Assembly (NCBI GenBank): GCA_045588675.1 | Contig: JAZNER010000004.1 | Location: forward strand, 12,498 to 76,497 | Reading direction: 5' to 3' | DNA length: 64,000 nt | Source: Eubacteriales bacterium | Lineage (GTDB): Bacteria > Bacillota > Clostridia > Oscillospirales > CAG-272 | Shown here: positions 1 through 64,000 of the stretch, piece by piece | Numbering within the stretch: position 1 is the stretch's first letter | Layout: each line of letters opens with the position of its first letter | Made by a program: the position numbers and the translations under genes | The notes under the pieces: model-generated | Database searches by the model: none | The model's input: only the letters and a program-made list of their open reading frames with translations | What the model was told of the DNA's origin: nothing

Positions 1-1762
1 ATTGGAGCATTATGTTGAGATTGTCTGTTCCCGCTTCTCCCCTGCGGGACGGGGTAATTACTTGAATTTGATTTACAGTGTCGGCGCCGTATTTTCTTGG
101 CAGTCTGTTTTTATAAAGGTCGGTGACGGTAAATGCAATTTCCTCGTCACTGTTTCTTGGCAAAAAGAAAAAGTCGTTATCCTTGACACGAAGCTCAGGA
201 AGCTCACCGTTATTTATGCGGTGGGCGTTTGTTATAATTAAGGATTGCCTTGCCTGTCTGAAAATTTCATTAAGCTTAATAGTCGCAAATCTGCCCGAGC
301 CAATAATATCGCGCAGAACATTTCCCGCTCCCACGCTTGGAAGCTGGTCGGCATCACCTATCAGAATAACTCTCGCGCCGGGCTTTACGGCCTTTAAGAG
401 AGAAGCCATAAGTATATTGTCAATCATTGACGATTCGTCGATAATGATTACATTTTCGTCAAGAAAATCTGTTTCGTTCCGTCTGAACCCCGAGCGCTCT
501 CCGTTTTCGCTTGAGTATTCAAATTCAAGCAAGCGGTGGATTGTTTTTGCCTCGTAAGAGGTCGTTTCTGAAAGTCTTTTCGCGGCGCGTCCTGTCGGGG
601 CGGCAAGCGCAACCTTCATATCCATGCTTCTGAAAATATCAAGCAAGGCGCGCACTATTGTCGTTTTACCCGTTCCGGGACCTCCCGTCAGTATCATAAC
701 GCCATTTTCAAGTGCGTCAACGATTGCCTTTTTTTGCAAAAACGCGTAGCTGAAGCCTACCTTTCTTTCTTCGTTTTCAATGAAAATTTTGGCGTCGGCG
801 GTGCTTACTGCTGGGCAAAGCTTGTTAATCAGGTCAAGCTTTTCGGCAATATAGCACTCACAGTCGTAATAATAGCGGTCATAAAGAAAGACAGTGTCCT
901 CAAAACGCGAATATTTGAGCTTCTGTGCCGCCAGCATTTCGTCAATCGCGCGGTCAACACTCTCACCGTCCGCGCCAAGCAGACTTGAAGCAGAGAGCAC
1001 AAGCTTGTCCCGAGGCAAGCAAACGTGGCCGTTTTGAGATGCATTGTGTTTGAGCACATGAGCTATTCCGCTATGAAGCCTTGCGCTTGAATTTTTTTCA
1101 AGTCCCAATTTCATAGCCATACTGTCGGCTCGCTCAAAGCCAATACCGTCTATCTCGTCGCAAAGCCTATAAGGATTTGCCTTGGCAATGTCTATTGCGG
1201 CAGAGCCCCACCGCTTGTATATCTTAACCGTTACGGTTGCGCCGAAATAATCCCTGAAAAAGAGCATTGCCGAGCGAATACCGACCTTCGCCTTGAAATC
1301 CTCGCATATTTGCTTTGCTTTTTTCAGGCTGATGCCCTGTATGTCGGACAACCAATCGGGATGGTTTTCAAGAACTTCGAGAGTTTCGTCGCCAAATGCC
1401 TCAACGATTTTTATGGCGGTCTTTTTGCCAATTCCCTTGATTGCTCCCGACGACAAATAGCGCAAAATCGCGCTGGCGTTTGCGGGCATATACCTTTCAT
1501 ATTCCGACACGGCAAACTGTCTGCCGTATTTTGGGTTGTGCTTCCACTCGCCATAAACTATCAATGAATCGCCCTCGCCGACATAAGGCATAATGCCCGT
1601 AATTGTCACAAGGTCGTCGTCATCGGTTCCCATATCAGCGACAAGGTAGCCGTTTTCTTCGTTTGCATATATTACCTGCTCTACGCTTCCCGACAGCTTG
1701 ATAAGTCCCGTTAGGTCGTCTGGGAGAAGGTCGCCGAGCAAATCTCTGCTTTGTTCTGTCAT
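1..1762 (-). CDS. recD2: RecD2-like SF1 DNA helicase (3' end runs off the window)
   Basis: Absent from the ORF track because there is no stop inside the window. My translation from ATG 1762 gives MTEQSRDLLGDLLPDD..., GAIKGIGKKTA (helix-hairpin-helix), Walker A ILTGGPGTGKTT (~665-700) and IKLNEIFRQARQS (~242-280), all in one frame. Confidence 0.8.
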   Translation of the reverse strand, partial: MTEQSRDLLGDLLPDDLTGLIKLSGSVEQVIYANEENGYLVADMGTDDDDLVTITGIMPYVGEGDSLIVYGEWKHNPKYGRQFAVSEYERYMPANASAILRYLSSGAIKGIGKKTAIKIVEAFGDETLEVLENHPDWLSDIQGISLKKAKQICEDFKAKVGIRSAMLFFRDYFGATVTVKIYKRWGSAAIDIAKANPYRLCDEIDGIGFERADSMAMKLGLEKNSSARLHSGIAHVLKHNASQNGHVCLPRDKLVLSASSLLGADGESVDRAIDEMLAAQKLKYSRFEDTVFLYDRYYYDCECYIAEKLDLINKLCPAVSTADAKIFIENEERKVGFSYAFLQKKAIVDALENGVMILTGGPGTGKTTIVRALLDIFRSMDMKVALAAPTGRAAKRLSETTSYEAKTIHRLLEFEYSSENGERSGFRRNETDFLDENVIIIDESSMIDNILMASLLKAVKPGARVILIGDADQLPSVGAGNVLRDIIGSGRFATIKLNEIFRQARQSLIITNAHRINNGELPELRVKDNDFFFLPRNSDEEIAFTVTDLYKNRLPRKYGADTVNQIQVITPSRRGEAGTDNLNIMLQ

Positions 1763-2091
1763 AGACTATCCTTGCCTTTCTGATAATTTGCTTTGTCAAC
1801 GCCGAAAATCTCGGCACCAAAGCTGTTTGCTGTTTCTAAAACCAATTGTTTTTCTTCTTCTTCGAGCTCTGTATCGACCACGACCAAGAGACGACGGCTC
1901 CTGGCGGCAAAAAGCGAAAGACTTGCTTCCCCAAGCAAAAGGTCAAGATTATCCAAATCCTGCCGCTCACGGATTACAACCGCCGCCGATATTTCGCGCG
2001 AGGCTAAAAAATAGCTCGAAATTGTTTTGAGTAGAAAGTAAAATCCAAAAACCGCCAAGGCAGAAGCGCAAATCTGTAAAAACAAAAGCAT
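1759..2091 (-). CDS. hypothetical small protein with N-terminal hydrophobic helix
   Basis: 110-aa ORF. Its stop overlaps the recD2 start (ATGA). N-terminus ALAVFGFYFLL is hydrophobic. No family recognised. Confidence 0.4.
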   Translation of the reverse strand: MLLFLQICASALAVFGFYFLLKTISSYFLASREISAAVVIRERQDLDNLDLLLGEASLSLFAARSRRLLVVVDTELEEEEKQLVLETANSFGAEIFGVDKANYQKGKDSL

Positions 2092-2284
2092 AAGTTACCT
2101 CAAAAAGAAGTTTTATATAAGCCTATGCAGGTTTTTGAGTTTTTGTTAAATGCCTTGGCGGTTTCCAGATCGATTTTTTAAATCAATTCTGCCATATTAA
2201 TTCTACTAAACCTATTATACGAAATCGGTTTCACTAAACCAAATTTACTAAATCAATTGTACTAGATCAACGATATGAGCTACC

Positions 2285-3466
2285 TTATAGGCAAGCATTT
2301 TTGAGTTTTTCGGCGAGGTCGCGTCTTTCCCAAGGCGCGTCGAGGTCCTCTCTGCCCATATGTCCGTACGCCGCAAGGTCGCAATAAATAGGACGGCGAA
2401 GGTCAAAGTCGCGGATAATTGCCGCAGGACGAAGGTCAACAAGAGATAGAACCGCCTCAGAGATTTTTGCCTCGTCAACAGTTGCGGTGCCGAAGGTGTC
2501 GATCATAACAGACACGGGGCGCGCAACGCCAATAGCGTATGCCACCTGCACCTCACACTTTTTAGCAAGACCTGCCGCCACGACATTTTTGGCGATATAT
2601 CTTGCGGCGTATGAAGCCGAGCGGTCAACCTTAGTCGGGTCCTTGCCTGAAAAAGCTCCGCCGCCGTGACGCGCGTATCCGCCGTATGTGTCAACGATGA
2701 TCTTTCTTCCCGTAAGACCTGTGTCACCTGCAGGACCGCCGATTACAAAACGACCCGTGGGGTTTACATAGATCTTTGTGTCCTCGTCCATAAGAGATGC
2801 AGGAACGATTGGAAGAATTACATTTTTGATTATATCTTCTCTGATTTGCTCAAGTGTTACCTGGTCGCTGTGCTGAGAGGAAATTACAACCGTGTCAACT
2901 CTCACAGGAGTGTCGTCGTGATATTCAACGGTAACCTGAGTTTTTCCATCGGGGCGGAGATAGTCAAGCGTGCCGTTCTTTCTTGCCTCGGTAAGCTTTT
3001 TTGCAAGCTTGTGGGAGAGAGAGATCGGCAAGGGCATAAGCTCCTCGGTTTCATCACAAGCAAAGCCGAACATAAGACCTTGGTCGCCTGCTCCCGTGTC
3101 AAGACCGTCCTGATCCTCACCCGCTTTCGCCTCAAAGGATTTGTCAACTCCCATAGCTATGTCGGGAGATTGCTCGTGGATTGAGCTGATAACCGCGCAA
3201 GAATCACAGTCAAAGCCGAATTTAGCTCTTGTATAGCCTATATCGCGAACAGTTTTGCGCACTATTGACTGAATATCAACATAAGCCTCAGTCGTGATTT
3301 CTCCCATTACGGAAACAAGACCGGTTGTGCAGAAGGTTTCGCAAGCAACGCGAGCCGTAGGGTCTTGGCGCAAAATTTCGTCAAGTATAGCATCTGAAAT
3401 TTTATCGCTTATTTTGTCGGGATGTCCTTCGGTCACCGACTCTGATGTAAATAACACTTTTTTCAC
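2285..3466 (-). CDS. metK: S-adenosylmethionine synthetase
   Basis: 393 aa: [21 protein letters not shown]..., [28 protein letters not shown]. Preceded by a SAM-I riboswitch. Confidence 0.97.
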
Positions 3467-3577
3467 TTTTTTAATGCCTTTCTTTTATATATAGGTAATT
3501 TTAAACTGATTTTGGAAAGCTTTTTGGCTTATAAATAATCCTGCAAAGCAAGCCTTTTTATTTTTCAAAAAGCAGAG

Positions 3578-3702
3578 ATAAAAAACAAAGCCCCGTGCCA
3601 GACGGAGCTTGTTCTCTCATCTGATAGGAATTAGCACCTTACAAAAAGCAGGTTGCCGTGACTTCACAGGGCCTGTCCCTCCGCCACTCTTGATAAGATA
3701 TA
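3578..3702 (-). promoter_or_regulatory. SAM-I (S-box) riboswitch with intrinsic terminator
   Basis: The minus strand reads CTTATCAAGAGTGGCGGAGGGACAGGCCCTGTGAAGTCACGGCAACC...GGTGCTAATTCCTATCAGATGAGAGAACAAG. This is followed by the hairpin AAGCTCCGT-CTGGC-ACGGGGCTT and TGTTTTTT. It lies in the metK leader. Confidence 0.9.
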
Positions 3703-3776
3703 TATTAGGTTTTATTATCGCATAGAAAATTATATCACAAAATAATACAAAAGTCAATAGATGTTGCCCTGTTTTT

Positions 3777-4613
3777 CTAATTTTCCTTAATTTTGGCGCA
3801 AGCCTTAGTAAAGAAGAAGGAAGCAACGGCGCCGCCGACAACAGAAAGCAAATAAATTACAATATTTACAAACGATGTGTCAAAGGACGGCAAAATCATA
3901 ACTGTGGTTGCCACGACGAAGCCGAGAACACAATGCGACATAATTGAATGAAATTTAGAGAAAAGGAAGCTCATAAGCCTTGAACAAAGCAAAAGCGTTG
4001 CAAGCATAGCAATTCCAAGCGGTAAAATTACCGAGAGATCAAGCCTTGAAATGCCCTCGCTCATCTTTTCGTAAATACCGAAGAACAAAAGCAAGGTTGA
4101 CGAGCTAAATCCCGGAATTATGAAGCTAAGTCCCCACAAAAATCCGCAAAGAAGAAACCCTACAAAATTAGGTTCAATTGTAATTTGCCAAGTGTTTTTC
4201 AAGAGATAAAAAATCGCGGAAATTGCAATAAAGCTTAAAGCCATTGCAAAAATTGAAGCCTTGCTTCTTCCCCTCTTGCCCGCGTCGTGCCAAATTTCAG
4301 GAAGAGTTCCCATAATAAGTCCTACAAAAACACATAGCACCACGCTCTCGTTGAGCGAAAGCAACCAAGCAATCACTCCCGAAAAGCCGACAAAGCCAAT
4401 AGCTCCGCCGAGCGCAAAAAAGCAAAGCTTGAACCAATGCTTTTTTATTGCTTTAAAAGGGCTTGACAAAACTTCAAGGATAGGGTCGTACATTCCAAAG
4501 GCATAGCACAATGTTCCTCCGCTGACACCGGGCAAAATCGCGCCGATACCAACCACGAAGCCTTGAATTATCCACAGAAATATTTGCACGACCTTATTTT
4601 TCTTGTTATCCAT
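3777..4613 (-). CDS. DUF368 family membrane protein (family recently linked to undecaprenyl-phosphate translocation)
   Basis: 278 aa, polytopic. GIGAILPGVSGGTLCYAFGMY matches the DUF368 signature. Confidence 0.75.
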   Translation of the reverse strand: MDNKKNKVVQIFLWIIQGFVVGIGAILPGVSGGTLCYAFGMYDPILEVLSSPFKAIKKHWFKLCFFALGGAIGFVGFSGVIAWLLSLNESVVLCVFVGLIMGTLPEIWHDAGKRGRSKASIFAMALSFIAISAIFYLLKNTWQITIEPNFVGFLLCGFLWGLSFIIPGFSSSTLLLFFGIYEKMSEGISRLDLSVILPLGIAMLATLLLCSRLMSFLFSKFHSIMSHCVLGFVVATTVMILPSFDTSFVNIVIYLLSVVGGAVASFFFTKACAKIKEN

Positions 4614-4637
4614 TTTAAAATTCTAAAACCTTTCTTG

Positions 4638-5252
4638 TTATTTGTGAAGAATTTTAGATACTCTTTTATATATAGGCAGTACAAGCAGAGAGCAAACCAC
4701 GCCTTTAAAAAGGTTAAAGGGTGCTACCGCAAGCGCTACAAATGTTTTCAAATCTTTAATTAAGTTGTTTTTATCCGCTCCCATTGAAATAATGGCTTCA
4801 AGAGGTAGCTTATATAACTTTGAGAAAGCGGGAATAATGAAAAAGTAGTTGAGAAGCGAGCCGATCACCGCAAGACTGAGTGTTCCTGCTACCATTCCTA
4901 AGATTGCTCCCCAAAAGGTCCTTTTGTATTTATAAACGATTGCCGCAGGCAAAATAAATGCGCAGCCTGTTATGAAATTGGCAAGCTCGCCGACAAAAGC
5001 GGTAGTTGTACCCGTCATCAACAAATTAAGTACATTTTTTAAAAATTCCATCAAAACACCCGCAAAAGGCCCCAATGCAAACGCGCCTATTAAAATCGGG
5101 ATCTCGGAAAAATCAAGCTCATAAAACGGGGGAGCAAACCAAAGCGGAAACTCAAAAAGCATAATAACCGCCGCAAGAGCCGACAAAATTGAAATTTTTA
5201 CGATATACTTGGTCTTTTCTGAATGTTTATTGTTTTTAATCTTGTTAGACAT
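4638..5252 (-). CDS. ribU: ECF-transporter S component, RibU-like riboflavin transporter
   Basis: Multi-TM protein. I place the start at the internal ATG 5252 (MSNKIKNN...), which follows an AAAGGGGA SD. An FMN riboswitch lies directly upstream. Confidence 0.7.
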   Translation of the reverse strand: MSNKIKNNKHSEKTKYIVKISILSALAAVIMLFEFPLWFAPPFYELDFSEIPILIGAFALGPFAGVLMEFLKNVLNLLMTGTTTAFVGELANFITGCAFILPAAIVYKYKRTFWGAILGMVAGTLSLAVIGSLLNYFFIIPAFSKLYKLPLEAIISMGADKNNLIKDLKTFVALAVAPFNLFKGVVCSLLVLPIYKRVSKILHK

Positions 5253-5254
5253 AA

Positions 5255-5510
5255 AAAAATCCCCTTTCGATTGGGGAAAAGACAAATATCTGTCGTCGCG
5301 CGCCGAAAATATCACTCGCGAGCTTTTCGTTGCGACAAGCAAAAATAAATTTATCTTTTCTCATCCGGACTTTAATTGCATCAGCAATTGAACCGTCGGT
5401 CAAGGAATTTCACCTTGTCGGCAAGAAAGCAAGCTATGCTTACTCTCCTGTTCGCAGACTTACCTTTGTGAAGGCTTACTGCCGGTATGGAATTACACCA
5501 ATCCCCAAAA
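5255..5510 (-). promoter_or_regulatory. FMN (RFN) riboswitch
   Basis: The minus strand reads GGGGATTGGTGTAATTCCATACCGGCAGTAAG...TCTGCGAAC...GACAAGGTGAAATTCCTTGACCGACGGT...TAAAGTCCGGATGAGAAAAGA. A TCCCC/GGGGA hairpin and a T-run overlap the SD. Confidence 0.85.
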
Positions 5511-5548
5511 ATAAATTATTTTAATTTAATATTAGTTTGATATTAGTC

Positions 5549-5572
5549 TGCCTGCACCCATGGGTGCAGGCA
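5549..5572 (-). terminator. perfect 24-nt palindrome downstream of tuf (putative terminator, weak U-tract)
   Basis: TGCCTGCACCCA/TGGGTGCAGGCA, 54 nt after the tuf stop. There is no clear T-run on the minus strand. Confidence 0.4.
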
Positions 5573-5625
5573 AACATTATTTGTGAATTAGAAATTCAGT
5601 TTAAGCTGTTAGTTTTAGCTGTTAA

Positions 5626-6831
5626 TTAGCCGAGAATTTCGGAAACTACGCCTGAACCAACTGTTCTACCACCCTCACGGATAGCGAAACGAAGACCCTT
5701 TTCACAAGCGATGGGCTTAATAAGCTCAACAGTCATATCAACGTTGTCGCCGGGGCGGCACATTTCAACGCCTGCGGGAAGCTCGATAACGCCTGTAACG
5801 TCAGTTGTTCTGAAGTAGAACTGAGGACGGTAACCAGCGAAGAAGGGCTTTGAACGTCCGCCTTCCTTCTCTGTAAGAACGTAAACCTGTCCTACAAACT
5901 TTGTGTGGGGGTTGATAGAGCCGGGCTTACAAAGAACCTGACCTCTTTCGATCTCGTCCTTAGCGATACCACGGAGAAGTGCACCGATGTTATCACCTGC
6001 TTCAGCCTGAGGAAGAAGCTTGTGGAACATTTCAACACCTGTAACTGTTGTCTGCTTCTTTTCATCAACAAGACCAACAACCTCGATAACATCACCAACC
6101 TTAACTGTACCTCTCTCAACTCTACCTGTAGCAACTGTACCACGGCCGGAGATAGAGAATACGTCCTCTACAGGCATAAGGAATGCGAGGTCGGACATTC
6201 TCTCGGGAGTAGGAATGTAAGAGTCAACTTCAGCCATGAGCTCAAGGATAGGAGCGTACTCGGGAGAGTTGATGTCTGTGCTTGTGGACTCAAGAGCGTC
6301 ACGAGCAGAACCGCGAACGATAGGAAGATCGTCGCCGGGGAAGTCGTAGGAAGAGAGAAGATCTCTGATTTCCATTTCAACGAGATCCAAAAGCTCATCG
6401 TCATCAACGAGATCCTTCTTGTTCATAAATACAACGATTGCAGGAACGCCAACCTGACGAGCGAGAAGCACGTGCTCACGTGTCTGCTGGAGAGGTCCGT
6501 CTGTAGCAGCAACAACAAGGATTGCGCCGTCCATCTGAGCTGCACCTGTAATCATGTTCTTTACATAGTCAGCGTGGCCGGGGCAGTCAACGTGAGCGTA
6601 GTGACGGTTATCTGTCTCGTACTCAACGTGTCTTGTGTTGATTGTGATACCTCTTGCTCTCTCTTCGGGAGCGTTGTCGATCTGGTCGTATGCCATAAAT
6701 TCAACCTTACCGTTTGCAAGACCGAGTGTCTTTGTGATAGCAGCTGTAAGAGTTGTTTTACCATGGTCAACGTGACCGATGGTACCAATGTTAACGTGGG
6801 GCTTTGAACGTTCAAATGTAGCCTTTGCCAT
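5626..6831 (-). CDS. tuf: elongation factor Tu
   Basis: 401 aa: [28 protein letters not shown]..., DCPGHADY. Confidence 0.98.
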
Positions 6832-6897
6832 TTTAAAATCCTCCGTATAATGTTATTTTAATTTAAATTTTTGTTTTTTTATAGAGCCGAACTATAA

Positions 6898-9021
6898 TTA
6901 TTTATTAGTAGCTCTTGCCTTAACGATTTCTTCCTGAATGGACTTAGGCACTTGCTCGAAGTGGCTGGGTTCCATTGAGTAAAGACCGCGTCCCTGTGTT
7001 TTTGAACGCAAGTCGGTAGCATAACCGAACATTTCGGAAAGCGGAACGAACGCAAGGATTTCCTGTGCACCGTTTGTTGCTTCCATCTTCTGAATCTGTC
7101 CACGACGGGAGTTAAAGTCACCAATAACATCACCCATATAGTCGTCGGGAACTATAGTTGTAACCTTCATCATAGGCTCTGTCAAAACAGGGTCAGCCTT
7201 TCTCATAGCTTCCTTAATTGCCATTGAACCTGCAATCTTGAACGCCATTTCAGAGGAGTCAACCTCGTGGTAAGAACCGTCGTAAAGTGTTACCTTAATA
7301 TCAACTACGTTGTAGCCTGCAAGAACACCGGACTGAAGAGCGCCCTGAATACCTGCGTCAACAGCGGGAATGTATTCCTTAGGAATAGCACCGCCCTTAA
7401 CAGCGTCGATAAATTCATAGCCCTTACCTGCTTCGTTAGGCTCAACTGTAATCTTAACGTGACCGTACTGACCTGAACCGCCGGACTGACGCTTGTACTT
7501 ACAATCCTCGTCAACCTTCTTACGGATTGTTTCCTTGTAAGCAACCTGAGGCTTACCGATGTTAGCTTCTACCTTAAATTCACGGAGAAGTCTGTCAACG
7601 ATAATTTCAAGGTGGAGCTCACCCATACCTGCAATGATTGTCTGTCCTGTTTCTTCATCAGTATAAGTTCTGAATGTCGGGTCTTCCTCTGCGAGCTTAG
7701 CAAGAGCAATACCCATCTTTTCCTGACCTGCGCGAGTCTTAGGCTCAATTGCAACACGGATAACAGGCTCCGGGAATTCCATAGACTCAAGTATTACAGG
7801 ATCCTTTTCATCACAGAAGGTATCACCGGTAGAAGTGTTCTTTGTACCGATAACCGCTGCGATATCTCCGCTGTAAACCTCGTCAATATCAGATCTGTCA
7901 TTTGCGTGCATCTGCAAGATACGACCAAGTCTTTCCTTCTTACCCTTTGTAGAGTTAAGAACTGTCTCGCCTGCGTTCAAGTGACCTGAATATACGCGGA
8001 AGAAGCAAAGCTTTCCTACGAATGGGTCAGTTGCAATCTTAAATGCGAGAGCGGAGAAAGGTGCGCTATCATCAGAAGGTCTTTCGCACTCTTCGCCTGT
8101 GTTAACGTCAACGCCCTTGATAGCGGGAACGTCAAGAGGAGAAGGCATATAGTCAACAATAGCGTCGAGAAGCTTCTGAACGCCCTTGTTTCTGTAAGAG
8201 GAACCGCAAACTACGGGAACCATAAGGTTATCAATAGTAGCCTTACGGATAGCAGCCTTCAATTCTTCTTTGGTGATTTCTTCTTCCATAAGGAACTTTT
8301 CCATAAGCTCCTCATTAACAGTAGCAGCTTCTTCTATAAGCTTTGCTCTGTATTCTTCTGCGAGCTCGAGCATATCCTCAGGGATATCCTCTTCTCTCAT
8401 ATCCTTACCGAGCTCATCGTAATAAACCTCAGCCTTCATTTCAATAAGGTCAACGATACCCTTGAAGGTCATTTCCTTACCGATAGGAAGCTGGATCGGA
8501 ACTGCATTAGCCTTAAGTCTGTCCTTCATCATATCAACAACACGATAGAAGTCAGCACCGGTAATGTCCATCTTATTTACATAAGCCATTCTCGGAACTT
8601 TGTACTTGTTAGCTTGTCTCCAGACTGTTTCGGACTGGGGCTCAACGCCGCCCTTTGCGCACAAAACTGTTACTGAACCGTCAAGTACACGGAGAGAACG
8701 CTCAACCTCAACTGTAAAGTCAACGTGACCGGGAGTATCGATGATGTTGATACGGTGGGTATTTGCCTTTACAGCCTCAGGATTGTTGTGGTAATCGGAA
8801 CGAGCCCAATAACAAGTGGTAGCCGCAGAAGTAATGGTAATACCTCTCTCCTGCTCCTGAACCATCCAGTCCATTGTTGCCGCACCCTCGTGAGTTTCAC
8901 CTATCTTGTGAGTTTTACCTGTGTAGAAAAGGATACGCTCAGATGTGGTTGTTTTACCGGCGTCAATGTGAGCCATAATTCCGATATTCCTTGTATGCTC
9001 AAGTGAATATTCTCTAGGCAT
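6898..9021 (-). CDS. fusA: elongation factor G
   Basis: 707 aa: [31 protein letters not shown]. Confidence 0.98.
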
Positions 9022-9039
9022 TTAGTGTTCTCCTTGATA

Positions 9040-9510
9040 TTAATATCTGTAATGAGCAAAAGCCTTGTTTGCTTCTGCCATTCTGTGTGTTTCTTCTCTC
9101 TTCTTGAAAGCTCCGCCCATGCTGTTCTTTGCATCAAGAATTTCTGCTGCGAGCTTTTCTGCCATTGTGCGCTCACTGCGGTTTCTGGAATAAGAGATGA
9201 GCCAACGCAAAGCTAATGTTTGCTGACGCTCAGGTCTAACTTCCATAGGAACCTGGTAGGTTGAACCACCTACACGGCGAGCCTTAACCTCGAGTGCGGG
9301 CTTAAGGTTGTTAAGCGCTTCCTGGAATACTTCGATAGGGCTCTGACCAACCTTTTCTTCTATGATTGCGAATGCATCATAAACGATTGTTTGGGCAACA
9401 CCCTTTTTGCCATCATACATTACATTGTTGATAAGCTTTGTTACAAGCTTGGAACCGTACATAGGATCCGGCAATACGTCTCTTTTGGATATACGACCTC
9501 TTCTTGGCAC
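9040..9510 (-). CDS. rpsG: 30S ribosomal protein S7
   Basis: The sequence (V)[19 protein letters not shown]... is typical of S7. I place the start at GTG 9510, 6 nt after GAAGGAGGGA, rather than at the upstream ATG of the track ORF. Confidence 0.93.
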
Positions 9511-9690
9511 TGTACTTCCCTCCTTCATCAAATTTATAAAATGAAATCATAGGTACTCAAAAGCAATACTTCTGTAGCGTGCGCCTTGTTAACATAAACA
9601 TTAAAATGGATAACAGGACAAGCTTAAATTGCTTTATTATTTACCTTTTTTGTGTCCGCTCAATCTACGCGGACCTCTTTTGCCGAAAAA

Positions 9691-10104
9691 TTACTTCTTC
9701 GGTCTCTTTGCGCCGTATTTGGAACGGCTCTGCTTACGGTTTGCTACACCCTGTGCATCGAGTGTACCACGAATGATGTGATAACGTACACCAGGCAGGT
9801 CACGTACTCTTCCGCCTCTGATAAGAACTACAGAGTGCTCCTGAAGGTTGTGGCCGATACCGGGAATGTAGGTTGTCGCCTCAAGTCCGTTTGTAAGTCT
9901 TACTCTGGCAATCTTACGGAGAGCTGAGTTAGGCTTCTTAGGGCTGGTTGTGGATACCTTTGTGCAAACGCCTCTTTTCTGAGGTGCAGACTGGTCTGTT
10001 GACTTGTTTGTAAGTGTGTTAAGGCCTACCTGAAGAACAGGAGCTTTTGACTTATAAGTCTTGTCTTGACGACCTTGTCTTACGAGCTGGTTAAAGGTTG
10101 GCAT
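9691..10104 (-). CDS. rpsL: 30S ribosomal protein S12
   Basis: 137 aa: [13 protein letters not shown]..., [11 protein letters not shown]. Confidence 0.98.
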
Positions 10105-10222
10105 TCTTCCTGATTATCCTCCTTTTTTAAAGAATTTAATGTTTATATTTACAGACGCATCAAAGAGTATAATGCGTATCTGTTCTGATTTTTGGCGCAA
10201 TTCACCCATATTAGGCGCTCGC

Positions 10223-10251
10223 GCACCACTTTATTATATCATTGACAATAA
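10223..10251 (-). promoter_or_regulatory. consensus sigma-A promoter of the str operon
   Basis: The minus strand reads TTGACA-17 nt-TATAAT (-35 at 10246-10251, -10 at 10223-10228), upstream of rpsL. Confidence 0.7.
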
Positions 10252-10327
10252 AATTTGTCAAGTATCACATAAAATCATTCAAAATTTCTACTTTTTGCAC
10301 AAAAGAACATCAATTTTATTTTAATTA

Positions 10328-10377
10328 TTGTGAAATATCCCCTCGAAACACATCAAAATCAATGTACGAGGGGATAT
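10328..10377 (-). terminator. hairpin downstream of rpoC (putative terminator or attenuator)
   Basis: 11-bp arms ATATCCCCTCG / CGAGGGGATAT. The U-tract is weak. Confidence 0.45.
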
Positions 10378-10425
10378 ATTTGAAATTTTTGTTAATAAGC
10401 TTTGCTACCTATTAATGTGTCTGGC

Positions 10426-13400
10426 TTAAACTGCTTCTATGCCTTCGCCTTCAACTGAATTAAAGCCGTTTACATCGGAGCTGTCTGCACCCTGATTGTT
10501 ATCGGGGGTATTGTCAGGGTCGTTTGAACGAGCCACGTCAATATTATGATAGCAACCCATACCTGTACCTGCGGGAATAAGCTTACCAATAATAACGTTT
10601 TCTTTAAGACCGAGAAGGTTATCGACCTTACCTCTGATAGCTGCCTCTGTAAGAACCTTTGTTGTTTCCTGGAAGGAAGCTGCTGACAGGAATGACTCAG
10701 TCTGCAAGGAAGCCTTTGTAATACCGAGAAGCACAGGAGCGCCTTCGGCAAGCTTGAGGTTCTCTTCTCCGTTGTCAATTCTCGCTTGAATTTTATTGTT
10801 TTCTGCTTCGAAATCAATAACATCAACAAGAGATCCAAGCAAGAGGTCTGTATCGCCGTTTTCGTCAACCTTGATTTTTCTTGTCATCTGACGAGCGATA
10901 ATTTCAATATGCTTATCGTTAACGTTACAAGACTGTGAACGGTAAACCTTCTGGGTTTCCTTGATAACATATTCATAAACGGCATCAAGACCAAGAATAC
11001 GCATAATATCTGCGGGAGATTTGTTACCCTCTGTGAGAGCATCACCAATCTCAACATGGTCGCCGTCGTTAACTGTAAGACGAACACCGTAAGGAACATC
11101 AATCTTCTTATATTCCTGAGTTGTGAAATCGCCCTGGTGGTCGGCGTGGATTGTGAGCACGCTCATACCGGGTATCTCGCCGGGTTGAACGTGAACGATA
11201 CCTGCCTGCTCTGCCATAATAGCAGCCTTCTTGGGCTGTCTTGCCTCGAAGATTTCTTCAACTCTGGGAAGACCCTGAGTAATATCGCTTCCTGCGACAC
11301 CGCCCGAGTGGAAGGTTCTCATCGTAAGCTGTGTACCCGGCTCACCGATAGACTGAGCCGCGATGATACCAACAGCCTCACCGATATTAACAGGCTTACC
11401 TGACGCCAGGTCAGCGCCGTAGCAGTGAGCACAAATACCGTTCTTCGCGTGACACTGAATAACGGTTCTGATATAAACCTTGTCAATGCCTGCCTTAACG
11501 ATCTGGTTAGCCATCTCGTCGGTTATCATTACGTCGTCGTCAACGATAACCTCACCGCTTTCGGGGTGAATAACGGGGCCCATTGTATATCTGCCGACAA
11601 TTCTGTCCTGAAGAGGCTCAAGAACATTCTTATCGTCAAGAATTTCGTTGACCCACGCGCCCTTTGTAGTATCACACTTGTCCTCACGGATAATAACCTC
11701 TTGAGCAACGTCAACAAGACGTCGTGTAAGGTAACCCGAGTCTGCGGTACGGAGAGCTGTATCTGAAAGTGACTTACGAGAGGAACGAGCACCCATAAAG
11801 TACTCTGTGATGTTAAGACCCTCACGGAAGTTTGATTTGATCGGGATTTCCATAGTTTTACCGCTGGTCGAGAACATAAGTCCACGCATACCTGCGAGCT
11901 GACGCATCTGTGTCATAGAACCACGGGCACCTGAGTCTGCCATGATCTTAATTGGGTTGTAGGTTGAGAAGGAAGCATTAAGAGCGCTTGTAACGTTCTC
12001 TGTTGTATCGTTCCAAACCTTGATAACCGAGTTGTATCTCTCCTCTTCGGAAAGCTCACCGCGCATAAAGTGCTTGGAGATCTTGTCAACGTCCTTCTGA
12101 GCCTGCTCGATATAATTCTTCTTCTCTGCGGGAATTGTCATATCGTAAACCGAGATAGAGAAGGAAGCTCTTGTTGAGTACTTATAACCCATAGCCTTGA
12201 TATCATCAAGCATATTTGCACAAACTGCGCTTCCGTGCTTTTTGATACAGTAGTCAATTATCTGACCTAACTGCTTCTTTTTAACGACCATATCGATTTC
12301 AAGCTTGAAATCGTTTTCGGGGTTTGTTCTGTCAACAAATCCGAGGTCCTGAGGCAAGGGCTTGTTGAATATCAAGCGTCCGAGCGTTGTGTCTATAATC
12401 TTTGAACGAACTACGCCGTCAAATTCTTTTTCAATTCTGACCTTGATCTTGGAGTGAAGACCGATAATGCCGTTTTCATACGCCATATTAGCCTCGTCAA
12501 AGTTTCTGAATACCTTACCTTCACCGGGTTCTCCGTCCTTTTCCATTGTAAGATAGTAAGAACCGAGAATCATATCCTGTGTAGGCGTTGCAACTGCACG
12601 GCCGTCCATAGGCTTGAGCAGGTTGTTAGCGGAAAGCATCAGGAAACGAGCTTCAGCCTGTGCCTCTGCAGAGAGCGGTACGTGAACAGGCATCTGGTCA
12701 CCGTCGAAGTCGGCGTTAAACGCTGTACATACAAGAGGGTGAAGCTTGATTGCGCGTCCGTCAACAAGTACAGGCTCAAACGCCTGAATAGAAAGACGGT
12801 GAAGTGTAGGCGCACGGTTAAGAAGCACGGGGTGCTCCTTGATTACGTTTTCGAGTGCGTCCCAAACATCAGGATGTACTCTTTCAATCTTCTTTTGAGC
12901 ATCCTTTACGTTTGTGGCCTTGCCCATTTCGGTAAGTCTTTTTACAACGAAGGGCTTGAAGAGCTCAAGAGCCATTTCGCGAGGAAGACCGCACTGATAA
13001 ATCTTAAGCGAAGGACCAACGACGATAACTGAACGTCCCGAATAGTCAACACGCTTACCAAGAAGGTTCTGACGGAAGCGTCCCTGCTTACCGCGAAGCA
13101 TCTCGGAGAGCGATTTGTATGCTCTGTTTGAAGAGCCTGTAACAGGCTTTCCGCGGCGGCCGTTGTCAATAAGCGCGTCAACTGCCTCCTGAAGCATTCT
13201 CTTTTCGTTTCTGATAACGATATCGGGTGTCTTTATTTCAAGAAGCTTTTTAAGACGGTTGTTTCTGGAGATAACGCGTCTGTAAAGCTCGTTGAGGTCA
13301 CTGGATGCAAATCTTCCGCCGTCAAGCTGGACCATAGGTCTTATATCGGGGGGAAGAACGGGAATAGTATCGAGAATCATCCACTCAAGCTTGTTGCCTG

Positions 13401-14055
13401 ATTTTCTGAATGCCTCGATTACCTCAAGTCTTTTAATAAGTCTGGTTTTCTTCTGACCTGTTGCAGCAAGAAGCTCGTTCTTGATTTCTGCCGCAAGCTC
13501 CTCTACATTCACCTTTGAAAGAAGCTCTTTGATTGCCTGAGCGCCCATTCCTACGCGGAATTCATCCTCGTACATTTCGCGGTATTCCATATACTGCTTC
13601 TCGGAAAGGACTGTGCCGGGAACGAGAGGAGTTTTTCCTCCGTCGATAACTACATTTTCTGCAAAGTAAAGAACCTGTTCAAGCTGCTTTGGCGACATGT
13701 CGAGCACGAGAGCCATTCTTGAGGGGATAGTCTTAAAGTACCAGATGTGAGATACGGGAGCTGCAAGCTCAATATGTCCCATTCTGTCACGTCTGACCTT
13801 TTTGGTCGTAACGTCAACGCCGCACTTCTCGCACTTTCTAACTTCCTTGGAATGAGAATTTTTGTACTTTCCGCACATACAAGCGCCGTCCTTTGTAGGA
13901 CCGAAGATACGCTCGCAGAAAAGACCGCCAATCTCTGCTTTTAGAGTCCTGTAGTTAATAGTCTCAGGCTTTGTAACCTCGCCGTAAGACCACTCTCTAA
14001 TCATTTCCGGAGATGCCAGACCTATTTTTATAGATGAAAATTCATTATGTTGCAC
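10426..14055 (-). CDS. rpoC: RNA polymerase beta' subunit
   Basis: 1209 aa, containing NADFDGDQM and Zn-binding Cys clusters. Confidence 0.98.
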
Positions 14056-14138
14056 AGCTGTTCTCCTAACTGTTTACTGTTTTTGTAGAATTTTTATTTC
14101 CCTCGCTCTCGGCTTTTTGCCGAGAGCGACAGGTGTTT

Positions 14139-17100
14139 TTACTCGTATAAATCCGAGTCTTCAAAGTTTGCAGGGTCAAAATCCTCGCTTAAATCGTAAT
14201 CCTCATCTTCAATGGGATTTCCGTTCTCATCTTCGAACTGGAAGGATGCACGAAGCTCATCCTCGTCCTGATGCATTCCCTGAAGTCCGGCAAGATCATC
14301 AAGAGGCTTGCCTGAATACTGAGGTCCGTCATCATCATTGCAGAGAGTAGAAAGCTGAATTTCCTCTCCGTCCTTGTTGAGAACGCGTACATCAAGCGCC
14401 AAAGCCTGAAGCTCTTTTACAAGAACCTTGAAGGATTCGGGAACGCCCGGTGTAGGAATGTTCTGTCCCTTGATAATTGCTTCGTAAGCCTTGCGGCGTC
14501 CGTTAATATCGTCGGACTTAACTGTAAGGATTTCCTGAAGTGTATAAGCCGCGCCGTAAGCCTCAAGAGCCCAAACTTCCATCTCACCGAATCTCTGACC
14601 CCCAAACTGCGCCTTACCGCCGAGAGGCTGCTGAGTAACGAGAGAGTATGGACCGTTGGAACGGGCGTGTACCTTATCGTCAACCAAGTGGTGAAGCTTT
14701 AAGTAGTACATGATACCAACAGTTACAGGGTTATCAAAGGGCTCGCCCGTACGGCCGTCGTAAACAATAGTCTTACCGTCAAAGAGCTTAAGCTTATGTT
14801 GAAGTCTGAGGCTCTCGCAGTATTCGCGGTCTGCCTTTTCCTCTGCAGAGAGAAGTCTGTACTCCTTGTTACCGTCCTCGCACTCGATTTCTTCATAGAG
14901 GTCCTTGCCTTCGGGATTTTCGTTGGCAAACAGATCACGGCAATAGCCAGCCTTCTTCAAGCATTCTGCAATATCCTGCTCGTTAGCTCCGTCAAATACG
15001 GGAGTCATGATCTTCCAGCCGAGCTTCTTGGACGCCATGCCAAGATGCACCTCAAGCACCTGACCGATATTCATACGGGAAGGAACGCCGAGGGGGTTAA
15101 GACAAATGTCAAGAGGAGTACCGTCGGGCAAGAAGGGCATATCCTCAGGCGGCAGGATGCGTGAAACGACACCCTTGTTACCGTGACGACCCGCCATCTT
15201 ATCGCCGACAGAGATTTTTCTCTTCTGAGCAATATAAAGCTTAACGATTTTATTAACACCTGTGGGAAGCTCGTCGCCTGCCTCGTGTGAGAACACACGA
15301 ACATCTACAACTACGCCAGACTCACCGTGAGGAACACGGAGAGAAGTATCTCTTACCTCTCTTGCCTTTTCGCCGAAGATCGCGCGGAGCAATCTTTCCT
15401 CAGCTGTGAGCTCTGTTTCTCCCTTAGGAGTAATCTTACCTACAAGAATGTCACCCGCTCTTACCTCAGTTCCCTTCTTAACGATACCCTCTGCGTTAAG
15501 GTCCTTAAGCGCGTCGTCGCCGACGTTGGGAATCTCTCTGGTAATTTCCTCAGGGCCGAGCTTTGTATCTCTTGCCTCGTGGGTGTATTCTTCAATATGA
15601 ATAGATGTGTAAATATCATCTCTTACAAGCTTTTCGTTAAGAAGAACGGCGTCCTCGTAGTTATAACCCTCCCAGGTCATAAATCCGATAAGAGCGTTCT
15701 TACCGAGAGCAACCTCGCCGTTTGCTGTTGCAGGACCGTCGGCAATAACCTCGCCCGCTTCAACACGCTGGCCTCTCTTAACAATAGGCTTCTGGTTTAC
15801 ACAGTTGGATTGGTTACTTCTCTTAAACTTAATAAGATTGTAAACATCCTTTCTGCCGTCATCTCTGACGATTGTAATGCTGTTGGCGTCAACGCGCTCA
15901 ACAACACCCGCTTCTTTTGCAACTACAACAACGCCTGAGTCAACAGCCGCCTTGTATTCCATACCTGTACCGACGATAGGAGAGTCGGTAACAAGAAGCG
16001 GAACAGCCTGCTTCTGCATGTTTGAACCCATAAGAGCACGGGAGTTGTCATCGTTTTCAAGGAAGGGGATACAAGCGGTAGCAACAGATACAACCATCTT
16101 AGGAGATACGTCCATGAAGTCAACGCGAGAAACGTCAACCTCCATAATCTCTGTTTTATCTCTTGCAACTATCTTTTTATTAACAAAGTGTCCGTTGTCG
16201 TCAAGAGGCTCGTTACCCTGAGCAACGATATACTTGTCCTCAACGTCAGCGGTCATATAAACAACCTCGTCTGTAACGATATGGTCAACGTTACCGTTCT
16301 CTCCGGGAACGTGAATAACCTTACGGTAAGGAGCTTCGATAAAGCCATAATCGTTTATGCGAGCGTATGTTGTAAGGTAGGAAATAAGACCGATATTAGG
16401 TCCTTCAGGTGTTTCGATAGGACACATACGGCCATAGTGGGTGTAGTGTACGTCACGAACATCAAAGGAAGCGCGGTCACGGGTAAGACCGCCAGGACCG
16501 AGAGCTGACACACGGCGCTTGTGAGTAAGCTCTGCAAGCGGCTTGTTCTGGTCCATGAACTGAGAAAGCTGGCTTGAACCGAAGAACTCACGAATTGCGG
16601 TAGCAACAGGTCTTGTGTTGATAAGAGCCTGAGGAGTGAGCTTCTCGTTGTCCTGAGTAGTCATTCTTTCCTTTATGATCTTATCCATTCTTGAGAAACC
16701 GATTCTCATCTGGTTCTGAAGCTGCTCGCCTACAGAACGAACTCTCTTGTTTCCAAGGTGGTCAGTATCGTCAACAGTTCCGACATTGTGTGTAAGGTTA
16801 AGCAAATAGCTTATCGTTGCATAGATGTCGTCCTTTGTGATATGCTTGGGGCAAAGCTCATACAGTCTTTCCTTTGCCATTTCCTTGATAGCGTCTATAT
16901 CGCCGCCGCAGGCCTCGATAATTTCCTGAAGAACTGCGGTTCTTACCTTTTCGTTGATTCCGCAATCCTTGAGGTCACAGCCGAGAATATATTCAGGCTC
17001 GATCGTATTGTTAGATACGACCTTGATCACTTCACCGTTTTCAAGCTCCAAAAGAACCTCGTTTACGGCGTTGTGCTCAACATTGAGAGCCATTTCGGGC

Positions 17101-18062
17101 GAAAGAACTGTTCCCTTTTCATAGAGAACCTCTCCCGTAAGAACGCTTACAACATCCTCTGCAAGCTTCTGATTGGCAATTCTTGCATTGATTGCCATCT
17201 TGCTGTCGAACTTGTAACGGCCTACGCTTGCAATATCATATCTTCTTGCGTCAAAGAAATAGTTTGTAATCAACTGCTGTGCCGACTCAACGAGCGGGGG
17301 CTCGCCGGGACGGAGCTTTTTATAAATTTCCTTGAGAGATTCAATAGTCGGGTCTGTTCCGTTCTCGTCTGCCAGTCTTTCGCTCTCGTCCTTGTCAAGA
17401 GTTGCGATAAGTCTTGCATCTTCGCCGAACATTTTGAAAATATCCTCACGGTGAGTAAGTCCTAATGCGCGGACAAACATAGTAAGGGGCATTTTACGGT
17501 TTTTGTCAATACGAACATAGAGAACACCGTTGATGTCGCTTTCATATTCAAGCCAAGCACCTCTGTAAGGAATAACCTGAGCCGCGTATGTCTTCTTACC
17601 TGTCTTGTCAACCGTTGATGAGTAGTACATTCCGGGAGAACGCACAAGCTGAGAAACTATAACTCTCTCCGCGCCGTTAATAACGAAAGTACCTGTGTCT
17701 GTCATCAAGGGGAAATCACCAAGATAAATATCCGAATATTTAACATCTCCTGCCTGCTTGTTAGTCAAGCGAACATTGACCTTCAAGGGTGCCGCGTAGT
17801 TTACGTCACGCTCCTTGCACTCTTCAACAGGATACTTCGGCTTTGTGTCAATAGAATAAGAAATGAAATCTATTGACAGATTTCCCGAGTAGTCGGTGAT
17901 AGGCGAAACGTCGCGCAATACCTCCATAAGTCCTTCCTTTAAGAACCATTCAAAAGACTTTGTCTGGACTTCTACAAGGTTGGGCATTTCGAGATTGAAA
18001 CGCGAACGCGAAAAGGACATTCTCGTATTCTTTCCGAGTTTTTGCTCTTTTACATTGACCAT
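14139..18062 (-). CDS. rpoB: RNA polymerase beta subunit
   Basis: I place the start at ATG 18062 ([19 protein letters not shown]...), after a GGAGTGA SD. The 19 extra codons in the track ORF are unlikely to be translated. The protein carries an acidic C-terminal tail. Confidence 0.97.
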
Positions 18063-18270
18063 TAAATCAATCACTCCATTCGATAATATGTACCCAAAGC
18101 GAAAAAACCCAAAAAACAAATGGATTTTGTCGGTTTTTGGCTGCTTGTATTAAAAAACTGCATAAACAAGCGATTATAATGCAGTTTACAATTATATCAC
18201 AAAAAGTCAAGATTGTCAATAGGATTTTTCAAGTTTTTTAAAAATTTTTTAAAAATTTTCCAAAAGACAC

Positions 18271-18321
18271 AAAAAGGGGAAAAATAGGCTGTATCAACGC
18301 CTTATGACTTGATACAGCCTA
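18271..18321 (-). terminator. intrinsic terminator after the CapD-like gene
   Basis: Hairpin TAGGCTGTATCAA...TTGATACAGCCTA followed by TTTTTCCCCTTTTT on the minus strand. Confidence 0.7.
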
Positions 18322-18381
18322 TTTTGAAGTTTTTACTTTAAGCAATTCGTATTATATAATTAATGTAACTCTTTTTGAAAA

Positions 18382-20304
18382 TCAAACCTCTGCCAAACGC
18401 ATTTCCTTGGAATTGCTTGCAACACTGTTGATTTCCTCAGGGTCGCAGAAGGTAGGCACTACTCTCTTGATTGCCTGCTTTATGAGCGGAGAACCGACCT
18501 CGGAGTGTGATTTGTTGACCGCCTCTGTCAGTATTGCGAGCTTTTCGTCAACCTCGGCGCGAGATAGCGGAGCTTCACGCTCGATGAATATCATATCGTT
18601 GCTTGTTTTATCAAGCTCCTCGGTTTTGATGAGAAGCTCCTCGTATAGCTTTTCTCCGGGGCGCAGGCCTATCTCCTTGATTTCAATGTCCTTGTGCGGC
18701 TCAAGCCCCGAAAGCTTGATCATATTGAGCGCAAGGTCATATATTTTGATCGGCTTGCCCATATCAAGAACGAACAGCTCTCCCCTCTTTGCCATAAAGC
18801 CCGCCTCCATAACAAGCTGGCTTGCCTCGGGAATAGTCATAAAATATCTTATAATTCGCTTATCGGTTATTGTAATCGGGCCGCCCTGCTCGATCTGGTT
18901 TTTAAAGAGCGGGATTACCGAGCCGTTTGAGCCGAGAACATTTCCAAAGCGAACAGCGGTAAACGCCGTTTTGCTATCCTTGCGGCATTCCACGATAAAT
19001 TCGCACATTCTCTTTGACGCGCCCATAATGTTTGTGGGATTAACAGCCTTGTCGGTTGAAATCAGAATAAATTTCTGCACGCCGTGCTTTTCAGCCATAT
19101 CGGCGGTGTTGTATGTACCAAGACAGTTATTTTTGATTGCCTCGCAGCCGCTATGCTCCATAAGCGGAACATGCTTGTGTGCAGCCGCGTGGAAAACTAT
19201 GTCAGGCTTGTAATATGCAAAGATCGCATCAAGCCTTTCCCTGTCGCGAACTGAGGCGATCTCAACGCAAAGGTCGAGAGAGCCTTTATATTTTCGGTTA
19301 AGCTCCTGCTCAATCGCGTAAGCATTGTTTTCGTAAATGTCAAGCACTATCAAACGCTTAGGCGAGCATTTTGCAACCTGACGGCAAAGCTCACTTCCGA
19401 TCGAGCCTCCGCCGCCTGTGATCAATATAGTTTTGCCCGAATAATATTTGCCTGTTGCGGAATTGTTGATTTTAAGAGACTGTCTGAAAAGCAAGTCCTC
19501 AATTTCAAAGTTTCTGATGCTTTTTGATGCTCTCTCTCCCTCATCTTCAAAGAAGTCTTTAACGGGAACATCATATATTTTAAGCTTGCAGGAGGTTTGG
19601 CTGTAAAATTTGAAGAGTGAATTTGCCTTTTCTGCATCAAGATTTCCCATTGCTATGAAAATCTCGGAAATCTGAGCCAGTTTAATTCTCTCCAGAATAT
19701 CATCGTCTTCAGAATATACCTTAAGCCCTGCAACTCTGCCGCCTATTTTAGACGGGTCGTTATCTATAAAAAAGACAGGTTTGTATTGAGATTTTGGATT
19801 ACACAACAGCTCGTTGGTAAGAAATGCGCCGAACTGACCCGCGCCGACGATAGCAACGCGTATCTGGTCTATTTCAGAGGAAGGAGTATTATACTTATGC
19901 TTATAGATCAATCTGTAAGCAAATCTTGACATAATAGTTAAGAGTGCGTTAAGCGGCGCAACTATCGCAAAAAATGTCAAGCCCTCGTACAGACCGCAAA
20001 CATATGACACTATAATTGCCAAGATAGTTCCCAAAAAATCAGCCAATACCAGATTGAAATAGGTGCGTGTTCTTGTATATCTCCAGATGCTCATATATGT
20101 TTTCACACCAAAGCGGAAAAGCATTATAGAGAGCAAGAGCAGAGCCGAATTGCCAATCAGGTGACCGACAGTTGCCTGCATAGCAAGCTCTGGAATAGAG
20201 AGCATCAGGAAATAGATGGCAGCTATCAGTGCAAAGCAAAAGCAATCAAAAGCTATTAAAATAAGAGTTCTAATTTTACCGACGATAAAATTTTTGAAAT
20301 TCAT
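18382..20304 (-). CDS. membrane-anchored polysaccharide biosynthesis protein, CapD/WbpM-type NDP-sugar 4,6-dehydratase
   Basis: 640 aa. N-terminal TM helices, two Rossmann motifs (VAIVGAGQFG and ITGGGGSIG), and the CapD-like core. Confidence 0.85.
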   Translation of the reverse strand: MNFKNFIVGKIRTLILIAFDCFCFALIAAIYFLMLSIPELAMQATVGHLIGNSALLLLSIMLFRFGVKTYMSIWRYTRTRTYFNLVLADFLGTILAIIVSYVCGLYEGLTFFAIVAPLNALLTIMSRFAYRLIYKHKYNTPSSEIDQIRVAIVGAGQFGAFLTNELLCNPKSQYKPVFFIDNDPSKIGGRVAGLKVYSEDDDILERIKLAQISEIFIAMGNLDAEKANSLFKFYSQTSCKLKIYDVPVKDFFEDEGERASKSIRNFEIEDLLFRQSLKINNSATGKYYSGKTILITGGGGSIGSELCRQVAKCSPKRLIVLDIYENNAYAIEQELNRKYKGSLDLCVEIASVRDRERLDAIFAYYKPDIVFHAAAHKHVPLMEHSGCEAIKNNCLGTYNTADMAEKHGVQKFILISTDKAVNPTNIMGASKRMCEFIVECRKDSKTAFTAVRFGNVLGSNGSVIPLFKNQIEQGGPITITDKRIIRYFMTIPEASQLVMEAGFMAKRGELFVLDMGKPIKIYDLALNMIKLSGLEPHKDIEIKEIGLRPGEKLYEELLIKTEELDKTSNDMIFIEREAPLSRAEVDEKLAILTEAVNKSHSEVGSPLIKQAIKRVVPTFCDPEEINSVASNSKEMRLAEV

Positions 20305-20456
20305 AAAACAATTCCTTCATTTGTTTTTATTTGCGCAGTAAAAATATGTAAAATTTAAATTCAATATATACTCCATTATATCACAAATATAAACTGTTGT
20401 CAAGGTCGAACAAAATGACAAAAAATTACAAAGCGTTTCAAATAATTACAAAAATT

Positions 20457-21734
20457 CTATTTATGCTCAGCCGTCATCAGCTGTATAATGGTTCTGTCTG
20501 TGTCGCACATTCCGCGCTTTGCAAGCTCTCCTATGTTGCGAATCGTGTTTTCAACTCCCTTGACGATTATTCCGTCGCCGCCGTAAAATTGGCTGTTATT
20601 CTTCTGCATTTGCATTCCAAGCAATCCCGCCTCGACCGCGGATGCTATTTTTGCGGCACAGCTTGCTTTAGCGCCATCGCATATCATACCCGAGTTGATT
20701 GCTACGGCGTTTACGACCGTGTGCGCAATCTCACGGAACCTGCCGCCGTAAAGATAACAAATTCCTGCACCTGCCCCGCAGCCCGCGCTTGTAGCACCGC
20801 AATAAGCAGACAGGCGTCCAATTCCTGTTTTCATATGTATAGTAATCAGATTTGAAACAATAAGCGCACGATAAAGCTCGTCGGCAGAGGATTTCAGCTC
20901 CTCGGCGTATATGATTACAGGGAGAGATGCGGTAAGCCCTTGATTTCCGCTTCCCGAATTAATAACAACGGGTAATTCGCAGCCATTCATTCGAGCGTCG
21001 GAGCCTGCGGCGGCGTAAGCCTTTGCCCTGTTATGAACATTGTCGCCGTAAGCGCGAAGCAAAATTTTACCTATGTTTGCCCCGTAATTGCCTCGAAGTC
21101 CCTCTTTGGCAATCGCCATATTGCAATCAATCTGCCTTTGAAGAACAGGCTTGACCTCTTCAATTTTTACGCAATCGGCAAATTTAACTATATCCTCAAC
21201 ATTCAAAAGGCTTCTGTCGGTTACATCGGCGCTTTCCTCTTCGGCATAGTGCTTGGAAAATATCTTTTTTCCGTCTTTTTTTATTGAAATAACATTCGTA
21301 TGATGCCCCGCGATTTCAACCGACGCGGAATGCTCCTCGTCTGTAAGCTTTACCTTTATATCAAAAATGAACGGCTTTTTAGATTGCTTTACCGAAATAC
21401 TTGCGCTGTCAAGATATGACTTGATTTGTGCCATCTGATGCTCTGAAACATCGGATATGACCTGCAAAGCGGCATCTGCATCCCCCGCAATTATGCCCGC
21501 CGCCGCCGCGGCGGAAAGGCCGCGCAGACCGTTGGTGTGAGGAACAACTACGCTTTTTACATTTTTAATTATATTGGCGCTTGCAAAAATATCAACCCTG
21601 GCAGGAATAGAGCCGAGCGTTTTTCTCGCAAGCGCGGCGGCATATGCAACCGCGATAGGCTCGGTGCAGCCCATAGCGAGCAAAAGCTCCTCGTTAAGTA
21701 TCTTTAAATATTCGTTGTAAATTTTTTCGTCCAT
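20457..21734 (-). CDS. UPF0597/YhaM-type L-cysteine desulfidase family protein
   Basis: 425 aa. LAMGCTEPIAVAYAAA at the N-terminus and the SGSGNQG motif. Confidence 0.8.
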   Translation of the reverse strand: MDEKIYNEYLKILNEELLLAMGCTEPIAVAYAAALARKTLGSIPARVDIFASANIIKNVKSVVVPHTNGLRGLSAAAAAGIIAGDADAALQVISDVSEHQMAQIKSYLDSASISVKQSKKPFIFDIKVKLTDEEHSASVEIAGHHTNVISIKKDGKKIFSKHYAEEESADVTDRSLLNVEDIVKFADCVKIEEVKPVLQRQIDCNMAIAKEGLRGNYGANIGKILLRAYGDNVHNRAKAYAAAGSDARMNGCELPVVINSGSGNQGLTASLPVIIYAEELKSSADELYRALIVSNLITIHMKTGIGRLSAYCGATSAGCGAGAGICYLYGGRFREIAHTVVNAVAINSGMICDGAKASCAAKIASAVEAGLLGMQMQKNNSQFYGGDGIIVKGVENTIRNIGELAKRGMCDTDRTIIQLMTAEHK

Positions 21735-21979
21735 TATTTATGTTCCCTTTTTAAGCTGTTATGGCATATATAATTATGATACCATATTTTTACAGATTTT
21801 TCAAGAGGAAGATAGTAGCTGTTGACAATAGAAGCAGGTTTTTCCGTGCAAAATTTCAATATTTTCCAAATAAGCGACAGTATAAATCTCTAAAATCTAA
21901 CAAATAATAACAAATGTAAGCATCCAAAGGTAATTTTTGAATATTTAAAAGCTTCGATTATAATGAAAGGATTAAAAAA

Positions 21980-22525
21980 ATGAAAGCAACAGGAATAGTA
22001 AGGCGAATTGACGACCTTGGGAGAGTTGTAATCCCTAAGGAAATCAGAAGAACTATGAGAATACGCGAGGGCGACCCGCTTGAAATATTTACAGATAGAG
22101 ATGGAGAGGTTATTTTCAAAAAATACTCTCCTATTGGAGAGTTGACCGCATTCGCGGCGCAGTATGCAGAAACCTTGCACAAGACCTGCGACTTGTCGGT
22201 GGTTATTTGTGACAGAGATTCTGTCGTGGCGTGCGCGGGCGTTTCTAAAAAGGAATATCTCGACAAATCACTGTCAAGCGAAGCAGAGGCGATTTGCGAG
22301 GGCAGAAGCATGTATGTCCGCAAGGAAGGAGATGCTAAGCTCTCTCCCCTGTCAGACGGCGGAAGCCATTATATCAATTGCGCTATGCCGATTATAAGCG
22401 AAGGTGATGTGGTCGGTTGCGTTGCTTCTCTCGTTCCAAACGATGTAGAGGCATATCCCGAATCGGTGGAGAGCAAGCTTGTTCAGACTGCTGCAGGATT
22501 TCTCGGCAGACAGCTTGAGGGCTGA
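21980..22525 (+). CDS. spoVT: stage V sporulation protein T (AbrB-type N-terminus plus GAF-like C-terminus)
   Basis: 181 aa: MKATGIVRRIDDLGRVVIPKEIRRTMRIREGDPLEIF. Confidence 0.9.
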   Translation: MKATGIVRRIDDLGRVVIPKEIRRTMRIREGDPLEIFTDRDGEVIFKKYSPIGELTAFAAQYAETLHKTCDLSVVICDRDSVVACAGVSKKEYLDKSLSSEAEAICEGRSMYVRKEGDAKLSPLSDGGSHYINCAMPIISEGDVVGCVASLVPNDVEAYPESVESKLVQTAAGFLGRQLEG

Positions 22526-22526
22526 T

Positions 22527-22574
22527 AAAAAAACAAAAACGGTGGATTGCAATTTGCAAATCCACCGTTTTTTC
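22527..22574. terminator. bidirectional terminator between spoVT and the YitT-like gene
   Basis: Hairpin CGGTGGATTGCAA..TTGCAAATCCACCG flanked by an A-run and a T-run. Confidence 0.8.
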
Positions 22575-22577
22575 ATA

Positions 22578-23483
22578 TTATCTCGTCCAACCCTCGCCGT
22601 TTATTTCGCGGGCATTGTGAATCGTGATGAACGCCTTGTGGTCGATTTCATTGATTATAGCCATCAGCGCGGCATACTGGCTCATGGTAAAGGAAACCAT
22701 TATCATTTTTTTGTCTTCTTTTGAATATCCGCCGATTGCATCAAAAATCGTTGTTGTTCTGCCAAGACGCTCGATTATTGCTTGGTTGATTTCAAGGTGC
22801 TTGTCAGATACGATATTCGCAATAAGAGCCCGTGAGCCTTTAAGGAAGATTTTATCAATAACAGCGGCTGTCAGGAACGCCGAGAAAACACCGAGCAAGG
22901 TAATCACAAGGTCACCGATAACGAACATTCCAAATATTACCGCGGCGGCGTCAATCAGGAAAATAACAACCGAGCTTTTTGCCCTTTTAAAGTATTTGCA
23001 AATCGCAAATGCGAAAATGTCAACTCCGCCCGTAGAGCCGCCGCCGAGGAAGGTTATGGCACATCCCGTTCCCACGCAAAGACCGCCGACCGTAGCGGCA
23101 ATAATCAGAGTAATTTCAGAATATCCCGCTTTGTCAAGACAAAAGAAACCGTCAAGCACATCGGGGCTTGCAAGCTTTAAGAAAAACGAAACCGCAGGCG
23201 GATAGATAATCGTTGAGATGAGAGTTTTCATAGCAAAATCCTTGCCTAAGAAAAACAATCCTACAAAGAACAAAAGCCAGGTCAGCACGGTTACTATCAT
23301 ATCAACGGTAATAGCTTCTATCGGCACTAACAGGTCAATTACAATTGCAATTCCCGAAATTCCGCCTGTTACGAGATTAAAAGGAAGAATGAATATCGAT
23401 ATGCCGAAGGCAAGTATCAGTGTTCCGAGAATTATCAGAGAAGTATTTTTGACATTTGTCCAGAATTTGTGGTTTTTACCCAT
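22578..23483 (-). CDS. YitT family membrane protein (DUF2179 C-terminal domain)
   Basis: 301 aa. Polytopic N-terminal part with a soluble C-terminal domain. Confidence 0.75.
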   Translation of the reverse strand: MGKNHKFWTNVKNTSLIILGTLILAFGISIFILPFNLVTGGISGIAIVIDLLVPIEAITVDMIVTVLTWLLFFVGLFFLGKDFAMKTLISTIIYPPAVSFFLKLASPDVLDGFFCLDKAGYSEITLIIAATVGGLCVGTGCAITFLGGGSTGGVDIFAFAICKYFKRAKSSVVIFLIDAAAVIFGMFVIGDLVITLLGVFSAFLTAAVIDKIFLKGSRALIANIVSDKHLEINQAIIERLGRTTTIFDAIGGYSKEDKKMIMVSFTMSQYAALMAIINEIDHKAFITIHNAREINGEGWTR

Positions 23484-23520
23484 ATTTTTCGGCGCAATTG
23501 CGCACTTCCTTTCTTTGTTT

Positions 23521-24156
23521 TCAGGAGAACAAGCGGCTGTTTACCTCGCGGAGAATACTGTCGGCTATTTCCTCAATACTGCCCGAGGCGTTGATGATTG
23601 CGATATTCTCTCCCCTATCCCGAAGCCTTTCAAAAACATCAAAAAACATTTTTCGGGTCTTTGCAAGACACTCGTAATTTTCAAAAATTTCGGTTGGAAC
23701 ATCTTGTCTGTGTCCTATTCTCGCAAGGCTGTCTTCGGGGGAAAGGTCAAGAAAGATACAAAGGTCGGGAGTGCGAATATCGCTGTTGTCAAGGTTGAGC
23801 GCGGCGACCGCCTCAAAGCCAAGCTCAGCGCCCTGATATGCAAGTGAAGAATAATAATATCTGTCGCTGATAACAGTTTTGCCCTCTGAGAGAAGCTTGT
23901 TTATTCCGCGCGTTGGGTGAGTGTTGTGAGCCACTCTGTCAACGACGAACATTTCCGCCATTTCCAGCGGTGTTTTCCGCACCTTGCCCGAGAGCGCCTC
24001 GCGCAATTTTTTGCCTGTGTCAAAGGTCGTCGGCTCACTTGACAGGTCGCATTCAATTCCTCTTTTTGCAAGAGCGTCGCTGAGAAGCCTTATCTGAGTG
24101 CTTTTTCCTGCTCCGTCTATTCCTTCAAAAACTATAAATTTAGGAGAAAAATCCAT
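23521..24156 (-). CDS. tmk: thymidylate kinase
   Basis: 211 aa: FIVFEGIDGAGKSTQ, DRY. Confidence 0.92.
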   Translation of the reverse strand: MDFSPKFIVFEGIDGAGKSTQIRLLSDALAKRGIECDLSSEPTTFDTGKKLREALSGKVRKTPLEMAEMFVVDRVAHNTHPTRGINKLLSEGKTVISDRYYYSSLAYQGAELGFEAVAALNLDNSDIRTPDLCIFLDLSPEDSLARIGHRQDVPTEIFENYECLAKTRKMFFDVFERLRDRGENIAIINASGSIEEIADSILREVNSRLFS

Positions 24157-24341
24157 ATTGTGCCTTCCTATGCTGAATTAATGTATTACTTTTCAAACCA
24201 AACTGACGGTGAGAACAAGAGCAATATCGGGAATATTTCTATTATTTGTCCGTCAAAAGCATATATAACAATTATATCACAATTGCAATAAATTTGCAAT
24301 AGTCCCTGAGATTTTTTAATTGTTGGCGTTGTATTCGGCAA

Positions 24342-24367
24342 TAAAAAAGAGCCGCTCGGCGCGGCTC
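24342..24367 (-). terminator. intrinsic terminator after the XRE gene
   Basis: GAGCCGC-loop-GCGGCTC followed by TTTTTT on the minus strand. Confidence 0.6.
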
Positions 24368-24408
24368 GCAATAATATGCGGCACAATCGAGCGACAAGCT
24401 TTTTTTGA

Positions 24409-24621
24409 CTATAAGCCAACTCCGAGAAGCTCTGAGAGCGAAATGCCGAGAGCGTCTGCGATTTCATCGAGAATGGCAATGTCGGGGCAGGAATTTCCTC
24501 TTTCCCATTTAGAAACCGCCTGTGCAGTTACTCCGACCTTAAAGGCAAGGTCGTTTTGCGTAAGCCCCGAGAGGCGTCTGGCGTCGGCGATTTTTCTGCC
24601 CAAATTATTTGTGTCTATCAT
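24409..24621 (-). CDS. XRE-family HTH transcriptional regulator
   Basis: 70 aa: LGRKIADARRLSGLTQNDLAFKVGVTAQAVSKWERG. Confidence 0.85.
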   Translation of the reverse strand: MIDTNNLGRKIADARRLSGLTQNDLAFKVGVTAQAVSKWERGNSCPDIAILDEIADALGISLSELLGVGL

Positions 24622-24944
24622 CTGCTAACTCCTTACAGCAATTTCGCTTGTGCATATTTCTGCAAAAAATATGCACTATTTGAGGATAAATCGCCGCAAA
24701 AAGTCTTGCCGTAAAAATTAATCGTCTTTTACAGCCTTAGACCGACCTTGAGGCGAGCTTGCAGTATCCGTTTTGTCTGAAAATCATTAAAATCCGCCTC
24801 CTTTACATAAATTTCGGCTTTGCGAGGGTCTATAATCGCAAATCCGATGCTTCTATTATAATACAACACAACGGCTTTGTCAATAAACCTTTGGTTGATT
24901 TTTTGACCCGCCCGAAAGCCTTAAAGCGACATATATATTTGTGA

Positions 24945-24973
24945 TTGACAACAAACTCCTTATATGGTATAAT
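24945..24973 (+). promoter_or_regulatory. consensus sigma-A promoter for the CHAP-domain gene
   Basis: TTGACA (24945-24950), 17 nt, TATAAT (24968-24973). Confidence 0.7.
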
Positions 24974-25117
24974 TTAACTGTAAAGCAAAGACATAGAAAA
25001 AGGATATACAGCGTGAAGGTTACTTATTACTTTTAGGTAGTTTAACTGCTTCACGCGCGAATTTTGCCATTCGGCAAAATTCATCGATTGTATTTGTGCC
25101 GCCGCAAAGGCGGCGGA

Positions 25118-26713
25118 ATGGAGATTAAGATGAAATCAATCTTTCGCATTATTTCCCTTTTAATCTTAATCAGTATTTTAACTGTTACTTCCCTTGCAGT
25201 TGTTCCAACATATAATATGTCAAGGGAATACAGGGCAGAAAAATATTTTGATAATTTCAGCAGAGTTGAGCTCAGCGGCGACGGAGCGAATGATGTTTTG
25301 GCGATTGCGCTCTCTCAGCTTGGCTATCACGAGGGCGACAGTGACGCCGACCTTGGCGGTTTTAACGAGAACGGCGAGCGCGATTTTGTTGAATACAATG
25401 TGCTCAAGGGTAAGCTTGACAACAATCAGGGCAACGGAATAAGCTACGGATACTATTGGTGCGCGTCGTTTGTCAATTGGTGTTTAAGACAGGCGAGAAT
25501 TCCCGTAAAGGACGCGGGAGCGGCCGAAATAAGCTGCCGAAGATGGCTTGCGGCGGCGAAGAATGAGGGCATTTATCACGAAAAGTCGGGATATACTCCC
25601 AAATCTGCCGATTTGATCTTCTTTAAGGACGAGGGGAGTGAGGTCACCTCGACACATATGGGAATAGTTCTGTATTCGCTCCCCGGCTATGTTTATACAA
25701 TTGAGGGCAACACCTCAAACGGAAGCGAGTTTTCCAAGAACGGAAACTATGTTGCAATCAAAAGCTATCCCTTGAACAGCCAATATATCGTTGGCTACGC
25801 GTCACCGAGATATGCCACCAACGAGGCGGTTGCGGATGTTGATTATTCGGGAAAAAAGCTGACTGCGGGCCTTTACATAGCAGAGAGCGAGATTGTCGGT
25901 TATACGAGCGAAAGCCTTCAAGGATTGGCTCAGAAGATAGAAAGATATACGACCTTCGAGGTCGTTGAGATAAGCGGAAATATATATAAAATAAGCTATG
26001 TGTCGGGCGGAGTTGAAAATACAATTTTTGCAGATATCAGTGGCAAGGCACGGCAGCTGCAAGCGAGTGAGCAAATGCCCTCTTTAAGTCTTCTTGACGA
26101 CGACGGAAGCCTTTTGTATCCGAAAATTCAGGGCGAGGTCGGTCAAAAAATAAAGCTGCCCGAAGAAAAGCCCGTCGGCGACAAGCGCGGATTTGTAGGC
26201 TGGAGCAGAACGGCGGGGGACAGCAACAATTTACTGTCGCCGGGCTCCTCCATCACGCTTGGAGAAGCAGGTGTAAAGCTCTATGCAATATGGGATTATA
26301 ATTTTTATCTTATAAGCTTCAAAGCGCCCGACGGCTCAATAATTGCCCAAAGATACGGGTATTTCGGTGACAGCTTTGAAGTTCCAATTCCCGAAAATAT
26401 TCCCGAAGGATATACTTTTGTCGGCTGGGATAGCGACAATATCTCTACCGTTATCACTAAGGACGCAAGCTATACTGCAATTTTCGAAAAAATTGAGCAG
26501 ACAACGACAAAGGAATATGAAGGCACAGAGGAATTAATCGAGAGTGGCACACAGCTTGAAAGTCAAACCCAATTAGACAATGAAAGCGACACTACCTCTC
26601 AAAGCACTCAAAAGCCCAACAATTTTGGTTGCAGAGCAACATTTGGTTCGAGTGCGGTATTTTATATTGTAATAGCCTGCGCCGCAATAATGCTTATAAA
26701 GAAAAAAGACTAA
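25118..26713 (+). CDS. secreted or anchored CHAP-domain cell-wall hydrolase with Listeria-Bacteroides-type repeats
   Basis: I place the start at MEIKMKSIFRIISLLILI (signal peptide). CHAP Cys/His residues (YYWCASFVNW, THMGIV, EGNTS). GFVGWS / YTFVGWD repeats. C-terminal TM anchor. Confidence 0.8.
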   Translation: MEIKMKSIFRIISLLILISILTVTSLAVVPTYNMSREYRAEKYFDNFSRVELSGDGANDVLAIALSQLGYHEGDSDADLGGFNENGERDFVEYNVLKGKLDNNQGNGISYGYYWCASFVNWCLRQARIPVKDAGAAEISCRRWLAAAKNEGIYHEKSGYTPKSADLIFFKDEGSEVTSTHMGIVLYSLPGYVYTIEGNTSNGSEFSKNGNYVAIKSYPLNSQYIVGYASPRYATNEAVADVDYSGKKLTAGLYIAESEIVGYTSESLQGLAQKIERYTTFEVVEISGNIYKISYVSGGVENTIFADISGKARQLQASEQMPSLSLLDDDGSLLYPKIQGEVGQKIKLPEEKPVGDKRGFVGWSRTAGDSNNLLSPGSSITLGEAGVKLYAIWDYNFYLISFKAPDGSIIAQRYGYFGDSFEVPIPENIPEGYTFVGWDSDNISTVITKDASYTAIFEKIEQTTTKEYEGTEELIESGTQLESQTQLDNESDTTSQSTQKPNNFGCRATFGSSAVFYIVIACAAIMLIKKKD

Positions 26714-26736
26714 AAAAAATATATTAAAGACAAAAA

Positions 26737-26777
26737 GTCTGCATCAAACCAAATTGATGCAGACCTGTTTTTATTTT
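26737..26777 (+). terminator. intrinsic terminator
   Basis: GTCTGCATCAA-loop-TTGATGCAGAC followed by CTGTTTTTATTTT. Confidence 0.8.
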
Positions 26778-27367
26778 ACATTCAGTTCCTCAACAAGCGA
26801 GAAAAGCTCTTCCCTGCCCATAAGAATATTGAGAGCCGAAAGCAGAGCATTCGGGGTCATTTTTTTTGGCAATCCAAGTTTTACTGCAAGCAGATCACGC
26901 TTCTCCGAGCAGTTTTCTCCGCCCGTCAGACCAAGTGAGAAAAAATCAGCCTTGGTAATTTCCTCGCGAGAGGAATTTTTGCTCTCGTTGTCGGCAGAGA
27001 ACGGTAGCAAAAGATTTTTAAGAAGCTCGGCTTCAACCCCCTCAACTCCCAAAAAGCCTTCGGCAGACCCAGCTTGCTTTCTTTTTTCCTTTCCCTCGAT
27101 TTGAGGCGTGTAGAGCTGGATTATTCTGTCCTTCGGTATTGCCGAGGTGATATGAGAGCGGATCAATTTTCCCGCACCGTCGCTGTCGGTCAGCACTATT
27201 ATCCGAGATTTTTCGGCAAGCCTTCTGAGGAGAGCCAAGCGCTCGGCATTTTTAAACACGCCAAAGCCGTCGGTCGTAAAAACAGAGGCGTCGGCTATTG
27301 ACATAATTTTGATTTTATCATATTTGCCCTCAACAATAATCGGGAAATTGATTTTAAGCTTTTCCAT
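26771..27367 (-). CDS. Toprim-domain protein (RNase M5-like / DUF4093)
   Basis: 198 aa: IIVEGKYDKIKI...IIVLTDSDGAGKLIR. Confidence 0.7.
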   Translation of the reverse strand: MEKLKINFPIIVEGKYDKIKIMSIADASVFTTDGFGVFKNAERLALLRRLAEKSRIIVLTDSDGAGKLIRSHITSAIPKDRIIQLYTPQIEGKEKRKQAGSAEGFLGVEGVEAELLKNLLLPFSADNESKNSSREEITKADFFSLGLTGGENCSEKRDLLAVKLGLPKKMTPNALLSALNILMGREELFSLVEELNVK

Positions 27368-27394
27368 AAGTTTTTAAAAATCCTGTTTTTGAAT

Positions 27395-28294
27395 TTATGC
27401 AAGCTTGAAATAGAGAATTACAAGCGCGCCAAGAATAATTCTGTATATGCCAAATGGAGCAAAGCTGTGTCGCTTTACAAAGTCCATAAGGAACTTGATT
27501 GCAACCATTGAGATAGCAAACGCAACAATGCTTGCAATAATCAGGCAAGCCCACGCGAGAGCGGGGACACTCATACTGTTTTCTGAAACATATTCAAAAA
27601 AGCCGTAGCCCTTGATAAGACTTGCACCGACCATAGCAGGTATTCCCATAAAGAATGAAAACTCTGCGGCGGCGGGGCGGGAAAGCCCCAGAAATCTTGC
27701 TCCGAGTATCGTCGAGCCCGAGCGAGATGTGCCCGGGACGATTGACAGTGTCTGTGCACAGCCGATAAGTAAGGCTTGTGAATAAGAGATTTGGTCAACC
27801 GAATTTACACTTGATGCTTTATTCTTATGTAATTTTTCAATTACAATAAACAAAACGCCGTAAACGATTAACGCTACTGCAACCGTCAGCCAGTTGTAAA
27901 TCCAGCCGTCAATGCTTTTTCCTGTATATTTTTCAAGCAATTTATCGCCGACAATTCCGATAAGCGCGGCAGGAATGCTTGCGAAGACGACCTTAAACCA
28001 GAGGCTCCAGGTCATTTTTCTCTCCTCAACACTTTTCTTTGGAGAGAACGGATTGAGCTTGCCAAAAAACATAACTACGACCGCAAGTATTGCGCCAAGC
28101 TGAATTACGACCTCAAACATACTCCAATACTCTTTGGCAAACGCGGCGTCAAGATGGGGAGCTACATTCAGACTTAAAAATTCATTGAGTAAAATCAAAT
28201 GTCCCGTTGAGCTTATAGGAAGCCACTCGGTAATTCCTTCAAGCACGCCGTATATGACCGATTTGATAATTTCGATAAATTCGTACATTAACAA
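27395..28294 (-). CDS. uppP: undecaprenyl-diphosphate phosphatase
   Basis: 299 aa: GVLEGITEWLPISSTGHLIL, PGTSRSGSTI. Confidence 0.93.
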   Translation of the reverse strand: MLMYEFIEIIKSVIYGVLEGITEWLPISSTGHLILLNEFLSLNVAPHLDAAFAKEYWSMFEVVIQLGAILAVVVMFFGKLNPFSPKKSVEERKMTWSLWFKVVFASIPAALIGIVGDKLLEKYTGKSIDGWIYNWLTVAVALIVYGVLFIVIEKLHKNKASSVNSVDQISYSQALLIGCAQTLSIVPGTSRSGSTILGARFLGLSRPAAAEFSFFMGIPAMVGASLIKGYGFFEYVSENSMSVPALAWACLIIASIVAFAISMVAIKFLMDFVKRHSFAPFGIYRIILGALVILYFKLA

Positions 28295-28306
28295 TTCTCC
28301 CTGTGT

Positions 28307-29599
28307 TTAATTCCCTGCCCTCATAATGTCGCCCTCTTTGACTTCAAAGGGAACTCTGCACCAGAAAATCATTGACGGGTGAGGCGCTGACAGGACGCTC
28401 TCACCGTTTGGCAAATAAATTTCGCCGACCGTGAACGCTCTGCCTATTTTTGAGGGAGAGATAAGCTCTGCGCTATCTCCAAGCGACACCTTGTTTCTCT
28501 GAATAAAGCGGTAAAGCCTACCGTTTTCGTTTTCAAGAGCAATTCCCATTGAGGACAATTTTTCAGCTTCCTCTACATTATAATCTGTTGCGGTTGAGAA
28601 ATATGCCTTATCGCGAATATAACCCGTCTGAGTTGAAAGATTGGCTTCTTCAATCGGCTTGTCGAGATAATAGCCCGTGCAGTATTCGCGGTGCGAAACA
28701 CATTCAAGCTCGCGGTACCAATCGGGGTTGAACTCGTATCGGTCGGGGTTTTCAATATAACTGTCAAGCGCCATACGGTAGGCATTGGTAACAACCGCGG
28801 TGTAGTACGCGCTCTTCATTCTGCCTTCAATTTTAAAGGAGTTTATTCCACATTCTATAAGCTCGGGAATATGCTCAATAGTGCACATATCCTTTGAGGA
28901 CATTATAAAAGTGCCAAGCTCGGTCTGCTCTATAGGAATAGGCATATCAAGGCGCTTTTCCTCGTAAATAATATAATTCCAGCGGCAAGGCTGAGTGCAT
29001 CTTCCTCTGTTGGCGTCCCGTCCCGTCATCATATTTGAAAGCATACATCTTCCGCTGTATGATACGCACATTGAGCCGTGAATGAATGCTTCAAGCTCAA
29101 TCTGGGGGGGGAGCTTTGCCCTGATTGCCTTAATTTCGGAAAAGCTAAGCTCGCGGGCGAGAACAAGTCTTTTTGCTCCAAGCGCGACATAGGCGAGTGC
29201 CGCCTCGGGCGACACAATGCTCGCTTGAGTTGAAATGTGGATTTCGGCGTCGGGAATGATTTCCTTGACCGTTGTCATAACGCCGAGGTCGGCAATAATA
29301 AAGGCGTCAATCTCCGCGTCGGAAATCTGTCGCAAAAACTCCCTCAGCTCCTCGTACTCGTCGCCGTGAGGCATAGTGTTCAGGGTGAGATAAAGCTTCT
29401 TGCCTCTCTCGTGTGTATATTTGACCGCCTCATAGAGCTCCTCGACCGAAAAATTATCGGCGGCAGAGCGCATACCAAAGCTCTGACCTGCACAATAAAC
29501 GGCGTCTGCACCGTAAAGCAGGGCGGCTTTAAGCTTTTCAAAGTTGCCCGCCGGCGACAAAAGCTCCAGCCGATTATTTAAATAATCATTTTTTTGCAT
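28307..29599 (-). CDS. peptidase U32 family protein
   Basis: I place the start at ATG 29599 (MQKNDYLNNRLELLSPAGN), after a GGAGG SD. Typical U32 N-terminus with the E..IHGSMCVSYSGRC motif. Confidence 0.85.
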   Translation of the reverse strand: MQKNDYLNNRLELLSPAGNFEKLKAALLYGADAVYCAGQSFGMRSAADNFSVEELYEAVKYTHERGKKLYLTLNTMPHGDEYEELREFLRQISDAEIDAFIIADLGVMTTVKEIIPDAEIHISTQASIVSPEAALAYVALGAKRLVLARELSFSEIKAIRAKLPPQIELEAFIHGSMCVSYSGRCMLSNMMTGRDANRGRCTQPCRWNYIIYEEKRLDMPIPIEQTELGTFIMSSKDMCTIEHIPELIECGINSFKIEGRMKSAYYTAVVTNAYRMALDSYIENPDRYEFNPDWYRELECVSHREYCTGYYLDKPIEEANLSTQTGYIRDKAYFSTATDYNVEEAEKLSSMGIALENENGRLYRFIQRNKVSLGDSAELISPSKIGRAFTVGEIYLPNGESVLSAPHPSMIFWCRVPFEVKEGDIMRAGN

Positions 29600-29708
29600 A
29601 TTAAACCTCCATATGCCGCCTTTGCGGGGGCACAAATACGATTGATTCGCGCGCCAAACAGTTAATTTGCCTGTAAGTGGGAATTAACTTTCACGCTGAA
29701 CCTCAAAA

Positions 29709-30674
29709 CTATTTATAAAACTCATTCTTTATGCTTCGAGTGAACAAATGAGAGAAAGCGTCGTGCGGGTCCCTGCCCTTGTGTATGATTTCGTAAACCG
29801 AGCGGCAGATAGGCATATCCACATCATATTTTTCGCAAAGCAGCATAAGAGCCTCAGAGGTGTAATAGCCCTCGGCAAGCTTTCCGTATTTTTCGCCCTT
29901 TACAAACTTTTCACCAAAGGCGCGATTATGGCTGAACTGCGAAAAAACAGTTGCCTCATAGTCGCCAAGATGGCAAAGACCGTATGCAGAAAGCTCATTT
30001 CCGCCCATTTTCGCAATCAATCTTGCAACCTCGCGCGTTCCCCTTGACATAAGCGCGCCCTTGAGGGTTGAAAGTCCGCTTCCGTCAAGCATACCCGCCG
30101 CAATTCCAATGACGTTTTTCGCCGCCGCGCCTATTTCGTTGCCAAGCAGGTCGTCGCCGTAATAAAAGCGAATGAGCTCGCTTGAAAATGCGTCAACAAG
30201 CATAACCTTAGTTTCCTCGCACTCGCTGTCAATCACCATACAGTTCGGAATTCCCGCGTAAAATTCCTGAACATGACCTGGTCCTAACCAAACGGCGACG
30301 CGACAGCTGCCGTCAAGCGCGCCCGAAGCGATTTCGGACAGACGGCGGCCTGTTGATATTTCTATTCCCTTCATACAAAGGACAACCGTCTTGTTTTTCA
30401 ATCCGAGAGGCTTGATTTCTTCCATAAAGTCAGACAAGCCCTGTGAATTTATTGAAATAATAATTATCTCGTTATCGCAAAGAGAGCTTAAGCTGTTTGA
30501 AAGCCTTACGCTGTCGGGAAGAGATAGAAGGTCATTTCTTCTTTCGCTCATAAAGCGTTGCATATTTTCAGACTCGGCTCTTCCGTAAAGGGTGACATTA
30601 TGCCCCTTTTTTTCTGAGAGATACCAGGTAATAAGCGAGCCCCAGCGACCGCAACCAACAACACAAATATTCAA
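29709..30674 (-). CDS. GpsA-family NAD(P)H-dependent glycerol-3-phosphate dehydrogenase homolog
   Basis: 321 aa. Rossmann N-terminus ICVVGCGRWGS, then GPGHVQE and GAAAKNVIGIAAG. Confidence 0.7.
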   Translation of the reverse strand: MNICVVGCGRWGSLITWYLSEKKGHNVTLYGRAESENMQRFMSERRNDLLSLPDSVRLSNSLSSLCDNEIIIISINSQGLSDFMEEIKPLGLKNKTVVLCMKGIEISTGRRLSEIASGALDGSCRVAVWLGPGHVQEFYAGIPNCMVIDSECEETKVMLVDAFSSELIRFYYGDDLLGNEIGAAAKNVIGIAAGMLDGSGLSTLKGALMSRGTREVARLIAKMGGNELSAYGLCHLGDYEATVFSQFSHNRAFGEKFVKGEKYGKLAEGYYTSEALMLLCEKYDVDMPICRSVYEIIHKGRDPHDAFSHLFTRSIKNEFYK

Positions 30675-30852
30675 AGCAATAAACCTGTCCTTTCAAAGTT
30701 TACACAATTATCATTGACAAAAGATTGATATAATGATAAAATATAAAAAGCACTTAAATTTCGGTATATATCTATTGAATTAATTATATCAAATAGCACT
30801 GTAAAAGTCAAGTGTCAGCCGAAATAAAACTGAAAAGGAAGCCTGAGCAAAA

Positions 30853-32814
30853 ATGATAGCAATAGGAGTTAGCGGATTGACGCTGCAATTCGGTACTGCA
30901 ACAATACTTGAAAATATTTCTTTTTCGCTGGAAGAAAACGACAAGCTTGGAATTATCGGCTCAAACGGAAGCGGTAAGACCTCGCTGTTCAAGCTGATAA
31001 CAGGGGAATATGACGCTACCGCGGGAGAAGTATATATATCAAAGGGCAAGACTGTGGGAATGCTCTCTCAGTACGGAGCATTTGCCTCAGACGGCGAGGA
31101 CGACCTCTTGCGCGATGACCGAGATACTGCTCTTTCTCATATGCTCAATGCCTTCCCCGAGCTTCTTTCAGCCGAAAAAAGACTTGCCGAGCTTGAAGAG
31201 CTTTTGCGCGACGATAAAAACCCAAAGCACACAATTTATACAAACGAATATATCAGCCTTCACGAAAAGTTTTTGCGAGAGGGCGGACTTGAATTCCGAG
31301 GCAGATGCCGTTCAATTTTGTCAAAGCTCGGCTTTGACGACGAGGCAATAGAGAAAAGCGTAAAGCTGTTGTCGGGAGGACAAAGAACAAGACTTGCTCT
31401 TGCAATTCAGCTTTGCCGCGAGCCTGATATTCTGATGCTCGACGAGCCGACGAACCATCTTGATATCGAAACGCTCGGCTGGCTTGAAAGCTTCCTTATT
31501 CAGTACAAAAAGTGCGTTATGGTAATTTCGCACGACCGCTATTTCCTTGACCGAATAACAAATAAGACCCTTGCTGTTGAGCACCGCAAGGCAAAGCTCT
31601 ATAACGGAAACTATACTCGCAGTATGGAGCAGAGAAAGTTTGACCGCGAGATTTACGAAAAGCACTACCGCGAGCAGCAAAAGGAAATTGCAAGACAGGA
31701 GGCATATATAGCTCAGCAGCGCGCGTGGAACCGCGAGCGAAATATTATAGCCGCAGAATCCCGTCAAAAGCTGCTTGATAAAATGGACAAGCTTGAAGCG
31801 CCCGAAGCCGAGGAGAGAGCGATCAGAATGAAATTCACCTCTGAAATTCAAAGCGGCAACGAGGTAATGACGGTTAAAAATCTCGGTATGGGATTTGGGT
31901 CAAAAAGGCTTTTTGGGGGACTTGATTTTCTTGTCAAGCGCCGCGACAGACTGCTTATAATCGGCCCTAACGGCTGCGGCAAATCTACGCTTATAAAGCT
32001 TCTTATGAAAAAGCTTGCCCCGATTGAAGGAAAGGTTGAGGAGGGCTATAATGTCGTAATAGGATATTATGACCAGGAGAACCAGAATTTAAGTCAAAGC
32101 AAGACCGTGCTTGACGAGCTTTGGGACGCTTACCCAAATCTTACAGAGCAAAAAATCCGCTCAACGCTGGCGTGGTTTAATTTCTTTGGCGAGGATGTGT
32201 TCAAAACAGTCGGTATGCTTTCGGGCGGAGAGAGAGCAAGACTTACACTCTCAAAGCTGATTTTATCAAAGATGAACCTCTTGATTTTGGACGAGCCGAC
32301 AAACCATCTTGACATAGACTCCCGCGAGGCACTCGAAGCCGCGCTTGAAGAATTTGACGGCACGATAATCGCGGTTTCTCACGACCGTTACTTTATAGAA
32401 AAGCTTGCAAACCGTATAATTGAATTAAAGCCCGACGGGTATATTGATGCGGATATGTTCGATTATAAGGTAACGCAAAAGGGCGAGGCTTATACAGAGT
32501 TTCGCGAATTTACAAACGCGAGAGCGCAACGGTTAGGCGAGCTGACACAGAAGACAGGTAATGCCACGCCAACGGTCAGCAGTGCAAAGGAGCAGTATCT
32601 GCTCAATAAGCAAAGGGCGTCTGAGGAAAGAAAAAGAGCGGGGCGGATAGAGCGGCTTAAAAAAGAGATGACAGCGCTTGAAGATGAGCTTGACAGGATT
32701 TGTGACCAAATGAACGGCGAGGCGGCAACCGATTACAAAAAGGTTGCAGAGCTTGACCTTCGCAAGAACGAAATCGAAGAGCGTCTGATGCAAATATACG
32801 AGGAGCTTGAATAG
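30853..32814 (+). CDS. ABC-F family ATPase (two ABC domains, linker, C-terminal coiled coil)
   Basis: 653 aa. GSNGSGKTS and GPNGCGKST Walker A motifs, and two LSGG(Q/E)R signatures. Confidence 0.9.
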   Translation: MIAIGVSGLTLQFGTATILENISFSLEENDKLGIIGSNGSGKTSLFKLITGEYDATAGEVYISKGKTVGMLSQYGAFASDGEDDLLRDDRDTALSHMLNAFPELLSAEKRLAELEELLRDDKNPKHTIYTNEYISLHEKFLREGGLEFRGRCRSILSKLGFDDEAIEKSVKLLSGGQRTRLALAIQLCREPDILMLDEPTNHLDIETLGWLESFLIQYKKCVMVISHDRYFLDRITNKTLAVEHRKAKLYNGNYTRSMEQRKFDREIYEKHYREQQKEIARQEAYIAQQRAWNRERNIIAAESRQKLLDKMDKLEAPEAEERAIRMKFTSEIQSGNEVMTVKNLGMGFGSKRLFGGLDFLVKRRDRLLIIGPNGCGKSTLIKLLMKKLAPIEGKVEEGYNVVIGYYDQENQNLSQSKTVLDELWDAYPNLTEQKIRSTLAWFNFFGEDVFKTVGMLSGGERARLTLSKLILSKMNLLILDEPTNHLDIDSREALEAALEEFDGTIIAVSHDRYFIEKLANRIIELKPDGYIDADMFDYKVTQKGEAYTEFREFTNARAQRLGELTQKTGNATPTVSSAKEQYLLNKQRASEERKRAGRIERLKKEMTALEDELDRICDQMNGEAATDYKKVAELDLRKNEIEERLMQIYEELE

Positions 32815-32823
32815 CTCAAAAAG

Positions 32824-32859
32824 AAAAATCTCCAAGATAAACCTATCTTGGAGATTTTT
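32824..32859. terminator. bidirectional terminator
   Basis: 16-bp arms AAAAATCTCCAAGATA / TATCTTGGAGATTTTT between convergent genes. Confidence 0.85.
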
Positions 32860-32863
32860 AAGC

Positions 32864-33727
32864 CTATTTGATAAAAATAACATTAAGCATAGTTCCCCTC
32901 TTGCCGTTTGAATAACGGTGCGAGAAGAATTTTTCGGGGTGACAGCAGGTGCATTCGCCAATCACCTCGATATTTTCGTCGGGAACTCCGCACGAAAGCA
33001 AAATTTCACGATTAATTGCAGAAAGCTCACAGTAGAATTTCCCCTTTTTTTCAGGACTTTCAATAATGTATTTTTCGGCAATCTCCCGTCCAAGTGCGCT
33101 CTCAAATTTTGAAAACAAATCATCGCCGACCTCGTAGCAACAGCTGTGAATACAAGGACCAATGCAAGCCCTGATGTCTTGCGGCTTGATGCCAAAGCTT
33201 TCGCACATAGCCTTGACGCCGACCTCAGCAATTTTGAGAGCCGTCCCGCGCCAGCCGGAGTGCAGAGCACCGACCGCCACGACCTTGCCGTCAAGTGCAC
33301 CGTCAGGCAAGTCTTCAGGCAATCCTTTATCCAAGCCTTTAGGCAACGCTTCAGGCGAGCATTTAAGCAAGCCTTCAAGCAAAATTGGAACGCAATCGGC
33401 AGTTTTAACGCCGAGAACTACCCCTCTCTCTCCCGTAATATATCCGTCAGCCTCAGGAATACTGTCACGAACAAAATACCCGATACCGCAATCCTTTTTA
33501 CCGACCTTCAGCACGGTGTTAGAGTGAACCTGTGGCATTGAAACCGTTTGCTCGGGCTCAAAGCCGACCTCACGGGCAAAAATCTTTAAATTTTCAAGCA
33601 CCACGCTCTCCTCGTCACCTCTGCCAAAGGCAAGATTGAGCTCTCTTGTGTGCTCATTTATACTAACTCCGCCCTCTCGCGTAGAAAAAGCGTGGGGCGA
33701 CTTCAAAATTTGAGATTTTACAAACAT
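32864..33727 (-). CDS. pgeF: PgeF/YfiH (DUF152) family purine-nucleoside/peptidoglycan-editing enzyme homolog with an internal repeat insertion
   Basis: 287 aa: TADCVPILL ... HSGWRG ... CIHSCCYEV. Confidence 0.85.
   Translation of the reverse strand: MFVKSQILKSPHAFSTREGGVSINEHTRELNLAFGRGDEESVVLENLKIFAREVGFEPEQTVSMPQVHSNTVLKVGKKDCGIGYFVRDSIPEADGYITGERGVVLGVKTADCVPILLEGLLKCSPEALPKGLDKGLPEDLPDGALDGKVVAVGALHSGWRGTALKIAEVGVKAMCESFGIKPQDIRACIGPCIHSCCYEVGDDLFSKFESALGREIAEKYIIESPEKKGKFYCELSAINREILLSCGVPDENIEVIGECTCCHPEKFFSHRYSNGKRGTMLNVIFIK
33299..33382 (-). repeat. seven degenerate 12-nt tandem repeats inside pgeF, encoding (L-L/P/D-x-G/A/C/D)x7
   Basis: Minus-strand units are TTGCTTGAAGGC, TTGCTTAAATGC, TCGCCTGAAGCG, TTGCCTAAAGGC, TTGGATAAAGGA, TTGCCTGAAGAC and TTGCCTGACGGT. 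They encode LLEG LLKC SPEA LPKG LDKG LPED LPDG. Confidence 0.85.
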
Positions 33728-33875
33728 ATTTTACTCCCTTCGCCGTGTTACTATCATTATATAATAATTTTACAAAAATAGCAAGAGAATTTTGTTTATG
33801 TGTAAAAGCTCGTACGAAAAAAGCCACACCCTTCAAGCTGACAGAAGAGTATGGCTTTTCAAAATTTTTTATAAA

Positions 33876-34043
33876 TTAAGAGTTTTGCTTGTAAGTTTTT
33901 TCGAAGCGTTTGTAGCAGAGCTGTCCCGCGCCTTCTATATAAAAGCTTCTCAAGGATATAAGAGTATCTTTGCTGATTTGGGTTGTGCATCCGCACAAAA
34001 CACAGCATTCGGTTTTTTCGTTGCTTTTAACAGAATTGTTCAT
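33876..34043 (-). CDS. hypothetical 55-aa Cys-rich protein
   Basis: Below the ORF-track cutoff. My translation is MNNSVKSNEKTECCVLCGCTTQISKDTLISLRSFYIEGAGQLCYKRFEKTYKQNS. A GGAG SD lies 9 nt upstream. Confidence 0.35.
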   Translation of the reverse strand: MNNSVKSNEKTECCVLCGCTTQISKDTLISLRSFYIEGAGQLCYKRFEKTYKQNS

Positions 34044-34209
34044 TTTAAGCTACTCCGTAAAATATTATTTTTGCATATGATTTTTGTTATTATAGTTAAA
34101 AAAGAACTACAGACACCTACATTATAATACATTTTTAACTATTTGTCAATACTATAAGTTAAAAATGTTATAATTATTTATGATATTCTTATAGAAGGAG
34201 AAAGTGAAT

Positions 34210-34482
34210 ATGCGGATAGGTGAAAAAATCCGAAATGCGCGGGAGGACCTTGACATATCACAAACCGAGATTGCCGAGCTCATCCCGATGAATCAATCGA
34301 ACTACTCAAAAATCGAGCGAGATATCCAAGAACCCAGCATAGAACAGCTTCGAAGAATTTGTCAAATACTAAGAATCGACCCCAGATATTTACTGTCACT
34401 TGAAGAATTTTCAAACATATCCCCTCAAGATATGGCTTTATTAAAAGACATAAAGACAGTAATTGAAAAGTACAAAAAATAA
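34210..34482 (+). CDS. XRE-family HTH regulator at the left edge of the R-M island
   Basis: IGEKIRNAREDLDISQTEIAELIPMNQSNYSKIERD. ATG 34210 is better spaced from the AAGGAG SD than the track's GTG 34204. Confidence 0.8.
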   Translation: MRIGEKIRNAREDLDISQTEIAELIPMNQSNYSKIERDIQEPSIEQLRRICQILRIDPRYLLSLEEFSNISPQDMALLKDIKTVIEKYKK

Positions 34483-34512
34483 GGAATGGCACAGAGCCAT
34501 TCCTTATTTTTT
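34481..34512 (+). terminator. intrinsic terminator
   Basis: AAGGAATGGC-ACAGA-GCCATTCCTT followed by ATTTTTT. Confidence 0.75.
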
Positions 34513-34610
34513 GGCAGAAACAAATAATTTTGATTATGGGATCGAGAAGATTTTTATAAATATGGAATCACAGAAAATAAAGACAAAAGTAGAAAAACTG
34601 AAAGCAAGCT

Positions 34611-35357
34611 TTATTTTTTGAACACAAAAAGATATTCGTGTGCGAGTAAAAGGAAATTGTATTTTACGCTGTTGGTTTTCCAGTATCCCGTTGCCTGACA
34701 ATTATGCTGTTCTTTAATGATAATTTCTTTTAATTTGAATCCAGCCAAGCGAAACATTGTCATCGTTTCAAAAGCCAAAGGCTGCACCATTCCGTTTTTG
34801 CGAGTATCACCCATAAGAACAGCACAAAACTTATCCTTTTTCAAAACACGATAGGCTTCTTCTGCCACTCTATGAATTTGGGGAAGAAAGGCTTTTATGC
34901 TCAAATGCGAGAGGTCATTTTCAATATCTTCGCTATACTGAATAATATCGGCGTATGGCGGATGAGTACATATAAGGTCAATGCTTTCATCTTCAATAAA
35001 ATCCAATTTTCGAGCATCGCCTTTGTGCAAATGCACCTCGCCATTAGCTCCGTCGTGTTCAAAATCTATTTTTTCTCTACAACGCTCAAGAGCAACATCG
35101 TTTACATCAACACCAATTATATTTCGATTAAGCAATTTAGCCTCAACGAGAGTAGTACCACCGCCAGCAAATTGGTCGAGTACCAAATCGCCCTCTTGCG
35201 AATATCTTAAAATAATATTTCGCGGAATATATGGCGACCAGTTTCCACGCCATTTTGCATCGTGGGTTGCCCAATCTCCACGTTTTGGGAAAGACCAATG
35301 AGAAGTCATTTCCAATTCAAAATCTTCTGGCTCCCATTTTGTGATTTTCTTTGCCAT
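34611..35357 (-). CDS. DNA methyltransferase (N6-A or N4-C class), motif I upstream of motif IV, unusual HPPY
   Basis: 248 aa. VLDQFAGGGTT (AdoMet motif I) precedes LICTHPPYADI (motif IV). The start is 1 nt from the stop of the upstream nuclease gene (TAATATG). Confidence 0.75.
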   Translation of the reverse strand: MAKKITKWEPEDFELEMTSHWSFPKRGDWATHDAKWRGNWSPYIPRNIILRYSQEGDLVLDQFAGGGTTLVEAKLLNRNIIGVDVNDVALERCREKIDFEHDGANGEVHLHKGDARKLDFIEDESIDLICTHPPYADIIQYSEDIENDLSHLSIKAFLPQIHRVAEEAYRVLKKDKFCAVLMGDTRKNGMVQPLAFETMTMFRLAGFKLKEIIIKEQHNCQATGYWKTNSVKYNFLLLAHEYLFVFKK

Positions 35358-35358
35358 A

Positions 35359-35898
35359 TTAGTCCTCTATACACTCAGGAGGCACAGGCAAGCCAAGCCG
35401 ATATAACGGAATATATTCAAAATAATAGTCACATCCAACAGAATGAATATAATCTAAAACATCCCTATATTTATCATCTCTAAACCAATCATCCAACAAA
35501 TAAATATACTCTACATCTATATTGGCTGGAGCCAAAAGTTTCTTATATTGTTTTTTCTTGAAATCACATGTTTGTAATTTTTCGTCAACAGATCCTGCCG
35601 TTTGTTGATGTTTACACTCAATAATAAAGAGTATATTATTAAGTAAAACAAATATGCTGTCGTCAGGTAATAATTGTTTTGATATGTATTTTTTCCAATC
35701 TATTCCCAGCATTTTTAAAAACACATTATAAAATTTGTGTTTTTTATAAACCTCAGCAACTTTCTTACCATCATAAAAAACATCATGTCCAACAACATCA
35801 TAGCGGGGTTGATGTTTTAAAAATATAGATAGGTCAGTTTTCCCTTCAAAAATTAATCCTGTTCGAGTGTTTCCTCCGCCTTTTCCGCCTTTAATCAT
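35359..35898 (-). CDS. putative type II restriction endonuclease, PD-(D/E)XK fold
   Basis: 179 aa, sandwiched between two methyltransferase genes. LPDDSIFVLLNNILFIIECKHQ fits D-x(n)-E-x-K. Family not recognised. Confidence 0.55.
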   Translation of the reverse strand: MIKGGKGGGNTRTGLIFEGKTDLSIFLKHQPRYDVVGHDVFYDGKKVAEVYKKHKFYNVFLKMLGIDWKKYISKQLLPDDSIFVLLNNILFIIECKHQQTAGSVDEKLQTCDFKKKQYKKLLAPANIDVEYIYLLDDWFRDDKYRDVLDYIHSVGCDYYFEYIPLYRLGLPVPPECIED

Positions 35899-35917
35899 AT
35901 TTTGTCCCCTCCATTTT

Positions 35918-36985
35918 TTAATAATTGGTTATCAACAATTCTTTTATTTTTCCGCGCTTGCTGCCTACACTGTTGATTGCGCGTGAAGCATCAACGCGCA
36001 TAATGTTGTAGTTGGCATACAAATCATCAAAGAAATTGTCGTTTTCATCAACATTTTTAGGATCTGAATTACTAAGCATTACCCTCGCCCCTCTTGCCGA
36101 AAGTTCTTTAAACAAATCAGCAAGTTCTACTTGATTATTATCTGAAAAGTCATCTTCGGTATATGATACAAACGAAGATGTAGCATTTAAAGGTCGATAT
36201 GGTGGGTCAAAGTATATTAATGTTGAAGAATCTGCAAAGTTTAAAACATCATGATAATCACAGGATCTAATGATAACATTTTGCAAAAGTTCGGATGTCT
36301 TGTGTAATTTCTCCGCATCATAAAGATTAATGCTTTTTCTTTTTCCAAAAGGAACATTAAATTTGCCCTTTTTATTTACTCTATACATTCCATTAAAGCA
36401 AGTTTTGTTTAAGAAAATGAACAACGCCGCCTTTTCAACACTTGATTCTTCAGTCAAAACAATATTGTTAAAATGCTCTCTTTTTTCATAATAGAATAAT
36501 TGCTGTTCTTCTTCTGACAAATTGTTATAAAAATTTTCCAAATCGCTCAGCTCAAAAATCAAAAGATTACATTCGTTTTTAACAACCTTGTAAGCGTTTA
36601 TTAATTCTTTGTTATTATCGTTTATATAAACTTCTTCAAATTTGTATTCCTTGATAAGCTCGAATAAAAGTGCTCCTCCACCAACAAAAGGTTCGGCATA
36701 TTTTGTAATTTTAGTTCCCATATATTCGGGCAAGTTCTTTTTTAAAACATCAATTAACTGTCCTTTGCCGCCAACCCATTTTACAAAAGGATGGGCATTA
36801 GTTGTAGATTTAACTTGTTTTTCTCTTCTCGCATCCTTTGGCTTCTTTGCATCTCTTGGAATAATCCACATATTACCGAGCATAGCAACGTCAGGAATTC
36901 GGTTTTCGGCGCAGAGAATAGAAACGCGTCTTTGCGATATGTTCCATTTTTCAGCGGCCTCTCGTGCAGTAATATATTGAAGCAT
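35918..36985 (-). CDS. Dam-family (alpha-class, D12) N6-adenine DNA methyltransferase with N-terminal HTH domain
   Basis: 355 aa. The N-terminal ~50 aa (ITAREAAEKWNISQRRVSILCAENRIP) form an excisionase/MerR-like HTH. These are followed by FVKWVGGKGQL, EPFVGGGA, FNGMYRVN and IYFDPPY. Confidence 0.85.
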   Translation of the reverse strand: MLQYITAREAAEKWNISQRRVSILCAENRIPDVAMLGNMWIIPRDAKKPKDARREKQVKSTTNAHPFVKWVGGKGQLIDVLKKNLPEYMGTKITKYAEPFVGGGALLFELIKEYKFEEVYINDNNKELINAYKVVKNECNLLIFELSDLENFYNNLSEEEQQLFYYEKREHFNNIVLTEESSVEKAALFIFLNKTCFNGMYRVNKKGKFNVPFGKRKSINLYDAEKLHKTSELLQNVIIRSCDYHDVLNFADSSTLIYFDPPYRPLNATSSFVSYTEDDFSDNNQVELADLFKELSARGARVMLSNSDPKNVDENDNFFDDLYANYNIMRVDASRAINSVGSKRGKIKELLITNY

Positions 36986-37016
36986 AGTTTTCTCCTTAAA
37001 AATATTTACTGTATAT

Positions 37017-37045
37017 ATTATATTCTATATCTCGAATAATGTCAA
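37017..37045 (-). promoter_or_regulatory. consensus sigma-A promoter of the M-R-M operon
   Basis: The minus strand reads TTGACA (37040-37045), 17 nt, TATAAT (37017-37022), about 30 nt upstream of the methyltransferase ATG. Confidence 0.7.
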
Positions 37046-37263
37046 GATCCAAATTGTTTTTTATGTGATAATTTTTAACTCTGAAACTTTTTAAAATTAC
37101 ATGAAACTTTGAAAAGCCTTATTAATCAAGGGGTTGGACAAATGAAAAAGCACGACAGTTTAGCATCAAAACTGCGCGTTTTTTGTCAGCGAAGGAGAGA
37201 TTCAGAACAAATACCTGACCGCAGGCGGTCAGGTGTGAGAGTTCTCATCACCCCCTCACTCAG

Positions 37264-37293
37264 CAAAACAAAAAAGTGGTACGATGTACCACT
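37264..37293 (-). terminator. hairpin plus T-run immediately outside attL; probably the original tRNA-Ser terminator
   Basis: AGTGGTAC-GAT-GTACCACT followed by TTTTTTGTTTT on the minus strand, 10 nt beyond the partial tRNA copy. Confidence 0.6.
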
Positions 37294-37302
37294 CTTTTGT
37301 TT

Positions 37303-37325
37303 TGGCGGAGAAGGAGAGATTCGAA
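37303..37325. repeat. attL: 23-bp copy of the tRNA-Ser 3' end
   Basis: TGGCGGAGAAGGAGAGATTCGAA, identical to 53613-53635. Confidence 0.9.
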
Positions 37326-37432
37326 TTTTCCTTCCTTTGTGTTACTACGTATTACTACGTGTTACCGAGTACACAAAACCCCTTATGGCACATAGGTTTC
37401 GTGTTACCGAGTGTTTCTATGTGCTTCCGGTT

Positions 37433-37488
37433 AAGGGGTAAAATAAGGGGTATAAGGGGTATAATAAGGGGTAAAAATCGGGGTATAA
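37433..37488 (+). repeat. five direct copies of AAGGGGTA(W)AA (putative integrase arm-type sites, left arm)
   Basis: Copies at 37433, 37445, 37454 and 37466, plus a variant CGGGGTA at 37479. The 22-mer ATAAGGGGTATAATAAGGGGTA recurs at 53507-53528. Confidence 0.6.
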
Positions 37489-37633
37489 AAACCGCTCTAT
37501 TTTCCCCTCGGTTTATTTCTCCCGAAAACAAACAAATCGCGCCAGAGCGCAAAATTTCGCCCCTCACGGGCATTTGCGGAGCGGAGAGAGATATAAAAAG
37601 CGGAGAGCGGCACAAAACCGCTCTCTCGTCGTT

Positions 37634-37825
37634 TTATTTGTCCTCGCTCTTTCCAATGCACTGGTAAATATAAGCCCTCAACAAAGCGTTGGGAGTTGTG
37701 CCGTTGGCTTCAGCGTATTGCTTAAACGCTTCAGCATCCTCTTTCTTGATTTTACAAGCGACGTGCTTCATGTTTTCTGCATCCCACTTGTTATTAGCTG
37801 CTCTTTTAGATCTTGATACTGACAT
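37634..37825 (-). CDS. ribbon-helix-helix (Arc/CopG-like) DNA-binding protein
   Basis: I place the start at the internal ATG 37825, after an AAGGAGGTGA SD, giving a 63-aa product: MSVSRSKRAANNKWDAENMKHVACKIKKEDAEAFKQYAEANGTTPNALLRAYI. Confidence 0.55.
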   Translation of the reverse strand: MSVSRSKRAANNKWDAENMKHVACKIKKEDAEAFKQYAEANGTTPNALLRAYIYQCIGKSEDK

Positions 37826-37923
37826 AATCTCACCTCCTTGTGTAATATTATAGCACAAAATGACACGGGTGAACAGTGTTAAAATGCACAAAATACACGG
37901 GTAAACTTTGGTGATTTTGCCTA

Positions 37924-37952
37924 TTGACCACACGGGTAACCCGTGATATAAT
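37924..37952 (+). promoter_or_regulatory. consensus promoter with a palindromic operator in its spacer
   Basis: TTGACC (37924-37929), 17 nt, TATAAT (37947-37952). The spacer contains the perfect palindrome CACGGGTAACCCGTG. Confidence 0.7.
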
Positions 37953-38011
37953 AGAGACACAAGGGGCGAAACCGCACCGACCAAAATCTAAATCCAAAAG
38001 GAGAACACAAA

Positions 38012-38281
38012 ATGAGTATCAACGAAATCACCACCAAGGCAAGAGAGCTCAAGGAGCTTAAGAGAATGCAGGAAGAGCTTGCAGCAGAGATCACCGCCAT
38101 TGAGGACGAGATCAAGGCGACCATGGGCGACAATGAGGAGCTGATCGCCAGTGAGTACAAGATCACTTATAAGACCGTCAGCTCGTCGCGCCTGGATAGT
38201 AAGGCGCTCAAGGCTGAGCTCCCGGAGATCTCCGAGAGATACACCGTCAAGACCTCATACCGTCGCTTTGTAGTAACATAA
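38012..38281 (+). CDS. hypothetical coiled-coil protein
   Basis: 89 aa with an AAGGAG SD. No family recognised. Confidence 0.55.
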   Translation: MSINEITTKARELKELKRMQEELAAEITAIEDEIKATMGDNEELIASEYKITYKTVSSSRLDSKALKAELPEISERYTVKTSYRRFVVT

Positions 38282-38417
38282 AGAAAAGCCCCATACAAGA
38301 CCGCACCGACCAAAGTAACGTCTGTATAGAGCTTATAACCACCACCAAGAGCGGCTACATGCTTATTATAGCACAGCCGCTCTCAAATGTCAAGAAAATT
38401 TATATTGAGGTTGAAAT

Positions 38418-38606
38418 ATGAGAGTTGCAGATATTGCTATCAGAATGAAAAGCGCAAACAATAGAGCGATTGTTATCGACAAGAAAACAAAAAAAGTTTA
38501 TTTTAGCGGCATAATAAAAGACTTAAGAAATGTTTTGTGGGGAAACTACAAAAGCGTAGTAGGTATATCCATATCCGATAATATCATTATTCTTGAAACA
38601 AGATAA
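38418..38606 (+). CDS. hypothetical protein
   Basis: 62 aa with a GAGG SD. Confidence 0.4.
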   Translation: MRVADIAIRMKSANNRAIVIDKKTKKVYFSGIIKDLRNVLWGNYKSVVGISISDNIIILETR

Positions 38607-38758
38607 CCCCCTTGTATCAATCGGGCAAGTAGCACACAAGGGGGAGTGAACATATGCACTAATAGGCGCGCACGATCTTAAGTGAGAGCATTGGCGCGAT
38701 ATACATATATATAAATTATATCATATTTTGCAACATTTATCAAGAGGAATTTTATAAT

Positions 38759-39073
38759 ATGAGCAACTTTTTTAAAGAATTAACTAACGAAGAGAGAGCG
38801 GTGACATCCGCATACATAGAGAAAATCTCAAGCACGTGGGCGCAGATAACAGATGATTCAATGCTCCCGATGTTGGCGCCAGGCGATGTTGTCCGGACGT
38901 TGCCGCTCCCAGCAAGAGAGAGCGACATTGTTCTTGCTGAGATAGACGGAGAGCTTATTGTGCGCCGTCTGAGCGGTGATAAGCTCGCACCCGATAACAA
39001 AGGCTATAACGAGATTCCGATAGCTTTAGAGAAAATCCTGGGACGCGTGGTGCAGATTATAAAGAGCGCATAA
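38759..39073 (+). CDS. stand-alone S24 (LexA/UmuD-like) peptidase-domain protein without an HTH
   Basis: 104 aa. ITDDSMLPMLAPGDVV matches the GDSM-x-P-x(4)-GD Ser motif. The LexA TVKRL equivalent reads IVRRL. Confidence 0.65.
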   Translation: MSNFFKELTNEERAVTSAYIEKISSTWAQITDDSMLPMLAPGDVVRTLPLPARESDIVLAEIDGELIVRRLSGDKLAPDNKGYNEIPIALEKILGRVVQIIKSA

Positions 39074-39084
39074 GACAAGAGCGG

Positions 39085-39252
39085 CTAATCACCGCTCTTT
39101 CTTTTTGCTTCCTCTCTGATTCTCACCATTTCCACAATCACATCAAGGAATAGTTTTCTGTCCTCGTCGTTCTGAAACAGATCTACCATATCCACATGAG
39201 GAATAAGCGATATAATCATATCGCACAAAACATCGATCAGCTGATTATCCAT
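39085..39252 (-). CDS. hypothetical 55-aa protein, translationally coupled to the TerS-like gene
   Basis: My translation is MDNQLIDVLCDMIISLIPHVDMVDLFQNDEDRKLFLDVIVEMVRIREEAKRKSGD. Its ATG overlaps the upstream stop (ATGGATAA). Confidence 0.4.
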   Translation of the reverse strand: MDNQLIDVLCDMIISLIPHVDMVDLFQNDEDRKLFLDVIVEMVRIREEAKRKSGD

Positions 39253-39730
39253 CTGTTTCCCCTCCTTCCGGCAGATCTACCGCAGGCATAATGACAACGC
39301 CCCCTCCCTCTGCCCCCTCGTCTTCGGACATATATTTAGCCTTGAGGGCGCTGATCCTGGCGCGCTGCTCCTCAAGATCGAGCTCTGATTTGATCCCCTT
39401 GAGGTCTTTTATGTTTTTCAGAGCGGTGCTCATATCTTTAATGTCGGCAGCTCTGAGATGTCCGGGAGCTTTCAAATAGTCGCAAGCAGCCTTAAGAAGA
39501 AGATCTATCGCCTCATAACACTTGCTGTCGATCTTGGCATTTTTCTCGCTCACGTTCTCAAGAAGCTTAGCCTCCGCTCTCTCCGTTGCCGCTTTCCTTA
39601 AGGCACTCCAGCCCTCTTTTTTCGCCCTGTCGCCTATAACCGTTCGCGACACTCCGTATTTTTCGGAGAGCTTTCTATAAGACATAGATTGATCAGATAT
39701 ATATTCTTTTTTTATTTCACCCCAATTCAC
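39245..39730 (-). CDS. putative small terminase subunit-like HTH protein
   Basis: 161 aa. The N-terminus WGEIKKEYISDQSMSYRKLSEKYGVSRTVIGDRAKKEGW resembles the HTH-plus-Trp pattern of phage TerS proteins. The middle is coiled coil. Not verified by search. Confidence 0.45.
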   Translation of the reverse strand: MNWGEIKKEYISDQSMSYRKLSEKYGVSRTVIGDRAKKEGWSALRKAATERAEAKLLENVSEKNAKIDSKCYEAIDLLLKAACDYLKAPGHLRAADIKDMSTALKNIKDLKGIKSELDLEEQRARISALKAKYMSEDEGAEGGGVVIMPAVDLPEGGETDG

Positions 39731-39764
39731 AGAAAACCTCCTAATTTAACTGAACTGTACTTCA

Positions 39765-39793
39765 TTGACAGCATATTTATTTTGTGATAAAAT
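39765..39793 (+). promoter_or_regulatory. promoter for the opposite-strand membrane-protein gene
   Basis: TTGACA (39765-39770), 17 nt (ending in TG), TAAAAT (39788-39793). Confidence 0.55.
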
Positions 39794-39840
39794 GAAATAT
39801 AATCTACATTGACAAAAAATTATACATGAGGGAGAATAAC

Positions 39841-40206
39841 ATGAGAAAAAATCTATATATAACCATAGCAATTTCAATATTTATTGCGACTGTGTCGTTC
39901 TTGATATTATTGAATTTATTTTTCACAGAGAGCTTCAAAGTAGAAACATATATATGCTTTGTTAATGATAATGGATCCCACTATCATTATCCGTACTGTG
40001 ATTACACAAAAAAAGAATCTAAGCAAACAACAATATACGAAGCGCAAAAAGATGGGTATAGATTGGGAAACTGTTGTAACCCTCTCAGAAACGATAGATT
40101 TAAAACGACAATATACCTGCGAGAGCAAAACTATATTCCCCCCACAATTATCAGCATTGCAATAGCAATAGGAGCATTCTTTGTGATAAAACAAAAAAAC
40201 ACATAG
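39841..40206 (+). CDS. small two-TM membrane protein with a Cys/His-rich extracytoplasmic segment
   Basis: I place the start at MRKNLYITIAISIFIATVSFLIL, after a GGGAG SD. The motif GSHYHYPYCDY...EAQKDGYRLGNCC fits the YH-x-x-C ... GY-x-x-C-x-C metal-binding pattern. AT-rich and the only plus-strand gene in this stretch. Confidence 0.55.
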   Translation: MRKNLYITIAISIFIATVSFLILLNLFFTESFKVETYICFVNDNGSHYHYPYCDYTKKESKQTTIYEAQKDGYRLGNCCNPLRNDRFKTTIYLREQNYIPPTIISIAIAIGAFFVIKQKNT

Positions 40207-40218
40207 AATGATATATTT

Positions 40219-40250
40219 GAAAGAGCCCATATGGGCTCTTTATTTTGTTT
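40219..40250. terminator. bidirectional terminator
   Basis: AAAGAGCCCATATGGGCTCTTT followed by ATTTTGTTTATTTT, between convergent genes. Confidence 0.7.
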
Positions 40251-43200
40251 ATTTTAATTTTCTTTTGATAAACCCCTCGGAATAGCCCCTGTCAAGAAGT
40301 GAATCAATTATTTTTTTGTATTCCTCGGTGTCCCCTTGACGTAGAGCCTTGCGCGCATCACTTAGTTTTCCGAGTACATATTCGCGCTCGTCCGCAAATG
40401 CATTGTTAACAGTCTTTGCGTCGAAATGCTTCTCGGCCTTCACTTCATCCTTTATATCGTTGTAAGTGCCGTAATCGCCGGATAACACGCCCTCTACAGC
40501 CTCTTGCACACGAGAATCCTTCTCTCGAATTGCTTTTTTAATAGCCGAAGTCGCATCGCTCTCGTTTTTAAACTGAGCTTTGATTTCATCAATTCGATCC
40601 TTATCGTCGTTTATCATAGCCCTGTAAAGCTTGTCAGTTTTAGATATTTTAGTGGAAGAATAATATCCCTCGTTAAATGATAAAAAATCTCCGTTAGCAA
40701 TATCCTGTGCATGCATATAGATAGATCTTCCCGTCCTAATCAAATTGCTCGTTGGAACACCAAACACATTTCCACAGGATATTATAAGATCTTCAAAATC
40801 CTCAAATGTGAGATCATCTTCATCCTTAAAATCAGATGTCAATTTCGAAATCGCTGTAAATACATCATTTATAGCATCAAATGAAATAGATGATACAAAA
40901 TTCTCGCTGTATGCATTTGACCCGGAAGCTATGACTTGTATTATATCAACCGTCTCGCTTCCAAAATGAGGGAATATATATCCCGCAAATTCTTCTAACA
41001 TATCCATTCCCTGAACCTTCAGCCAGCTTTCTGCAGTCAGCTCGTCATCCTCGTCGTCGCGGTATCTATCGGGCTTGTATCTTAATATCGCCATTAAAGA
41101 AGTCACAATGGATCCCCACATAGCAGATGTCATTATAGCGCCTACTACCTTGCCAAGCTTTCGGGCGTTTTCCTTCGTTCCATTCTGCATAAATTCACCC
41201 ACAGCTATACGAAGATTACCTGCATTCTGATAAAGGTCTGTCTTGAACGTTCCAAGCAGCTCTGTACCAATGCCACCGCTTCTTTGGATCTCGGGACGGT
41301 GAAGCACGTCGGTCATACTCTGGGTCGTCTCAACAACCTCATCATAATATTCTGCAGTAGCCTTCAAAAGCTCCTCTCCACGCAGTCCGGTCTTTTTAGC
41401 CACGTCCTGCTTTGCATATTTCCAAAGTGACAACGCCACAAGATAGTCGGTCTGTATCATTCCCTTGCTGCCGCCTTCGGTCAAAAGTTTACCAATCCAC
41501 GTGCGTTTCTTTGCAGTCGAAAGTGACTGCAATTCTGCATCGGATAAGCCTTGCTGCCTCATCCATGCCGTCGCGGTATATTTATCTACCTCTGCGGCAA
41601 TCTTTTTGTGGTTGAACTTGGTATATACAAGATTCGCAAGCATTCGCGCAGGGCCACGGTATTCAATCACCGACGTCGCCGAGAACATAGAACCTATCTG
41701 CTTCAGTCGGACAGATATATTCATAAAGAATGTCGCTCTTATGTAGTTGCTCTTTACCTTCTTGTAAATCCTTGAGAACGCCTCGTGCTTGGTTATTCTC
41801 TCTCCCTGGAGATCCTGCACCGTCTGCTCAATTACCTTTATCGCTCCGTCGCCGGCAGTCGCTTGAATCTGCTCCTTGACAGTTGCTCCCTCTGCAGACT
41901 TAACGTTCCAAACCTTGTTGAAATTTCGTATTGCTACAGCAAGGCCGTGTATTGTTCCTACCTGCTCAATATGTCTGTCAAGCACATTATTCAGTCCGGT
42001 CATAATAAGGGCGTTTGATGATCCTTTTTGTGTCTCCTGAAGCATACCGTATGAACTGATAGTTTTCTGTATATCATACTCTGCCGATATTTCTCTCACG
42101 ATAGAGTTTCTATCCACTTCAAACGGAATATACGCATCCTCGATCGCAAGTATCCTGTGCTTGAGCTGCATATAGGTATCGTTGATTGCAGTCTTGGCAG
42201 TTTCATTGAAGAAGATCCTTGCCGCGTTCATGTAATCCTGAGCCCAACGATCCCCCTCAAGCTCTGACTTAAATTGCGCTATAAGCTTGACTGCCTCAGG
42301 TCCCAGTACCTTGTGCGAATTCTCCGCATCTATGGAACCCTTGAGATTTCCCTTTGAGAGCCTATCGAGATCAGCGAAAACAATTCCACCGTTTTCTACA
42401 TGACGAGTTTTTTTGCTAGCGAGCTCTCTTTCGTAAGAAAGAATTGCCTGCATCTTCATCATCTTGGATATTCCAAATTTGCGGTCCTTCGCATCAATGT
42501 ATATTTTGCCACCGTCAGCTTGATATACGGCATTCTCGTATGCCTCAGAGTTTTTCCCCGTGGTCAGTGCCCCAAACGTTTTTTTAGCCCCCATCACAAA
42601 GAACTGCGCCTTTCTTACACCGACCTCAAAATCCTTGAATAGCTTATACAGAGGAGAATTTCTATTATATCCGCATACCTCAAGAACACGGCGAACAGGC
42701 GAGAGAGACTGATTTGCAATTCCGTCGTTCAACTTTTTAACAGCACCGCGTTTACCGTTCCTGCGCTTATTCTCAATGTCGCGCTGCTCAGCAATAATTG
42801 TATCTCCCGCATCGTAAACGTCAACAGCCTCTTTCTGACCTATAAGCTTTCGAGCATCCTTCAGCGTGCCGTCTATCGAGTGCAGTATGCTATACATTTC
42901 CTCAAGTTCTGCAAGACTCATTTCGCTAAGAGGCTTGTCTTTGAATTTACTCTCAAGCTTTTCAAGGTAATTTGCAATAACCTCGTCAAACTCACCAGCA
43001 TACAAAGGATCCGCGTCGTTCTTGATCTTCTTATATTCCTCACGAAGTCGAGCAAGCTTCTCCCTCGTTTGTACGCGCCTTTGCTGAGCCTTATTCACAC
43101 TACCGTCTGCCTTGTAAAGCTCGGTATCGATATTAATAAGCTCGCACACATCGATCATAGCCTGTGCAAGCGCACCGGGAATATATTTTCTCTCGGTTGG

Positions 43201-46200
43201 GTGCTGCAAAGTCTGCTGATGCTTGTCTTTAAACGCCTTAATCTTCTTGCGTATATCGCCCGAACGCCTGCTCTCAACACCCTTATCCCTTGCCTCACGG
43301 TAACCCTTCCTGATCTCATCCTCGTGCGCTTTAACTCGCTCGCGGTATTCCGCGAGCTTACGTTTACCCTCGGCAACCGCTTTTTTATATGCAGCCTCTT
43401 TCTCACGATCGATAAGCTCTCTGATAGGCTTCATTTCCTCATATTTGAGCAACCAGCTATCCGCGTTATCAATTATCTTTTGCAGCCTGTCTCTGCGCTG
43501 CTCAAGAGTCTTGATTTTTTCGACGTTGCGCTTACCTTTGGAAAAATAAAGGTCTTTAAGCTCACGCTTTGTCTTGTCAAGCTTCGCCTGTTTCGACTCT
43601 ATAGTTGAAAGGTTATCCTTATATTTTCTAAGCTTTTCTTTTGCATCAGGATCGGTCACCTGGCTTTCAATCGCATTTGCAAGAATCAAACGATTAGGTA
43701 CCGCGTCAAGATAAGCCTGCGCCACGTCCTCAGGGCTTCGGAGCGAACGACTTGCTTTCACTTCGCTATCGTCAACACCGTATTTGCTCTTCAAGGCGGA
43801 AAGCACCTCTTCAGTTTCATTGACTAACGTTATTTTTTCGCTATTTCCACTACTTTTTTGAGGACCACTGATGTCGTATTCCCACGCTTGTCCTCGGAAA
43901 TCCCCTTGAATGTTTCGCCCATCCATTCCATTAGTTCGTTTAGTTGTTCCAACGCCGGCAGAGCTGATACTATTCCAGCTATAGCGTCCTTTTCCACGCC
44001 TAAAATGAGCAAACCACGAATCAAATGCTGTTGTGCTTCCGTCAATTCCATTTTCTATCTCCTTTGTGAAGTTATCAATCGCCATTTTATTGCGATTGGT
44101 GATTTTAACTTTTAACAGAATAGTATAATCCGTAAATGATTGATTACTGTATATGTAGTAATAATCTTTTGTAAAAGCAAACCATTCTGATGGCAAGTTG
44201 TCTCTATATTTGCGCAAACGTTCAAAACGATTGTTCTCCATCGTTTCAATTTCTTGGCTTCGTCCACGTTGCGGTAGCCTACTCGCCTTAACCCCGCTAT
44301 TACCCGGTGGAGCTCGCGTGCTTTGCAGGGCCTTCGTTCCACCACGTATATCCTCTTGAATATCCGTCGCCCTCGCTGCTGCATCAGGAATTACCTCAAA
44401 AACGTCGATCCCGGCATAAGCGTCCGCGAAGATCTCTTCAAGAATATACTTTGACGAAACCGTCACCTTGCCGTTCTCGTCGGTAAAATAAAGAGCTGCG
44501 TACATTTTAATCAGTACGTTAAGCTTGCCCTTGTATTTCTTGTTGATCTTCTTTTTCATCCGATTAATACGCGATGGATCAGCTTTGACTATAGCGTGAT
44601 ATTCTTCGTGTAAAGCGATCTGTTCTGGGGAAACAACGCCATCAGCCTGTATCCACATTGTTTTACCGTCTTCAGCTATCAAGCCTCTTGCCACGTCGAC
44701 CTTTCCGTCCTCAACGAACTCCAAAGCTCCCGAAACAAAAACGACCTTTCTGCCTTGTGCCTCCTGATCCTCGGCAATCTGATGCATACCATCGTCGTAT
44801 TCAGATTCAGGTATAACCACGACATTTTCTGTGTCTGTACCATTGCCTATGCCTAAGCTTCTTGAGCTGACTTTCTCTAATCCTTCAGATTCGACAAGAG
44901 CTCCGATTCGAGCTGTGCGAGCCTCTTGAGAGCTTCTGGATCCTTGTTTTTCAGTTTCTCCTGTCCCGCCTTCCACTGCGGATACTTGTCCTTCGGTATC
45001 CTTACCGTCATTCCGTTTGCTGCTTTCGCGTATATGTACGCCTTGCTCATAATTTGCATTCTCCTTATTAATATTTATTTTACCACTCTCGCCGTCCTTT
45101 TGCAATACCTTACCGTCATTTTCTCCCGAAAGATCGGTGACTGCGTTCTTCTTCCTCGCACTATTCAGCGCCTTATCCATGATACCGAGATTATAAGCGT
45201 ACTGCCTCTGCTCGGGTGAGAGCAGCTCCATATTCTTCGCCGCAGATAAAGCCTTGCCACTCTTGCCCTGGTTGTAGAACGCATTGAAAGCCAGCGCCGC
45301 CTCGCCGAGATCTACGCCGCTCGCTATGCTCTCCGACATCGTAACCAGCCCGTGCAACCCCTCGGCGCCCATACCCAGCGTCATGGCGTAAGCCGCCGCC
45401 TGCGCCTGCTTCTGTGATTTGAAGCTCATCAATGCCCGTCTCTCACCGTCAGCCTCGGCAACAACGTCGAATTTGCTGTCAGCATTCTCAGAGATCGAGA
45501 ACGTAGCGCCACTCTGACCCGAAATTTTGCCCGTAGAGCCCTGTTTAGCCTTGGTTGAAGCCATTCCCCCTCTATCGCTCTTGCCTGCCTCTTGGTAGCT
45601 CTGAACCGCCGCTCGAACCTCGCTCACCGCGGCATTCTTGCCAAGCTTTGAGCCGAGCACGTCGTTCAGAGCGTTAAGCGCATACTTGTTAGCCGCCACA
45701 GCTGAAAGCGCCTTGTCGCTCACATCTCTGCCGTACAGTATATCGGTAATCGTATCCGAGAGCTTGCGCACCTCGGTCTTGTTCTCAATGTGCGCCGAAA
45801 GCCTCGACTGCACCGCAGTGCTTGTCTGCGACTCCGACATACTGGAATAAAGCTTGCCCACCGAATACCGGCTCGCACTCTTGCCGCTGTCCAGCTTCGC
45901 CTGCACCTTAGCCGCCTGCTTGTATGCCGCCGTGTTCTGATTCAACTCTAAGCCCTGCGCCGCAAGCGCGCCAACACCACTCTGCCCATTCTGCTTTATA
46001 AAGCTGTTGCCAACCTTCGAGGTGTTGATGGCGGTGTTAATGGTATTAACTCCCGTATCTATCGCCAACTTACCCCCGCCAAATCCGGCAGCAGTAAGCG
46101 CGCCCAAAAGTGAGCTGTAAAGCACCTCGTCCGCGGACGGATCCTCAAAGTCCACACCCGTGGCGATCTCCTTAAACCAACCCTCCAGCACTGTCTGAAG

Positions 46201-47973
46201 TCCTTCCTCAAGCCCTTCGTCAAGCGCACCGCCTGTGATCTTTATTGCACCGTTGGCAACAGCCTTGAGTATGCTCGTACCCTTGTTTCCAAGTTTTATT
46301 GCAACTCTTGATATGGCATTATCGACCTTGGTAGCCGCTTTAGCACCAAGAGTGCTGAATACTCCGTCACCTTTTGATACTCCGGGGATATGACCGAGCA
46401 AATACTCCATGCTACCTTCGGCAACTGCGACCATCACACCGTATGTGGTTGCCTGTTCTTTGCTATATCCAAGGTTGAGCATCTCCACTTTCGCACTACC
46501 GCCTGCCGATGCACCCATAAGAGTTGCACCGACTATCGCACCTGAACCGGGTAGAGCCATATTGGATACTGTCGATGCAAGGATAGAGGGAAGCATATTT
46601 GAAGTGGTGTTTATAATATCATAGTCTACCTGTCCGAGAGAACTGCCTCCGAGCCAATCGGGAAGCTTTGCTCCTGTGTCTGAAAGGTCTTCTCTTATCA
46701 TTCCCGATGCATATTGGGTAACAGAGGTAGGTGTGTAGCCATCGGCAAACCATCCCTTGATGCCTGATTGGAATTGGTCAACTCCTGCCTCAACTGCGAA
46801 CAGATATTGGAGAACAGGCTTGCCGTCATAGGATTCCGCAATATCCTCTGCTTCTCTGTAGTTTAGAGACTCTACAATAGAGTCAATATATTGCTCCGCA
46901 AGATTGGTATTGCCTTCTTCATCTTTTTTGAGATAATATGCAAAGGTCGAAAGCTCCTTATCAGTCATTTGACGGAATACATTTATCTTTTCGGCGTTTT
47001 CCGTGTTGTAATCGCTCAACCCCTTGAGTCCCTCGATGTATCCTGCTATGCCCGATTTAGGTTTTACCATATCCTCTGTATATAATTCTTGTCCCAACCA
47101 ACGCTCATTCAAGACTAAAGTGGCTGCTTTGAGATCATCATATACCGTTAAGCCGTTCCCAATTTTTGTTGTGCCTCCGACATTCTCATACGATATATGA
47201 TTGCCAAGTTCGGCATACTTCTCAAATTCAGGATCATAGTTCTCCGACTCCACATCAGCAACGGAGGCAAGTTCAGCGGCTTTCTGCGCTCTTTCAGCAA
47301 GGGTATAATTTACCTTTTTCTCGGACAGGGCAGATTTAAGTTCAGAGCGATCTCCATACTTTGAGGTCAATTCGGCAAGGCGAGCTTGCAGTGTCGCTCT
47401 TTCTTGCTCGTTGGCATAGCCTCTTGCTCCTGCTTGAATCCCATTGTAGGTTACATCTATACTCCTCTGTAACTCCTCCATCTCGTCAACGATTTGTTGT
47501 AGATTATTTATTTCTTCCTTACCTGCATTGAGGTCGAGGCTCATCCACTCTGCGTACTGTGCCTCGTATGCTTTCTGATCCTCAACAGCCTTCTTGAAGG
47601 CATCCTCTGAATCGTATTTGGAATAGTAATCAGAAGCCAACTTAAAGTTACTCTGCAAGTCGGTAAAGGTCTGTTGCCAAGTAGCATCGTCTTCCTCTTT
47701 TGAACTTGTGCCGAGTGCCTTGCTCAAGTCTCTTAAATTGGTGCTGCTATCAATATAACTATCAATAGCCGTTCTGTATGTTTCAAGGTCTTCGGCATAC
47801 AGATACTCGCCTTTTTGAATTTTCGTGGTGTAGGTGTTTAACAGAGCGGTGGATTCCTCGTTGGCTTTCTGCCAATCATATACCATAGTCGAGTCATACG
47901 ATCTTCGCTCGGTTGCCTTGAAGGAATCGCTACCTACTTCTTTCCTGTTTTTTGTGGCTTTAAATACACTCAT
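40249..47973 (-). CDS. giant 2574-aa multidomain protein with an HExxH (zincin-like) motif; polyvalent-protein-like
   Basis: Uninterrupted 7.7-kb ORF. It has coiled-coil stretches and Gly/Ala-rich hydrophobic segments (ALPGSGAIVGATLMGASAGG, LGALTAAGFGGG, VVGAIMTSAMWGSIVTSLMAIL). HEEYH lies at aa 1122-1126 (nt 44596-44610). I see no NTPase, methylase or relaxase motifs. Confidence 0.8.
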   Translation of the reverse strand: MSVFKATKNRKEVGSDSFKATERRSYDSTMVYDWQKANEESTALLNTYTTKIQKGEYLYAEDLETYRTAIDSYIDSSTNLRDLSKALGTSSKEEDDATWQQTFTDLQSNFKLASDYYSKYDSEDAFKKAVEDQKAYEAQYAEWMSLDLNAGKEEINNLQQIVDEMEELQRSIDVTYNGIQAGARGYANEQERATLQARLAELTSKYGDRSELKSALSEKKVNYTLAERAQKAAELASVADVESENYDPEFEKYAELGNHISYENVGGTTKIGNGLTVYDDLKAATLVLNERWLGQELYTEDMVKPKSGIAGYIEGLKGLSDYNTENAEKINVFRQMTDKELSTFAYYLKKDEEGNTNLAEQYIDSIVESLNYREAEDIAESYDGKPVLQYLFAVEAGVDQFQSGIKGWFADGYTPTSVTQYASGMIREDLSDTGAKLPDWLGGSSLGQVDYDIINTTSNMLPSILASTVSNMALPGSGAIVGATLMGASAGGSAKVEMLNLGYSKEQATTYGVMVAVAEGSMEYLLGHIPGVSKGDGVFSTLGAKAATKVDNAISRVAIKLGNKGTSILKAVANGAIKITGGALDEGLEEGLQTVLEGWFKEIATGVDFEDPSADEVLYSSLLGALTAAGFGGGKLAIDTGVNTINTAINTSKVGNSFIKQNGQSGVGALAAQGLELNQNTAAYKQAAKVQAKLDSGKSASRYSVGKLYSSMSESQTSTAVQSRLSAHIENKTEVRKLSDTITDILYGRDVSDKALSAVAANKYALNALNDVLGSKLGKNAAVSEVRAAVQSYQEAGKSDRGGMASTKAKQGSTGKISGQSGATFSISENADSKFDVVAEADGERRALMSFKSQKQAQAAAYAMTLGMGAEGLHGLVTMSESIASGVDLGEAALAFNAFYNQGKSGKALSAAKNMELLSPEQRQYAYNLGIMDKALNSARKKNAVTDLSGENDGKVLQKDGESGKININKENANYEQGVHIRESSKRNDGKDTEGQVSAVEGGTGETEKQGSRSSQEARTARIGALVESEGLEKVSSRSLGIGNGTDTENVVVIPESEYDDGMHQIAEDQEAQGRKVVFVSGALEFVEDGKVDVARGLIAEDGKTMWIQADGVVSPEQIALHEEYHAIVKADPSRINRMKKKINKKYKGKLNVLIKMYAALYFTDENGKVTVSSKYILEEIFADAYAGIDVFEVIPDAAARATDIQEDIRGGTKALQSTRAPPGNSGVKASRLPQRGRSQEIETMENNRFERLRKYRDNLPSEWFAFTKDYYYIYSNQSFTDYTILLKVKITNRNKMAIDNFTKEIENGIDGSTTAFDSWFAHFRRGKGRYSWNSISSAGVGTTKRTNGMDGRNIQGDFRGQAWEYDISGPQKSSGNSEKITLVNETEEVLSALKSKYGVDDSEVKASRSLRSPEDVAQAYLDAVPNRLILANAIESQVTDPDAKEKLRKYKDNLSTIESKQAKLDKTKRELKDLYFSKGKRNVEKIKTLEQRRDRLQKIIDNADSWLLKYEEMKPIRELIDREKEAAYKKAVAEGKRKLAEYRERVKAHEDEIRKGYREARDKGVESRRSGDIRKKIKAFKDKHQQTLQHPTERKYIPGALAQAMIDVCELINIDTELYKADGSVNKAQQRRVQTREKLARLREEYKKIKNDADPLYAGEFDEVIANYLEKLESKFKDKPLSEMSLAELEEMYSILHSIDGTLKDARKLIGQKEAVDVYDAGDTIIAEQRDIENKRRNGKRGAVKKLNDGIANQSLSPVRRVLEVCGYNRNSPLYKLFKDFEVGVRKAQFFVMGAKKTFGALTTGKNSEAYENAVYQADGGKIYIDAKDRKFGISKMMKMQAILSYERELASKKTRHVENGGIVFADLDRLSKGNLKGSIDAENSHKVLGPEAVKLIAQFKSELEGDRWAQDYMNAARIFFNETAKTAINDTYMQLKHRILAIEDAYIPFEVDRNSIVREISAEYDIQKTISSYGMLQETQKGSSNALIMTGLNNVLDRHIEQVGTIHGLAVAIRNFNKVWNVKSAEGATVKEQIQATAGDGAIKVIEQTVQDLQGERITKHEAFSRIYKKVKSNYIRATFFMNISVRLKQIGSMFSATSVIEYRGPARMLANLVYTKFNHKKIAAEVDKYTATAWMRQQGLSDAELQSLSTAKKRTWIGKLLTEGGSKGMIQTDYLVALSLWKYAKQDVAKKTGLRGEELLKATAEYYDEVVETTQSMTDVLHRPEIQRSGGIGTELLGTFKTDLYQNAGNLRIAVGEFMQNGTKENARKLGKVVGAIMTSAMWGSIVTSLMAILRYKPDRYRDDEDDELTAESWLKVQGMDMLEEFAGYIFPHFGSETVDIIQVIASGSNAYSENFVSSISFDAINDVFTAISKLTSDFKDEDDLTFEDFEDLIISCGNVFGVPTSNLIRTGRSIYMHAQDIANGDFLSFNEGYYSSTKISKTDKLYRAMINDDKDRIDEIKAQFKNESDATSAIKKAIREKDSRVQEAVEGVLSGDYGTYNDIKDEVKAEKHFDAKTVNNAFADEREYVLGKLSDARKALRQGDTEEYKKIIDSLLDRGYSEGFIKRKLK
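43830..44051 (-). CDS. nested +1-frame ORF (73 aa) inside the giant gene
   Basis: An AAAGGAG SD lies 7 nt upstream of the ATG. The product, MELTEAQQHLIRGLLILGVEKDAIAGIVSALPALEQLNELMEWMGETFKGISEDKRGNTTSVVLKKVVEIAKK, looks like a folded helical protein. Confidence 0.4.
   Translation of the reverse strand: MELTEAQQHLIRGLLILGVEKDAIAGIVSALPALEQLNELMEWMGETFKGISEDKRGNTTSVVLKKVVEIAKK
44877..45059 (-). CDS. nested +1-frame ORF (60 aa, or 57 aa from ATG 45050) inside the giant gene
   Basis: TAAGGAG precedes it; the second ATG lies 10 nt after the SD. The product is MSKAYIYAKAANGMTVRIPKDKYPQWKAGQEKLKNKDPEALKRLAQLESELLSNLKD. Confidence 0.35.
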   Translation of the reverse strand: MQIMSKAYIYAKAANGMTVRIPKDKYPQWKAGQEKLKNKDPEALKRLAQLESELLSNLKD

Positions 47974-47985
47974 TGTATAGCCTCC

Positions 47986-48981
47986 TTAATCCTCGTATTT
48001 CAAATACTTGTTTTGAGTACCGTCCCAAATCCACTTAGTTCCATCAGGAGTCTGCCAAACATTTTGGGTCACTCCATTTATTACATCGGTTATTCCTGTT
48101 TTGGATAGTTTTTCACCGTTTATATTGTTGGGCTGATACCCATTTGACCATGTTCCGTTCTTAACATCCGGGTTGATGCTACCAGTATACGGATTAACCC
48201 CTTGCGCAAACGAAAATGTTTTTCCACCCTCGCCATACATAAAAACATTATTTCCCAAGTCATCTTGTGTTCCAGTATAAATGTACTTGGTGAATTCTTC
48301 TTCTTCGGTTGCTTGCATAGCAACACCGTAAAGATTCCAATAGGTCACATCATACCCCGAAGCCGCAATCAGCTCGGAGTCAATCTCATCTAATGGCGTT
48401 CCTACTGCCAAAAGATTATGGATTTTTTGACATGCTTCTTCTTTCTCAGCTTTCAAATTTGAAGCATCAAACTGCTGTTGCCACTGATTATCGCCTACCT
48501 TGTCTCTCCAAATCGACTGCGAAATACCAAGATTATCAATTTTTTCTTGTCTCTGTGAGTCGTAAAGAGCACGTGCTGCATCCTCAAGCTTTTCCATATA
48601 ACCGTTATACGCCTGATTTGCCGCACTTGTCGCATAGCTCGAAGCAAGACCGCCTGTACGCGCCGATACCCGCCCTATTGTGTCATCCATAGCCTTTTTC
48701 CCTTGCTCTGAATATCTCTTGGCTAGTGAGGCATAATCGTCGCCATTAGTAAAGTCATCGTAATTCATATCAGCAATCTCTGCCGCCAGCCTTTTTATGT
48801 TGGACTCAGTTCCTATAATATCTCCATCTGTCGTCCATCCCCCAAGATTCCCAAAACCTGATATCGTAGGATATGATACCTTAGATTCATCATCTATGCT
48901 TGGCGAATCGCCGTAAACAGCGTCTTTTCCATAACCTAGTCCATCGTACACCAAAGGGTATTTGTTGCTAAGCTTAATCAT
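47986..48981 (-). CDS. hypothetical 331-aa protein
   Basis: Immediately upstream of the giant gene in the same operon. The C-terminal Gly/Asn/Trp-rich segment is probably beta-rich. No family recognised. Confidence 0.6.
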   Translation of the reverse strand: MIKLSNKYPLVYDGLGYGKDAVYGDSPSIDDESKVSYPTISGFGNLGGWTTDGDIIGTESNIKRLAAEIADMNYDDFTNGDDYASLAKRYSEQGKKAMDDTIGRVSARTGGLASSYATSAANQAYNGYMEKLEDAARALYDSQRQEKIDNLGISQSIWRDKVGDNQWQQQFDASNLKAEKEEACQKIHNLLAVGTPLDEIDSELIAASGYDVTYWNLYGVAMQATEEEEFTKYIYTGTQDDLGNNVFMYGEGGKTFSFAQGVNPYTGSINPDVKNGTWSNGYQPNNINGEKLSKTGITDVINGVTQNVWQTPDGTKWIWDGTQNKYLKYED

Positions 48982-49097
48982 TTTTAGTCTCCTTAAATTC
49001 TTTAATTTCTTTTTTGAGTGTTTCGCATATATTTATAAGCTCCTCAAGCTTTTTTGCGTCCACTTCGGAAGTGTGTTCCACATTTAATAAAAATTTG

Positions 49098-49436
49098 TCA
49101 TTGTTTTGTCACGGATTCGTCCGCGCGCTTGTATAGCTTTATCCAATCGTCAAAGCACATAGTAACAAGCCAGGGCTTATAAGACTGCCGGTGGAATACC
49201 GTCGGCGCACCGTTGTGAAACCGCTCCGCATCCTTGATAGCTTGTATCATAGCCCCGGAGAGGTTCAACCGCTCTACTCGCTTGACCTCAATATGTATGC
49301 CGGGCAACCCCGAGAGATCGGGAACGTCGCCGAAGGACAGAGAGCCGCCGCGCTCGATAGTATAACCGTGATCTCGGAGAAGGGCGGCCAGCTCGCGCTC
49401 ACCGTCCGCGCCTTTTCTTTGTGATGTTTTACCCAT
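49098..49436 (-). CDS. PD-(D/E)XK nuclease, Holliday-junction-resolvase-like
   Basis: I place the start at ATG 49436 (MGKTSQRKGADGERELAALLRDHGY), after an AAGGAGAG SD. GDVPDLSGLPGIHIEVK fits D...E-x-K. Confidence 0.55.
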   Translation of the reverse strand: MGKTSQRKGADGERELAALLRDHGYTIERGGSLSFGDVPDLSGLPGIHIEVKRVERLNLSGAMIQAIKDAERFHNGAPTVFHRQSYKPWLVTMCFDDWIKLYKRADESVTKQ

Positions 49437-49641
49437 TCCGCTCTCTCCTTTCGTAGTATTCAAGCAGCATCTTTGCTGTCGTGCATTCCTTCCACTTGTC
49501 GCAACAGTACGTTGCTAAATGCGACTTGATCGCCGTTTTATCTGGGAACCCTATGCGAGAGCTCTTTTCGCACGTGATCCTTAGCTCGTCGTCTGTGATA
49601 TAAAACGGACAATTAACCTTTCTGTGCCAGTATGAAGACAT
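49429..49641 (-). CDS. hypothetical Cys-rich 70-aa protein
   Basis: Cys residues at CPF..., ITCE and YCCDKWKEC. Coupled to flanking genes by overlapping start and stop codons. Confidence 0.5.
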   Translation of the reverse strand: MSSYWHRKVNCPFYITDDELRITCEKSSRIGFPDKTAIKSHLATYCCDKWKECTTAKMLLEYYERRERNG

Positions 49642-50474
49642 TAGCCCTCCTTGACCTTCTTGTTAAGGTCTGCCGTGATTTGTCTGCACCGTTCAAGGCG
49701 GCGGCTCTGATCACGGCGCAACTGTACCACCGGGCAAACGTTGTTGATACGGTCGAAGATCCTGCGCCTGCCTATGTCCTTTGTGCCGGTGAGCTCCGCT
49801 GCCGTGTAATTTGTGGTGACGATCAGAGGGACACCGCTCTCGGTCAGATTGTCGATGATATAACACTCCGTTTCGTTGGTGTAGCCGGTGACATTCTCCG
49901 CTCCGAGGTCGTCGATCATCACGAGATCATAAGAACAAAGGCGGTCCATGTACTCGCTTTTATCGGTTCTTGTCAGCTCGTCTTTCAGCGTGACGAACTC
50001 TGTCACCTTTACGCGATAGCCGCGGCTTATAAGCTCGTTGACAATACAGCAGGCAAGGAAAGTCTTGCCGTTGCCGGTTGTGGGAGAGCATAGCGTCAAC
50101 CCTTGACCGCTCTTGCGGTATTCCTCGAAATTGTCGCAGTATTCACGCACTTTTTTACTCGCTTCGGGATCTCCTCTGTCGTCGTTCTCAAAGGTGTAAT
50201 TTAACCGCTTGACCTTGCGACCGAAAACGGCGCGGCGACGTTGCTCGATTTGTTCCCAGTGTTTCTTTTCTTCCTCCGCTCTCCGAGCGTTCTCTGCACA
50301 TTGGCAAGTAGAGCGGACGATCCCAAATGGTGGTATATTGCTTTGCTTTGCTGTGCCGCATATCGTACAGTATATCAGACCGTCCTCGCCGAGTTTTTCG
50401 TTCTCTCCTGGATCCCTGTTTGATTCTGTCAAAGGTTTTATAAATCCGTCTTTTATAGCTTCGCCTAAGTCCAT
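49641..50474 (-). CDS. DnaC/IstB-like AAA+ helicase loader with N-terminal Cys cluster
   Basis: 277 aa. Walker A SPTTGNGKTF, Walker B DLVMIDDLGAE, N-terminal CTICGT...CQC. Confidence 0.75.
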   Translation of the reverse strand: MDLGEAIKDGFIKPLTESNRDPGENEKLGEDGLIYCTICGTAKQSNIPPFGIVRSTCQCAENARRAEEEKKHWEQIEQRRRAVFGRKVKRLNYTFENDDRGDPEASKKVREYCDNFEEYRKSGQGLTLCSPTTGNGKTFLACCIVNELISRGYRVKVTEFVTLKDELTRTDKSEYMDRLCSYDLVMIDDLGAENVTGYTNETECYIIDNLTESGVPLIVTTNYTAAELTGTKDIGRRRIFDRINNVCPVVQLRRDQSRRLERCRQITADLNKKVKEG

Positions 50475-50477
50475 AAC

Positions 50478-51173
50478 TTAATCCTCCCCCCAAAAAACTT
50501 TCATATCCTCGTCGGGATCGTACTTAGCAGCTCCGGTCTGTTCATCCTCCCACTGACCGCGATTCAGCCACGTTGCCGGATAGGGGATAAACTTGCCGTT
50601 CTCCTTCGTCCAGTTCTCCCAGGTCTTCTGATCCTCGATAGCCGAGATCATAACCGCAAGAAGATCCTCCGAGGGCTTTATCTTTTTAAATGCCCTGAGA
50701 GCGTCAGCCTTGCCCCTCTTGTTCGGGTAAACCTTCCAAAACCGCTCAAAGCGCCCCTCAACGACGTTAGTCGGTTGAGGAATACTCTTTTTTACAGTGG
50801 ATTTTATGTCTGTAGTAGAATCATAATCATTATCATTATCGTAATCATTATCATAATCATTATCATATTCATTATCGGTATGTTTGGTATCCACCGTATT
50901 CGATGGTATACGGTCGTATACGGTCGTATTCCAACGTTTACTGATGTTAGCCCGATTCTTCTCACACACCGCTTGATACTTTGCGTCGTCTATTTCGAAC
51001 TGATCGCAGATCACACCGAAGACAGCTTCTGTCGCCGGGCTTAATTCCGTCCGCACAAATCCGCTCGTCTTATATTCCAATATCGCCGTCAGCAGCTTTC
51101 CACGCTCCTCGATCGTCAGGCGAAGGATCGCCTTGCCGTGCTGTGGGTACAGCAAAAAAGGCTTACTATTCAC
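50478..51173 (-). CDS. putative replication initiator / replisome-organiser-like protein with an acidic (Y/N-D)n linker
   Basis: 231 aa, positioned upstream of the loader. The YQAVCEKNRANISKRWN and FERFWKVYPNKRGK...ATWLNRGQWEDE motifs are common in Firmicute phage replication modules. This assignment is from memory, not verified. Confidence 0.45.
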   Translation of the reverse strand: MNSKPFLLYPQHGKAILRLTIEERGKLLTAILEYKTSGFVRTELSPATEAVFGVICDQFEIDDAKYQAVCEKNRANISKRWNTTVYDRIPSNTVDTKHTDNEYDNDYDNDYDNDNDYDSTTDIKSTVKKSIPQPTNVVEGRFERFWKVYPNKRGKADALRAFKKIKPSEDLLAVMISAIEDQKTWENWTKENGKFIPYPATWLNRGQWEDEQTGAAKYDPDEDMKVFWGED

Positions 51174-51358
51174 TCGCTCACCCCCCTCGCCTTATCCTCA
51201 AGCCATTTTTCAAGAGCTCGCCGCGGTATCAACGCCCTACGCCCGATATACACCACCGGGAACCCCGGTTCTCTTATGAGCTTATAAGCGTATGATCGGG
51301 AGATACTGAGAGCTGCCGCGAGATCTTCAACGGTGAGCGCCATTTTATCGTCCGTCAT
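51170..51358 (-). CDS. excisionase-family HTH DNA-binding protein
   Basis: 62 aa: LTVEDLAAALSISRSYAYKLIREPGFPVVYIGRRALIPRRALEKWLE. Confidence 0.75.
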   Translation of the reverse strand: MTDDKMALTVEDLAAALSISRSYAYKLIREPGFPVVYIGRRALIPRRALEKWLEDKARGVSE

Positions 51359-51506
51359 TCTTATTGTCGCCCTCCAGCTTTTCGCGTGCCTTCTTTTCCC
51401 AGTACCGTCTTCTGTACTCTCTGACCTTTTCCTTGTTCTTCTTGCGCCACTCGTTTTGGTACTCTCGCGCCGCTTGCTTCGCCTTCAATTCAATCTTTGT
51501 GTCCAT
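51345..51506 (-). CDS. hypothetical basic 53-aa protein, first gene of the leftward operon
   Basis: My translation is MDTKIELKAKQAAREYQNEWRKKNKEKVREYRRRYWEKKAREKLEGDNKNDGR. An AGGTGA SD precedes it, and it overlaps the xis-like start. Confidence 0.45.
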   Translation of the reverse strand: MDTKIELKAKQAAREYQNEWRKKNKEKVREYRRRYWEKKAREKLEGDNKNDGR

Positions 51507-51545
51507 AATTCACCTGCTTTCTTGTTATTTTCTTTTACTTTTATC

Positions 51546-51574
51546 TTGACAAGGTATGATTCTTGTGCTAAAAT
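51546..51574 (+). promoter_or_regulatory. rightward promoter (repressor-integrase operon)
   Basis: TTGACA (51546-51551), 17 nt, TAAAAT (51569-51574). Confidence 0.6.
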
Positions 51575-51575
51575 G

Positions 51576-51604
51576 ATTATACCATAGGCAAAAGTAAAAG
51601 TCAA
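51576..51604 (-). promoter_or_regulatory. leftward promoter (xis-replication-giant gene operon)
   Basis: The minus strand reads TTGACT (51599-51604), 17 nt, TATAAT (51576-51581). Its -10 box abuts the -10 box of the rightward promoter. Confidence 0.6.
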
Positions 51605-51660
51605 GCAAAAATAACAATTATTTTAAAAAGCAAGAAAAACAAACAAACGAGGGTGATTTT

Positions 51661-52374
51661 ATGAACAAAGCAATAAACAATTACGACGCTGACAGCATTT
51701 TTCCGTCAAGGCTCCGTTCTCTGATGGATGAAAAAAAGGTTACTCAAGCAGAGCTCGCAAAGATCTGCGGCGTTCAAAGACAGTCGGTGGCGCAGTGGAG
51801 AGAAGGAAACACGCGCCCGGATATTCTTTCTCTTGGCAAGATCGCCGAGTACTTCGGTGTGTCTGCTGATTATCTTATAGGGCTAACGGATAATAAGACT
51901 ACTAACAAGGCAACGCTTGAAACTTGCGCGACATTGGGCATCACTGAAAAATCCGTTGAATTTTTATCGGATCCCAAAAATGAATATTACAGACACGGCA
52001 TTGATGTTCTGATCTCCCAGCATATAGATTCAACTCCGGAAGATCCAGAGATCCTCCCTCTGAGATCTTCTATATTGCAGAGCTTGACCGCCTTGTTTTA
52101 TATGGTGGAATCTGAAAAGGATGTATTTATAAACTACGGAGAGGGAGGGCTTAAATGTCAAGGTGGCAACATTAGCACGGTAAATATTAGAGTGCCTGAG
52201 GTTGTCGGCTTAAATCCCGACGAGAGATACACGATCTCGCTACTTGAAGCGGAGTGTTTGATAGAAAAAAGCTATATCGACGCGGCGCTTTCTGATATTA
52301 TTATTCAAGCAAGCAACCGAAATATCGTAAGAAGATACAAGGAGGCGCAGAAACAGAAAGATGAAACAACGTAA
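51661..52374 (+). CDS. cI-like XRE-family repressor with a C-terminal domain of unknown type
   Basis: 237 aa: LRSLMDEKKVTQAELAKICGVQRQSVAQWREGNTRPD. Its end overlaps the integrase start by 14 nt. Confidence 0.8.
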   Translation: MNKAINNYDADSIFPSRLRSLMDEKKVTQAELAKICGVQRQSVAQWREGNTRPDILSLGKIAEYFGVSADYLIGLTDNKTTNKATLETCATLGITEKSVEFLSDPKNEYYRHGIDVLISQHIDSTPEDPEILPLRSSILQSLTALFYMVESEKDVFINYGEGGLKCQGGNISTVNIRVPEVVGLNPDERYTISLLEAECLIEKSYIDAALSDIIIQASNRNIVRRYKEAQKQKDETT

Positions 52375-53500
52375 CGCCAAGGGTAACGGCTCGATCAGAC
52401 AACGCCCGGACGGAACGTGGGAAGCTCGGTGCTCTATCGACGGTAAGCGGCGCAGCTTCTACGGTGAGCGGCAAGCTGACGCGCTGAAGGCTATGAGAGC
52501 GGCGCAGAAGTCCGGCGACGACGGCACCTATTTTGAGCCGAAAAAGGTGCAGCTCTCACAGTGGCTCGACCTATGGCTTGAGGAATACATCAAGCCGTCA
52601 AGTAAGCCGCTGACATACACCACATATCAAAGCCGAATCGAAACGCACATCAAGCCTGCGCTCGGAAGAATAAAGCTGACCGCTCTGAACGCTACGCACA
52701 TACAAGCGTTTTATAATGACCTGCTGCGTAACAAGCAGCTAAGCCCTAAGACAATAAAGAACGTCCACGGCATACTCCACAAAGCACTCGATCAAGCTCT
52801 CAAGCTCCGCTACATAGGACTGAACGCCGCCGACGCGTGCACGTTGCCGAGAGTAGAGAAAAAGGAGATCAGACCGCTCTCTGAGGGCGAGATCGCCGCA
52901 TTTCTGGAAGTCATACAAGAGGATTCTCTGCGAGATCTGTTTACCGTTGCACTGTTCACCGGCATGAGAGAGGGCGAGATTTGCGGCCTACCGTGGAGCG
53001 CGGTGGATTTCAGAAAGGGCACGATCACCGTCAAGCAACAGCTCTGTAAGGAAAAAATAAAAGGTGGTAAGCATTACATAGCACCCACCAAAAACGACAA
53101 ATCAAGAACGCTAACCCCTGCGCCCTTTGTGCTTGAGATCTTGCGAAGGACCAAACGCGAACAGCTCGGCGCGGCTCTTGCATTCGGGCCCACTTGGACA
53201 AATGAGTTTGATCTTGTATTCACGGACAACGTCGGGCACTTCATCGTGCCTCAGACCGCACTAAAACACTTTAAGGCTGCAGCTGAAAAGATAGGCCGTC
53301 CGGATGCGCGCTTTCACGATCTGCGCCACACATACGCCGTGACTGCTCTCCAAGAGGGCGACGACGTGAAGACGGTGCAGCAGAATCTCGGACACGCTAC
53401 GGCCAGCTTTACCCTCGACGTTTACGGCCACGTTTCGGAGAAAATGAAGAAGGAGAGCGCGGCGCGTATGCAGTCTTACTTTGAAAAAATCAAAGCGTAA
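52361..53500 (+). CDS. int: tyrosine recombinase (phage integrase family)
   Basis: 379 aa. SAM-like N-terminal domain, then TGMREGE (R), HDLRHT (H-x-x-R) and LGHATASFTLDVYGH (catalytic Y). Confidence 0.93.
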   Translation: MKQRNAKGNGSIRQRPDGTWEARCSIDGKRRSFYGERQADALKAMRAAQKSGDDGTYFEPKKVQLSQWLDLWLEEYIKPSSKPLTYTTYQSRIETHIKPALGRIKLTALNATHIQAFYNDLLRNKQLSPKTIKNVHGILHKALDQALKLRYIGLNAADACTLPRVEKKEIRPLSEGEIAAFLEVIQEDSLRDLFTVALFTGMREGEICGLPWSAVDFRKGTITVKQQLCKEKIKGGKHYIAPTKNDKSRTLTPAPFVLEILRRTKREQLGAALAFGPTWTNEFDLVFTDNVGHFIVPQTALKHFKAAAEKIGRPDARFHDLRHTYAVTALQEGDDVKTVQQNLGHATASFTLDVYGHVSEKMKKESAARMQSYFEKIKA

Positions 53501-53506
53501 AATTCT

Positions 53507-53528
53507 ATAAGGGGTATAATAAGGGGTA
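53507..53528 (+). repeat. two AAGGGGTATAA copies (putative arm-type sites, right arm)
   Basis: ATAAGGGGTATAATAAGGGGTA, identical to 37452-37473. Confidence 0.6.
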
Positions 53529-53562
53529 TAACCCCAAAAAGCGCCCTAAAATAACAAAATAA

Positions 53563-53609
53563 AAAACCTTGAAATTCCTTATGATTAAAGGATTTTCAAG
53601 GTTTTTTAT
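53563..53609. terminator. bidirectional terminator between int and the tRNA 3' end
   Basis: AACCTTGAAATTCCTT-loop-AAAGGATTTTCAAGGTT, flanked by an A-run and a T-run. Confidence 0.65.
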
Positions 53610-53612
53610 TAT

Positions 53613-53635
53613 TGGCGGAGAAGGAGAGATTCGAA
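53613..53635. repeat. attR: 23-bp core inside the tRNA-Ser 3' end
   Basis: Identical to 37303-37325. Confidence 0.9.
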
Positions 53636-53704
53636 CTCTCGAACCGCTTTTGACGGTTACACGATTTCCAATCGTGCGCGCTCGACCAGCTACGCGACTT
53701 CTCC
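53613..53704 (-). tRNA. tRNA-Ser (anticodon GGA), CCA encoded
   Basis: GGAGAAGTCGCGTAGCTGGTCGAGCGCGCACGATTGGAAATCGTGTAACCGTCAAAAGCGGTTCGAGAGTTCGAATCTCTCCTTCTCCGCCA folds by hand into a cloverleaf. It has a 7-bp acceptor stem, anticodon stem CACGA/TCGTG with loop TTGGAAA, a long variable arm and T-arm GAGAG/CTCTC. Confidence 0.92.
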
Positions 53705-53744
53705 AAAGCTGATATTTTTCGTCGCTTTTCTTTGCGACTTTAAT

Positions 53745-53773
53745 ATCATACCACAAAAAACTGCTTTTGTCAA
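53745..53773 (-). promoter_or_regulatory. tRNA-Ser promoter
   Basis: The minus strand reads TTGACA (53768-53773), 17 nt (ending in TGG), TATGAT (53745-53750), about 40 nt upstream of the tRNA 5' end. Confidence 0.65.
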
Positions 53774-53842
53774 TATCTTTTCTAAAAAAATTTGCCTATC
53801 CTTATCTGTTTTGCTTTTTCGTCAGGGCGGTGGCACTATGCA

Positions 53843-53907
53843 TTACAAAATGCTGTTGCAAAATGTTATCGCAAAATTCTATTGCGAAATGCTCTTGCAA
53901 AATGCCA
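53843..53907. repeat. five tandem 13-nt repeats (TTGCAAAATGNNN) bracketed by an inverted repeat
   Basis: Units are ttacaaaatgctg, ttgcaaaatgtta, tcgcaaaattcta, ttgcgaaatgctc and ttgcaaaatgcca. The flanking arms are CAGGGCGGTGGCA (53823-53835) and TGCCACGCCCTG (53903-53914). Confidence 0.8.
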
Positions 53908-53936
53908 CGCCCTGCAAAAATAATTAATAAAAGAAA

Positions 53937-56483
53937 TTAATCAATAGAAATAACCTTATAGCCTTGCTCCTCGACCGTTTTTTTCAAAAGGTCGTCTGAA
54001 ACAGCGGCTTTAAGGGTAACTATGGCAGTTCCCTTTTCGTGACTTACCTCTGCAAGCTCAACCTCGCCGAGAGCTTCAAGTGTTTTCTTTACTCTTCCCG
54101 AGCAATGCGGACACATCATTCCTTCGATTGTCATAGTTTTCGTCATAATAAATTCCTCTTTTTCATTATTTAATTCTTCTATAGCAAGAATTTTTTTATG
54201 TCTTCTTCTCTGCGGCTTGTCTAAAGAAACAAAATTCAACCTTAAAGCGTTAGTTACTACGCAAAAGCTTGACAGCGACATAGCAAGCGCTCCGAACATT
54301 GGATTCAACTCCAGATTGAACAGCGGAATCCACACGCCTGCGGCAAGCGGAATTCCTACTATATTATATATAAATGCCCAAAACAGATTTTGATGAATAT
54401 TTTTCAAGGTCGCGCGGCTTAATTTCAGTGCTCGAGGCAAGTCGGCAAGGCTGCTATTCATAAGCACGACATCCGCCGAATCAATTGCTATATCTGTTCC
54501 TCTGCCGATAGCGATTCCCGTGTCGGCGGTGGCAAGCGCAGGAGAGTCGTTGATTCCGTCACCTACCATTATTACCTTGCCGTGCTTTTGTAGGGCCTTG
54601 ACGACATCAGCCTTTTCGGCGGGCATTACCGACGCAATCACCTTGTCGACCCCCGCGACCGAGGCTATTGCCTTAGCGGTAGTACGGTTATCGCCCGTCA
54701 GCATAACAACAAACATTCCCATATTCTGCAATTCCTTGATTGCCGAAGGACTGTCCTCTTTGATTGTATCAGCAACTCCGATAATTCCCACAAGCCTATC
54801 CTCAAGCGCAAAAAACATAGGCGTTTTTCCGCTTTCGGCAAGCTTTTCGGCATCTGCTCTGAGTTTTGCAAGCGAGCCTTTATCAGAAACAAGGCTCTCG
54901 ATAAATTTGAGATTTCCGCCCGAAATTCTATTTCCGTCAGAGTCCTTTGCCTCAACTCCCTTTCCCGAAATTGTGGAGAAGTTGTTTACAGGCATAATTT
55001 TTATATGCTTATCATTTGCATACCTTACGATAGCCTTGCCAAGAGGGTGCTCGCTCATCTCTTCGACCGAAGCGGCAAGCGATATTAAATATTCACTGTC
55101 AAAATCGTCTGTCGGCAGAATGTTGGTCACCGACATTTCTCCTTTTGTTATCGTGCCGGTTTTGTCAAGACAAACAATCTCTGCCTGTCCGCAGGCTTCA
55201 AGAGATGCGGCAGTTTTAAACAAAATTCCTTTTTTCGCACCAACTCCGCTACCCACCATAATGGCGACGGGCGTTGCAAGACCGAGTGCACAGGGGCAGC
55301 TGATTACAAGCACCGAAACGGCGCGAGAAAGAGAGAAGCCTATGCTCTCTCCTGCCAGAAGCCATACAAATCCTGACAAAAGCGCAATCGCGATAACAAC
55401 CGGAACAAAAACACCTGAAACCTTATCGGCAATTTTTGCAATAGGCGCTTTTGTTGCAGAGGCGTCGCTGACGATTTTAATAATTTGCGAGAGCGTTGTG
55501 TTCTCTCCAATACGCCTTGCCGAGCACTTGACATATCCCGACAAATTAATTGTTCCCGCAGAAACGGAATCGCCTATATTTTTGTCCTGAGGCAAGCTTT
55601 CTCCTGTTAATGCCGATTCGTCAACAGCTGAGCAGCCTTCAACAACGACTCCGTCAGCCGCAAAGCTCTCACCGGGCTTCACAACAAAAATGTCATCTAT
55701 TCTGAGCTCGTCAGCCGAAACAATCCTTTCTTCGCCGTCAATCAGAACTGTAGCTTTCTTTGGCGACATATCGAGAAGAGCGCGGAGCGCCGAGGTGGTT
55801 CTTCCTTTAGAAATCGACTCGAGCATTTTGCCTACCGTAATCAAGGAAAGAATCATTGCCGCCGACTCAAAATAAAGGTCGTGAAGACCGTGCATAGCTA
55901 AGTCATAATTGCCCTCTGAGATAGCCTTCGTCATAGAAAACAGTACACAGACACTATAAACAAACGACGCTCCCGAGCCAAGCGCAACCAAGGAGTCCAT
56001 ATTGGGAGCCTTGTGCAGAAACGCGCGGAAGCCGCTCACAAAAAATCTGTTATTGATAATTATAATGATTGCCGAGAGGATTAGCTGCAACAAGCCAAGT
56101 CCTATGGGGTTTTGGGCAACTGATTGCGGTAGATACCAGCCCCACATAATATGTCCCATTGATATATACATCAATGCCGCAAGAAAGATTATTGAGGAAA
56201 CAAGTCGGACAAGCAAAGCCTTTGTTTCCTTGCTGTAAAGCAAATCGGCAGGCTCTTTTTCTTCCCTGCCGTTTTGTTTATTATTCGTATCGGCTTGCGC
56301 GCCGTAGCCTGCTTCAGTTACGGCTTTGATTATTATCTCGTCAGAGGTGTCGCCCTCAACTCCCATTGTGCCTGTCAACAGGCTGACAGAGCAGGACTTG
56401 ATTCCGTCAAGTGAGGAAACCGCTTTTTCAACCCTTGTCGAGCAAGCGGCGCAGGACATACCCGTAACGGTAAATTTTCTCAT
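53937..56483 (-). CDS. copA: copper-translocating P1B-type ATPase with N- and C-terminal HMA domains
   Basis: 848 aa: GMSCAACSTRVEKAV, CPC, DKTGTIT, GDGINDSPAL. A second HMA domain (GMMCPHCSGRVKK) is fused in frame at the C-terminus. Confidence 0.93.
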   Translation of the reverse strand: MRKFTVTGMSCAACSTRVEKAVSSLDGIKSCSVSLLTGTMGVEGDTSDEIIIKAVTEAGYGAQADTNNKQNGREEKEPADLLYSKETKALLVRLVSSIIFLAALMYISMGHIMWGWYLPQSVAQNPIGLGLLQLILSAIIIIINNRFFVSGFRAFLHKAPNMDSLVALGSGASFVYSVCVLFSMTKAISEGNYDLAMHGLHDLYFESAAMILSLITVGKMLESISKGRTTSALRALLDMSPKKATVLIDGEERIVSADELRIDDIFVVKPGESFAADGVVVEGCSAVDESALTGESLPQDKNIGDSVSAGTINLSGYVKCSARRIGENTTLSQIIKIVSDASATKAPIAKIADKVSGVFVPVVIAIALLSGFVWLLAGESIGFSLSRAVSVLVISCPCALGLATPVAIMVGSGVGAKKGILFKTAASLEACGQAEIVCLDKTGTITKGEMSVTNILPTDDFDSEYLISLAASVEEMSEHPLGKAIVRYANDKHIKIMPVNNFSTISGKGVEAKDSDGNRISGGNLKFIESLVSDKGSLAKLRADAEKLAESGKTPMFFALEDRLVGIIGVADTIKEDSPSAIKELQNMGMFVVMLTGDNRTTAKAIASVAGVDKVIASVMPAEKADVVKALQKHGKVIMVGDGINDSPALATADTGIAIGRGTDIAIDSADVVLMNSSLADLPRALKLSRATLKNIHQNLFWAFIYNIVGIPLAAGVWIPLFNLELNPMFGALAMSLSSFCVVTNALRLNFVSLDKPQRRRHKKILAIEELNNEKEEFIMTKTMTIEGMMCPHCSGRVKKTLEALGEVELAEVSHEKGTAIVTLKAAVSDDLLKKTVEEQGYKVISID

Positions 56484-56521
56484 AAATACCTCATAAGCCT
56501 AAAAAATAATATTTTTCCAAA

Positions 56522-57025
56522 TCAATAGCTGCTGATAGGGATACTCTCGTCATCCTCTCCCTTTTCGATTGACCGGATTTGCACATAATAGCTGTAGCTT
56601 TCGTTTACCTTGACGCAAATTCGGTCGCCGACCTTTTTGCCAAGCAGAGCCTTTCCAAGAGGACTCTCCTTGCTGAGCAAGCCTTTTAAGGAATCCTGAC
56701 GGAGAGTGGTTACGATTTTTCGCTCAACCACCTCGTCGTCCTCTTCAATATAAAATGCAACCGTGTCAAAAAGACAGACGGCATCCTCGTCGGTCTGGAC
56801 CTTGATTACCTTTGCGGTGGCAATCATATTTTTGAGGTATCTTATTCGGCTCTCGTTCTTGTTTTTTTCTCTTTTCGCCTCTTTGTATTCGGCGTTTTCG
56901 CTGAGGTCGCCGAATTCCCGGGTTCTTTGCACCTCAGCTAAAAGCTCGGGGCGCAAAACGCACATACGGTAGTCGATTTCCTCTTGCATTTTCTTTATAT
57001 CAACTGCGGTTAGTTCGTCGTGCAT
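56522..57025 (-). CDS. greA: transcription elongation factor GreA
   Basis: 167 aa: FGDLSENAEYKEAKREKN. Confidence 0.9.
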   Translation of the reverse strand: MHDELTAVDIKKMQEEIDYRMCVLRPELLAEVQRTREFGDLSENAEYKEAKREKNKNESRIRYLKNMIATAKVIKVQTDEDAVCLFDTVAFYIEEDDEVVERKIVTTLRQDSLKGLLSKESPLGKALLGKKVGDRICVKVNESYSYYVQIRSIEKGEDDESIPISSY

Positions 57026-57056
57026 ACTTCTTTCCTTTGTTAATCAATGTTATGTG

Positions 57057-58094
57057 TTAATCAATATTCTGCGCTCTCATTTTTTCAAGAATTGCCAAAA
57101 AATCATCCGGCAAATCACACTCAAAGTGCATTTTCTCCCGTGTTTTCGGGTGAGTAAGCTCAAGACATTTCGCGTGCAGGCACTGTCCCGAAATCAAACT
57201 TTTGTTGGTTGCTTCAAATTTGGTATTTGCTCCGCCGTATAATTCGTCGCCGAGCAAGGCGTGACCTGTATGCGACATATGCACGCGTATTTGATGCGTT
57301 CTGCCTGTTTCAAGACGGCATTTTATATATGCAAATCTTCCGCTTGGGAGATTGAACTGTTCAATTGCTTCAAAATGCGTTATCGCCTCTCTTGACTTGT
57401 GTCTTGGGTCGTTGATAACAGCCATTTTCTTGCGGTCGGACGGGTGACGGCCAATCGGACGGTTGACAGTTCCCGGGCTCTCCTTAAAATTGCCAAGCGC
57501 AATAGCGTGATAGATCCGACTTATCGAGTGAGTTTTCAACTGCTCGGACAAAAATATATGTGCTTCATCATTTTTTGCGACAACCAAAAGGCCTGAGGTG
57601 TCCTTGTCAATTCTGTGGACTATCCCAGGACGAATTACGCCGCCGATTCCCGAAAGCGAATTCTTGCAATGATAAAGCAGGGCGTTAACAAGCGTTCCGC
57701 TGTAGATACCTGTCGCGGGGTGAACGATCATTCCCGACGGCTTGTTTACAACAATAATATCGCTGTCCTCATAAACTATATTGAGCGGAATATCCTCCGG
57801 CAAGGCTTCTGCCGTCTCGGGCTCAGGCATAGCTATTTCAACGGTGTCGCCGCGGCGCATTTTGTAATTTTTCTGAGGAGCAATACCGTTTACAAAAACC
57901 GCTCCACCCTCAATCAGCTTCGTGGCAAGCGCGCGCGAAAGTCCTGTGTTTGTCGAAACAAATTTGTCAAGCCGCTCGCCGACAAGCTCTTCGGTTGCGG
58001 CAATGACTGTTATCTCGCCGTCCTGTGTCAAGCCCTCGTCAAGCTGGGCAAAATTATCTTTCTCGGTCATTTTACTCACCAATACTTTTTTCAT
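57057..58094 (-). CDS. rluD: RluA-family 23S rRNA pseudouridine synthase (RluD-like, S4 domain)
   Basis: 345 aa: ERLDKFV...(S4), HRIDKDTSGLLVVAKN, GRTHQIRVH. Confidence 0.88.
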   Translation of the reverse strand: MKKVLVSKMTEKDNFAQLDEGLTQDGEITVIAATEELVGERLDKFVSTNTGLSRALATKLIEGGAVFVNGIAPQKNYKMRRGDTVEIAMPEPETAEALPEDIPLNIVYEDSDIIVVNKPSGMIVHPATGIYSGTLVNALLYHCKNSLSGIGGVIRPGIVHRIDKDTSGLLVVAKNDEAHIFLSEQLKTHSISRIYHAIALGNFKESPGTVNRPIGRHPSDRKKMAVINDPRHKSREAITHFEAIEQFNLPSGRFAYIKCRLETGRTHQIRVHMSHTGHALLGDELYGGANTKFEATNKSLISGQCLHAKCLELTHPKTREKMHFECDLPDDFLAILEKMRAQNID

Positions 58095-58590
58095 CTGTTA
58101 AGAGCTTTTTCTGCTTTTCCTCTCTGCTCTCTCTTGCCATATCAAGAATAAACCAAAGAATAAGCAAGCCTGCGCCAACACAAACAAAGGCGTCGGCAAC
58201 ATTGAAAACCCACATCCAAATTTTGGGGAAAGCGCAAAAATCAAGGAAATCTATAACATAGCCGAGGCGAATTCGGTCTATCATATTTCCAATTCCGCCG
58301 CCGACAAGCAAAATAATTGCCGAGAGGATAAGCTTGCTTTGAGGCTTTTTCCAAAACAGATAAACCAAAATTGCAATTATAGCAACGCTTGACAAAATCA
58401 TAAAGATCCATCTGTTATCTGCCATAGAGCCAAACGCCGCTCCCTTATTTTGTATATAGGTAAATCTGAAAACGCCCGGGATTATATCAATTGACTGATG
58501 CAGGTCCATATAGATTACAACCAGATATTTGCTGATTTGGTCGATAAAAACAGTTGCCAAAATAAGCAGCGAAATAATAACGCTTGTCAT
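58072..58590 (-). CDS. lspA: lipoprotein signal peptidase II
   Basis: 172 aa: DQISKYLV, NKGAAFG, GGGIGNMIDR, FNVAD. Confidence 0.9.
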   Translation of the reverse strand: MTSVIISLLILATVFIDQISKYLVVIYMDLHQSIDIIPGVFRFTYIQNKGAAFGSMADNRWIFMILSSVAIIAILVYLFWKKPQSKLILSAIILLVGGGIGNMIDRIRLGYVIDFLDFCAFPKIWMWVFNVADAFVCVGAGLLILWFILDMARESREEKQKKLLTDEKSIGE

Positions 58591-58615
58591 TTTAATCCTT
58601 CCATAAGCTCGGTAA

Positions 58616-59416
58616 CTATACCGATTTTTTTATTTTGTAGAAATGAGTGATCTGCAGATCCTCGTCCATATCCAAGCCGTGAGAGCCTGCACCGCCGTCA
58701 ATCTCGTGACAGCCGTGATCCATTGCAAATCCAAGCAAGGTGTCGTGTCCTGCCCAATGCTCCTCAATCAATGAAGCAAAGGTAGCAAAGTAGTGAGAGT
58801 TTGCGCGGAGCTCTGACAACGCCTCTAAGCTTTCGGGTCCGTGCTTGTGCATAAGAGTGTCGTAATTTCCGTTATAAACTACAACCAGGTCATACTCGTC
58901 GTTAATAATAACCTCAGCAACCTTCGCGTTGATTTCGGGAATAGTGTCATATATATAGTAGTCAATATTTCTGTTAAGATAAAGCTTTGACATACTGCAA
59001 TTTGTGCGGGCAAGCAAGGCTATACGCTTACCGCTTCTGGCAACCGCGTCAAACAAGCTATCGGTCGGGATAGTAACCTTCTCATATTTTTGAACGCCGT
59101 GAACCGCGGGCTGTGCGCCTGTGTACATCGTTGCAAAGCAAACAGGAGTTACTGACGGCATAACAGTTTCAAGCGGAAGCTGAAGATCGGTCTTTGCAAC
59201 TACCTCGTTTACAAGCTGGGGATATTTTTTGTATATCCACTCTGCAACAGCATCGGGATTATACATAAATACTCTGTCCGCCTTTTTGCCGCCTAATTCC
59301 TTGTCAATATATTCTGCAAGCACTTCATTTTTATTTGCCGCGTGCTCGGGTGCTTCAACTCCCAAGGCATAGGCGAGAGTTGCGCATATTGTATCTAACG
59401 ATTTTCTTTCTGACAT
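58616..59416 (-). CDS. alkaline-phosphatase-superfamily protein (nucleotide pyrophosphatase/phosphodiesterase-like)
   Basis: 266 aa: MPSVTPVCFATMYTG, HKHGP, DHGCH. Confidence 0.55.
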   Translation of the reverse strand: MSERKSLDTICATLAYALGVEAPEHAANKNEVLAEYIDKELGGKKADRVFMYNPDAVAEWIYKKYPQLVNEVVAKTDLQLPLETVMPSVTPVCFATMYTGAQPAVHGVQKYEKVTIPTDSLFDAVARSGKRIALLARTNCSMSKLYLNRNIDYYIYDTIPEINAKVAEVIINDEYDLVVVYNGNYDTLMHKHGPESLEALSELRANSHYFATFASLIEEHWAGHDTLLGFAMDHGCHEIDGGAGSHGLDMDEDLQITHFYKIKKSV

Positions 59417-59551
59417 TGTTTATTCCTTCCGTGCTAAGAAATTCAAAAGCTTACATCCTAATTTTGCTGAGTTTTAGAATTTTTGTAGTTCAAATTTTCA
59501 AATTGAGGGGGACGGAAACCGTTTCTCTCGCTCTCCTTCCCCCAAAAATAT

Positions 59552-62359
59552 TTAACCTAAGATCCTTCTGCATCTCTCGCAAAGGAAACCGCCCTCGTCG
59601 TCGTGAGCTCCCTCTGTTGAATAAGACCAGCAGCGATCGCACTTGTGTCCGTCAGCGGGCGCAACCATAACGGCGATGCCTGTTTGTGTTTCGGCAAACG
59701 CGCCCTCGGGAGCATCTCCCTTCTGAACACTCGCGCCCGAGGTAATGTAAATACCCGCAAGCTCGTCGGCAAAGCTGCTCATAAGAGCATAAGCTTCGTC
59801 GTCGTTTGTATAAATCGTAACCTTTGCGTCAAGAGATTTACCAATCATCTTGTCAGCACGCGCAAGCTCCAGAGCCTTCATAACGTCATCTCTGTACAAG
59901 AAAAGCTTATCCCACTTTGCAGAGAAATCTGCGGTCTTATCCGCCAATTCCTTGTCAAATGCAGGCATATCGTTGAGGAAGATGCTCTCTGCCTTGTCGC
60001 TCGCGGCGTGAGGCATAGCCTTCCAGATTTCTTCTGCGGTAAAGGAGATGATGGGAGCTAAGAGCTTTGTTATATCTGAGAGAACGCGGTAAAGCGCGCT
60101 CTGTCCGCTTCTTCTTGACTTGGAATCCGACTTTTCAACGTAAAGGCGGTCCTTTGTGATGTCAATGTAGAGCTTTGAAAGCTCAATGGTGCAGAATTTA
60201 TTGATAGCGTGGTAAACTATATGGAATTCGTAATTGTTATATGCTTCAAGGCAGAGCTTTACAAGCTTATTGGTTTCGGCAACTATCCAAGCGTCGATAT
60301 CAAGCATATCGTCAAATGCAACCATATCTGTTTCGGGATTAAAGTCAGATAGGTTTGCCATCATAATTCTGGCGGTATTTCTTATCTTCTTGTAAGATTC
60401 CGAAAGCTGTGCAAAGATGTTTTCAGAGCAACGAACATCTGCGTGATAGTCAGAGGATGCCGCCCAAAGACGCACTAATTCTGCGCCGTATTTCTTGATA
60501 ATGTCGTCGGGGCTTATCGAGTTACCGAGCGACTTGTGCATAGCCTTGCCTTCTCCGTCAACTACCCAGCCGTGAGTAAGAACGGCCTTAAAGGGTGCGC
60601 CAACCTTACCGCTTGAGCCAACTGCTGTGAGCAAGGAAGCCTGGAACCAGCCTCGGTACTGGTCGCCGCCCTCAAGATAAATGTCAGATGGCCAGGTTTC
60701 TTGTTCTCTGTTTTTAAGAACCGCTATGTGAGATGAGCCCGAGTCAAACCAACCGTCAAGAGTGTTTGTTTCCTTTGTAAAGCCGTGAGCCTTGCCACAG
60801 TGAGGACAGGTAAAGTCCTCTCCGAGAATCTCCTTTGCTTCAAGGTCAAACCAAGCGTTTGAGCCCTTTTCTCCAAAGAGCTTTTCAACCTTTGTGATAG
60901 TTTCTTCGTTACAGATAGGAGCCTTGCAGTCCTCGCAGTAGAATACGGGAATTGGAAGTCCCCAATGTCTTTGACGGGAAATGCACCAGTCTGCTCTCTC
61001 CCTTATCATCTGCTCCATTCTGTCCTGTCCCCACGCGGGAAGCCATAAAACATCCTTGCAAGAAGCGATTGCATCGTCCTTGAACGCCTCAACAGAGCAG
61101 AACCACTGAGGAGTTGCGCGGAAGATAATAGGTGACTTACATCTCCAGCAGTGAGGATATTCGTGCTCAATTTCAGCCGAAGCCAAGAGCGCGCCCGTTT
61201 CCTTCATATCTGCTAAAATTGCCTCGTTGGAGTCGGCGTAGTACATTCCCGCAAACTTGCCCGCATCGGCTGTCTGGTAGCCTCTGTCGTCAACAGGAAC
61301 TATAATATCAATGTTATATCTGCGGCAGGTCTGATAGTCGTCTGCGCCAAAGCCGGGTGCGGTATGAACACAGCCTGTACCTGAGTCCATCGTTACATAA
61401 TCTGCATTAACAACGATACTCTTGCGGTCAAGGAAGGGGTGCTTTGCTGTCATAAACTCAAATTCTTTACCCTCAAGTGTTGCAAGGGTAGTGTATCCTT
61501 CAATTCCCGCCGCCTTGAGAGTTGACTCGGTAAGAGCCTTTGCAAGAATATATGTTTCCCCGCTCTCAACCTTAACAAGGTCATACTCTTCGTCGGGGTT
61601 GAGTGCGATTGCAAGGTTACCGGGGAGAGTCCAAGTCGTAGTTGTCCAGATTACGAAGTAAGTGTTATTAAGGTCGCAAAGAGGAGCAAGCTTTCCCTTG
61701 TCATCGGCAACCTTGAACTTTACATAAATTGATGTACATTTGTCTGTCTGATACTCAATTTCAGCCTCTGCAAGAGCGGTTTCGTCCTTAGGGCACCAAT
61801 AAACAGGCTTAAGTCCCTTGTAAATGTATCCTCTCTTGAACATCTCGCCGAAAACGCGAACCTCTGTCGCTTCAAAATCGGGCGACATTGTCATATAAGG
61901 ATTTTCCCAATCGGCAACAAGACCTAAACGCTGGAACTGGTCTGCTTGCTTGTCAATAAAGCCCTGCGCGAATTCGTGGCAAGCGGAACGGAATTCCGAT
62001 ATAGACATCTTCTTTCTGTCAAGCTTGTTCTTCTTAATAATTGCAGACTCGATAGGCATTCCGTGGTTATCCCAACCGGGAACATAGGAAATTCTGTATC
62101 CCTGCATAGCCTTATATTTGTTTATAAAGTCCTTCAAAATCTTGTTAAGAGCGTGTCCCATATGGATATTTCCGTTTGAGAAGGGAGGGCCGTCGTGGAA
62201 AGAGAATTTCTCTCCATCCGCTCTCGCATCCTGCATTTTTTTGTACAGGTCTATGCTCTTCCAATACGCAATCGTTTCAGGCTCTCTTTGAGGCAGATTT
62301 GCTCTCATAGAGAACGAGGTTTGCGGTAAGTTTAATGAATCCTTGTAGTCCTTTGCCAT
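59552..62359 (-). CDS. ileS: isoleucyl-tRNA synthetase
   Basis: 935 aa: PFSNGNIHMGHA (HIGH), KMHKSLGN (KMSKS), C-terminal Zn-finger cysteines. Confidence 0.97.
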   Translation of the reverse strand: MAKDYKDSLNLPQTSFSMRANLPQREPETIAYWKSIDLYKKMQDARADGEKFSFHDGPPFSNGNIHMGHALNKILKDFINKYKAMQGYRISYVPGWDNHGMPIESAIIKKNKLDRKKMSISEFRSACHEFAQGFIDKQADQFQRLGLVADWENPYMTMSPDFEATEVRVFGEMFKRGYIYKGLKPVYWCPKDETALAEAEIEYQTDKCTSIYVKFKVADDKGKLAPLCDLNNTYFVIWTTTTWTLPGNLAIALNPDEEYDLVKVESGETYILAKALTESTLKAAGIEGYTTLATLEGKEFEFMTAKHPFLDRKSIVVNADYVTMDSGTGCVHTAPGFGADDYQTCRRYNIDIIVPVDDRGYQTADAGKFAGMYYADSNEAILADMKETGALLASAEIEHEYPHCWRCKSPIIFRATPQWFCSVEAFKDDAIASCKDVLWLPAWGQDRMEQMIRERADWCISRQRHWGLPIPVFYCEDCKAPICNEETITKVEKLFGEKGSNAWFDLEAKEILGEDFTCPHCGKAHGFTKETNTLDGWFDSGSSHIAVLKNREQETWPSDIYLEGGDQYRGWFQASLLTAVGSSGKVGAPFKAVLTHGWVVDGEGKAMHKSLGNSISPDDIIKKYGAELVRLWAASSDYHADVRCSENIFAQLSESYKKIRNTARIMMANLSDFNPETDMVAFDDMLDIDAWIVAETNKLVKLCLEAYNNYEFHIVYHAINKFCTIELSKLYIDITKDRLYVEKSDSKSRRSGQSALYRVLSDITKLLAPIISFTAEEIWKAMPHAASDKAESIFLNDMPAFDKELADKTADFSAKWDKLFLYRDDVMKALELARADKMIGKSLDAKVTIYTNDDEAYALMSSFADELAGIYITSGASVQKGDAPEGAFAETQTGIAVMVAPADGHKCDRCWSYSTEGAHDDEGGFLCERCRRILG

Positions 62360-62482
62360 AATTATATAACCTCCGTGTACTAATGTATAGTACCTAAAAT
62401 TTCAAAATGCTTGCGAAGTCGCTGTGCTTTTTATCGTAAGCTTTTTATATTCTGAATTTGAATAATCAAATTGTAGTCAAAA

Positions 62483-63292
62483 TTAAATGTATTTGTCGGC
62501 AACGAGGCGCATCCTTCCCTTTTTTGTTTCTCCGTCAAATCCGACAATATTGAATTTGCCATATCCTCTCGCCGAAATTTTGCAGGGCGGAAGTATTGAC
62601 TTGTCGCATTTGAGCTCGGGAAGATAATCAAGCTCGCAAAGCCCCGATTTAATCAATTCCTGAGCCCGCTCCCGTGACAGTCCCGTCAGCGCGCCGATAA
62701 TACAGTCAAACCTGTTTGAAGCAACCGTCAGCGACAGGCGACAAAGATTTTGCTTTGGCTCAAAGTCGCCGTCAGGCAAAAACTCCTCTGCCGTTACCTT
62801 GTCAGAAGCCACCCTGTCAAGATTTTCAAGCAAAAAACGGAAAATTTTGTCGGTGCAAAAAATTATTGCAGAAAAATCGTCCTCCACAACAATATCGCCT
62901 ATCGAGCTTCTCTCAATTCCAAGAGCTAATATTGAGCCGAGATAATCGCGATGAGAAAGAGCGCGATATGAGCTCCCCTTTATTCTGATTGCCCGAATTT
63001 TGGTGCGAAGCTCCTCAGGGAAGTAAGCTTCCAGCTTCTCTTTTGGCGTTCCGTCAAAATCCGAAAGAAACGACGGCAGAACAAAAAGCCGTTTTCTTTC
63101 GGCAGATGGGTATCCTCCAAACAGAAAAACTCTCTCCCCTGCCCGATTTTGCTGACAAAAGCTTAAAGCATAAGCCGCTTCGGCAGGGGTGAGAAAATTT
63201 CCGCATACGAGCTCTCCCTTGTCGGCACGGCGAAGACAGTCCTCCACGCGCGACAAAAGCAGTCGTTTAGCTTGAGTATTATTAAAATCCAT
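62483..63292 (-). CDS. ylmH: YlmH-like S4-domain RNA-binding protein
   Basis: 269 aa. It sits between sepF and ileS, as in the Bacillus ylm cluster, and has a C-terminal S4-like segment. Confidence 0.7.
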   Translation of the reverse strand: MDFNNTQAKRLLLSRVEDCLRRADKGELVCGNFLTPAEAAYALSFCQQNRAGERVFLFGGYPSAERKRLFVLPSFLSDFDGTPKEKLEAYFPEELRTKIRAIRIKGSSYRALSHRDYLGSILALGIERSSIGDIVVEDDFSAIIFCTDKIFRFLLENLDRVASDKVTAEEFLPDGDFEPKQNLCRLSLTVASNRFDCIIGALTGLSRERAQELIKSGLCELDYLPELKCDKSILPPCKISARGYGKFNIVGFDGETKKGRMRLVADKYI

Positions 63293-63340
63293 ATTTTATC
63301 AGTTTTTTAAATCCCGACAAATTTTTCTCATATGGAAAAA

Positions 63341-63829
63341 TTATTCAGCGTCGTCCTCGTCGTCCTCAACGATTTCCTCGTCAAGCTCGTCAATAGAAAT
63401 ATCCTCGTCAAAATCGTAAGGGAGAAGAACAACGGTTTCTCTGTCGATTTTGCTAAGCTCACCGTCAAGAGCCTGAACTGCGCCCATAAGATAGTCGAAA
63501 AGACGAACAAAGTTATCTCTGTCAAGCTCCTCAACGCAAATTACAACAACGCGGCCGTCCTTGAAGCTGTCAACGATCTTACTGCCGTCGGTGTAGCTTG
63601 TAGGGGTAAAGGTTCTCTTCATCAAGGGCTCGTTTGCCTTTGCAATATCTCTTGCGTTTTCAGCAGAGAGAACGACGCGAATGTCGGACATATCCTCGTC
63701 GTAGTAGTCGTTGCCGACTGACTGTGAGCCGTCGGGAGTAGCGTCGGTCTTGTAATAAAGCTCGTCGTAGCTGTCGTCGATTTCCTCTGCGGGCTCGCTT
63801 TTCTTACCAAATAACCAAAACTTTTCCAT
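63341..63829 (-). CDS. sepF: cell division protein SepF
   Basis: I place the start at MEKFWLFGKK, after a GGAG SD. Core sequence: VVLSAENARDIAKANEPLMKRTFTPTSYTDGSKIVDSFKDGRVVVICVEELDRD. Confidence 0.85.
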   Translation of the reverse strand: MEKFWLFGKKSEPAEEIDDSYDELYYKTDATPDGSQSVGNDYYDEDMSDIRVVLSAENARDIAKANEPLMKRTFTPTSYTDGSKIVDSFKDGRVVVICVEELDRDNFVRLFDYLMGAVQALDGELSKIDRETVVLLPYDFDEDISIDELDEEIVEDDEDDAE

Positions 63830-63902
63830 ATTAATCTCCATTCCGCCGTCAAGCAAAGCTTATACGGCAATTTATATTATCTTTTTTATTTTTACTTTAT
63901 TT

Positions 63903-64000
63903 TTACTTTAAAAACATTCGTCTGCCGACGCGAACCAAATTCGCACCGCACTCAACGGCAACCTCGAAGCTTTCTGACATTCCCATTGATAAAATCGGTT
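63903..64000 (-). CDS. YggS/YlmE-family PLP-binding protein, C-terminal fragment (5' end outside window)
   Basis: My translation is PILSMGMSESFEVAVECGANLVRVGRRMFLK*, which matches the conserved LSMGMS...VR(I/V)G family C-terminus. Confidence 0.75.
   Translation of the reverse strand, partial: PILSMGMSESFEVAVECGANLVRVGRRMFLK

Follow-up and report, generated by a model that had tools for sequence, protein, structure and literature searches.

The 64-kb stretch of DNA analyzed here (the window) contains a 16.3-kb element that we read, with a probability of roughly 70%, as an integrated helper-dependent phage satellite whose giant 2574-residue protein and its 331-residue partner (p331) are loaded into virions and ejected. 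The satellite family is undescribed and comes from uncultured gut Clostridia. Its core of approximately 7.2 kb consists of an integrase, a repressor, a leftward operon, and a small accessory arm (Table 1). The leftward operon encodes a 53-aa protein, an AlpA/Xis-like HTH protein, a replication initiator, a DnaC-like loader, a 70-aa protein (p70), a RusA-like resolvase, and TerS; the accessory arm encodes an S24-like peptidase, to which some relatives add an ImmA-like M78 peptidase. The preliminary description of this DNA had called the element a satellite and had proposed a profile search of every ORF. In Pfam and PHROGs no ORF matches a capsid, portal, large terminase (TerL), tail, holin, or lysin, and the satellite reading is now supported by circular relatives, by a recurrent virion-less gene order under purifying selection, and by a real terS homolog. 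That the element depends on a helper is what its gene content suggests.

Table 1. Features of the element and its surroundings (window coordinates)
Feature	Position	Strand	Basis
Terminator hairpin outside element	37264-37293		Stem 37275-37293, then T-run (+); A-run upstream
attL core, 23 bp	37303-37325		Exact repeat of 53613-53635
Four TAAGGGGTA repeats, attL arm	37432-37473	+	Exact-copy count
Small accessory ORF, 116 aa as listed	37634-37984	-	88% identity in L010
89-aa conserved backbone protein	38012-38281	+	phrog_434 C-terminal part 6.6e-15, phrog_1956
62-aa ORF	38418-38606	+	55% identity in L010
Stand-alone S24 (LexA/UmuD-like) peptidase-domain protein, 104 aa	38759-39073	+	Peptidase_S24 2.8e-09
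TerS, 161 aa	39245-39730	-	PHROG terS families 1206, 51, 509
Cargo insertion, 9.36 kb (TM126, giant, p331)	39731-49091		Alignment to minimal circular relatives
TM126, 126-aa membrane protein, convergent with giant gene	39826-40206	+	Hydrophobic N- and C-terminal stretches, Cys-rich middle
Bidirectional terminator hairpin between giant gene and TM126	40220-40241		9-bp stem AAAGAGCCC/GGGCTCTTT, then T-run
Polyvalent-family giant protein, 2574 aa	40249-47973	-	354 homologs
p331, 331-aa partner of giant	47986-48981	-	805 homologs
RusA-like / PD-(D/E)XK Holliday-junction resolvase, 121 aa	49098-49463	-	phrog_244 4.1e-21; weak Hjc, PDDEXK_15
p70, Cys-rich conserved protein, 70 aa	49429-49641	-	Conservation in relatives
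DnaC/IstB-like helicase loader, 277 aa	49641-50474	-	phrog_50 5.8e-40, IstB_IS21 2.1e-09
Replication initiator (DUF6291 N-terminus, phage replication-initiation C-terminus)	50478-51173	-	DUF6291 1.2e-17, phrog_270/9474 1e-22
HTH_17 / AlpA-like excisionase or regulator, 62 aa	51170-51358	-	HTH_17 3.8e-11, phrog_66 excisionase 1.6e-07
53-aa basic protein, first gene of leftward operon (Cro position)	51345-51506	-	phrog_14214, function unknown
Regulatory switch	51522-51617		Face-to-face promoter-like sites within nested perfect inverted repeats
cI/RstR-like HTH_3 repressor, 237 aa	51661-52374	+	HTH_3 4.2e-12, phrog_8, phrog_4, phage_RstR 2.8e-14
Tyrosine integrase, 379 aa	52361-53500	+	Phage_integrase 1.9e-22, phrog_1 2.9e-71
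Two TAAGGGGTA repeats, attR arm	53508-53528	+	Exact-copy count
Long A/T-flanked hairpin, element-supplied, beside tRNA 3′ end	53561-53609		Read from sequence
attR core = tRNA 3′ end	53613-53635		Exact repeat, ARAGORN
tRNA-Ser(GGA), intact	53613-53704	-	ARAGORN

Integration Site and Circular Relatives

The perfect direct repeat that had been reported at the ends of the element, the 23-mer TGGCGGAGAAGGAGAGATTCGAA, is present in two exact copies only, and 0 of 100 shuffles matched it, even at 2 mismatches. Since the tRNA-Ser(GGA), which is the single tRNA that ARAGORN finds in the window, occupies the minus strand from the right copy onward, that copy is its T-arm-to-CCA 3′ end, in agreement with the earlier placement within an intact tRNA-Ser; a promoter-like site lies at 53773-53745 on the minus strand. 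The integrase ORF stops 112 nt before the core, where 113 bp had been given. The hairpin and T-run described outside attL are real; with an A-run and a T-run on either side the stem could act in both directions, and it is probably the original terminator of the tRNA-Ser gene. Of the replacement terminator that the element was said to supply, the long inverted repeat is there, and it is kept in the attP of relatives, including L011; a terminator-pattern scan did not pick it up. All six exact copies of TAAGGGGTA in the window, against 0.2 expected, lie beside the att sites. These repeats, candidates for arm-type integrase binding sites, are kept in the attP of L010, L011, L012, and L125 and are missing from L016, whose integrase differs.

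Two metagenomic contigs, L011 (7227 bp, with a 141-bp terminal overlap and a record name that contains k141) and L012 (7245 bp, 55-bp overlap), read as circular because of those overlaps, although tandem arrays could be an alternative source of such contigs. Their backbones are 86-92% identical to the window element at the nucleotide level. Each has one copy of the core and no tRNA, and in both the two arms of the window (37650→37295 and 53635→52354) abut at the 23-bp core, a circular attP junction of the kind that the preliminary description had proposed to look for in the organism itself. L010 and L125 likewise span an attP. Going by these joined arms, close relatives have functional att sites.

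Backbone Genes

Searches of Pfam and PHROGs bore out the earlier gene calls, which can now be given as an integrase, a cI-like HTH_3 repressor, an HTH_17/AlpA-like protein, a DUF6291 replication initiator, a DnaC/IstB-like loader, a RusA-like resolvase (phrog_244), and a TerS-like protein. The integrase is 95-97% identical to those of the circular relatives (dN/dS 0.04-0.06). The repressor lacks an S24 domain, and its C-terminal half is variable; identity of the protein is 96% in L010, 69% in L125, and 38% in L016, and the L011 protein is alignable at aa 1-102 only. The overlapping divergent promoters of the preliminary description correspond to two face-to-face promoter-like sites (51546-51574, plus strand, and 51604-51576, minus strand; 11/12 matches, extended -10 TG), and the inverted repeats around them (51522-51542 / 51590-51617) are candidate operators. 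In the leftward operon, the 53-aa basic protein is 89% identical to L011:145-306, and the HTH_17/AlpA-like protein, with its weak match to Phage_AlpA, is 93-98% identical in most relatives and 90% in L125. The PHROG label for the C-terminal families of the initiator is 'replication initiation protein', and the gene itself holds 12-bp tandem repeats (50819-50885) and a palindromic repeat block (50895-50941) that may constitute the replication origin. The resolvase is 90-93% identical in relatives, and p70 is 87-100% identical; phage homologs of p70 (33-42%) are encoded upstream of terS.

In the accessory arm, the conservation of the 116-aa ORF is confined to its C-terminal ~63 aa, no confident family emerged from the profile search, and relatives have at this position a 63-64-aa gene with weak RepB-RCR_reg/DUF6364 matches. 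The 89-aa protein is 94-98% identical in L010, L011, L016, and L125 (dN/dS 0.05-0.11). The 62-aa ORF is missing from L011, L012, and L016, where Peptidase_M78 stands instead; minimal relatives carry an M78/ImmA-like peptidase and an 85-aa gene here. The S24 protein is kept in all relatives at 59-71% identity (dN/dS 0.2-0.4).

Purifying selection acts on all of the backbone genes (dN/dS 0.03-0.3), and the virion-less gene order is seen in at least seven independent contigs, with up to ~35% protein divergence. It occurs in a minimal form (L011, L012, L016, and L125) and in a cargo-bearing form (the window, L010, and L127).

A Small Terminase

Judged by sequence, the 161-aa TerS is a genuine small terminase subunit, a real homolog of terS products. 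In a family of Clostridia phages of ~41-45 kb, the gene for P0135, a full-length homolog with 53% identity, immediately precedes those for TerL, a P22-type portal, Prp, and the capsid. Of 28 less closely related genome loci (L017-L044), 26 have a TerL homolog after terS, usually with a portal and a capsid as well. The satellite TerS proteins form a monophyletic clade, with 63-90% identity inside and at most 65% to others. In the cargo-bearing form a terminator and a convergent gene separate terS from the long operon, so that it would need a promoter of its own; the candidates at ~39765-39850 are consensus-level only.

An integrative element, plasmid-like or mobilizable, that never uses phage particles is conceivable. 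Conjugative mobilization or natural transformation would move it, if it moves at all, and the TerS-like protein would then serve only as a DNA-binding regulator. The element does have its own replication module and integrase, its circular forms come from bulk metagenomes, and neither IMG/VR viral contigs nor deposited phage genomes yielded the satellite. Some database sources name TerS homologs 'transposase', and a 2026 paper reportedly describes satellites mobilized through natural competence. We nevertheless consider this improbable. Profile searches found no relaxase, coupling protein, type IV secretion system (T4SS), or oriT-associated family in any ORF, the first two of which the preliminary description had named as signs of a mobilizable element. 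The identity with P0135 extends over the full length of a protein whose gene directly precedes TerL, and TerS is maintained by purifying selection (dN/dS ~0.2 within the element), which is difficult to account for unless the protein takes part in packaging.

The Cargo Insertion

The preliminary description took the 7.7-kb gene to be part of the element proper; it belongs instead to a cargo insertion that is missing from the minimal relatives. The cargo separates the RusA-like gene from terS, and its edges can be placed to within a few bases: position 2548 of L011 corresponds to window position 49092 and position 2550 to 39729, and in L011, without cargo, 6 nt separate the RusA-like stop from the terS start. 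At least two relatives besides the window carry it, and the junction is identical in these three diverged elements (the window, L010, and L127). L010 also shares the hairpin between the giant gene and TM126 and, at the matching place, a 47% homolog of TM126, a protein with no family match in profile searches.

In the giant protein, a conserved N module (aa ~100-750) and a conserved all-alpha C module (aa ~1400-2530) enclose a variable middle, which contains an HExxH zincin-like motif (H1122). Many of its 354 homologs have ART-PolyVal, MuF_C, LPD3, LPD38, or PBECR3 domains. Matches to the C module number 2357 cluster representatives; among the 150 listed, nearly all have it at the C-terminal end of the protein, and the full-length proteins among these have 2000-4300 aa. 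By fold, it matches viral polyvalent proteins (E 9e-43); no known PDB fold was found for it. Many of the 805 homologs of p331 end in PG_binding_1/3 or LysM domains. The AF2 model of p331, with a disordered N-terminus, a long helical hairpin, and a C-terminal beta domain, has no fold match in PDB.

In phages the p331 homolog sits immediately upstream of the giant homolog. In L002 and L003 the pair closes the virion module, before the endolysin, and its position is similar in L001 and L128; phages with these homologs also hold an HK97-type capsid, a portal, and a tail set. Iyer et al. (2017; PMC5512222) argued that polyvalent proteins are virion-borne and injected together with DNA. On the strength of gene position and that argument we infer that the giant-protein family is virion-associated. 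The earlier statement that the element has no virion genes is thus only partly true: p331 and the giant are homologous to the last two genes of a virion module, and neither resembles a capsid, portal, or TerL in profile and fold searches, the homologies that the preliminary description had singled out as decisive for these two proteins. This homology and the cargo nature of the insertion that carries p331, the giant, and TM126 are what the present work adds to that description.

The chance that the element is instead a complete small virus of unknown kind, with p331 and the giant as its sole structural proteins, seems to us negligible. A single gene, of unknown structure class, does take up nearly half of the element, and neither the C module nor p331 has a known PDB fold, but the minimal relatives lack both genes and are circular and conserved all the same, the phage homologs coexist with a normal set of structural proteins, and a terS without terL implies dependence on the packaging motor of another genome.

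Another reading is a defective prophage. A phage of the ~41-45-kb family would have lost the genes from TerL through the tail by internal deletion; its att sites would be intact, and what lies between them would be the modules for lysogeny and replication, terS, and the final two genes of the virion module. All recognizable genes have homologs in that family, where p70, RusA-like, and terS genes adjoin and p331 and the giant end the virion module, and the closest giant (58% identity, C module) is that of L001, a full prophage in tRNA-Ser with a nearly identical core. Even so, we regard this origin as improbable. No single deletion could turn the phage order RusA - terS - terL ... p331 - giant into RusA - p331 - giant - (TM126) - terS; the independent contigs repeat the virion-less architecture at dN/dS far below 1; and the two closed, conserved 7.2-kb circles argue strongly against it. 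The satellite TerS proteins are, moreover, a separate clade, and tblastn of the window's relatives revealed no fragment of TerL, portal, or capsid.

If the element is a satellite, its giant could still be something other than a payload that helps the satellite to establish itself. It might work as a weapon against other phages or the helper, whose own giant it could outcompete or poison during assembly, or it might be recently captured helper DNA without function for the satellite. Satellites often interfere with their helpers (PMC6092414), captured polyvalent proteins might target incoming elements (Iyer et al. 2017), and N and C modules common to phage proteins would permit competition for one virion site. 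The minimal relatives dispense with the cargo, and its alleles diverge greatly between near-identical backbones (p331 68% identity, giant N module 43%, giant C module 23-28%), a divergence that suggests repeated exchange with phages. Taken together, we think these alternatives rather unlikely, although the findings fit interference as well as they fit an establishment payload. Neutral hitchhiking does not sit well with the identical junction in diverged elements, the intact 7.7-kb ORF, and the dN/dS of 0.30 in the sole region alignable with L010, and no PADLOC defense family was matched.

A Proposed Life Cycle

Returning to the satellite whose giant is carried in virions, we propose the following sequence of events, in which the choice of helper, its induction, the packaging step, and the loading of the giant into virions are all inferred. 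The integrase, with the TAAGGGGTA repeats as its candidate arm-type sites, targets the 3′ end of tRNA-Ser. Induction of or infection by a helper phage would inactivate the repressor, whose variable half may be the sensor, and the element, excised as a circle at the 23-bp core, would replicate from its own origin. Satellite TerS, paired with helper TerL, would then send satellite concatemers into helper capsids by a headful mechanism; a ~41-45-kb head would take up some six units of 7.2 kb, or 2.7 of the 16.3-kb form. Several results count against this picture: there is no helper phage within the window, no gene for redirecting capsid size was recognized in the element, the replication module differs from that of the PICIs, which is a primase-replicase, and the viral collections named above did not contain the satellite. 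Candidate helpers are the large ~41-45-kb Clostridia phage family, which has TerS, TerL, a P22-type portal, a Prp peptidase, and a Phage_capsid_4 capsid; a tape-measure gene is absent, as in a short-tailed layout. Loaded into the hijacked virions, p331 and the giant would be ejected along with the satellite DNA, so that the satellite would bring its own version of an injected pilot or effector protein; the conserved N and C modules may serve virion incorporation and ejection, with the variable middle and its zincin-like peptidase as the payload.

The satellite described here differs from its 7.2-kb relatives in carrying a 9.4-kb cargo with a multi-domain polyvalent protein of 2574 residues.

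Results

A perfect direct repeat bounds the element: the 23-mer TGGCGGAGAAGGAGAGATTCGAA occurs in the window in two exact copies, the attL and attR cores (see table), and found no match in any of 100 shuffled controls with up to two mismatches tolerated. With a single copy of the core counted, the element is 16,310 bp long. The sole tRNA that ARAGORN finds in the window, a tRNA-Ser(GGA), contains the right copy, which is thus the T-arm-to-CCA end of an intact tRNA. The boundaries proposed in the preliminary description hold up well: the exact repeat and the tRNA-Ser are there, as are an integrase gene ending near the core (at 112 nt, where 113 bp had been given), a hairpin with a T-run outside attL, and a hairpin supplied by the element beside the tRNA, seen here as a long A/T-flanked inverted repeat. 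The motif TAAGGGGTA is present in six exact copies of the same orientation, four in one array and two in another, with no copy elsewhere in the 64 kb (0.2 expected); we read these repeats as candidate arm-type integrase sites.

The full prophage at locus L001 sits in a tRNA-Ser(GCT) (L001:21710-23477) whose 3′ end matches the satellite core at all but 1 of the 23 positions, and its integrase shares only 24% identity with that of the element. Sister tRNA-Ser genes may serve as the respective targets of the phage and the satellite. Two features outside the element were also recorded. One is a 13-bp tandem repeat, ATGCTATTGCAAA, just upstream of the promoter-like site of the tRNA-Ser. The other is a block of low GC content (33-36%, against about 45% elsewhere) directly left of attL, encoding a D12 N6-adenine methyltransferase, a 179-aa PD-(D/E)XK-like protein and an N6_N4 methylase; judged by these genes, it looks like a type II restriction-modification island beside the tRNA-Ser hotspot.

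Features of the element and its borders, with positions in the window
Feature	Position	Size	Remarks
Low-GC block	34611-36985		Left of attL
Hairpin just beyond attL	37275-37293 (stem)		A-run and T-run flanks
attL core	37303-37325	23 bp	
TAAGGGGTA array	37432-37473		Four copies
TerS-like protein	39245-39730	161 aa	N-terminal HTH; matches PHROG small-terminase families
Membrane-protein gene	39826-40206	126 aa	Inserted block; convergent
Bidirectional terminator	40220-40241		Inserted block
Giant gene	40249-47973	2574 aa	Inserted block
Giant, C module	40249-43776	~1100 aa	aa ~1400-2530; conserved
Giant, middle			Between N and C modules; variable; holds effector domains in relatives, here a zincin-like HExxH motif alone (H1122 invariant)
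Giant, N module			aa ~100-750; conserved
p331	47986-48981	331 aa	Inserted block
RusA-like resolvase	49098-49463	121 aa	
Cys-rich protein	49429-49641	70 aa	
DnaC/IstB-like loader	49641-50474	277 aa	
DUF6291/replication-initiation protein	50478-51173	231 aa	
12-bp tandem repeats and palindromic block	50819-50941		Inside the rep gene
HTH_17/AlpA-like protein	51170-51358	62 aa	
Basic protein	51345-51506	53 aa	
Promoter-like sites, face to face	51546-51574 (+), 51604-51576 (-)		Bracketed by nested perfect inverted repeats
cI/RstR-like HTH_3 repressor	51661-52374	237 aa	No S24 domain
Tyrosine integrase	52361-53500	379 aa	
TAAGGGGTA array	53508-53528		Two copies
Long A/T-flanked inverted repeat	~53561-53609		Element-borne; adjoins the tRNA
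attR core	53613-53635	23 bp	
tRNA-Ser(GGA)	53613-53704		Minus strand
13-bp tandem repeat	53838-53905		5.3 copies

Profile searches of the element's ORFs (Pfam, PHROGs, NCBIfam) identified the genes listed in the table and upheld the calls made earlier for the integrase, the repressor, the HTH protein, the replication genes, the resolvase and the TerS-like protein. No primase or helicase domain was found in the replication genes by Pfam or PHROGs, and the repeats within the rep gene are candidate origin iterons. The left arm encodes a stand-alone S24 peptidase-domain protein and small conserved ORFs. No element ORF gave a profile match to a capsid, portal, TerL, tail, holin or lysin in Pfam or PHROGs, to a relaxase, coupling protein or T4SS in Pfam, NCBIfam or PHROGs, or to any capsid-morphogenesis or interference gene; the complete head, tail, packaging and lysis modules of an intact prophage are missing. 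PADLOC recognized no defense system in the element.

Homologs of the 161-aa TerS-like protein fall into two groups, a phage group of at most 58% identity and a satellite group of at least 65%, the latter forming a separate clade in a neighbor-joining tree. The gene for P0135, a phage-group homolog of 53% identity, is followed directly by genes for a Terminase_6N TerL, a P22-type portal and a Prp peptidase, by a scaffold-sized gene and by a Phage_capsid_4 capsid gene, a context that, with the PHROG terS matches, favors the assignment. Of 28 more distant loci (L017-L044), taken from species-representative genomes of Eubacteriales, Oscillospiraceae and Lachnospiraceae and from one Bacteroides MAG, 26 have a TerL homolog after terS, usually with a portal and a capsid. 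The phage-group homologs are phage small terminases. All satellite-group contexts fetched are virion-less elements sharing the backbone found in the window. The element's terS is related to, yet distinct from, that of the ~41-45-kb Clostridia phages that are its presumptive helpers.

Two contigs consist of the element backbone alone. L011 (7368 bp) and L012 (7300 bp) carry, in order, the 53-aa gene, HTH_17, rep, the DnaC-like gene, a 69-aa gene, the RusA-like gene and terS, followed by a 54-aa gene, the S24 gene, an M78/ImmA-like peptidase gene, two small genes, the integrase and the repressor, with no further genes. In each, the sequence at one end recurs at the other, over 141 bases in L011 and 55 in L012. 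Terminal overlaps of such a kind are assembler residue on circular contigs, and the record name of L011 contains k141; the two would be circles of 7227 and 7245 bp, or the apparent circularity could in principle reflect tandem arrays. Neither has a tRNA, and each has one copy of the core, with one mismatch. In blastn, the window segments 37650->37295 and 53635->52354 join at this core in both contigs, at 86-92% nucleotide identity and with TAAGGGGTA repeats flanking both sides, and the attP junction that the preliminary description had proposed as a check has thereby been found in these relatives. It is also spanned by the minimal relative L125 (6.8 kb) and by the cargo-bearing relative L010. 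L016, from a Eubacteriales MAG, shares the backbone, with a different integrase and repressor (32% and 38% identity) and no TAAGGGGTA repeats. For all backbone genes, dN/dS relative to the window is 0.03-0.3. A virion-less backbone that recurs, relatives that are circular and dN/dS values in this range argue against a one-off deletion remnant of a prophage, an explanation that we regard as highly improbable. We conclude that the element is a member of a conserved, predicted mobile family that carries terS and lacks terL.

In comparison with L011, L125 and L016, no segment of this backbone diverges nearly as much as the C-terminal half of the repressor (integrase, 95-97% identical in the circular relatives), a pattern to be expected if this half senses inducers that differ between relatives. 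Beside the S24-domain gene, the minimal relatives have an M78/ImmA-like metallopeptidase gene and an 85-aa gene (L011:3476-4134 and its equivalents in L012 and L016), which an unrelated 62-aa ORF replaces in the window (38396-38795) and in L010; the family may therefore use two distinct induction circuits.

In L011, only 6 nt separate the stop of the RusA-like gene from the start of terS. The same two points in the window, 49092 and 39729, lie 9,362 bp apart, and the inserted block holds the genes for p331, the giant and the 126-aa membrane protein, together with a bidirectional terminator (see table). We refer to the three genes as cargo; they contain neither a defense system nor a named family by PADLOC and NCBIfam. 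The preliminary description had set the 7.7-kb gene outside described satellite families, and a full-text search found no report of such a cargo in satellites, but the gene is not part of the core: it is cargo missing from the minimal relatives. Two other relatives, L010 and L127, have cargo at the identical junction in strongly different alleles. Identity with the window is 68% for p331 and, within the giant, 43% for the N module, 80% for aa 952-1232 and 23-28% for the C module; the backbone flanking the cargo is 93-97% identical. The shared junction and a dN/dS of 0.30 over the one alignable stretch of the giant indicate that the cargo is maintained, and by these comparisons it appears to be exchanged or fast-evolving. 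Relative to the window, L127 also has a 198-bp deletion (L127:1-370) that joins the 70-aa ORF to the RusA-like one; this may be genuine variation or an assembly error.

The giant has 354 homologs of 2000-4300 aa, many on contigs of ~43-45 kb. Their domains include ART-PolyVal, MuF_C, LPD3, LPD38, PBECR3/4, ADPrib_exo_Tox and DNA-methylase, and single homologs combine ART-PolyVal with MuF_C, or ADPrib_exo_Tox with PBECR3 and LPD38, or have LPD3. On this domain content they are assignable to the polyvalent proteins of Iyer et al. 2017 (PMC5512222), who argued, on grounds of gene context, for their packaging into virions and their injection along with the DNA. In the window protein, the conserved HExxH motif and the N and C modules, mapped by coverage and an 18-sequence alignment, are the only recognizable parts, and it has no Pfam effector domain. 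At least 2357 cluster representatives (clustering at 50% identity) match the C module, and in almost every one of the 150 listed the match falls at the C-terminus; those of full length have 2000-4300 aa. An AF2 model of this module is all-alpha (pLDDT 70); among BFVD structures it matches C-terminal pieces of numerous viral polyvalent proteins (lowest E, 9e-43). Neither module of the window protein matched a Pfam family. The smaller partner, p331, has 805 homologs, many with terminal PG_binding or LysM domains; in its model, the N-terminus is disordered and precedes a long helical hairpin and a small beta domain.

The preliminary description had pointed to p331 and the giant as proteins in which capsid, portal or TerL homology would indicate a small prophage. 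We rejected this possibility for p331 and the C module: models of p331 and of the C module found nothing in the PDB by Foldseek at E <= 0.001, the giant's N module and middle, covered by Pfam and PHROGs only, showed no such homology, and sequence searches of the PDB with the giant, p331 and the 18-sequence profile returned nothing meaningful.

In phages, the homologs of p331 and the giant are neighbors that close the virion module. The order in L002 and L003 is portal, Prp, scaffold, major head protein, two small genes, a homolog of the phrog_511 'internal virion protein', a 248-aa gene, a tail protein, the p331 homolog, the giant and endolysin; this module has no tape-measure or tail-tube gene, and its layout is therefore that of a short-tailed phage. 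The pair has the same late position in L001, L128 and several of the loci L017-L043, and the L001 prophage carries the closest giant (58% identity in the C module). The position of the pair nevertheless varies among phages, since in the phage-like contig L005 (L005:750-14925) the pair follows genes for a DUF6291 replication protein, SSB and dUTPase, not tail genes; the p331-like protein there has 694 aa and a PG_binding domain. The earlier statement that the element has no virion genes thus stands for capsid, portal, TerL, tail, holin and lysin, but it has to be qualified for p331 and the giant, which are homologous to the two genes closing the phage virion module. A tape-measure role for the giant was considered and rejected, as its phage homologs come last among the virion genes, just ahead of endolysin, in a module without tail-tube or chaperone genes. 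Locus L126, which encodes a giant homolog (P0029), was likewise rejected as a further satellite; its called genes look like the end of a prophage.

A megablast search of deposited phages with the whole element gave no match, and tblastn of the giant and TerS against phages gave faint matches only, to unannotated fecal contigs and a Methanobacterium virus. IMG/VR, searched with TerS, p331 and the TerS alignment, yielded no satellite, and JGI metagenomes yielded phage-type TerS only, at 47% identity or less. No paper linking polyvalent proteins with satellites was found in a full-text literature search.

Discussion

It seems likely, at a probability of about 0.7, that the element is a satellite with the following life cycle. 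A helper of the ~41-45-kb phage family would relieve the repressor, the element would excise and replicate, and its TerS would act with the helper's TerL in headful packaging of concatemers. In the cargo-bearing form, terS would be expressed from its own promoter, which it needs, since between it and the long operon lie a terminator and a convergent gene. p331 and the giant would enter the particles by way of the shared N and C modules and be ejected into the next host. That the satellite loads its own giant protein into virions is a tentative proposal, based on gene position, to which we give somewhat less than even odds. With similar reserve, we speculate that the satellite steals capsids and also replaces part of the virion's protein payload with its own p331 and giant, so arriving with private injected effectors, and that the alleles have repeatedly been swapped with helpers at the fixed RusA/terS junction.

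Satellites have, to our knowledge, received much study in staphylococci, enterobacteria and vibrios but very little in the Clostridia, strict anaerobes that are dominant in the gut, and the 7.2-kb core is among the smallest TerS-encoding satellite cores of which we know. Neither the element family nor its presumptive helpers matched deposited phage genomes. The relatives with and without the 9.4-kb cargo form a natural knock-in/knock-out pair for the function of a giant polyvalent protein, and the conserved N and C modules mark out a very large viral family, its proteins 2000-4300 aa long, for which there is neither a solved structure nor a Pfam model. If the giant is loaded into virions, satellites would alter the injected protein content of the particles they hijack, of which we have found no description. 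This would be the first satellite shown to customize the injected proteome of hijacked particles, and it would offer a tractable entry to the function of a giant viral protein family that, clustered at 50% identity, numbers at least 2357 members.

PICMIs of Vibrio depend on virulent helpers and are not known to carry terS. Like the element, they and the marine VEIMEs (PMC9618062) integrate, are very small and encode little besides an integrase, a regulator and a replication module; the resemblance to this family is one of size and gene content. The likeness to ejection proteins (T7 gp14-16, P22 gp7/16/20, the N4 virion RNA polymerase) is by analogy only: no sequence or fold similarity to solved ejection proteins was found (PDB sequence searches; Foldseek on the C module). 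As in short-tailed phages, the helper-family module has no tape-measure gene; it includes a phrog_511 homolog, and p331 relatives bear cell-wall-binding domains.

The closest likeness is to phage-inducible chromosomal islands. By the criteria for PICIs (PMC6092414, PMC10085698), the element has an integrase with a specific att site (the 23-bp core in tRNA-Ser, with attP in circular relatives), a divergently transcribed regulation module, in which the AlpA match of the HTH_17 protein is weak and the promoters lie face to face, and a small terminase homolog, assigned by homology and by gene context in phage relatives, whose redirection of packaging is predicted. It resembles Gram-positive PICIs (SaPIs), especially those packaged as multimers in full-size capsids without capsid-remodeling genes, in its site-specific integration by a tyrosine integrase. 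Further points in common with PICIs are a divergently transcribed master repressor without an SOS-cleavable domain, the order Xis/AlpA-like gene, replication module, terS, the absence of capsid, tail and lysis genes, accessory genes beyond terS and a similar size range, and the divergence of the repressor's C-terminal half recalls the Stl diversity of SaPIs. Whereas PICIs have a primase-replicase, there is no pri-rep module here, the replication genes being a DUF6291/phage initiator and a DnaC/IstB-like loader. No cpm/ppi-type interference gene was recognized; the capsid morphogenesis/interference gene is also missing from SaPI-type PICI variants (PMC10085698). For the PICI trait of an att site never occupied by prophages, the observation is the L001 prophage in tRNA-Ser(GCT), one base away from the core. 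The 7.2-kb core, the uncultured gut Clostridia host and a cargo that is a pair of virion-module homologs, one of them a 2574-aa polyvalent protein, are further differences. Capsid-forming cf-PICIs encode capsid, portal, head-tail adaptors and TerL (PMC10085698); like them, the element is a satellite bearing some phage structural-module homologs, but Pfam and PHROGs find in it no capsid, portal, head-tail connector or TerL. We call it PICI-like for its integrase, regulator, terS and gene order, and not a PICI, since it lacks pri-rep and a capsid-morphogenesis gene and its cargo makes the lack of structural genes ambiguous; nor do we class it as a cf-PICI, a prophage or an IME/ICE.

The giant, in turn, has the marks of the polyvalent proteins (PMC5512222): it is a very large multi-module protein with a conserved HExxH zincin-like motif, its homologs contain ART-PolyVal, MuF_C, LPD3, LPD38, PBECR3 and DNA methylase domains, and its phage homologs lie among late virion genes. 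It differs in being among the shortest members, with no Pfam-recognizable effector domain, in the ~650-aa N module and ~1100-aa all-alpha C module that define its subfamily and matched no Pfam family, and in the location of its gene on a satellite, not on a phage or conjugative element.

Follow-up and report, generated by a model that had tools for sequence, protein, structure and literature searches.

A small gene probably embedded out of frame in a giant polyvalent-type prophage gene

The window, that is, the whole stretch of 64,000 nucleotides of Clostridia DNA that was analysed, carries a 73-aa ORF (s2) within a giant prophage gene of the polyvalent type. s2 lies on the same strand as that gene but in its +1 frame, and is very probably a small gene in its own right. 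Because the same layout recurs in related giant genes, the arrangement has the look of dual coding under selection, overlooked by gene callers. By its length alone s2 is within chance, as +1 ORFs of 83 and 90 aa also occur in the same giant ORF. What raises it above chance are its homologues, a codon-usage scan, a switch in the frame of substitutions at its start and the absence of giant-frame stops, of which ~5.5 are expected.

The giant gene and its prophage element

Phage replication genes lie on one side of the host gene and a TerS-like gene on the other, with an integrase adjoining.

40249..47973, minus strand: giant ORF for a polyvalent-type prophage protein of 2574 aa, called as one gene in the source genome
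44596..44610, minus strand: HEEYH, an HExxH motif like that of zinc peptidases, at aa 1122-1126 in the middle module, from the translation
44053..44241, minus strand: "MENNRF" domain, aa 1245-1308, from alignment and giant-frame substitutions

From its N-terminus, the giant protein comprises an N-module, a linker over a second small gene (s1), the HExxH peptidase-like module, the MENNRF domain, a linker over s2 and a C-module (PHROG 22978). It shares 40% identity over 1319 aa with the 3652-aa product of the giant ORF of viral contig L016, whose HELGH aligns with the HEEYH of the window. As the giant protein has no significant Pfam match, the HExxH motif is what suggests peptidase activity of its middle module, and it is the single candidate for a polyvalent signature within the protein; its homologues L016 and L017 match PF18760 (ART-PolyVal) at 2e-13 and 6e-17, respectively. 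The protein is very large and multi-domain, and homologous giant ORFs are found on viral contigs, as expected of a polyvalent protein of phages or prophages. No capsid genes are visible in the element, and the window copy could hence belong to a decaying prophage. A search of annotated phage and plasmid collections with the C-module returned one weak match, in an unannotated fragment.

The linkers are of low complexity, with a G+S+R+N content of 0.39-0.54 as compared to 0.25 for the giant proteins overall; an example of a linker-frame peptide is GIDGSTTAFDSWFAHFR. Scans around both overlaps found promoters and terminators no more often than in shuffled sequence, and no terminator follows s1 or s2.

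The embedded gene s2 and its start signals

An earlier note on this DNA had described, with no strand given, a nested +1 ORF of 73 aa with its own Shine-Dalgarno (SD) sequence. The translation that it quoted was recovered exactly, on the minus strand:

43830..44051, minus strand: s2, embedded small gene, identified from the 73-aa ORF, its homologues, its substitution pattern and codon usage
44059..44064, minus strand: SD sequence AAGGAG of s2, 7 nt upstream of the ATG at 44051

The ORF is contained wholly within 40249-47973, on the same strand as the giant ORF and out of frame with it, the offset being (47973-44051) mod 3 = 1, i.e. the +1 frame. The MENNRF domain is coded in the giant frame only and its last codons hold the s2 SD, the bases of which are read in that frame as part of ...TKEIENG. 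A TAG at 44055-44057 (minus strand) shuts the small frame one codon ahead of the s2 ATG. Across the s2 bases, the giant frame encodes aa 1308-1382, the coordinates and the linker-like character of which were as the note had them, the segment being low in complexity and rich in G, S, R and N. The purine richness of first codon positions in both frames was likewise borne out (small frame 0.69, giant frame 0.72).

These start signals are conserved. An SD of the GGAGG/AGGAG type at -12..-7 and the ATG are kept among the embedded copies examined. The copies checked have an in-frame stop 1-14 codons ahead of the start, with the exception of copy c of L004, whose start is ambiguous, and a stop codon closes each copy at its end. 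Free-standing homologues begin at the same Met as the embedded copies.

The s2 family and its predicted structure

AlphaFold2 (AF2) confidently predicts four helices for s2 (pLDDT 89.9, pTM 0.79), which the note had read as a folded, amphipathic helical protein. Two close homologues share 78-81% identity with s2, a profile search matched 60 clusters, and the family numbers 672 cluster representatives at E<=1e-3, nearly all of them 55-100 aa long. The note had proposed that s2 be searched on its own for stand-alone genes, and free-standing chromosomal members do exist (L005 and L014/15); fragments bearing family members also occur at unrelated chromosomal sites, e.g. adjoining rpmB. The lack of stand-alone homologues and of a conserved SD, ATG or frame, which the note would have taken as fatal to its proposal, was not what was found. 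Judged from these relatives, s2 is a genuine gene of a widespread, unnamed small-protein family.

No named family takes it in, whether in Pfam, NCBIfam, PHROG, PDB sequences or solved folds. Searches of s2 together with 59 family members against Pfam, PHROG and NCBIfam gave no significant match, and a sequence profile search of the PDB gave no relative; a TAL-effector match in that search had no significant stretch and was treated as compositional. A tblastn search of annotated phage and plasmid collections with the s2 protein returned no match, and a first scan of viral contigs with close s2 patterns found nothing. The 59-sequence family alignment is too diverse for pattern scanning.

A second embedded gene

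44877..45050, minus strand: s1, second embedded gene, +1 frame, 57 aa from MSKAY (60 aa if counted from an upstream ATG at 45059)
45061-45066, minus strand: SD sequence AAGGAG, upstream of s1

s1 is unrelated to s2, and the giant frame over it (aa ~972-1032) is a low-complexity linker like that over s2. Its homologues are P0203, P0204, L001 24-209 and L016 9017-9193, and AF2 predicts a β-hairpin and two helices (pLDDT 76). In a relative, L028, the pieces of the giant ORF are separate genes: the frame over s1 forms a short ORF of 82 codons, and the peptidase module starts at an ATG of its own.

Two other +1 ORFs of the giant ORF were rejected as embedded genes. That at 43155-43406 (83 aa) has a junk-like sequence, as does that at 44112-44384 (90 aa), which moreover shares bases with the MENNRF domain, whose substitutions show the giant-frame pattern.

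Substitutions, codon usage and stops

Between homologues, substitutions at s2 follow the order position 3, position 1, position 2 in the small frame; for the window s2 and copy a of L004, the counts at these positions 1/2/3 are 19/10/30. At giant-frame positions 1/2/3, the MENNRF domain displays 195/164/379 substitutions, dominated by position 3, and the part overlapped by s2 349/235/213. The signature changes frame exactly at the start of s2, a result at odds with the normal synonymous-site variation across the overlap that the note had named as evidence against its proposal. As read from the positions of the substitutions, the s2 frame is under purifying selection, and the giant frame over s2 is constrained essentially only to stay open.

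In a codon-usage scan of the giant ORF, two stretches alone, aa 971-1031 and 1311-1381, score consistently better in +1 than in frame 0. Training on host genes adds two mildly +1-favoured scan segments, at aa 1211-1281 and covering part of 44112-44384, that self-training does not reproduce.

For the stop test, the codons of the small gene were drawn at random among synonyms and the stops arising in the enclosing frame were counted. The window s2 has 0 giant-frame stops vs 5.5 expected (P = 7e-4, or 1e-4 with host-gene codon usage), and s1 has 0 vs 5.5 (P = 5.5e-4). Each of the four L004 copies, a-d, has 0 enclosing-frame stops (P = 5e-5 to 7e-4), as do the overlaps of L016 (P = 0.013 for s2 and 0.004 for s1). 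In L007 and L017, which are of higher GC, the stop-free giant frame is only weakly significant singly (P = 0.03 and P = 0.15). Overall, the embedded copies contain 0 enclosing-frame stops vs 1.7-6.2 expected, P ranging from 5e-5 to 1e-3 in the AT-richer genomes, whereas the free-standing controls fit the null (6 stops vs 5.5 expected in L005, 2 vs 3.0 in L014). At the level of codons, a T-ending codon of s2 precedes none of 20 risky junctions, as compared to 11 of 53 non-risky ones.

Recurrence in other giant ORFs

The +1-embedded layout with an open enclosing frame is found in seven distinct giant ORFs, and both frames are kept open in these relatives beyond chance. Besides that of the window, they are:

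L004, fragment of 1181 codons: four embedded copies
L007, at least 1666 codons: embedded s2-family copy
L016, 3656 codons: both s1 and s2 embedded
L017, 2756 codons: embedded s2-family copy
L031, 1206 codons: embedded s2-family copy
L032/33, 2562 codons: embedded s2-family copy

L007, L016 and L032 are contigs that come from viral collections or carry capsid genes. The MENNRF domain directly precedes s2 in the phage-type giant ORFs, namely those of the window, L007, L016, L017, L031 and L032/33. A scan with this domain alone recovered four viral loci, all four carrying an embedded family member right after it, although such copies are not fully independent trials because of their shared ancestry. 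As far as sequences can tell, the independence of the cases rests on divergence down to 39-60% identity, on the divergent paralogues b-d of L004 and on the unrelated s1.

Origin of the arrangement

The note had offered three explanations for the nested ORF: true dual coding, an independent small gene read through in another frame, and a +1 frameshift product. The second fits best, given the free-standing members of a broad family, the classical coding signature in the small frame and a low-complexity giant frame that is only kept open. Reading through s2 would itself amount to dual coding, and the first explanation thereby holds as well. The corollary of three genes fused across two small ones is matched by s1 at 44877-45050 and by the separate pieces of L028. 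The third explanation is abandoned. It is true that the small-frame sequence resembles a folded domain more than the giant-frame sequence does, and the helical segment could be conceived as a domain of the giant protein, reached by a programmed +1 frameshift (1307 aa plus the domain) or through two compensating assembly indels. This is scarcely credible: the TAG one codon before the ATG in the window and the upstream stops of the other copies checked (copy c of L004 excepted), the stop ending each copy, the conserved SD and ATG, and the start Met shared with free-standing homologues all speak against it; no slippery motif is apparent by eye at ...GAA AAT GGA..., and the same boundaries occur in independent assemblies from different samples.

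The separate pieces of L028, with its 82-codon ORF and the own ATG of its peptidase module, together with the lack of capsid genes in the window element and the plainly junk nature of the other long +1 ORFs, could also be taken to mean that three real genes (N-, peptidase and C-module) and two small ones were joined by accident: the large genes would have lost their stops, the alternate frame would be open by chance, and the decaying prophage would encode the 2574-aa fusion as an artefact without function. Such an accident is very unlikely, as chance would leave the frame free of stops with a probability of ~1e-3 at either overlap of the window, the frames are also open in several divergent giant ORFs, including those of L007, L016 and L032, and the free-standing copies do gather the expected stops. 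Another view bears on origin only and is compatible with dual coding, which it makes a by-product of insertion rather than of an old fusion: the small gene and ~24 nt upstream would be a selfish or recombination-borne module that inserts at domain junctions and is tolerated via one open frame, comparable to the in-frame palindromic elements in Rickettsia genes. It draws on the homology between the window, L001 and L002, which starts ~24 nt before the ATG and stops at the stop codon with differing flanks, on a 56-nt direct repeat (the duplicated 3' end of the host gene) flanking the L002 module, on the four paralogous copies at different junctions of the L004 ORF and on the gene-bearing fragments at chromosomal sites such as that beside rpmB. 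Mobility is nonetheless unlikely for s2. No direct or inverted repeats or target-site duplication flank the window copy, the module encodes no recombinase or nuclease, and its place in the phage-type giant ORFs is always directly after the MENNRF domain. Furthermore, the module and its host ORF have diverged in step (window vs L016, 39% for s2 and 40% for the giant protein), which fits vertical co-inheritance.

Proposed mode of expression and selection

In the favoured reading, a small gene read through by the giant ORF, ribosomes would start internally at the SD and ATG of s2 to make its protein, while those on the giant ORF would read the same 222 bases one nucleotide earlier. The giant-frame product over s2 is probably a flexible, G/S/R/N-rich linker that joins the MENNRF domain to the C-terminal module. 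Selection would act on the amino-acid sequence of the small protein and, in the giant frame, essentially only on the absence of stops, which would be avoided by codon choice: no T-ending codon ahead of a codon starting with AA, AG or GA. The +1 frame would be the cheapest geometry, because every enclosing-frame stop needs a T at the wobble position of the small gene and can hence be avoided synonymously. The linker may be a spacer, or it may be where the HExxH module processes the protein, processing having been proposed for polyvalent proteins (PMC5512222), and the s2 protein may be a partner, chaperone or inhibitor that works with the module next to it.

Wider significance

If both frames are translated, few comparative cases of long same-strand dual coding in dsDNA phages or prophages would be as clear as this one, which recurs across divergent genomes and several times within one gene. 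Its polarity would be unusual, a large ORF having been extended across conserved small genes instead of a new small ORF arising within an old gene, and it would hint at a way in which operons may give rise to multi-domain polyvalent proteins. It would also tie a widespread, unnamed small-protein family to polyvalent proteins. Embedded genes in polyvalent proteins are nowhere described in the literature searched, the coverage of which was incomplete, so that their absence from the literature is unproven.

A broader possibility, put forward tentatively and with more doubt than confidence, is that giant polyvalent proteins of gut Clostridia phages are built systematically by -1-frame read-through of small accessory genes whose products are partners of the modules next to them. 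Every linker between domains would thus also be a gene for a small folded protein, and an ORF could contain up to four such genes, from at least two unrelated families. These proteins would be dedicated chaperones, inhibitors or immunity-like factors for the adjacent modules, and s2 would pair with the MENNRF domain preceding it in full-length giant ORFs and in L019-type relics. If true, operon genes could quite generally be fused in this way into a single deliverable polyprotein, with the intervening genes kept.

As to annotation, gene callers treat the embedded layout inconsistently. In the source genome, the giant ORF is called while s1 and s2 are both missed; in L007, the small gene is called, the giant ORF is dropped and an antisense ORF is called in its place.

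Comparison with known systems

The closest analogue is the Rz/Rz1 pair of phage lambda, in which a larger gene likewise contains the whole of a small one, on the same strand and in the +1 frame, the small gene having its own start. In Rz/Rz1, the embedded gene occupies a mutationally silent or linker-like part of the host gene, so that neither stretch serves two functional sequences (PMC5295617). Similarly, the overlapped stretch of the giant protein is of low complexity here, and amino-acid constraint is seen in the small frame only. There is, however, no sequence or functional relation between Rz/Rz1 and s2 or the giant gene. Among spanins, the o-spanin has a lipoprotein signal peptide and a lipobox Cys, while the i-spanin has an N-terminal transmembrane domain. 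s2 was rejected as a spanin, as it possesses no signal peptide, lipobox, Cys or hydrophobic N-terminal signal, its host gene does not encode a membrane protein and the host belongs to the Gram-positive-type Clostridia. The host genes here encode multi-domain proteins of 2.5-3.6 thousand codons with two to four embedded genes at domain junctions, and the s2 family also occurs free-standing, whereas Rz1 is known only as the partner of Rz. Finally, the arrangement is regular in the giant ORFs found here, and not one of several alternative layouts.

Rickettsia palindromic elements are short in-frame mobile modules found in several gene contexts, where they are read through as part of the host protein. 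The s2 module also occurs in several gene contexts and is read through in host proteins, but its window copy has no terminal repeats or palindromic structure, and the module carries its own conserved protein gene in another frame.

The giant protein resembles the polyvalent proteins described by Iyer, Burroughs, Anand, de Souza and Aravind in 2017 (PMC5512222) in being a giant multi-domain protein of a prophage or phage, in having relatives with ART-PolyVal (PF18760) and in harboring a metallopeptidase-type HExxH module, a type of module proposed to cut polyvalent proteins into functional units (PMC5512222). It differs in that it lacks a significant Pfam match. The concept as described does not extend to small genes embedded at domain junctions, since the words "overlapping" and "frameshift" are absent from that paper (PMC5512222).

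Classical overprinting in small viruses (reviewed in PMC8227390) is exemplified by phiX174, with B in A and E in D. The likeness is that two proteins share one DNA stretch in different frames and that one product is compositionally odd and probably disordered. The polarity looks reversed here: the embedded protein is the well-folded and widespread one, and it is the large host gene that has the low-complexity frame, its ORF looking as if it had been extended across the small gene. The genome is under no obvious size pressure.

A small gene nested in the giant ORF

The window, from a Clostridia MAG, holds an integrated phage-like element at ~32800-53500, in which the giant ORF sits. Besides the integrase, this element encodes a cI-like repressor, a DUF6291/replication initiator, a DnaC-like loader, RusA, a TerS-like HTH protein and two DNA methyltransferases. 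Within ~32800-53500, genes for capsid or tail proteins are not detected; given the missing capsid genes, the element may be a prophage remnant or a satellite.

Features of the element
47973 to 40249, minus strand: giant ORF, 2574 aa
44051 to 43830, minus strand: small gene s2, 73 aa, MELTEAQQHLIRGLL...EIAKK, in the +1 frame of the giant ORF
44064-44059, minus strand: Shine-Dalgarno sequence (SD) AAGGAG of s2, 7 nt ahead of its ATG
44877-45050 (to 45059 from an upstream start), minus strand: second small gene s1, MSKAYIYAKAANGMTVRIPKDKYPQWK..., in the +1 frame, with its own SD AAGGAG
52361-53500: integrase

The earlier note had described s2 accurately as a nested +1 ORF with its own SD (ORF, SD and giant-frame reading alike), omitting only the strand. 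The s2 frame is closed by a TAG one codon 5' of the ATG. Translated in the giant frame, these bases give NGIDGSTTAFDSWFAHFRRGKGRYSWNSISSAG... (aa 1308-1382), a segment rich in G+S+R+N (0.44 vs 0.25 for the whole giant protein) and poor in hydrophobic residues (0.27 vs 0.39). The annotation of the source genome calls the giant ORF as a single gene and neither s1 nor s2. Length by itself does not set the s2 ORF above chance, because the same giant ORF contains two further +1 ORFs, 83 and 90 aa long, that look like junk. Four independent lines of evidence lift it above this background: homology, structure, codon usage and substitution pattern. To note, the K/E-rich coiled-coil region of the giant ORF also contains an antisense ORF of 242 aa (42880-43608, plus strand), Leu/Phe-rich and by appearance a compositional shadow.

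Relatives and predicted folds

Two close relatives of s2 (78-81% identity) are called as separate genes of 72-75 aa. A profile search returned 60 clusters with a family match, every one 39-88 aa long, and an exhaustive profile search over 1.84 billion representatives gave 672 matches at E<=1e-3, 94 of them at E<=1e-10, with lengths almost always in the range 55-100 aa. Part of the family consists of free-standing chromosomal genes: locus L005 carries a copy between a pyruvate-oxidoreductase-type gene and recG, while L014 (6619-7536) and L015 (92-1009) carry, in a chromosomal context, four small genes in tandem, three of which match the family profile, with the enclosing frame closed for two of these three. 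The predicted fold of s2 is a four-helix protein (AlphaFold2, 59 sequences; pLDDT 89.9, pTM 0.79).

The s1 gene is unrelated to s2, though located in the same giant ORF, and is predicted to form a β-hairpin and two helices (AF2, pLDDT 76). Its homologues are P0203, P0204, L001 24-209 and L016 9017-9193, and they also occur in L028. There, the corresponding stretch is divided into separate genes, the peptidase module having its own ATG; separate and fused states thus both occur in nature.

Recurrence in other giant ORFs

A small gene in the +1 frame relative to an open enclosing frame is found in seven distinct giant ORFs, not all independent, since copies embedded after the MENNRF domain (aa 1245-1308 of the giant protein, directly before s2) share ancestry.

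Giant ORFs with embedded small genes
Window: 2578 open codons
L004 (Candidatus Aphodoplasma MAG), 9964-13461, plus strand: 1181 open codons, 1165-aa ORF; four paralogous family members, all +1, at 10001-10201, 10514-10756, 12287-12589 and 12860-13084
L007 (contig with capsid genes), 6658-11655, plus strand: at least 1666 codons
L016 (IMG/VR): 3652 aa, with both s1-like and s2-like genes
L017: 2746 aa, with an embedded s2-like gene
L031 and L032/33: found by an IMG/VR scan with the MENNRF domain alone

In that scan, all four matches have a family member embedded directly after the domain. In L031, a second, weaker family match (10632-10871, E = 3.8e-5) lies ~200 nt 3' of the first copy in the same +1 frame, and the pair may represent tandem embedded genes. 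Each L004 copy overlies a low-complexity stretch of the 1165-aa ORF, which may itself be a fragment, as it begins within a truncated MENNRF domain adjoining a P-type ATPase gene. The embedded copies checked keep GGAGG/AGGAG at -12..-7 and an ATG, with an in-frame stop 1-14 codons 5' of the latter, excepting L004 copy c, whose start is ambiguous. The window and L016 giant proteins share 40% identity over 1319 aa, an alignment that covers both overlaps. The presence of PF18760 (ART-PolyVal) in L016 and L017 suggests that these giant ORFs belong with the polyvalent proteins described by Iyer et al. 2017 (PMC5512222). The metagenome gene calls for L007 comprise a 1073-aa antisense ORF (6460-9681, minus strand) and the small gene, omitting the plus-strand giant ORF (>=1665 aa): the embedded layout derails automatic annotation.

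Coding signature and stop avoidance

With a sliding codon-usage score, the +1 frame consistently scores above frame 0 at giant aa 971-1031 and 1311-1381; under host-gene training it is also higher in two further windows (aa 1211-1281), unflagged under self-training. The scan flags analogous places in the homologous giant ORFs of L016 and L017, and zero windows in L007 and L004. Differences between homologues in the small frame follow the order pos3>pos1>pos2 (19/10/30 at positions 1/2/3 for the window vs L004a). The synonymous-site comparison proposed in the earlier note reveals a change of frame: differences at giant-frame positions 1/2/3 amount to 195/164/379 in the MENNRF domain (63 codons, immediately 5') and to 349/235/213 in the overlapped part, the wobble position having shifted into the small frame.

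Stop codons expected in the enclosing frame were calculated with the small-protein sequence fixed and synonymous codons drawn from local codon usage.

Stops in the enclosing frame
Window s2: 0 observed, 5.5 expected, P = 7e-4 (1e-4 with host-gene usage)
Window s1: 0 observed, 5.5 expected, P = 5.5e-4
L004 copies a-d: 0 observed, 5.5 expected for copy a, P = 5e-5 to 7e-4
L016 s2: 0 observed, 3.4 expected, P = 0.013
L016 s1: 0 observed, 4.4 expected, P = 0.004
L007 s2: 0 observed, 2.9 expected, P = 0.03
L017 s2: 0 observed, 1.7 expected, P = 0.15
L005, free-standing: 6 observed, 5.5 expected, fits the null
L014, free-standing: 2 observed, 3.0 expected, fits the null

The giant frame over the small genes is not open by accident. 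Stop avoidance by codon choice is directly visible in s2: a T-ending codon precedes none of the 20 junctions before a codon starting with AA, AG or GA, as compared to 11 of the 53 others.

Origin and interpretation

The data fit two of the readings put forward in the earlier note, which combine into one: a small gene of independent standing, whose family has free-standing members, would be read through in the -1 frame by the giant ORF, there forming an inter-domain linker, and the overlap would be true dual coding with amino-acid constraint in the small frame only. The conserved start, the stops on either side and the existence of free-standing homologues exclude the third, a fusion product made by +1 frameshifting, and likewise an assembly artefact. 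The statistics on stop depletion and the recurrence of the layout in several giant ORFs argue against accidental read-through, with the giant frame open by chance.

A mobile-cassette origin of the small gene is possible and compatible with dual coding. The homology boundaries are sharp, L004 harbors four copies, and the L002 copy lies between the two units of a 56-nt direct repeat (120-175 and 431-486, 96% identical), in which the host gene's 3' end (...ASQDLDFFDYLNENAG...) is duplicated, resembling a scar of insertion or recombination. Short relics of giant ORFs also occupy fixed chromosomal sites (L008-L013, e.g. L009 2234-2680; L019-L027, e.g. L019 7855-8607), one such site being between rpmB and an FMN-reductase gene. 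In these relics the small gene is still intact and the enclosing frame stays open over 120-294 codons; those of the L019 type retain the MENNRF domain and small gene as a 250-aa ORF. Conversely, the window copy has no flanking repeats, and s2 divergence tracks that of the host ORF. A seemingly free-standing 75-aa family member (L006 9781-10287) lies inside a 168-aa ORF, the 5' part of which is similar to the MENNRF domain's end; its -1 frame has 0 stops vs 6.1 expected (P = 5e-4), and it is probably another such relic.

For dual coding, the +1 geometry is, we infer, plausibly favoured, all enclosing-frame stops being avoidable at the wobble position of the small gene. Metallopeptidase modules have been proposed to cut polyvalent proteins into units (PMC5512222); with the HEEYH module adjoining the linkers, processing of the giant protein there would be a reasonable idea. 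Overlapping genes are unmentioned in that paper, and literature searches found no description of small genes embedded in giant ORFs in this arrangement. The closest known architecture, without homology to s2 and the giant ORF, is that of lambda Rz/Rz1, where Rz1 is encoded within Rz, in the +1 frame of a segment that is mutationally silent (PMC5295617).
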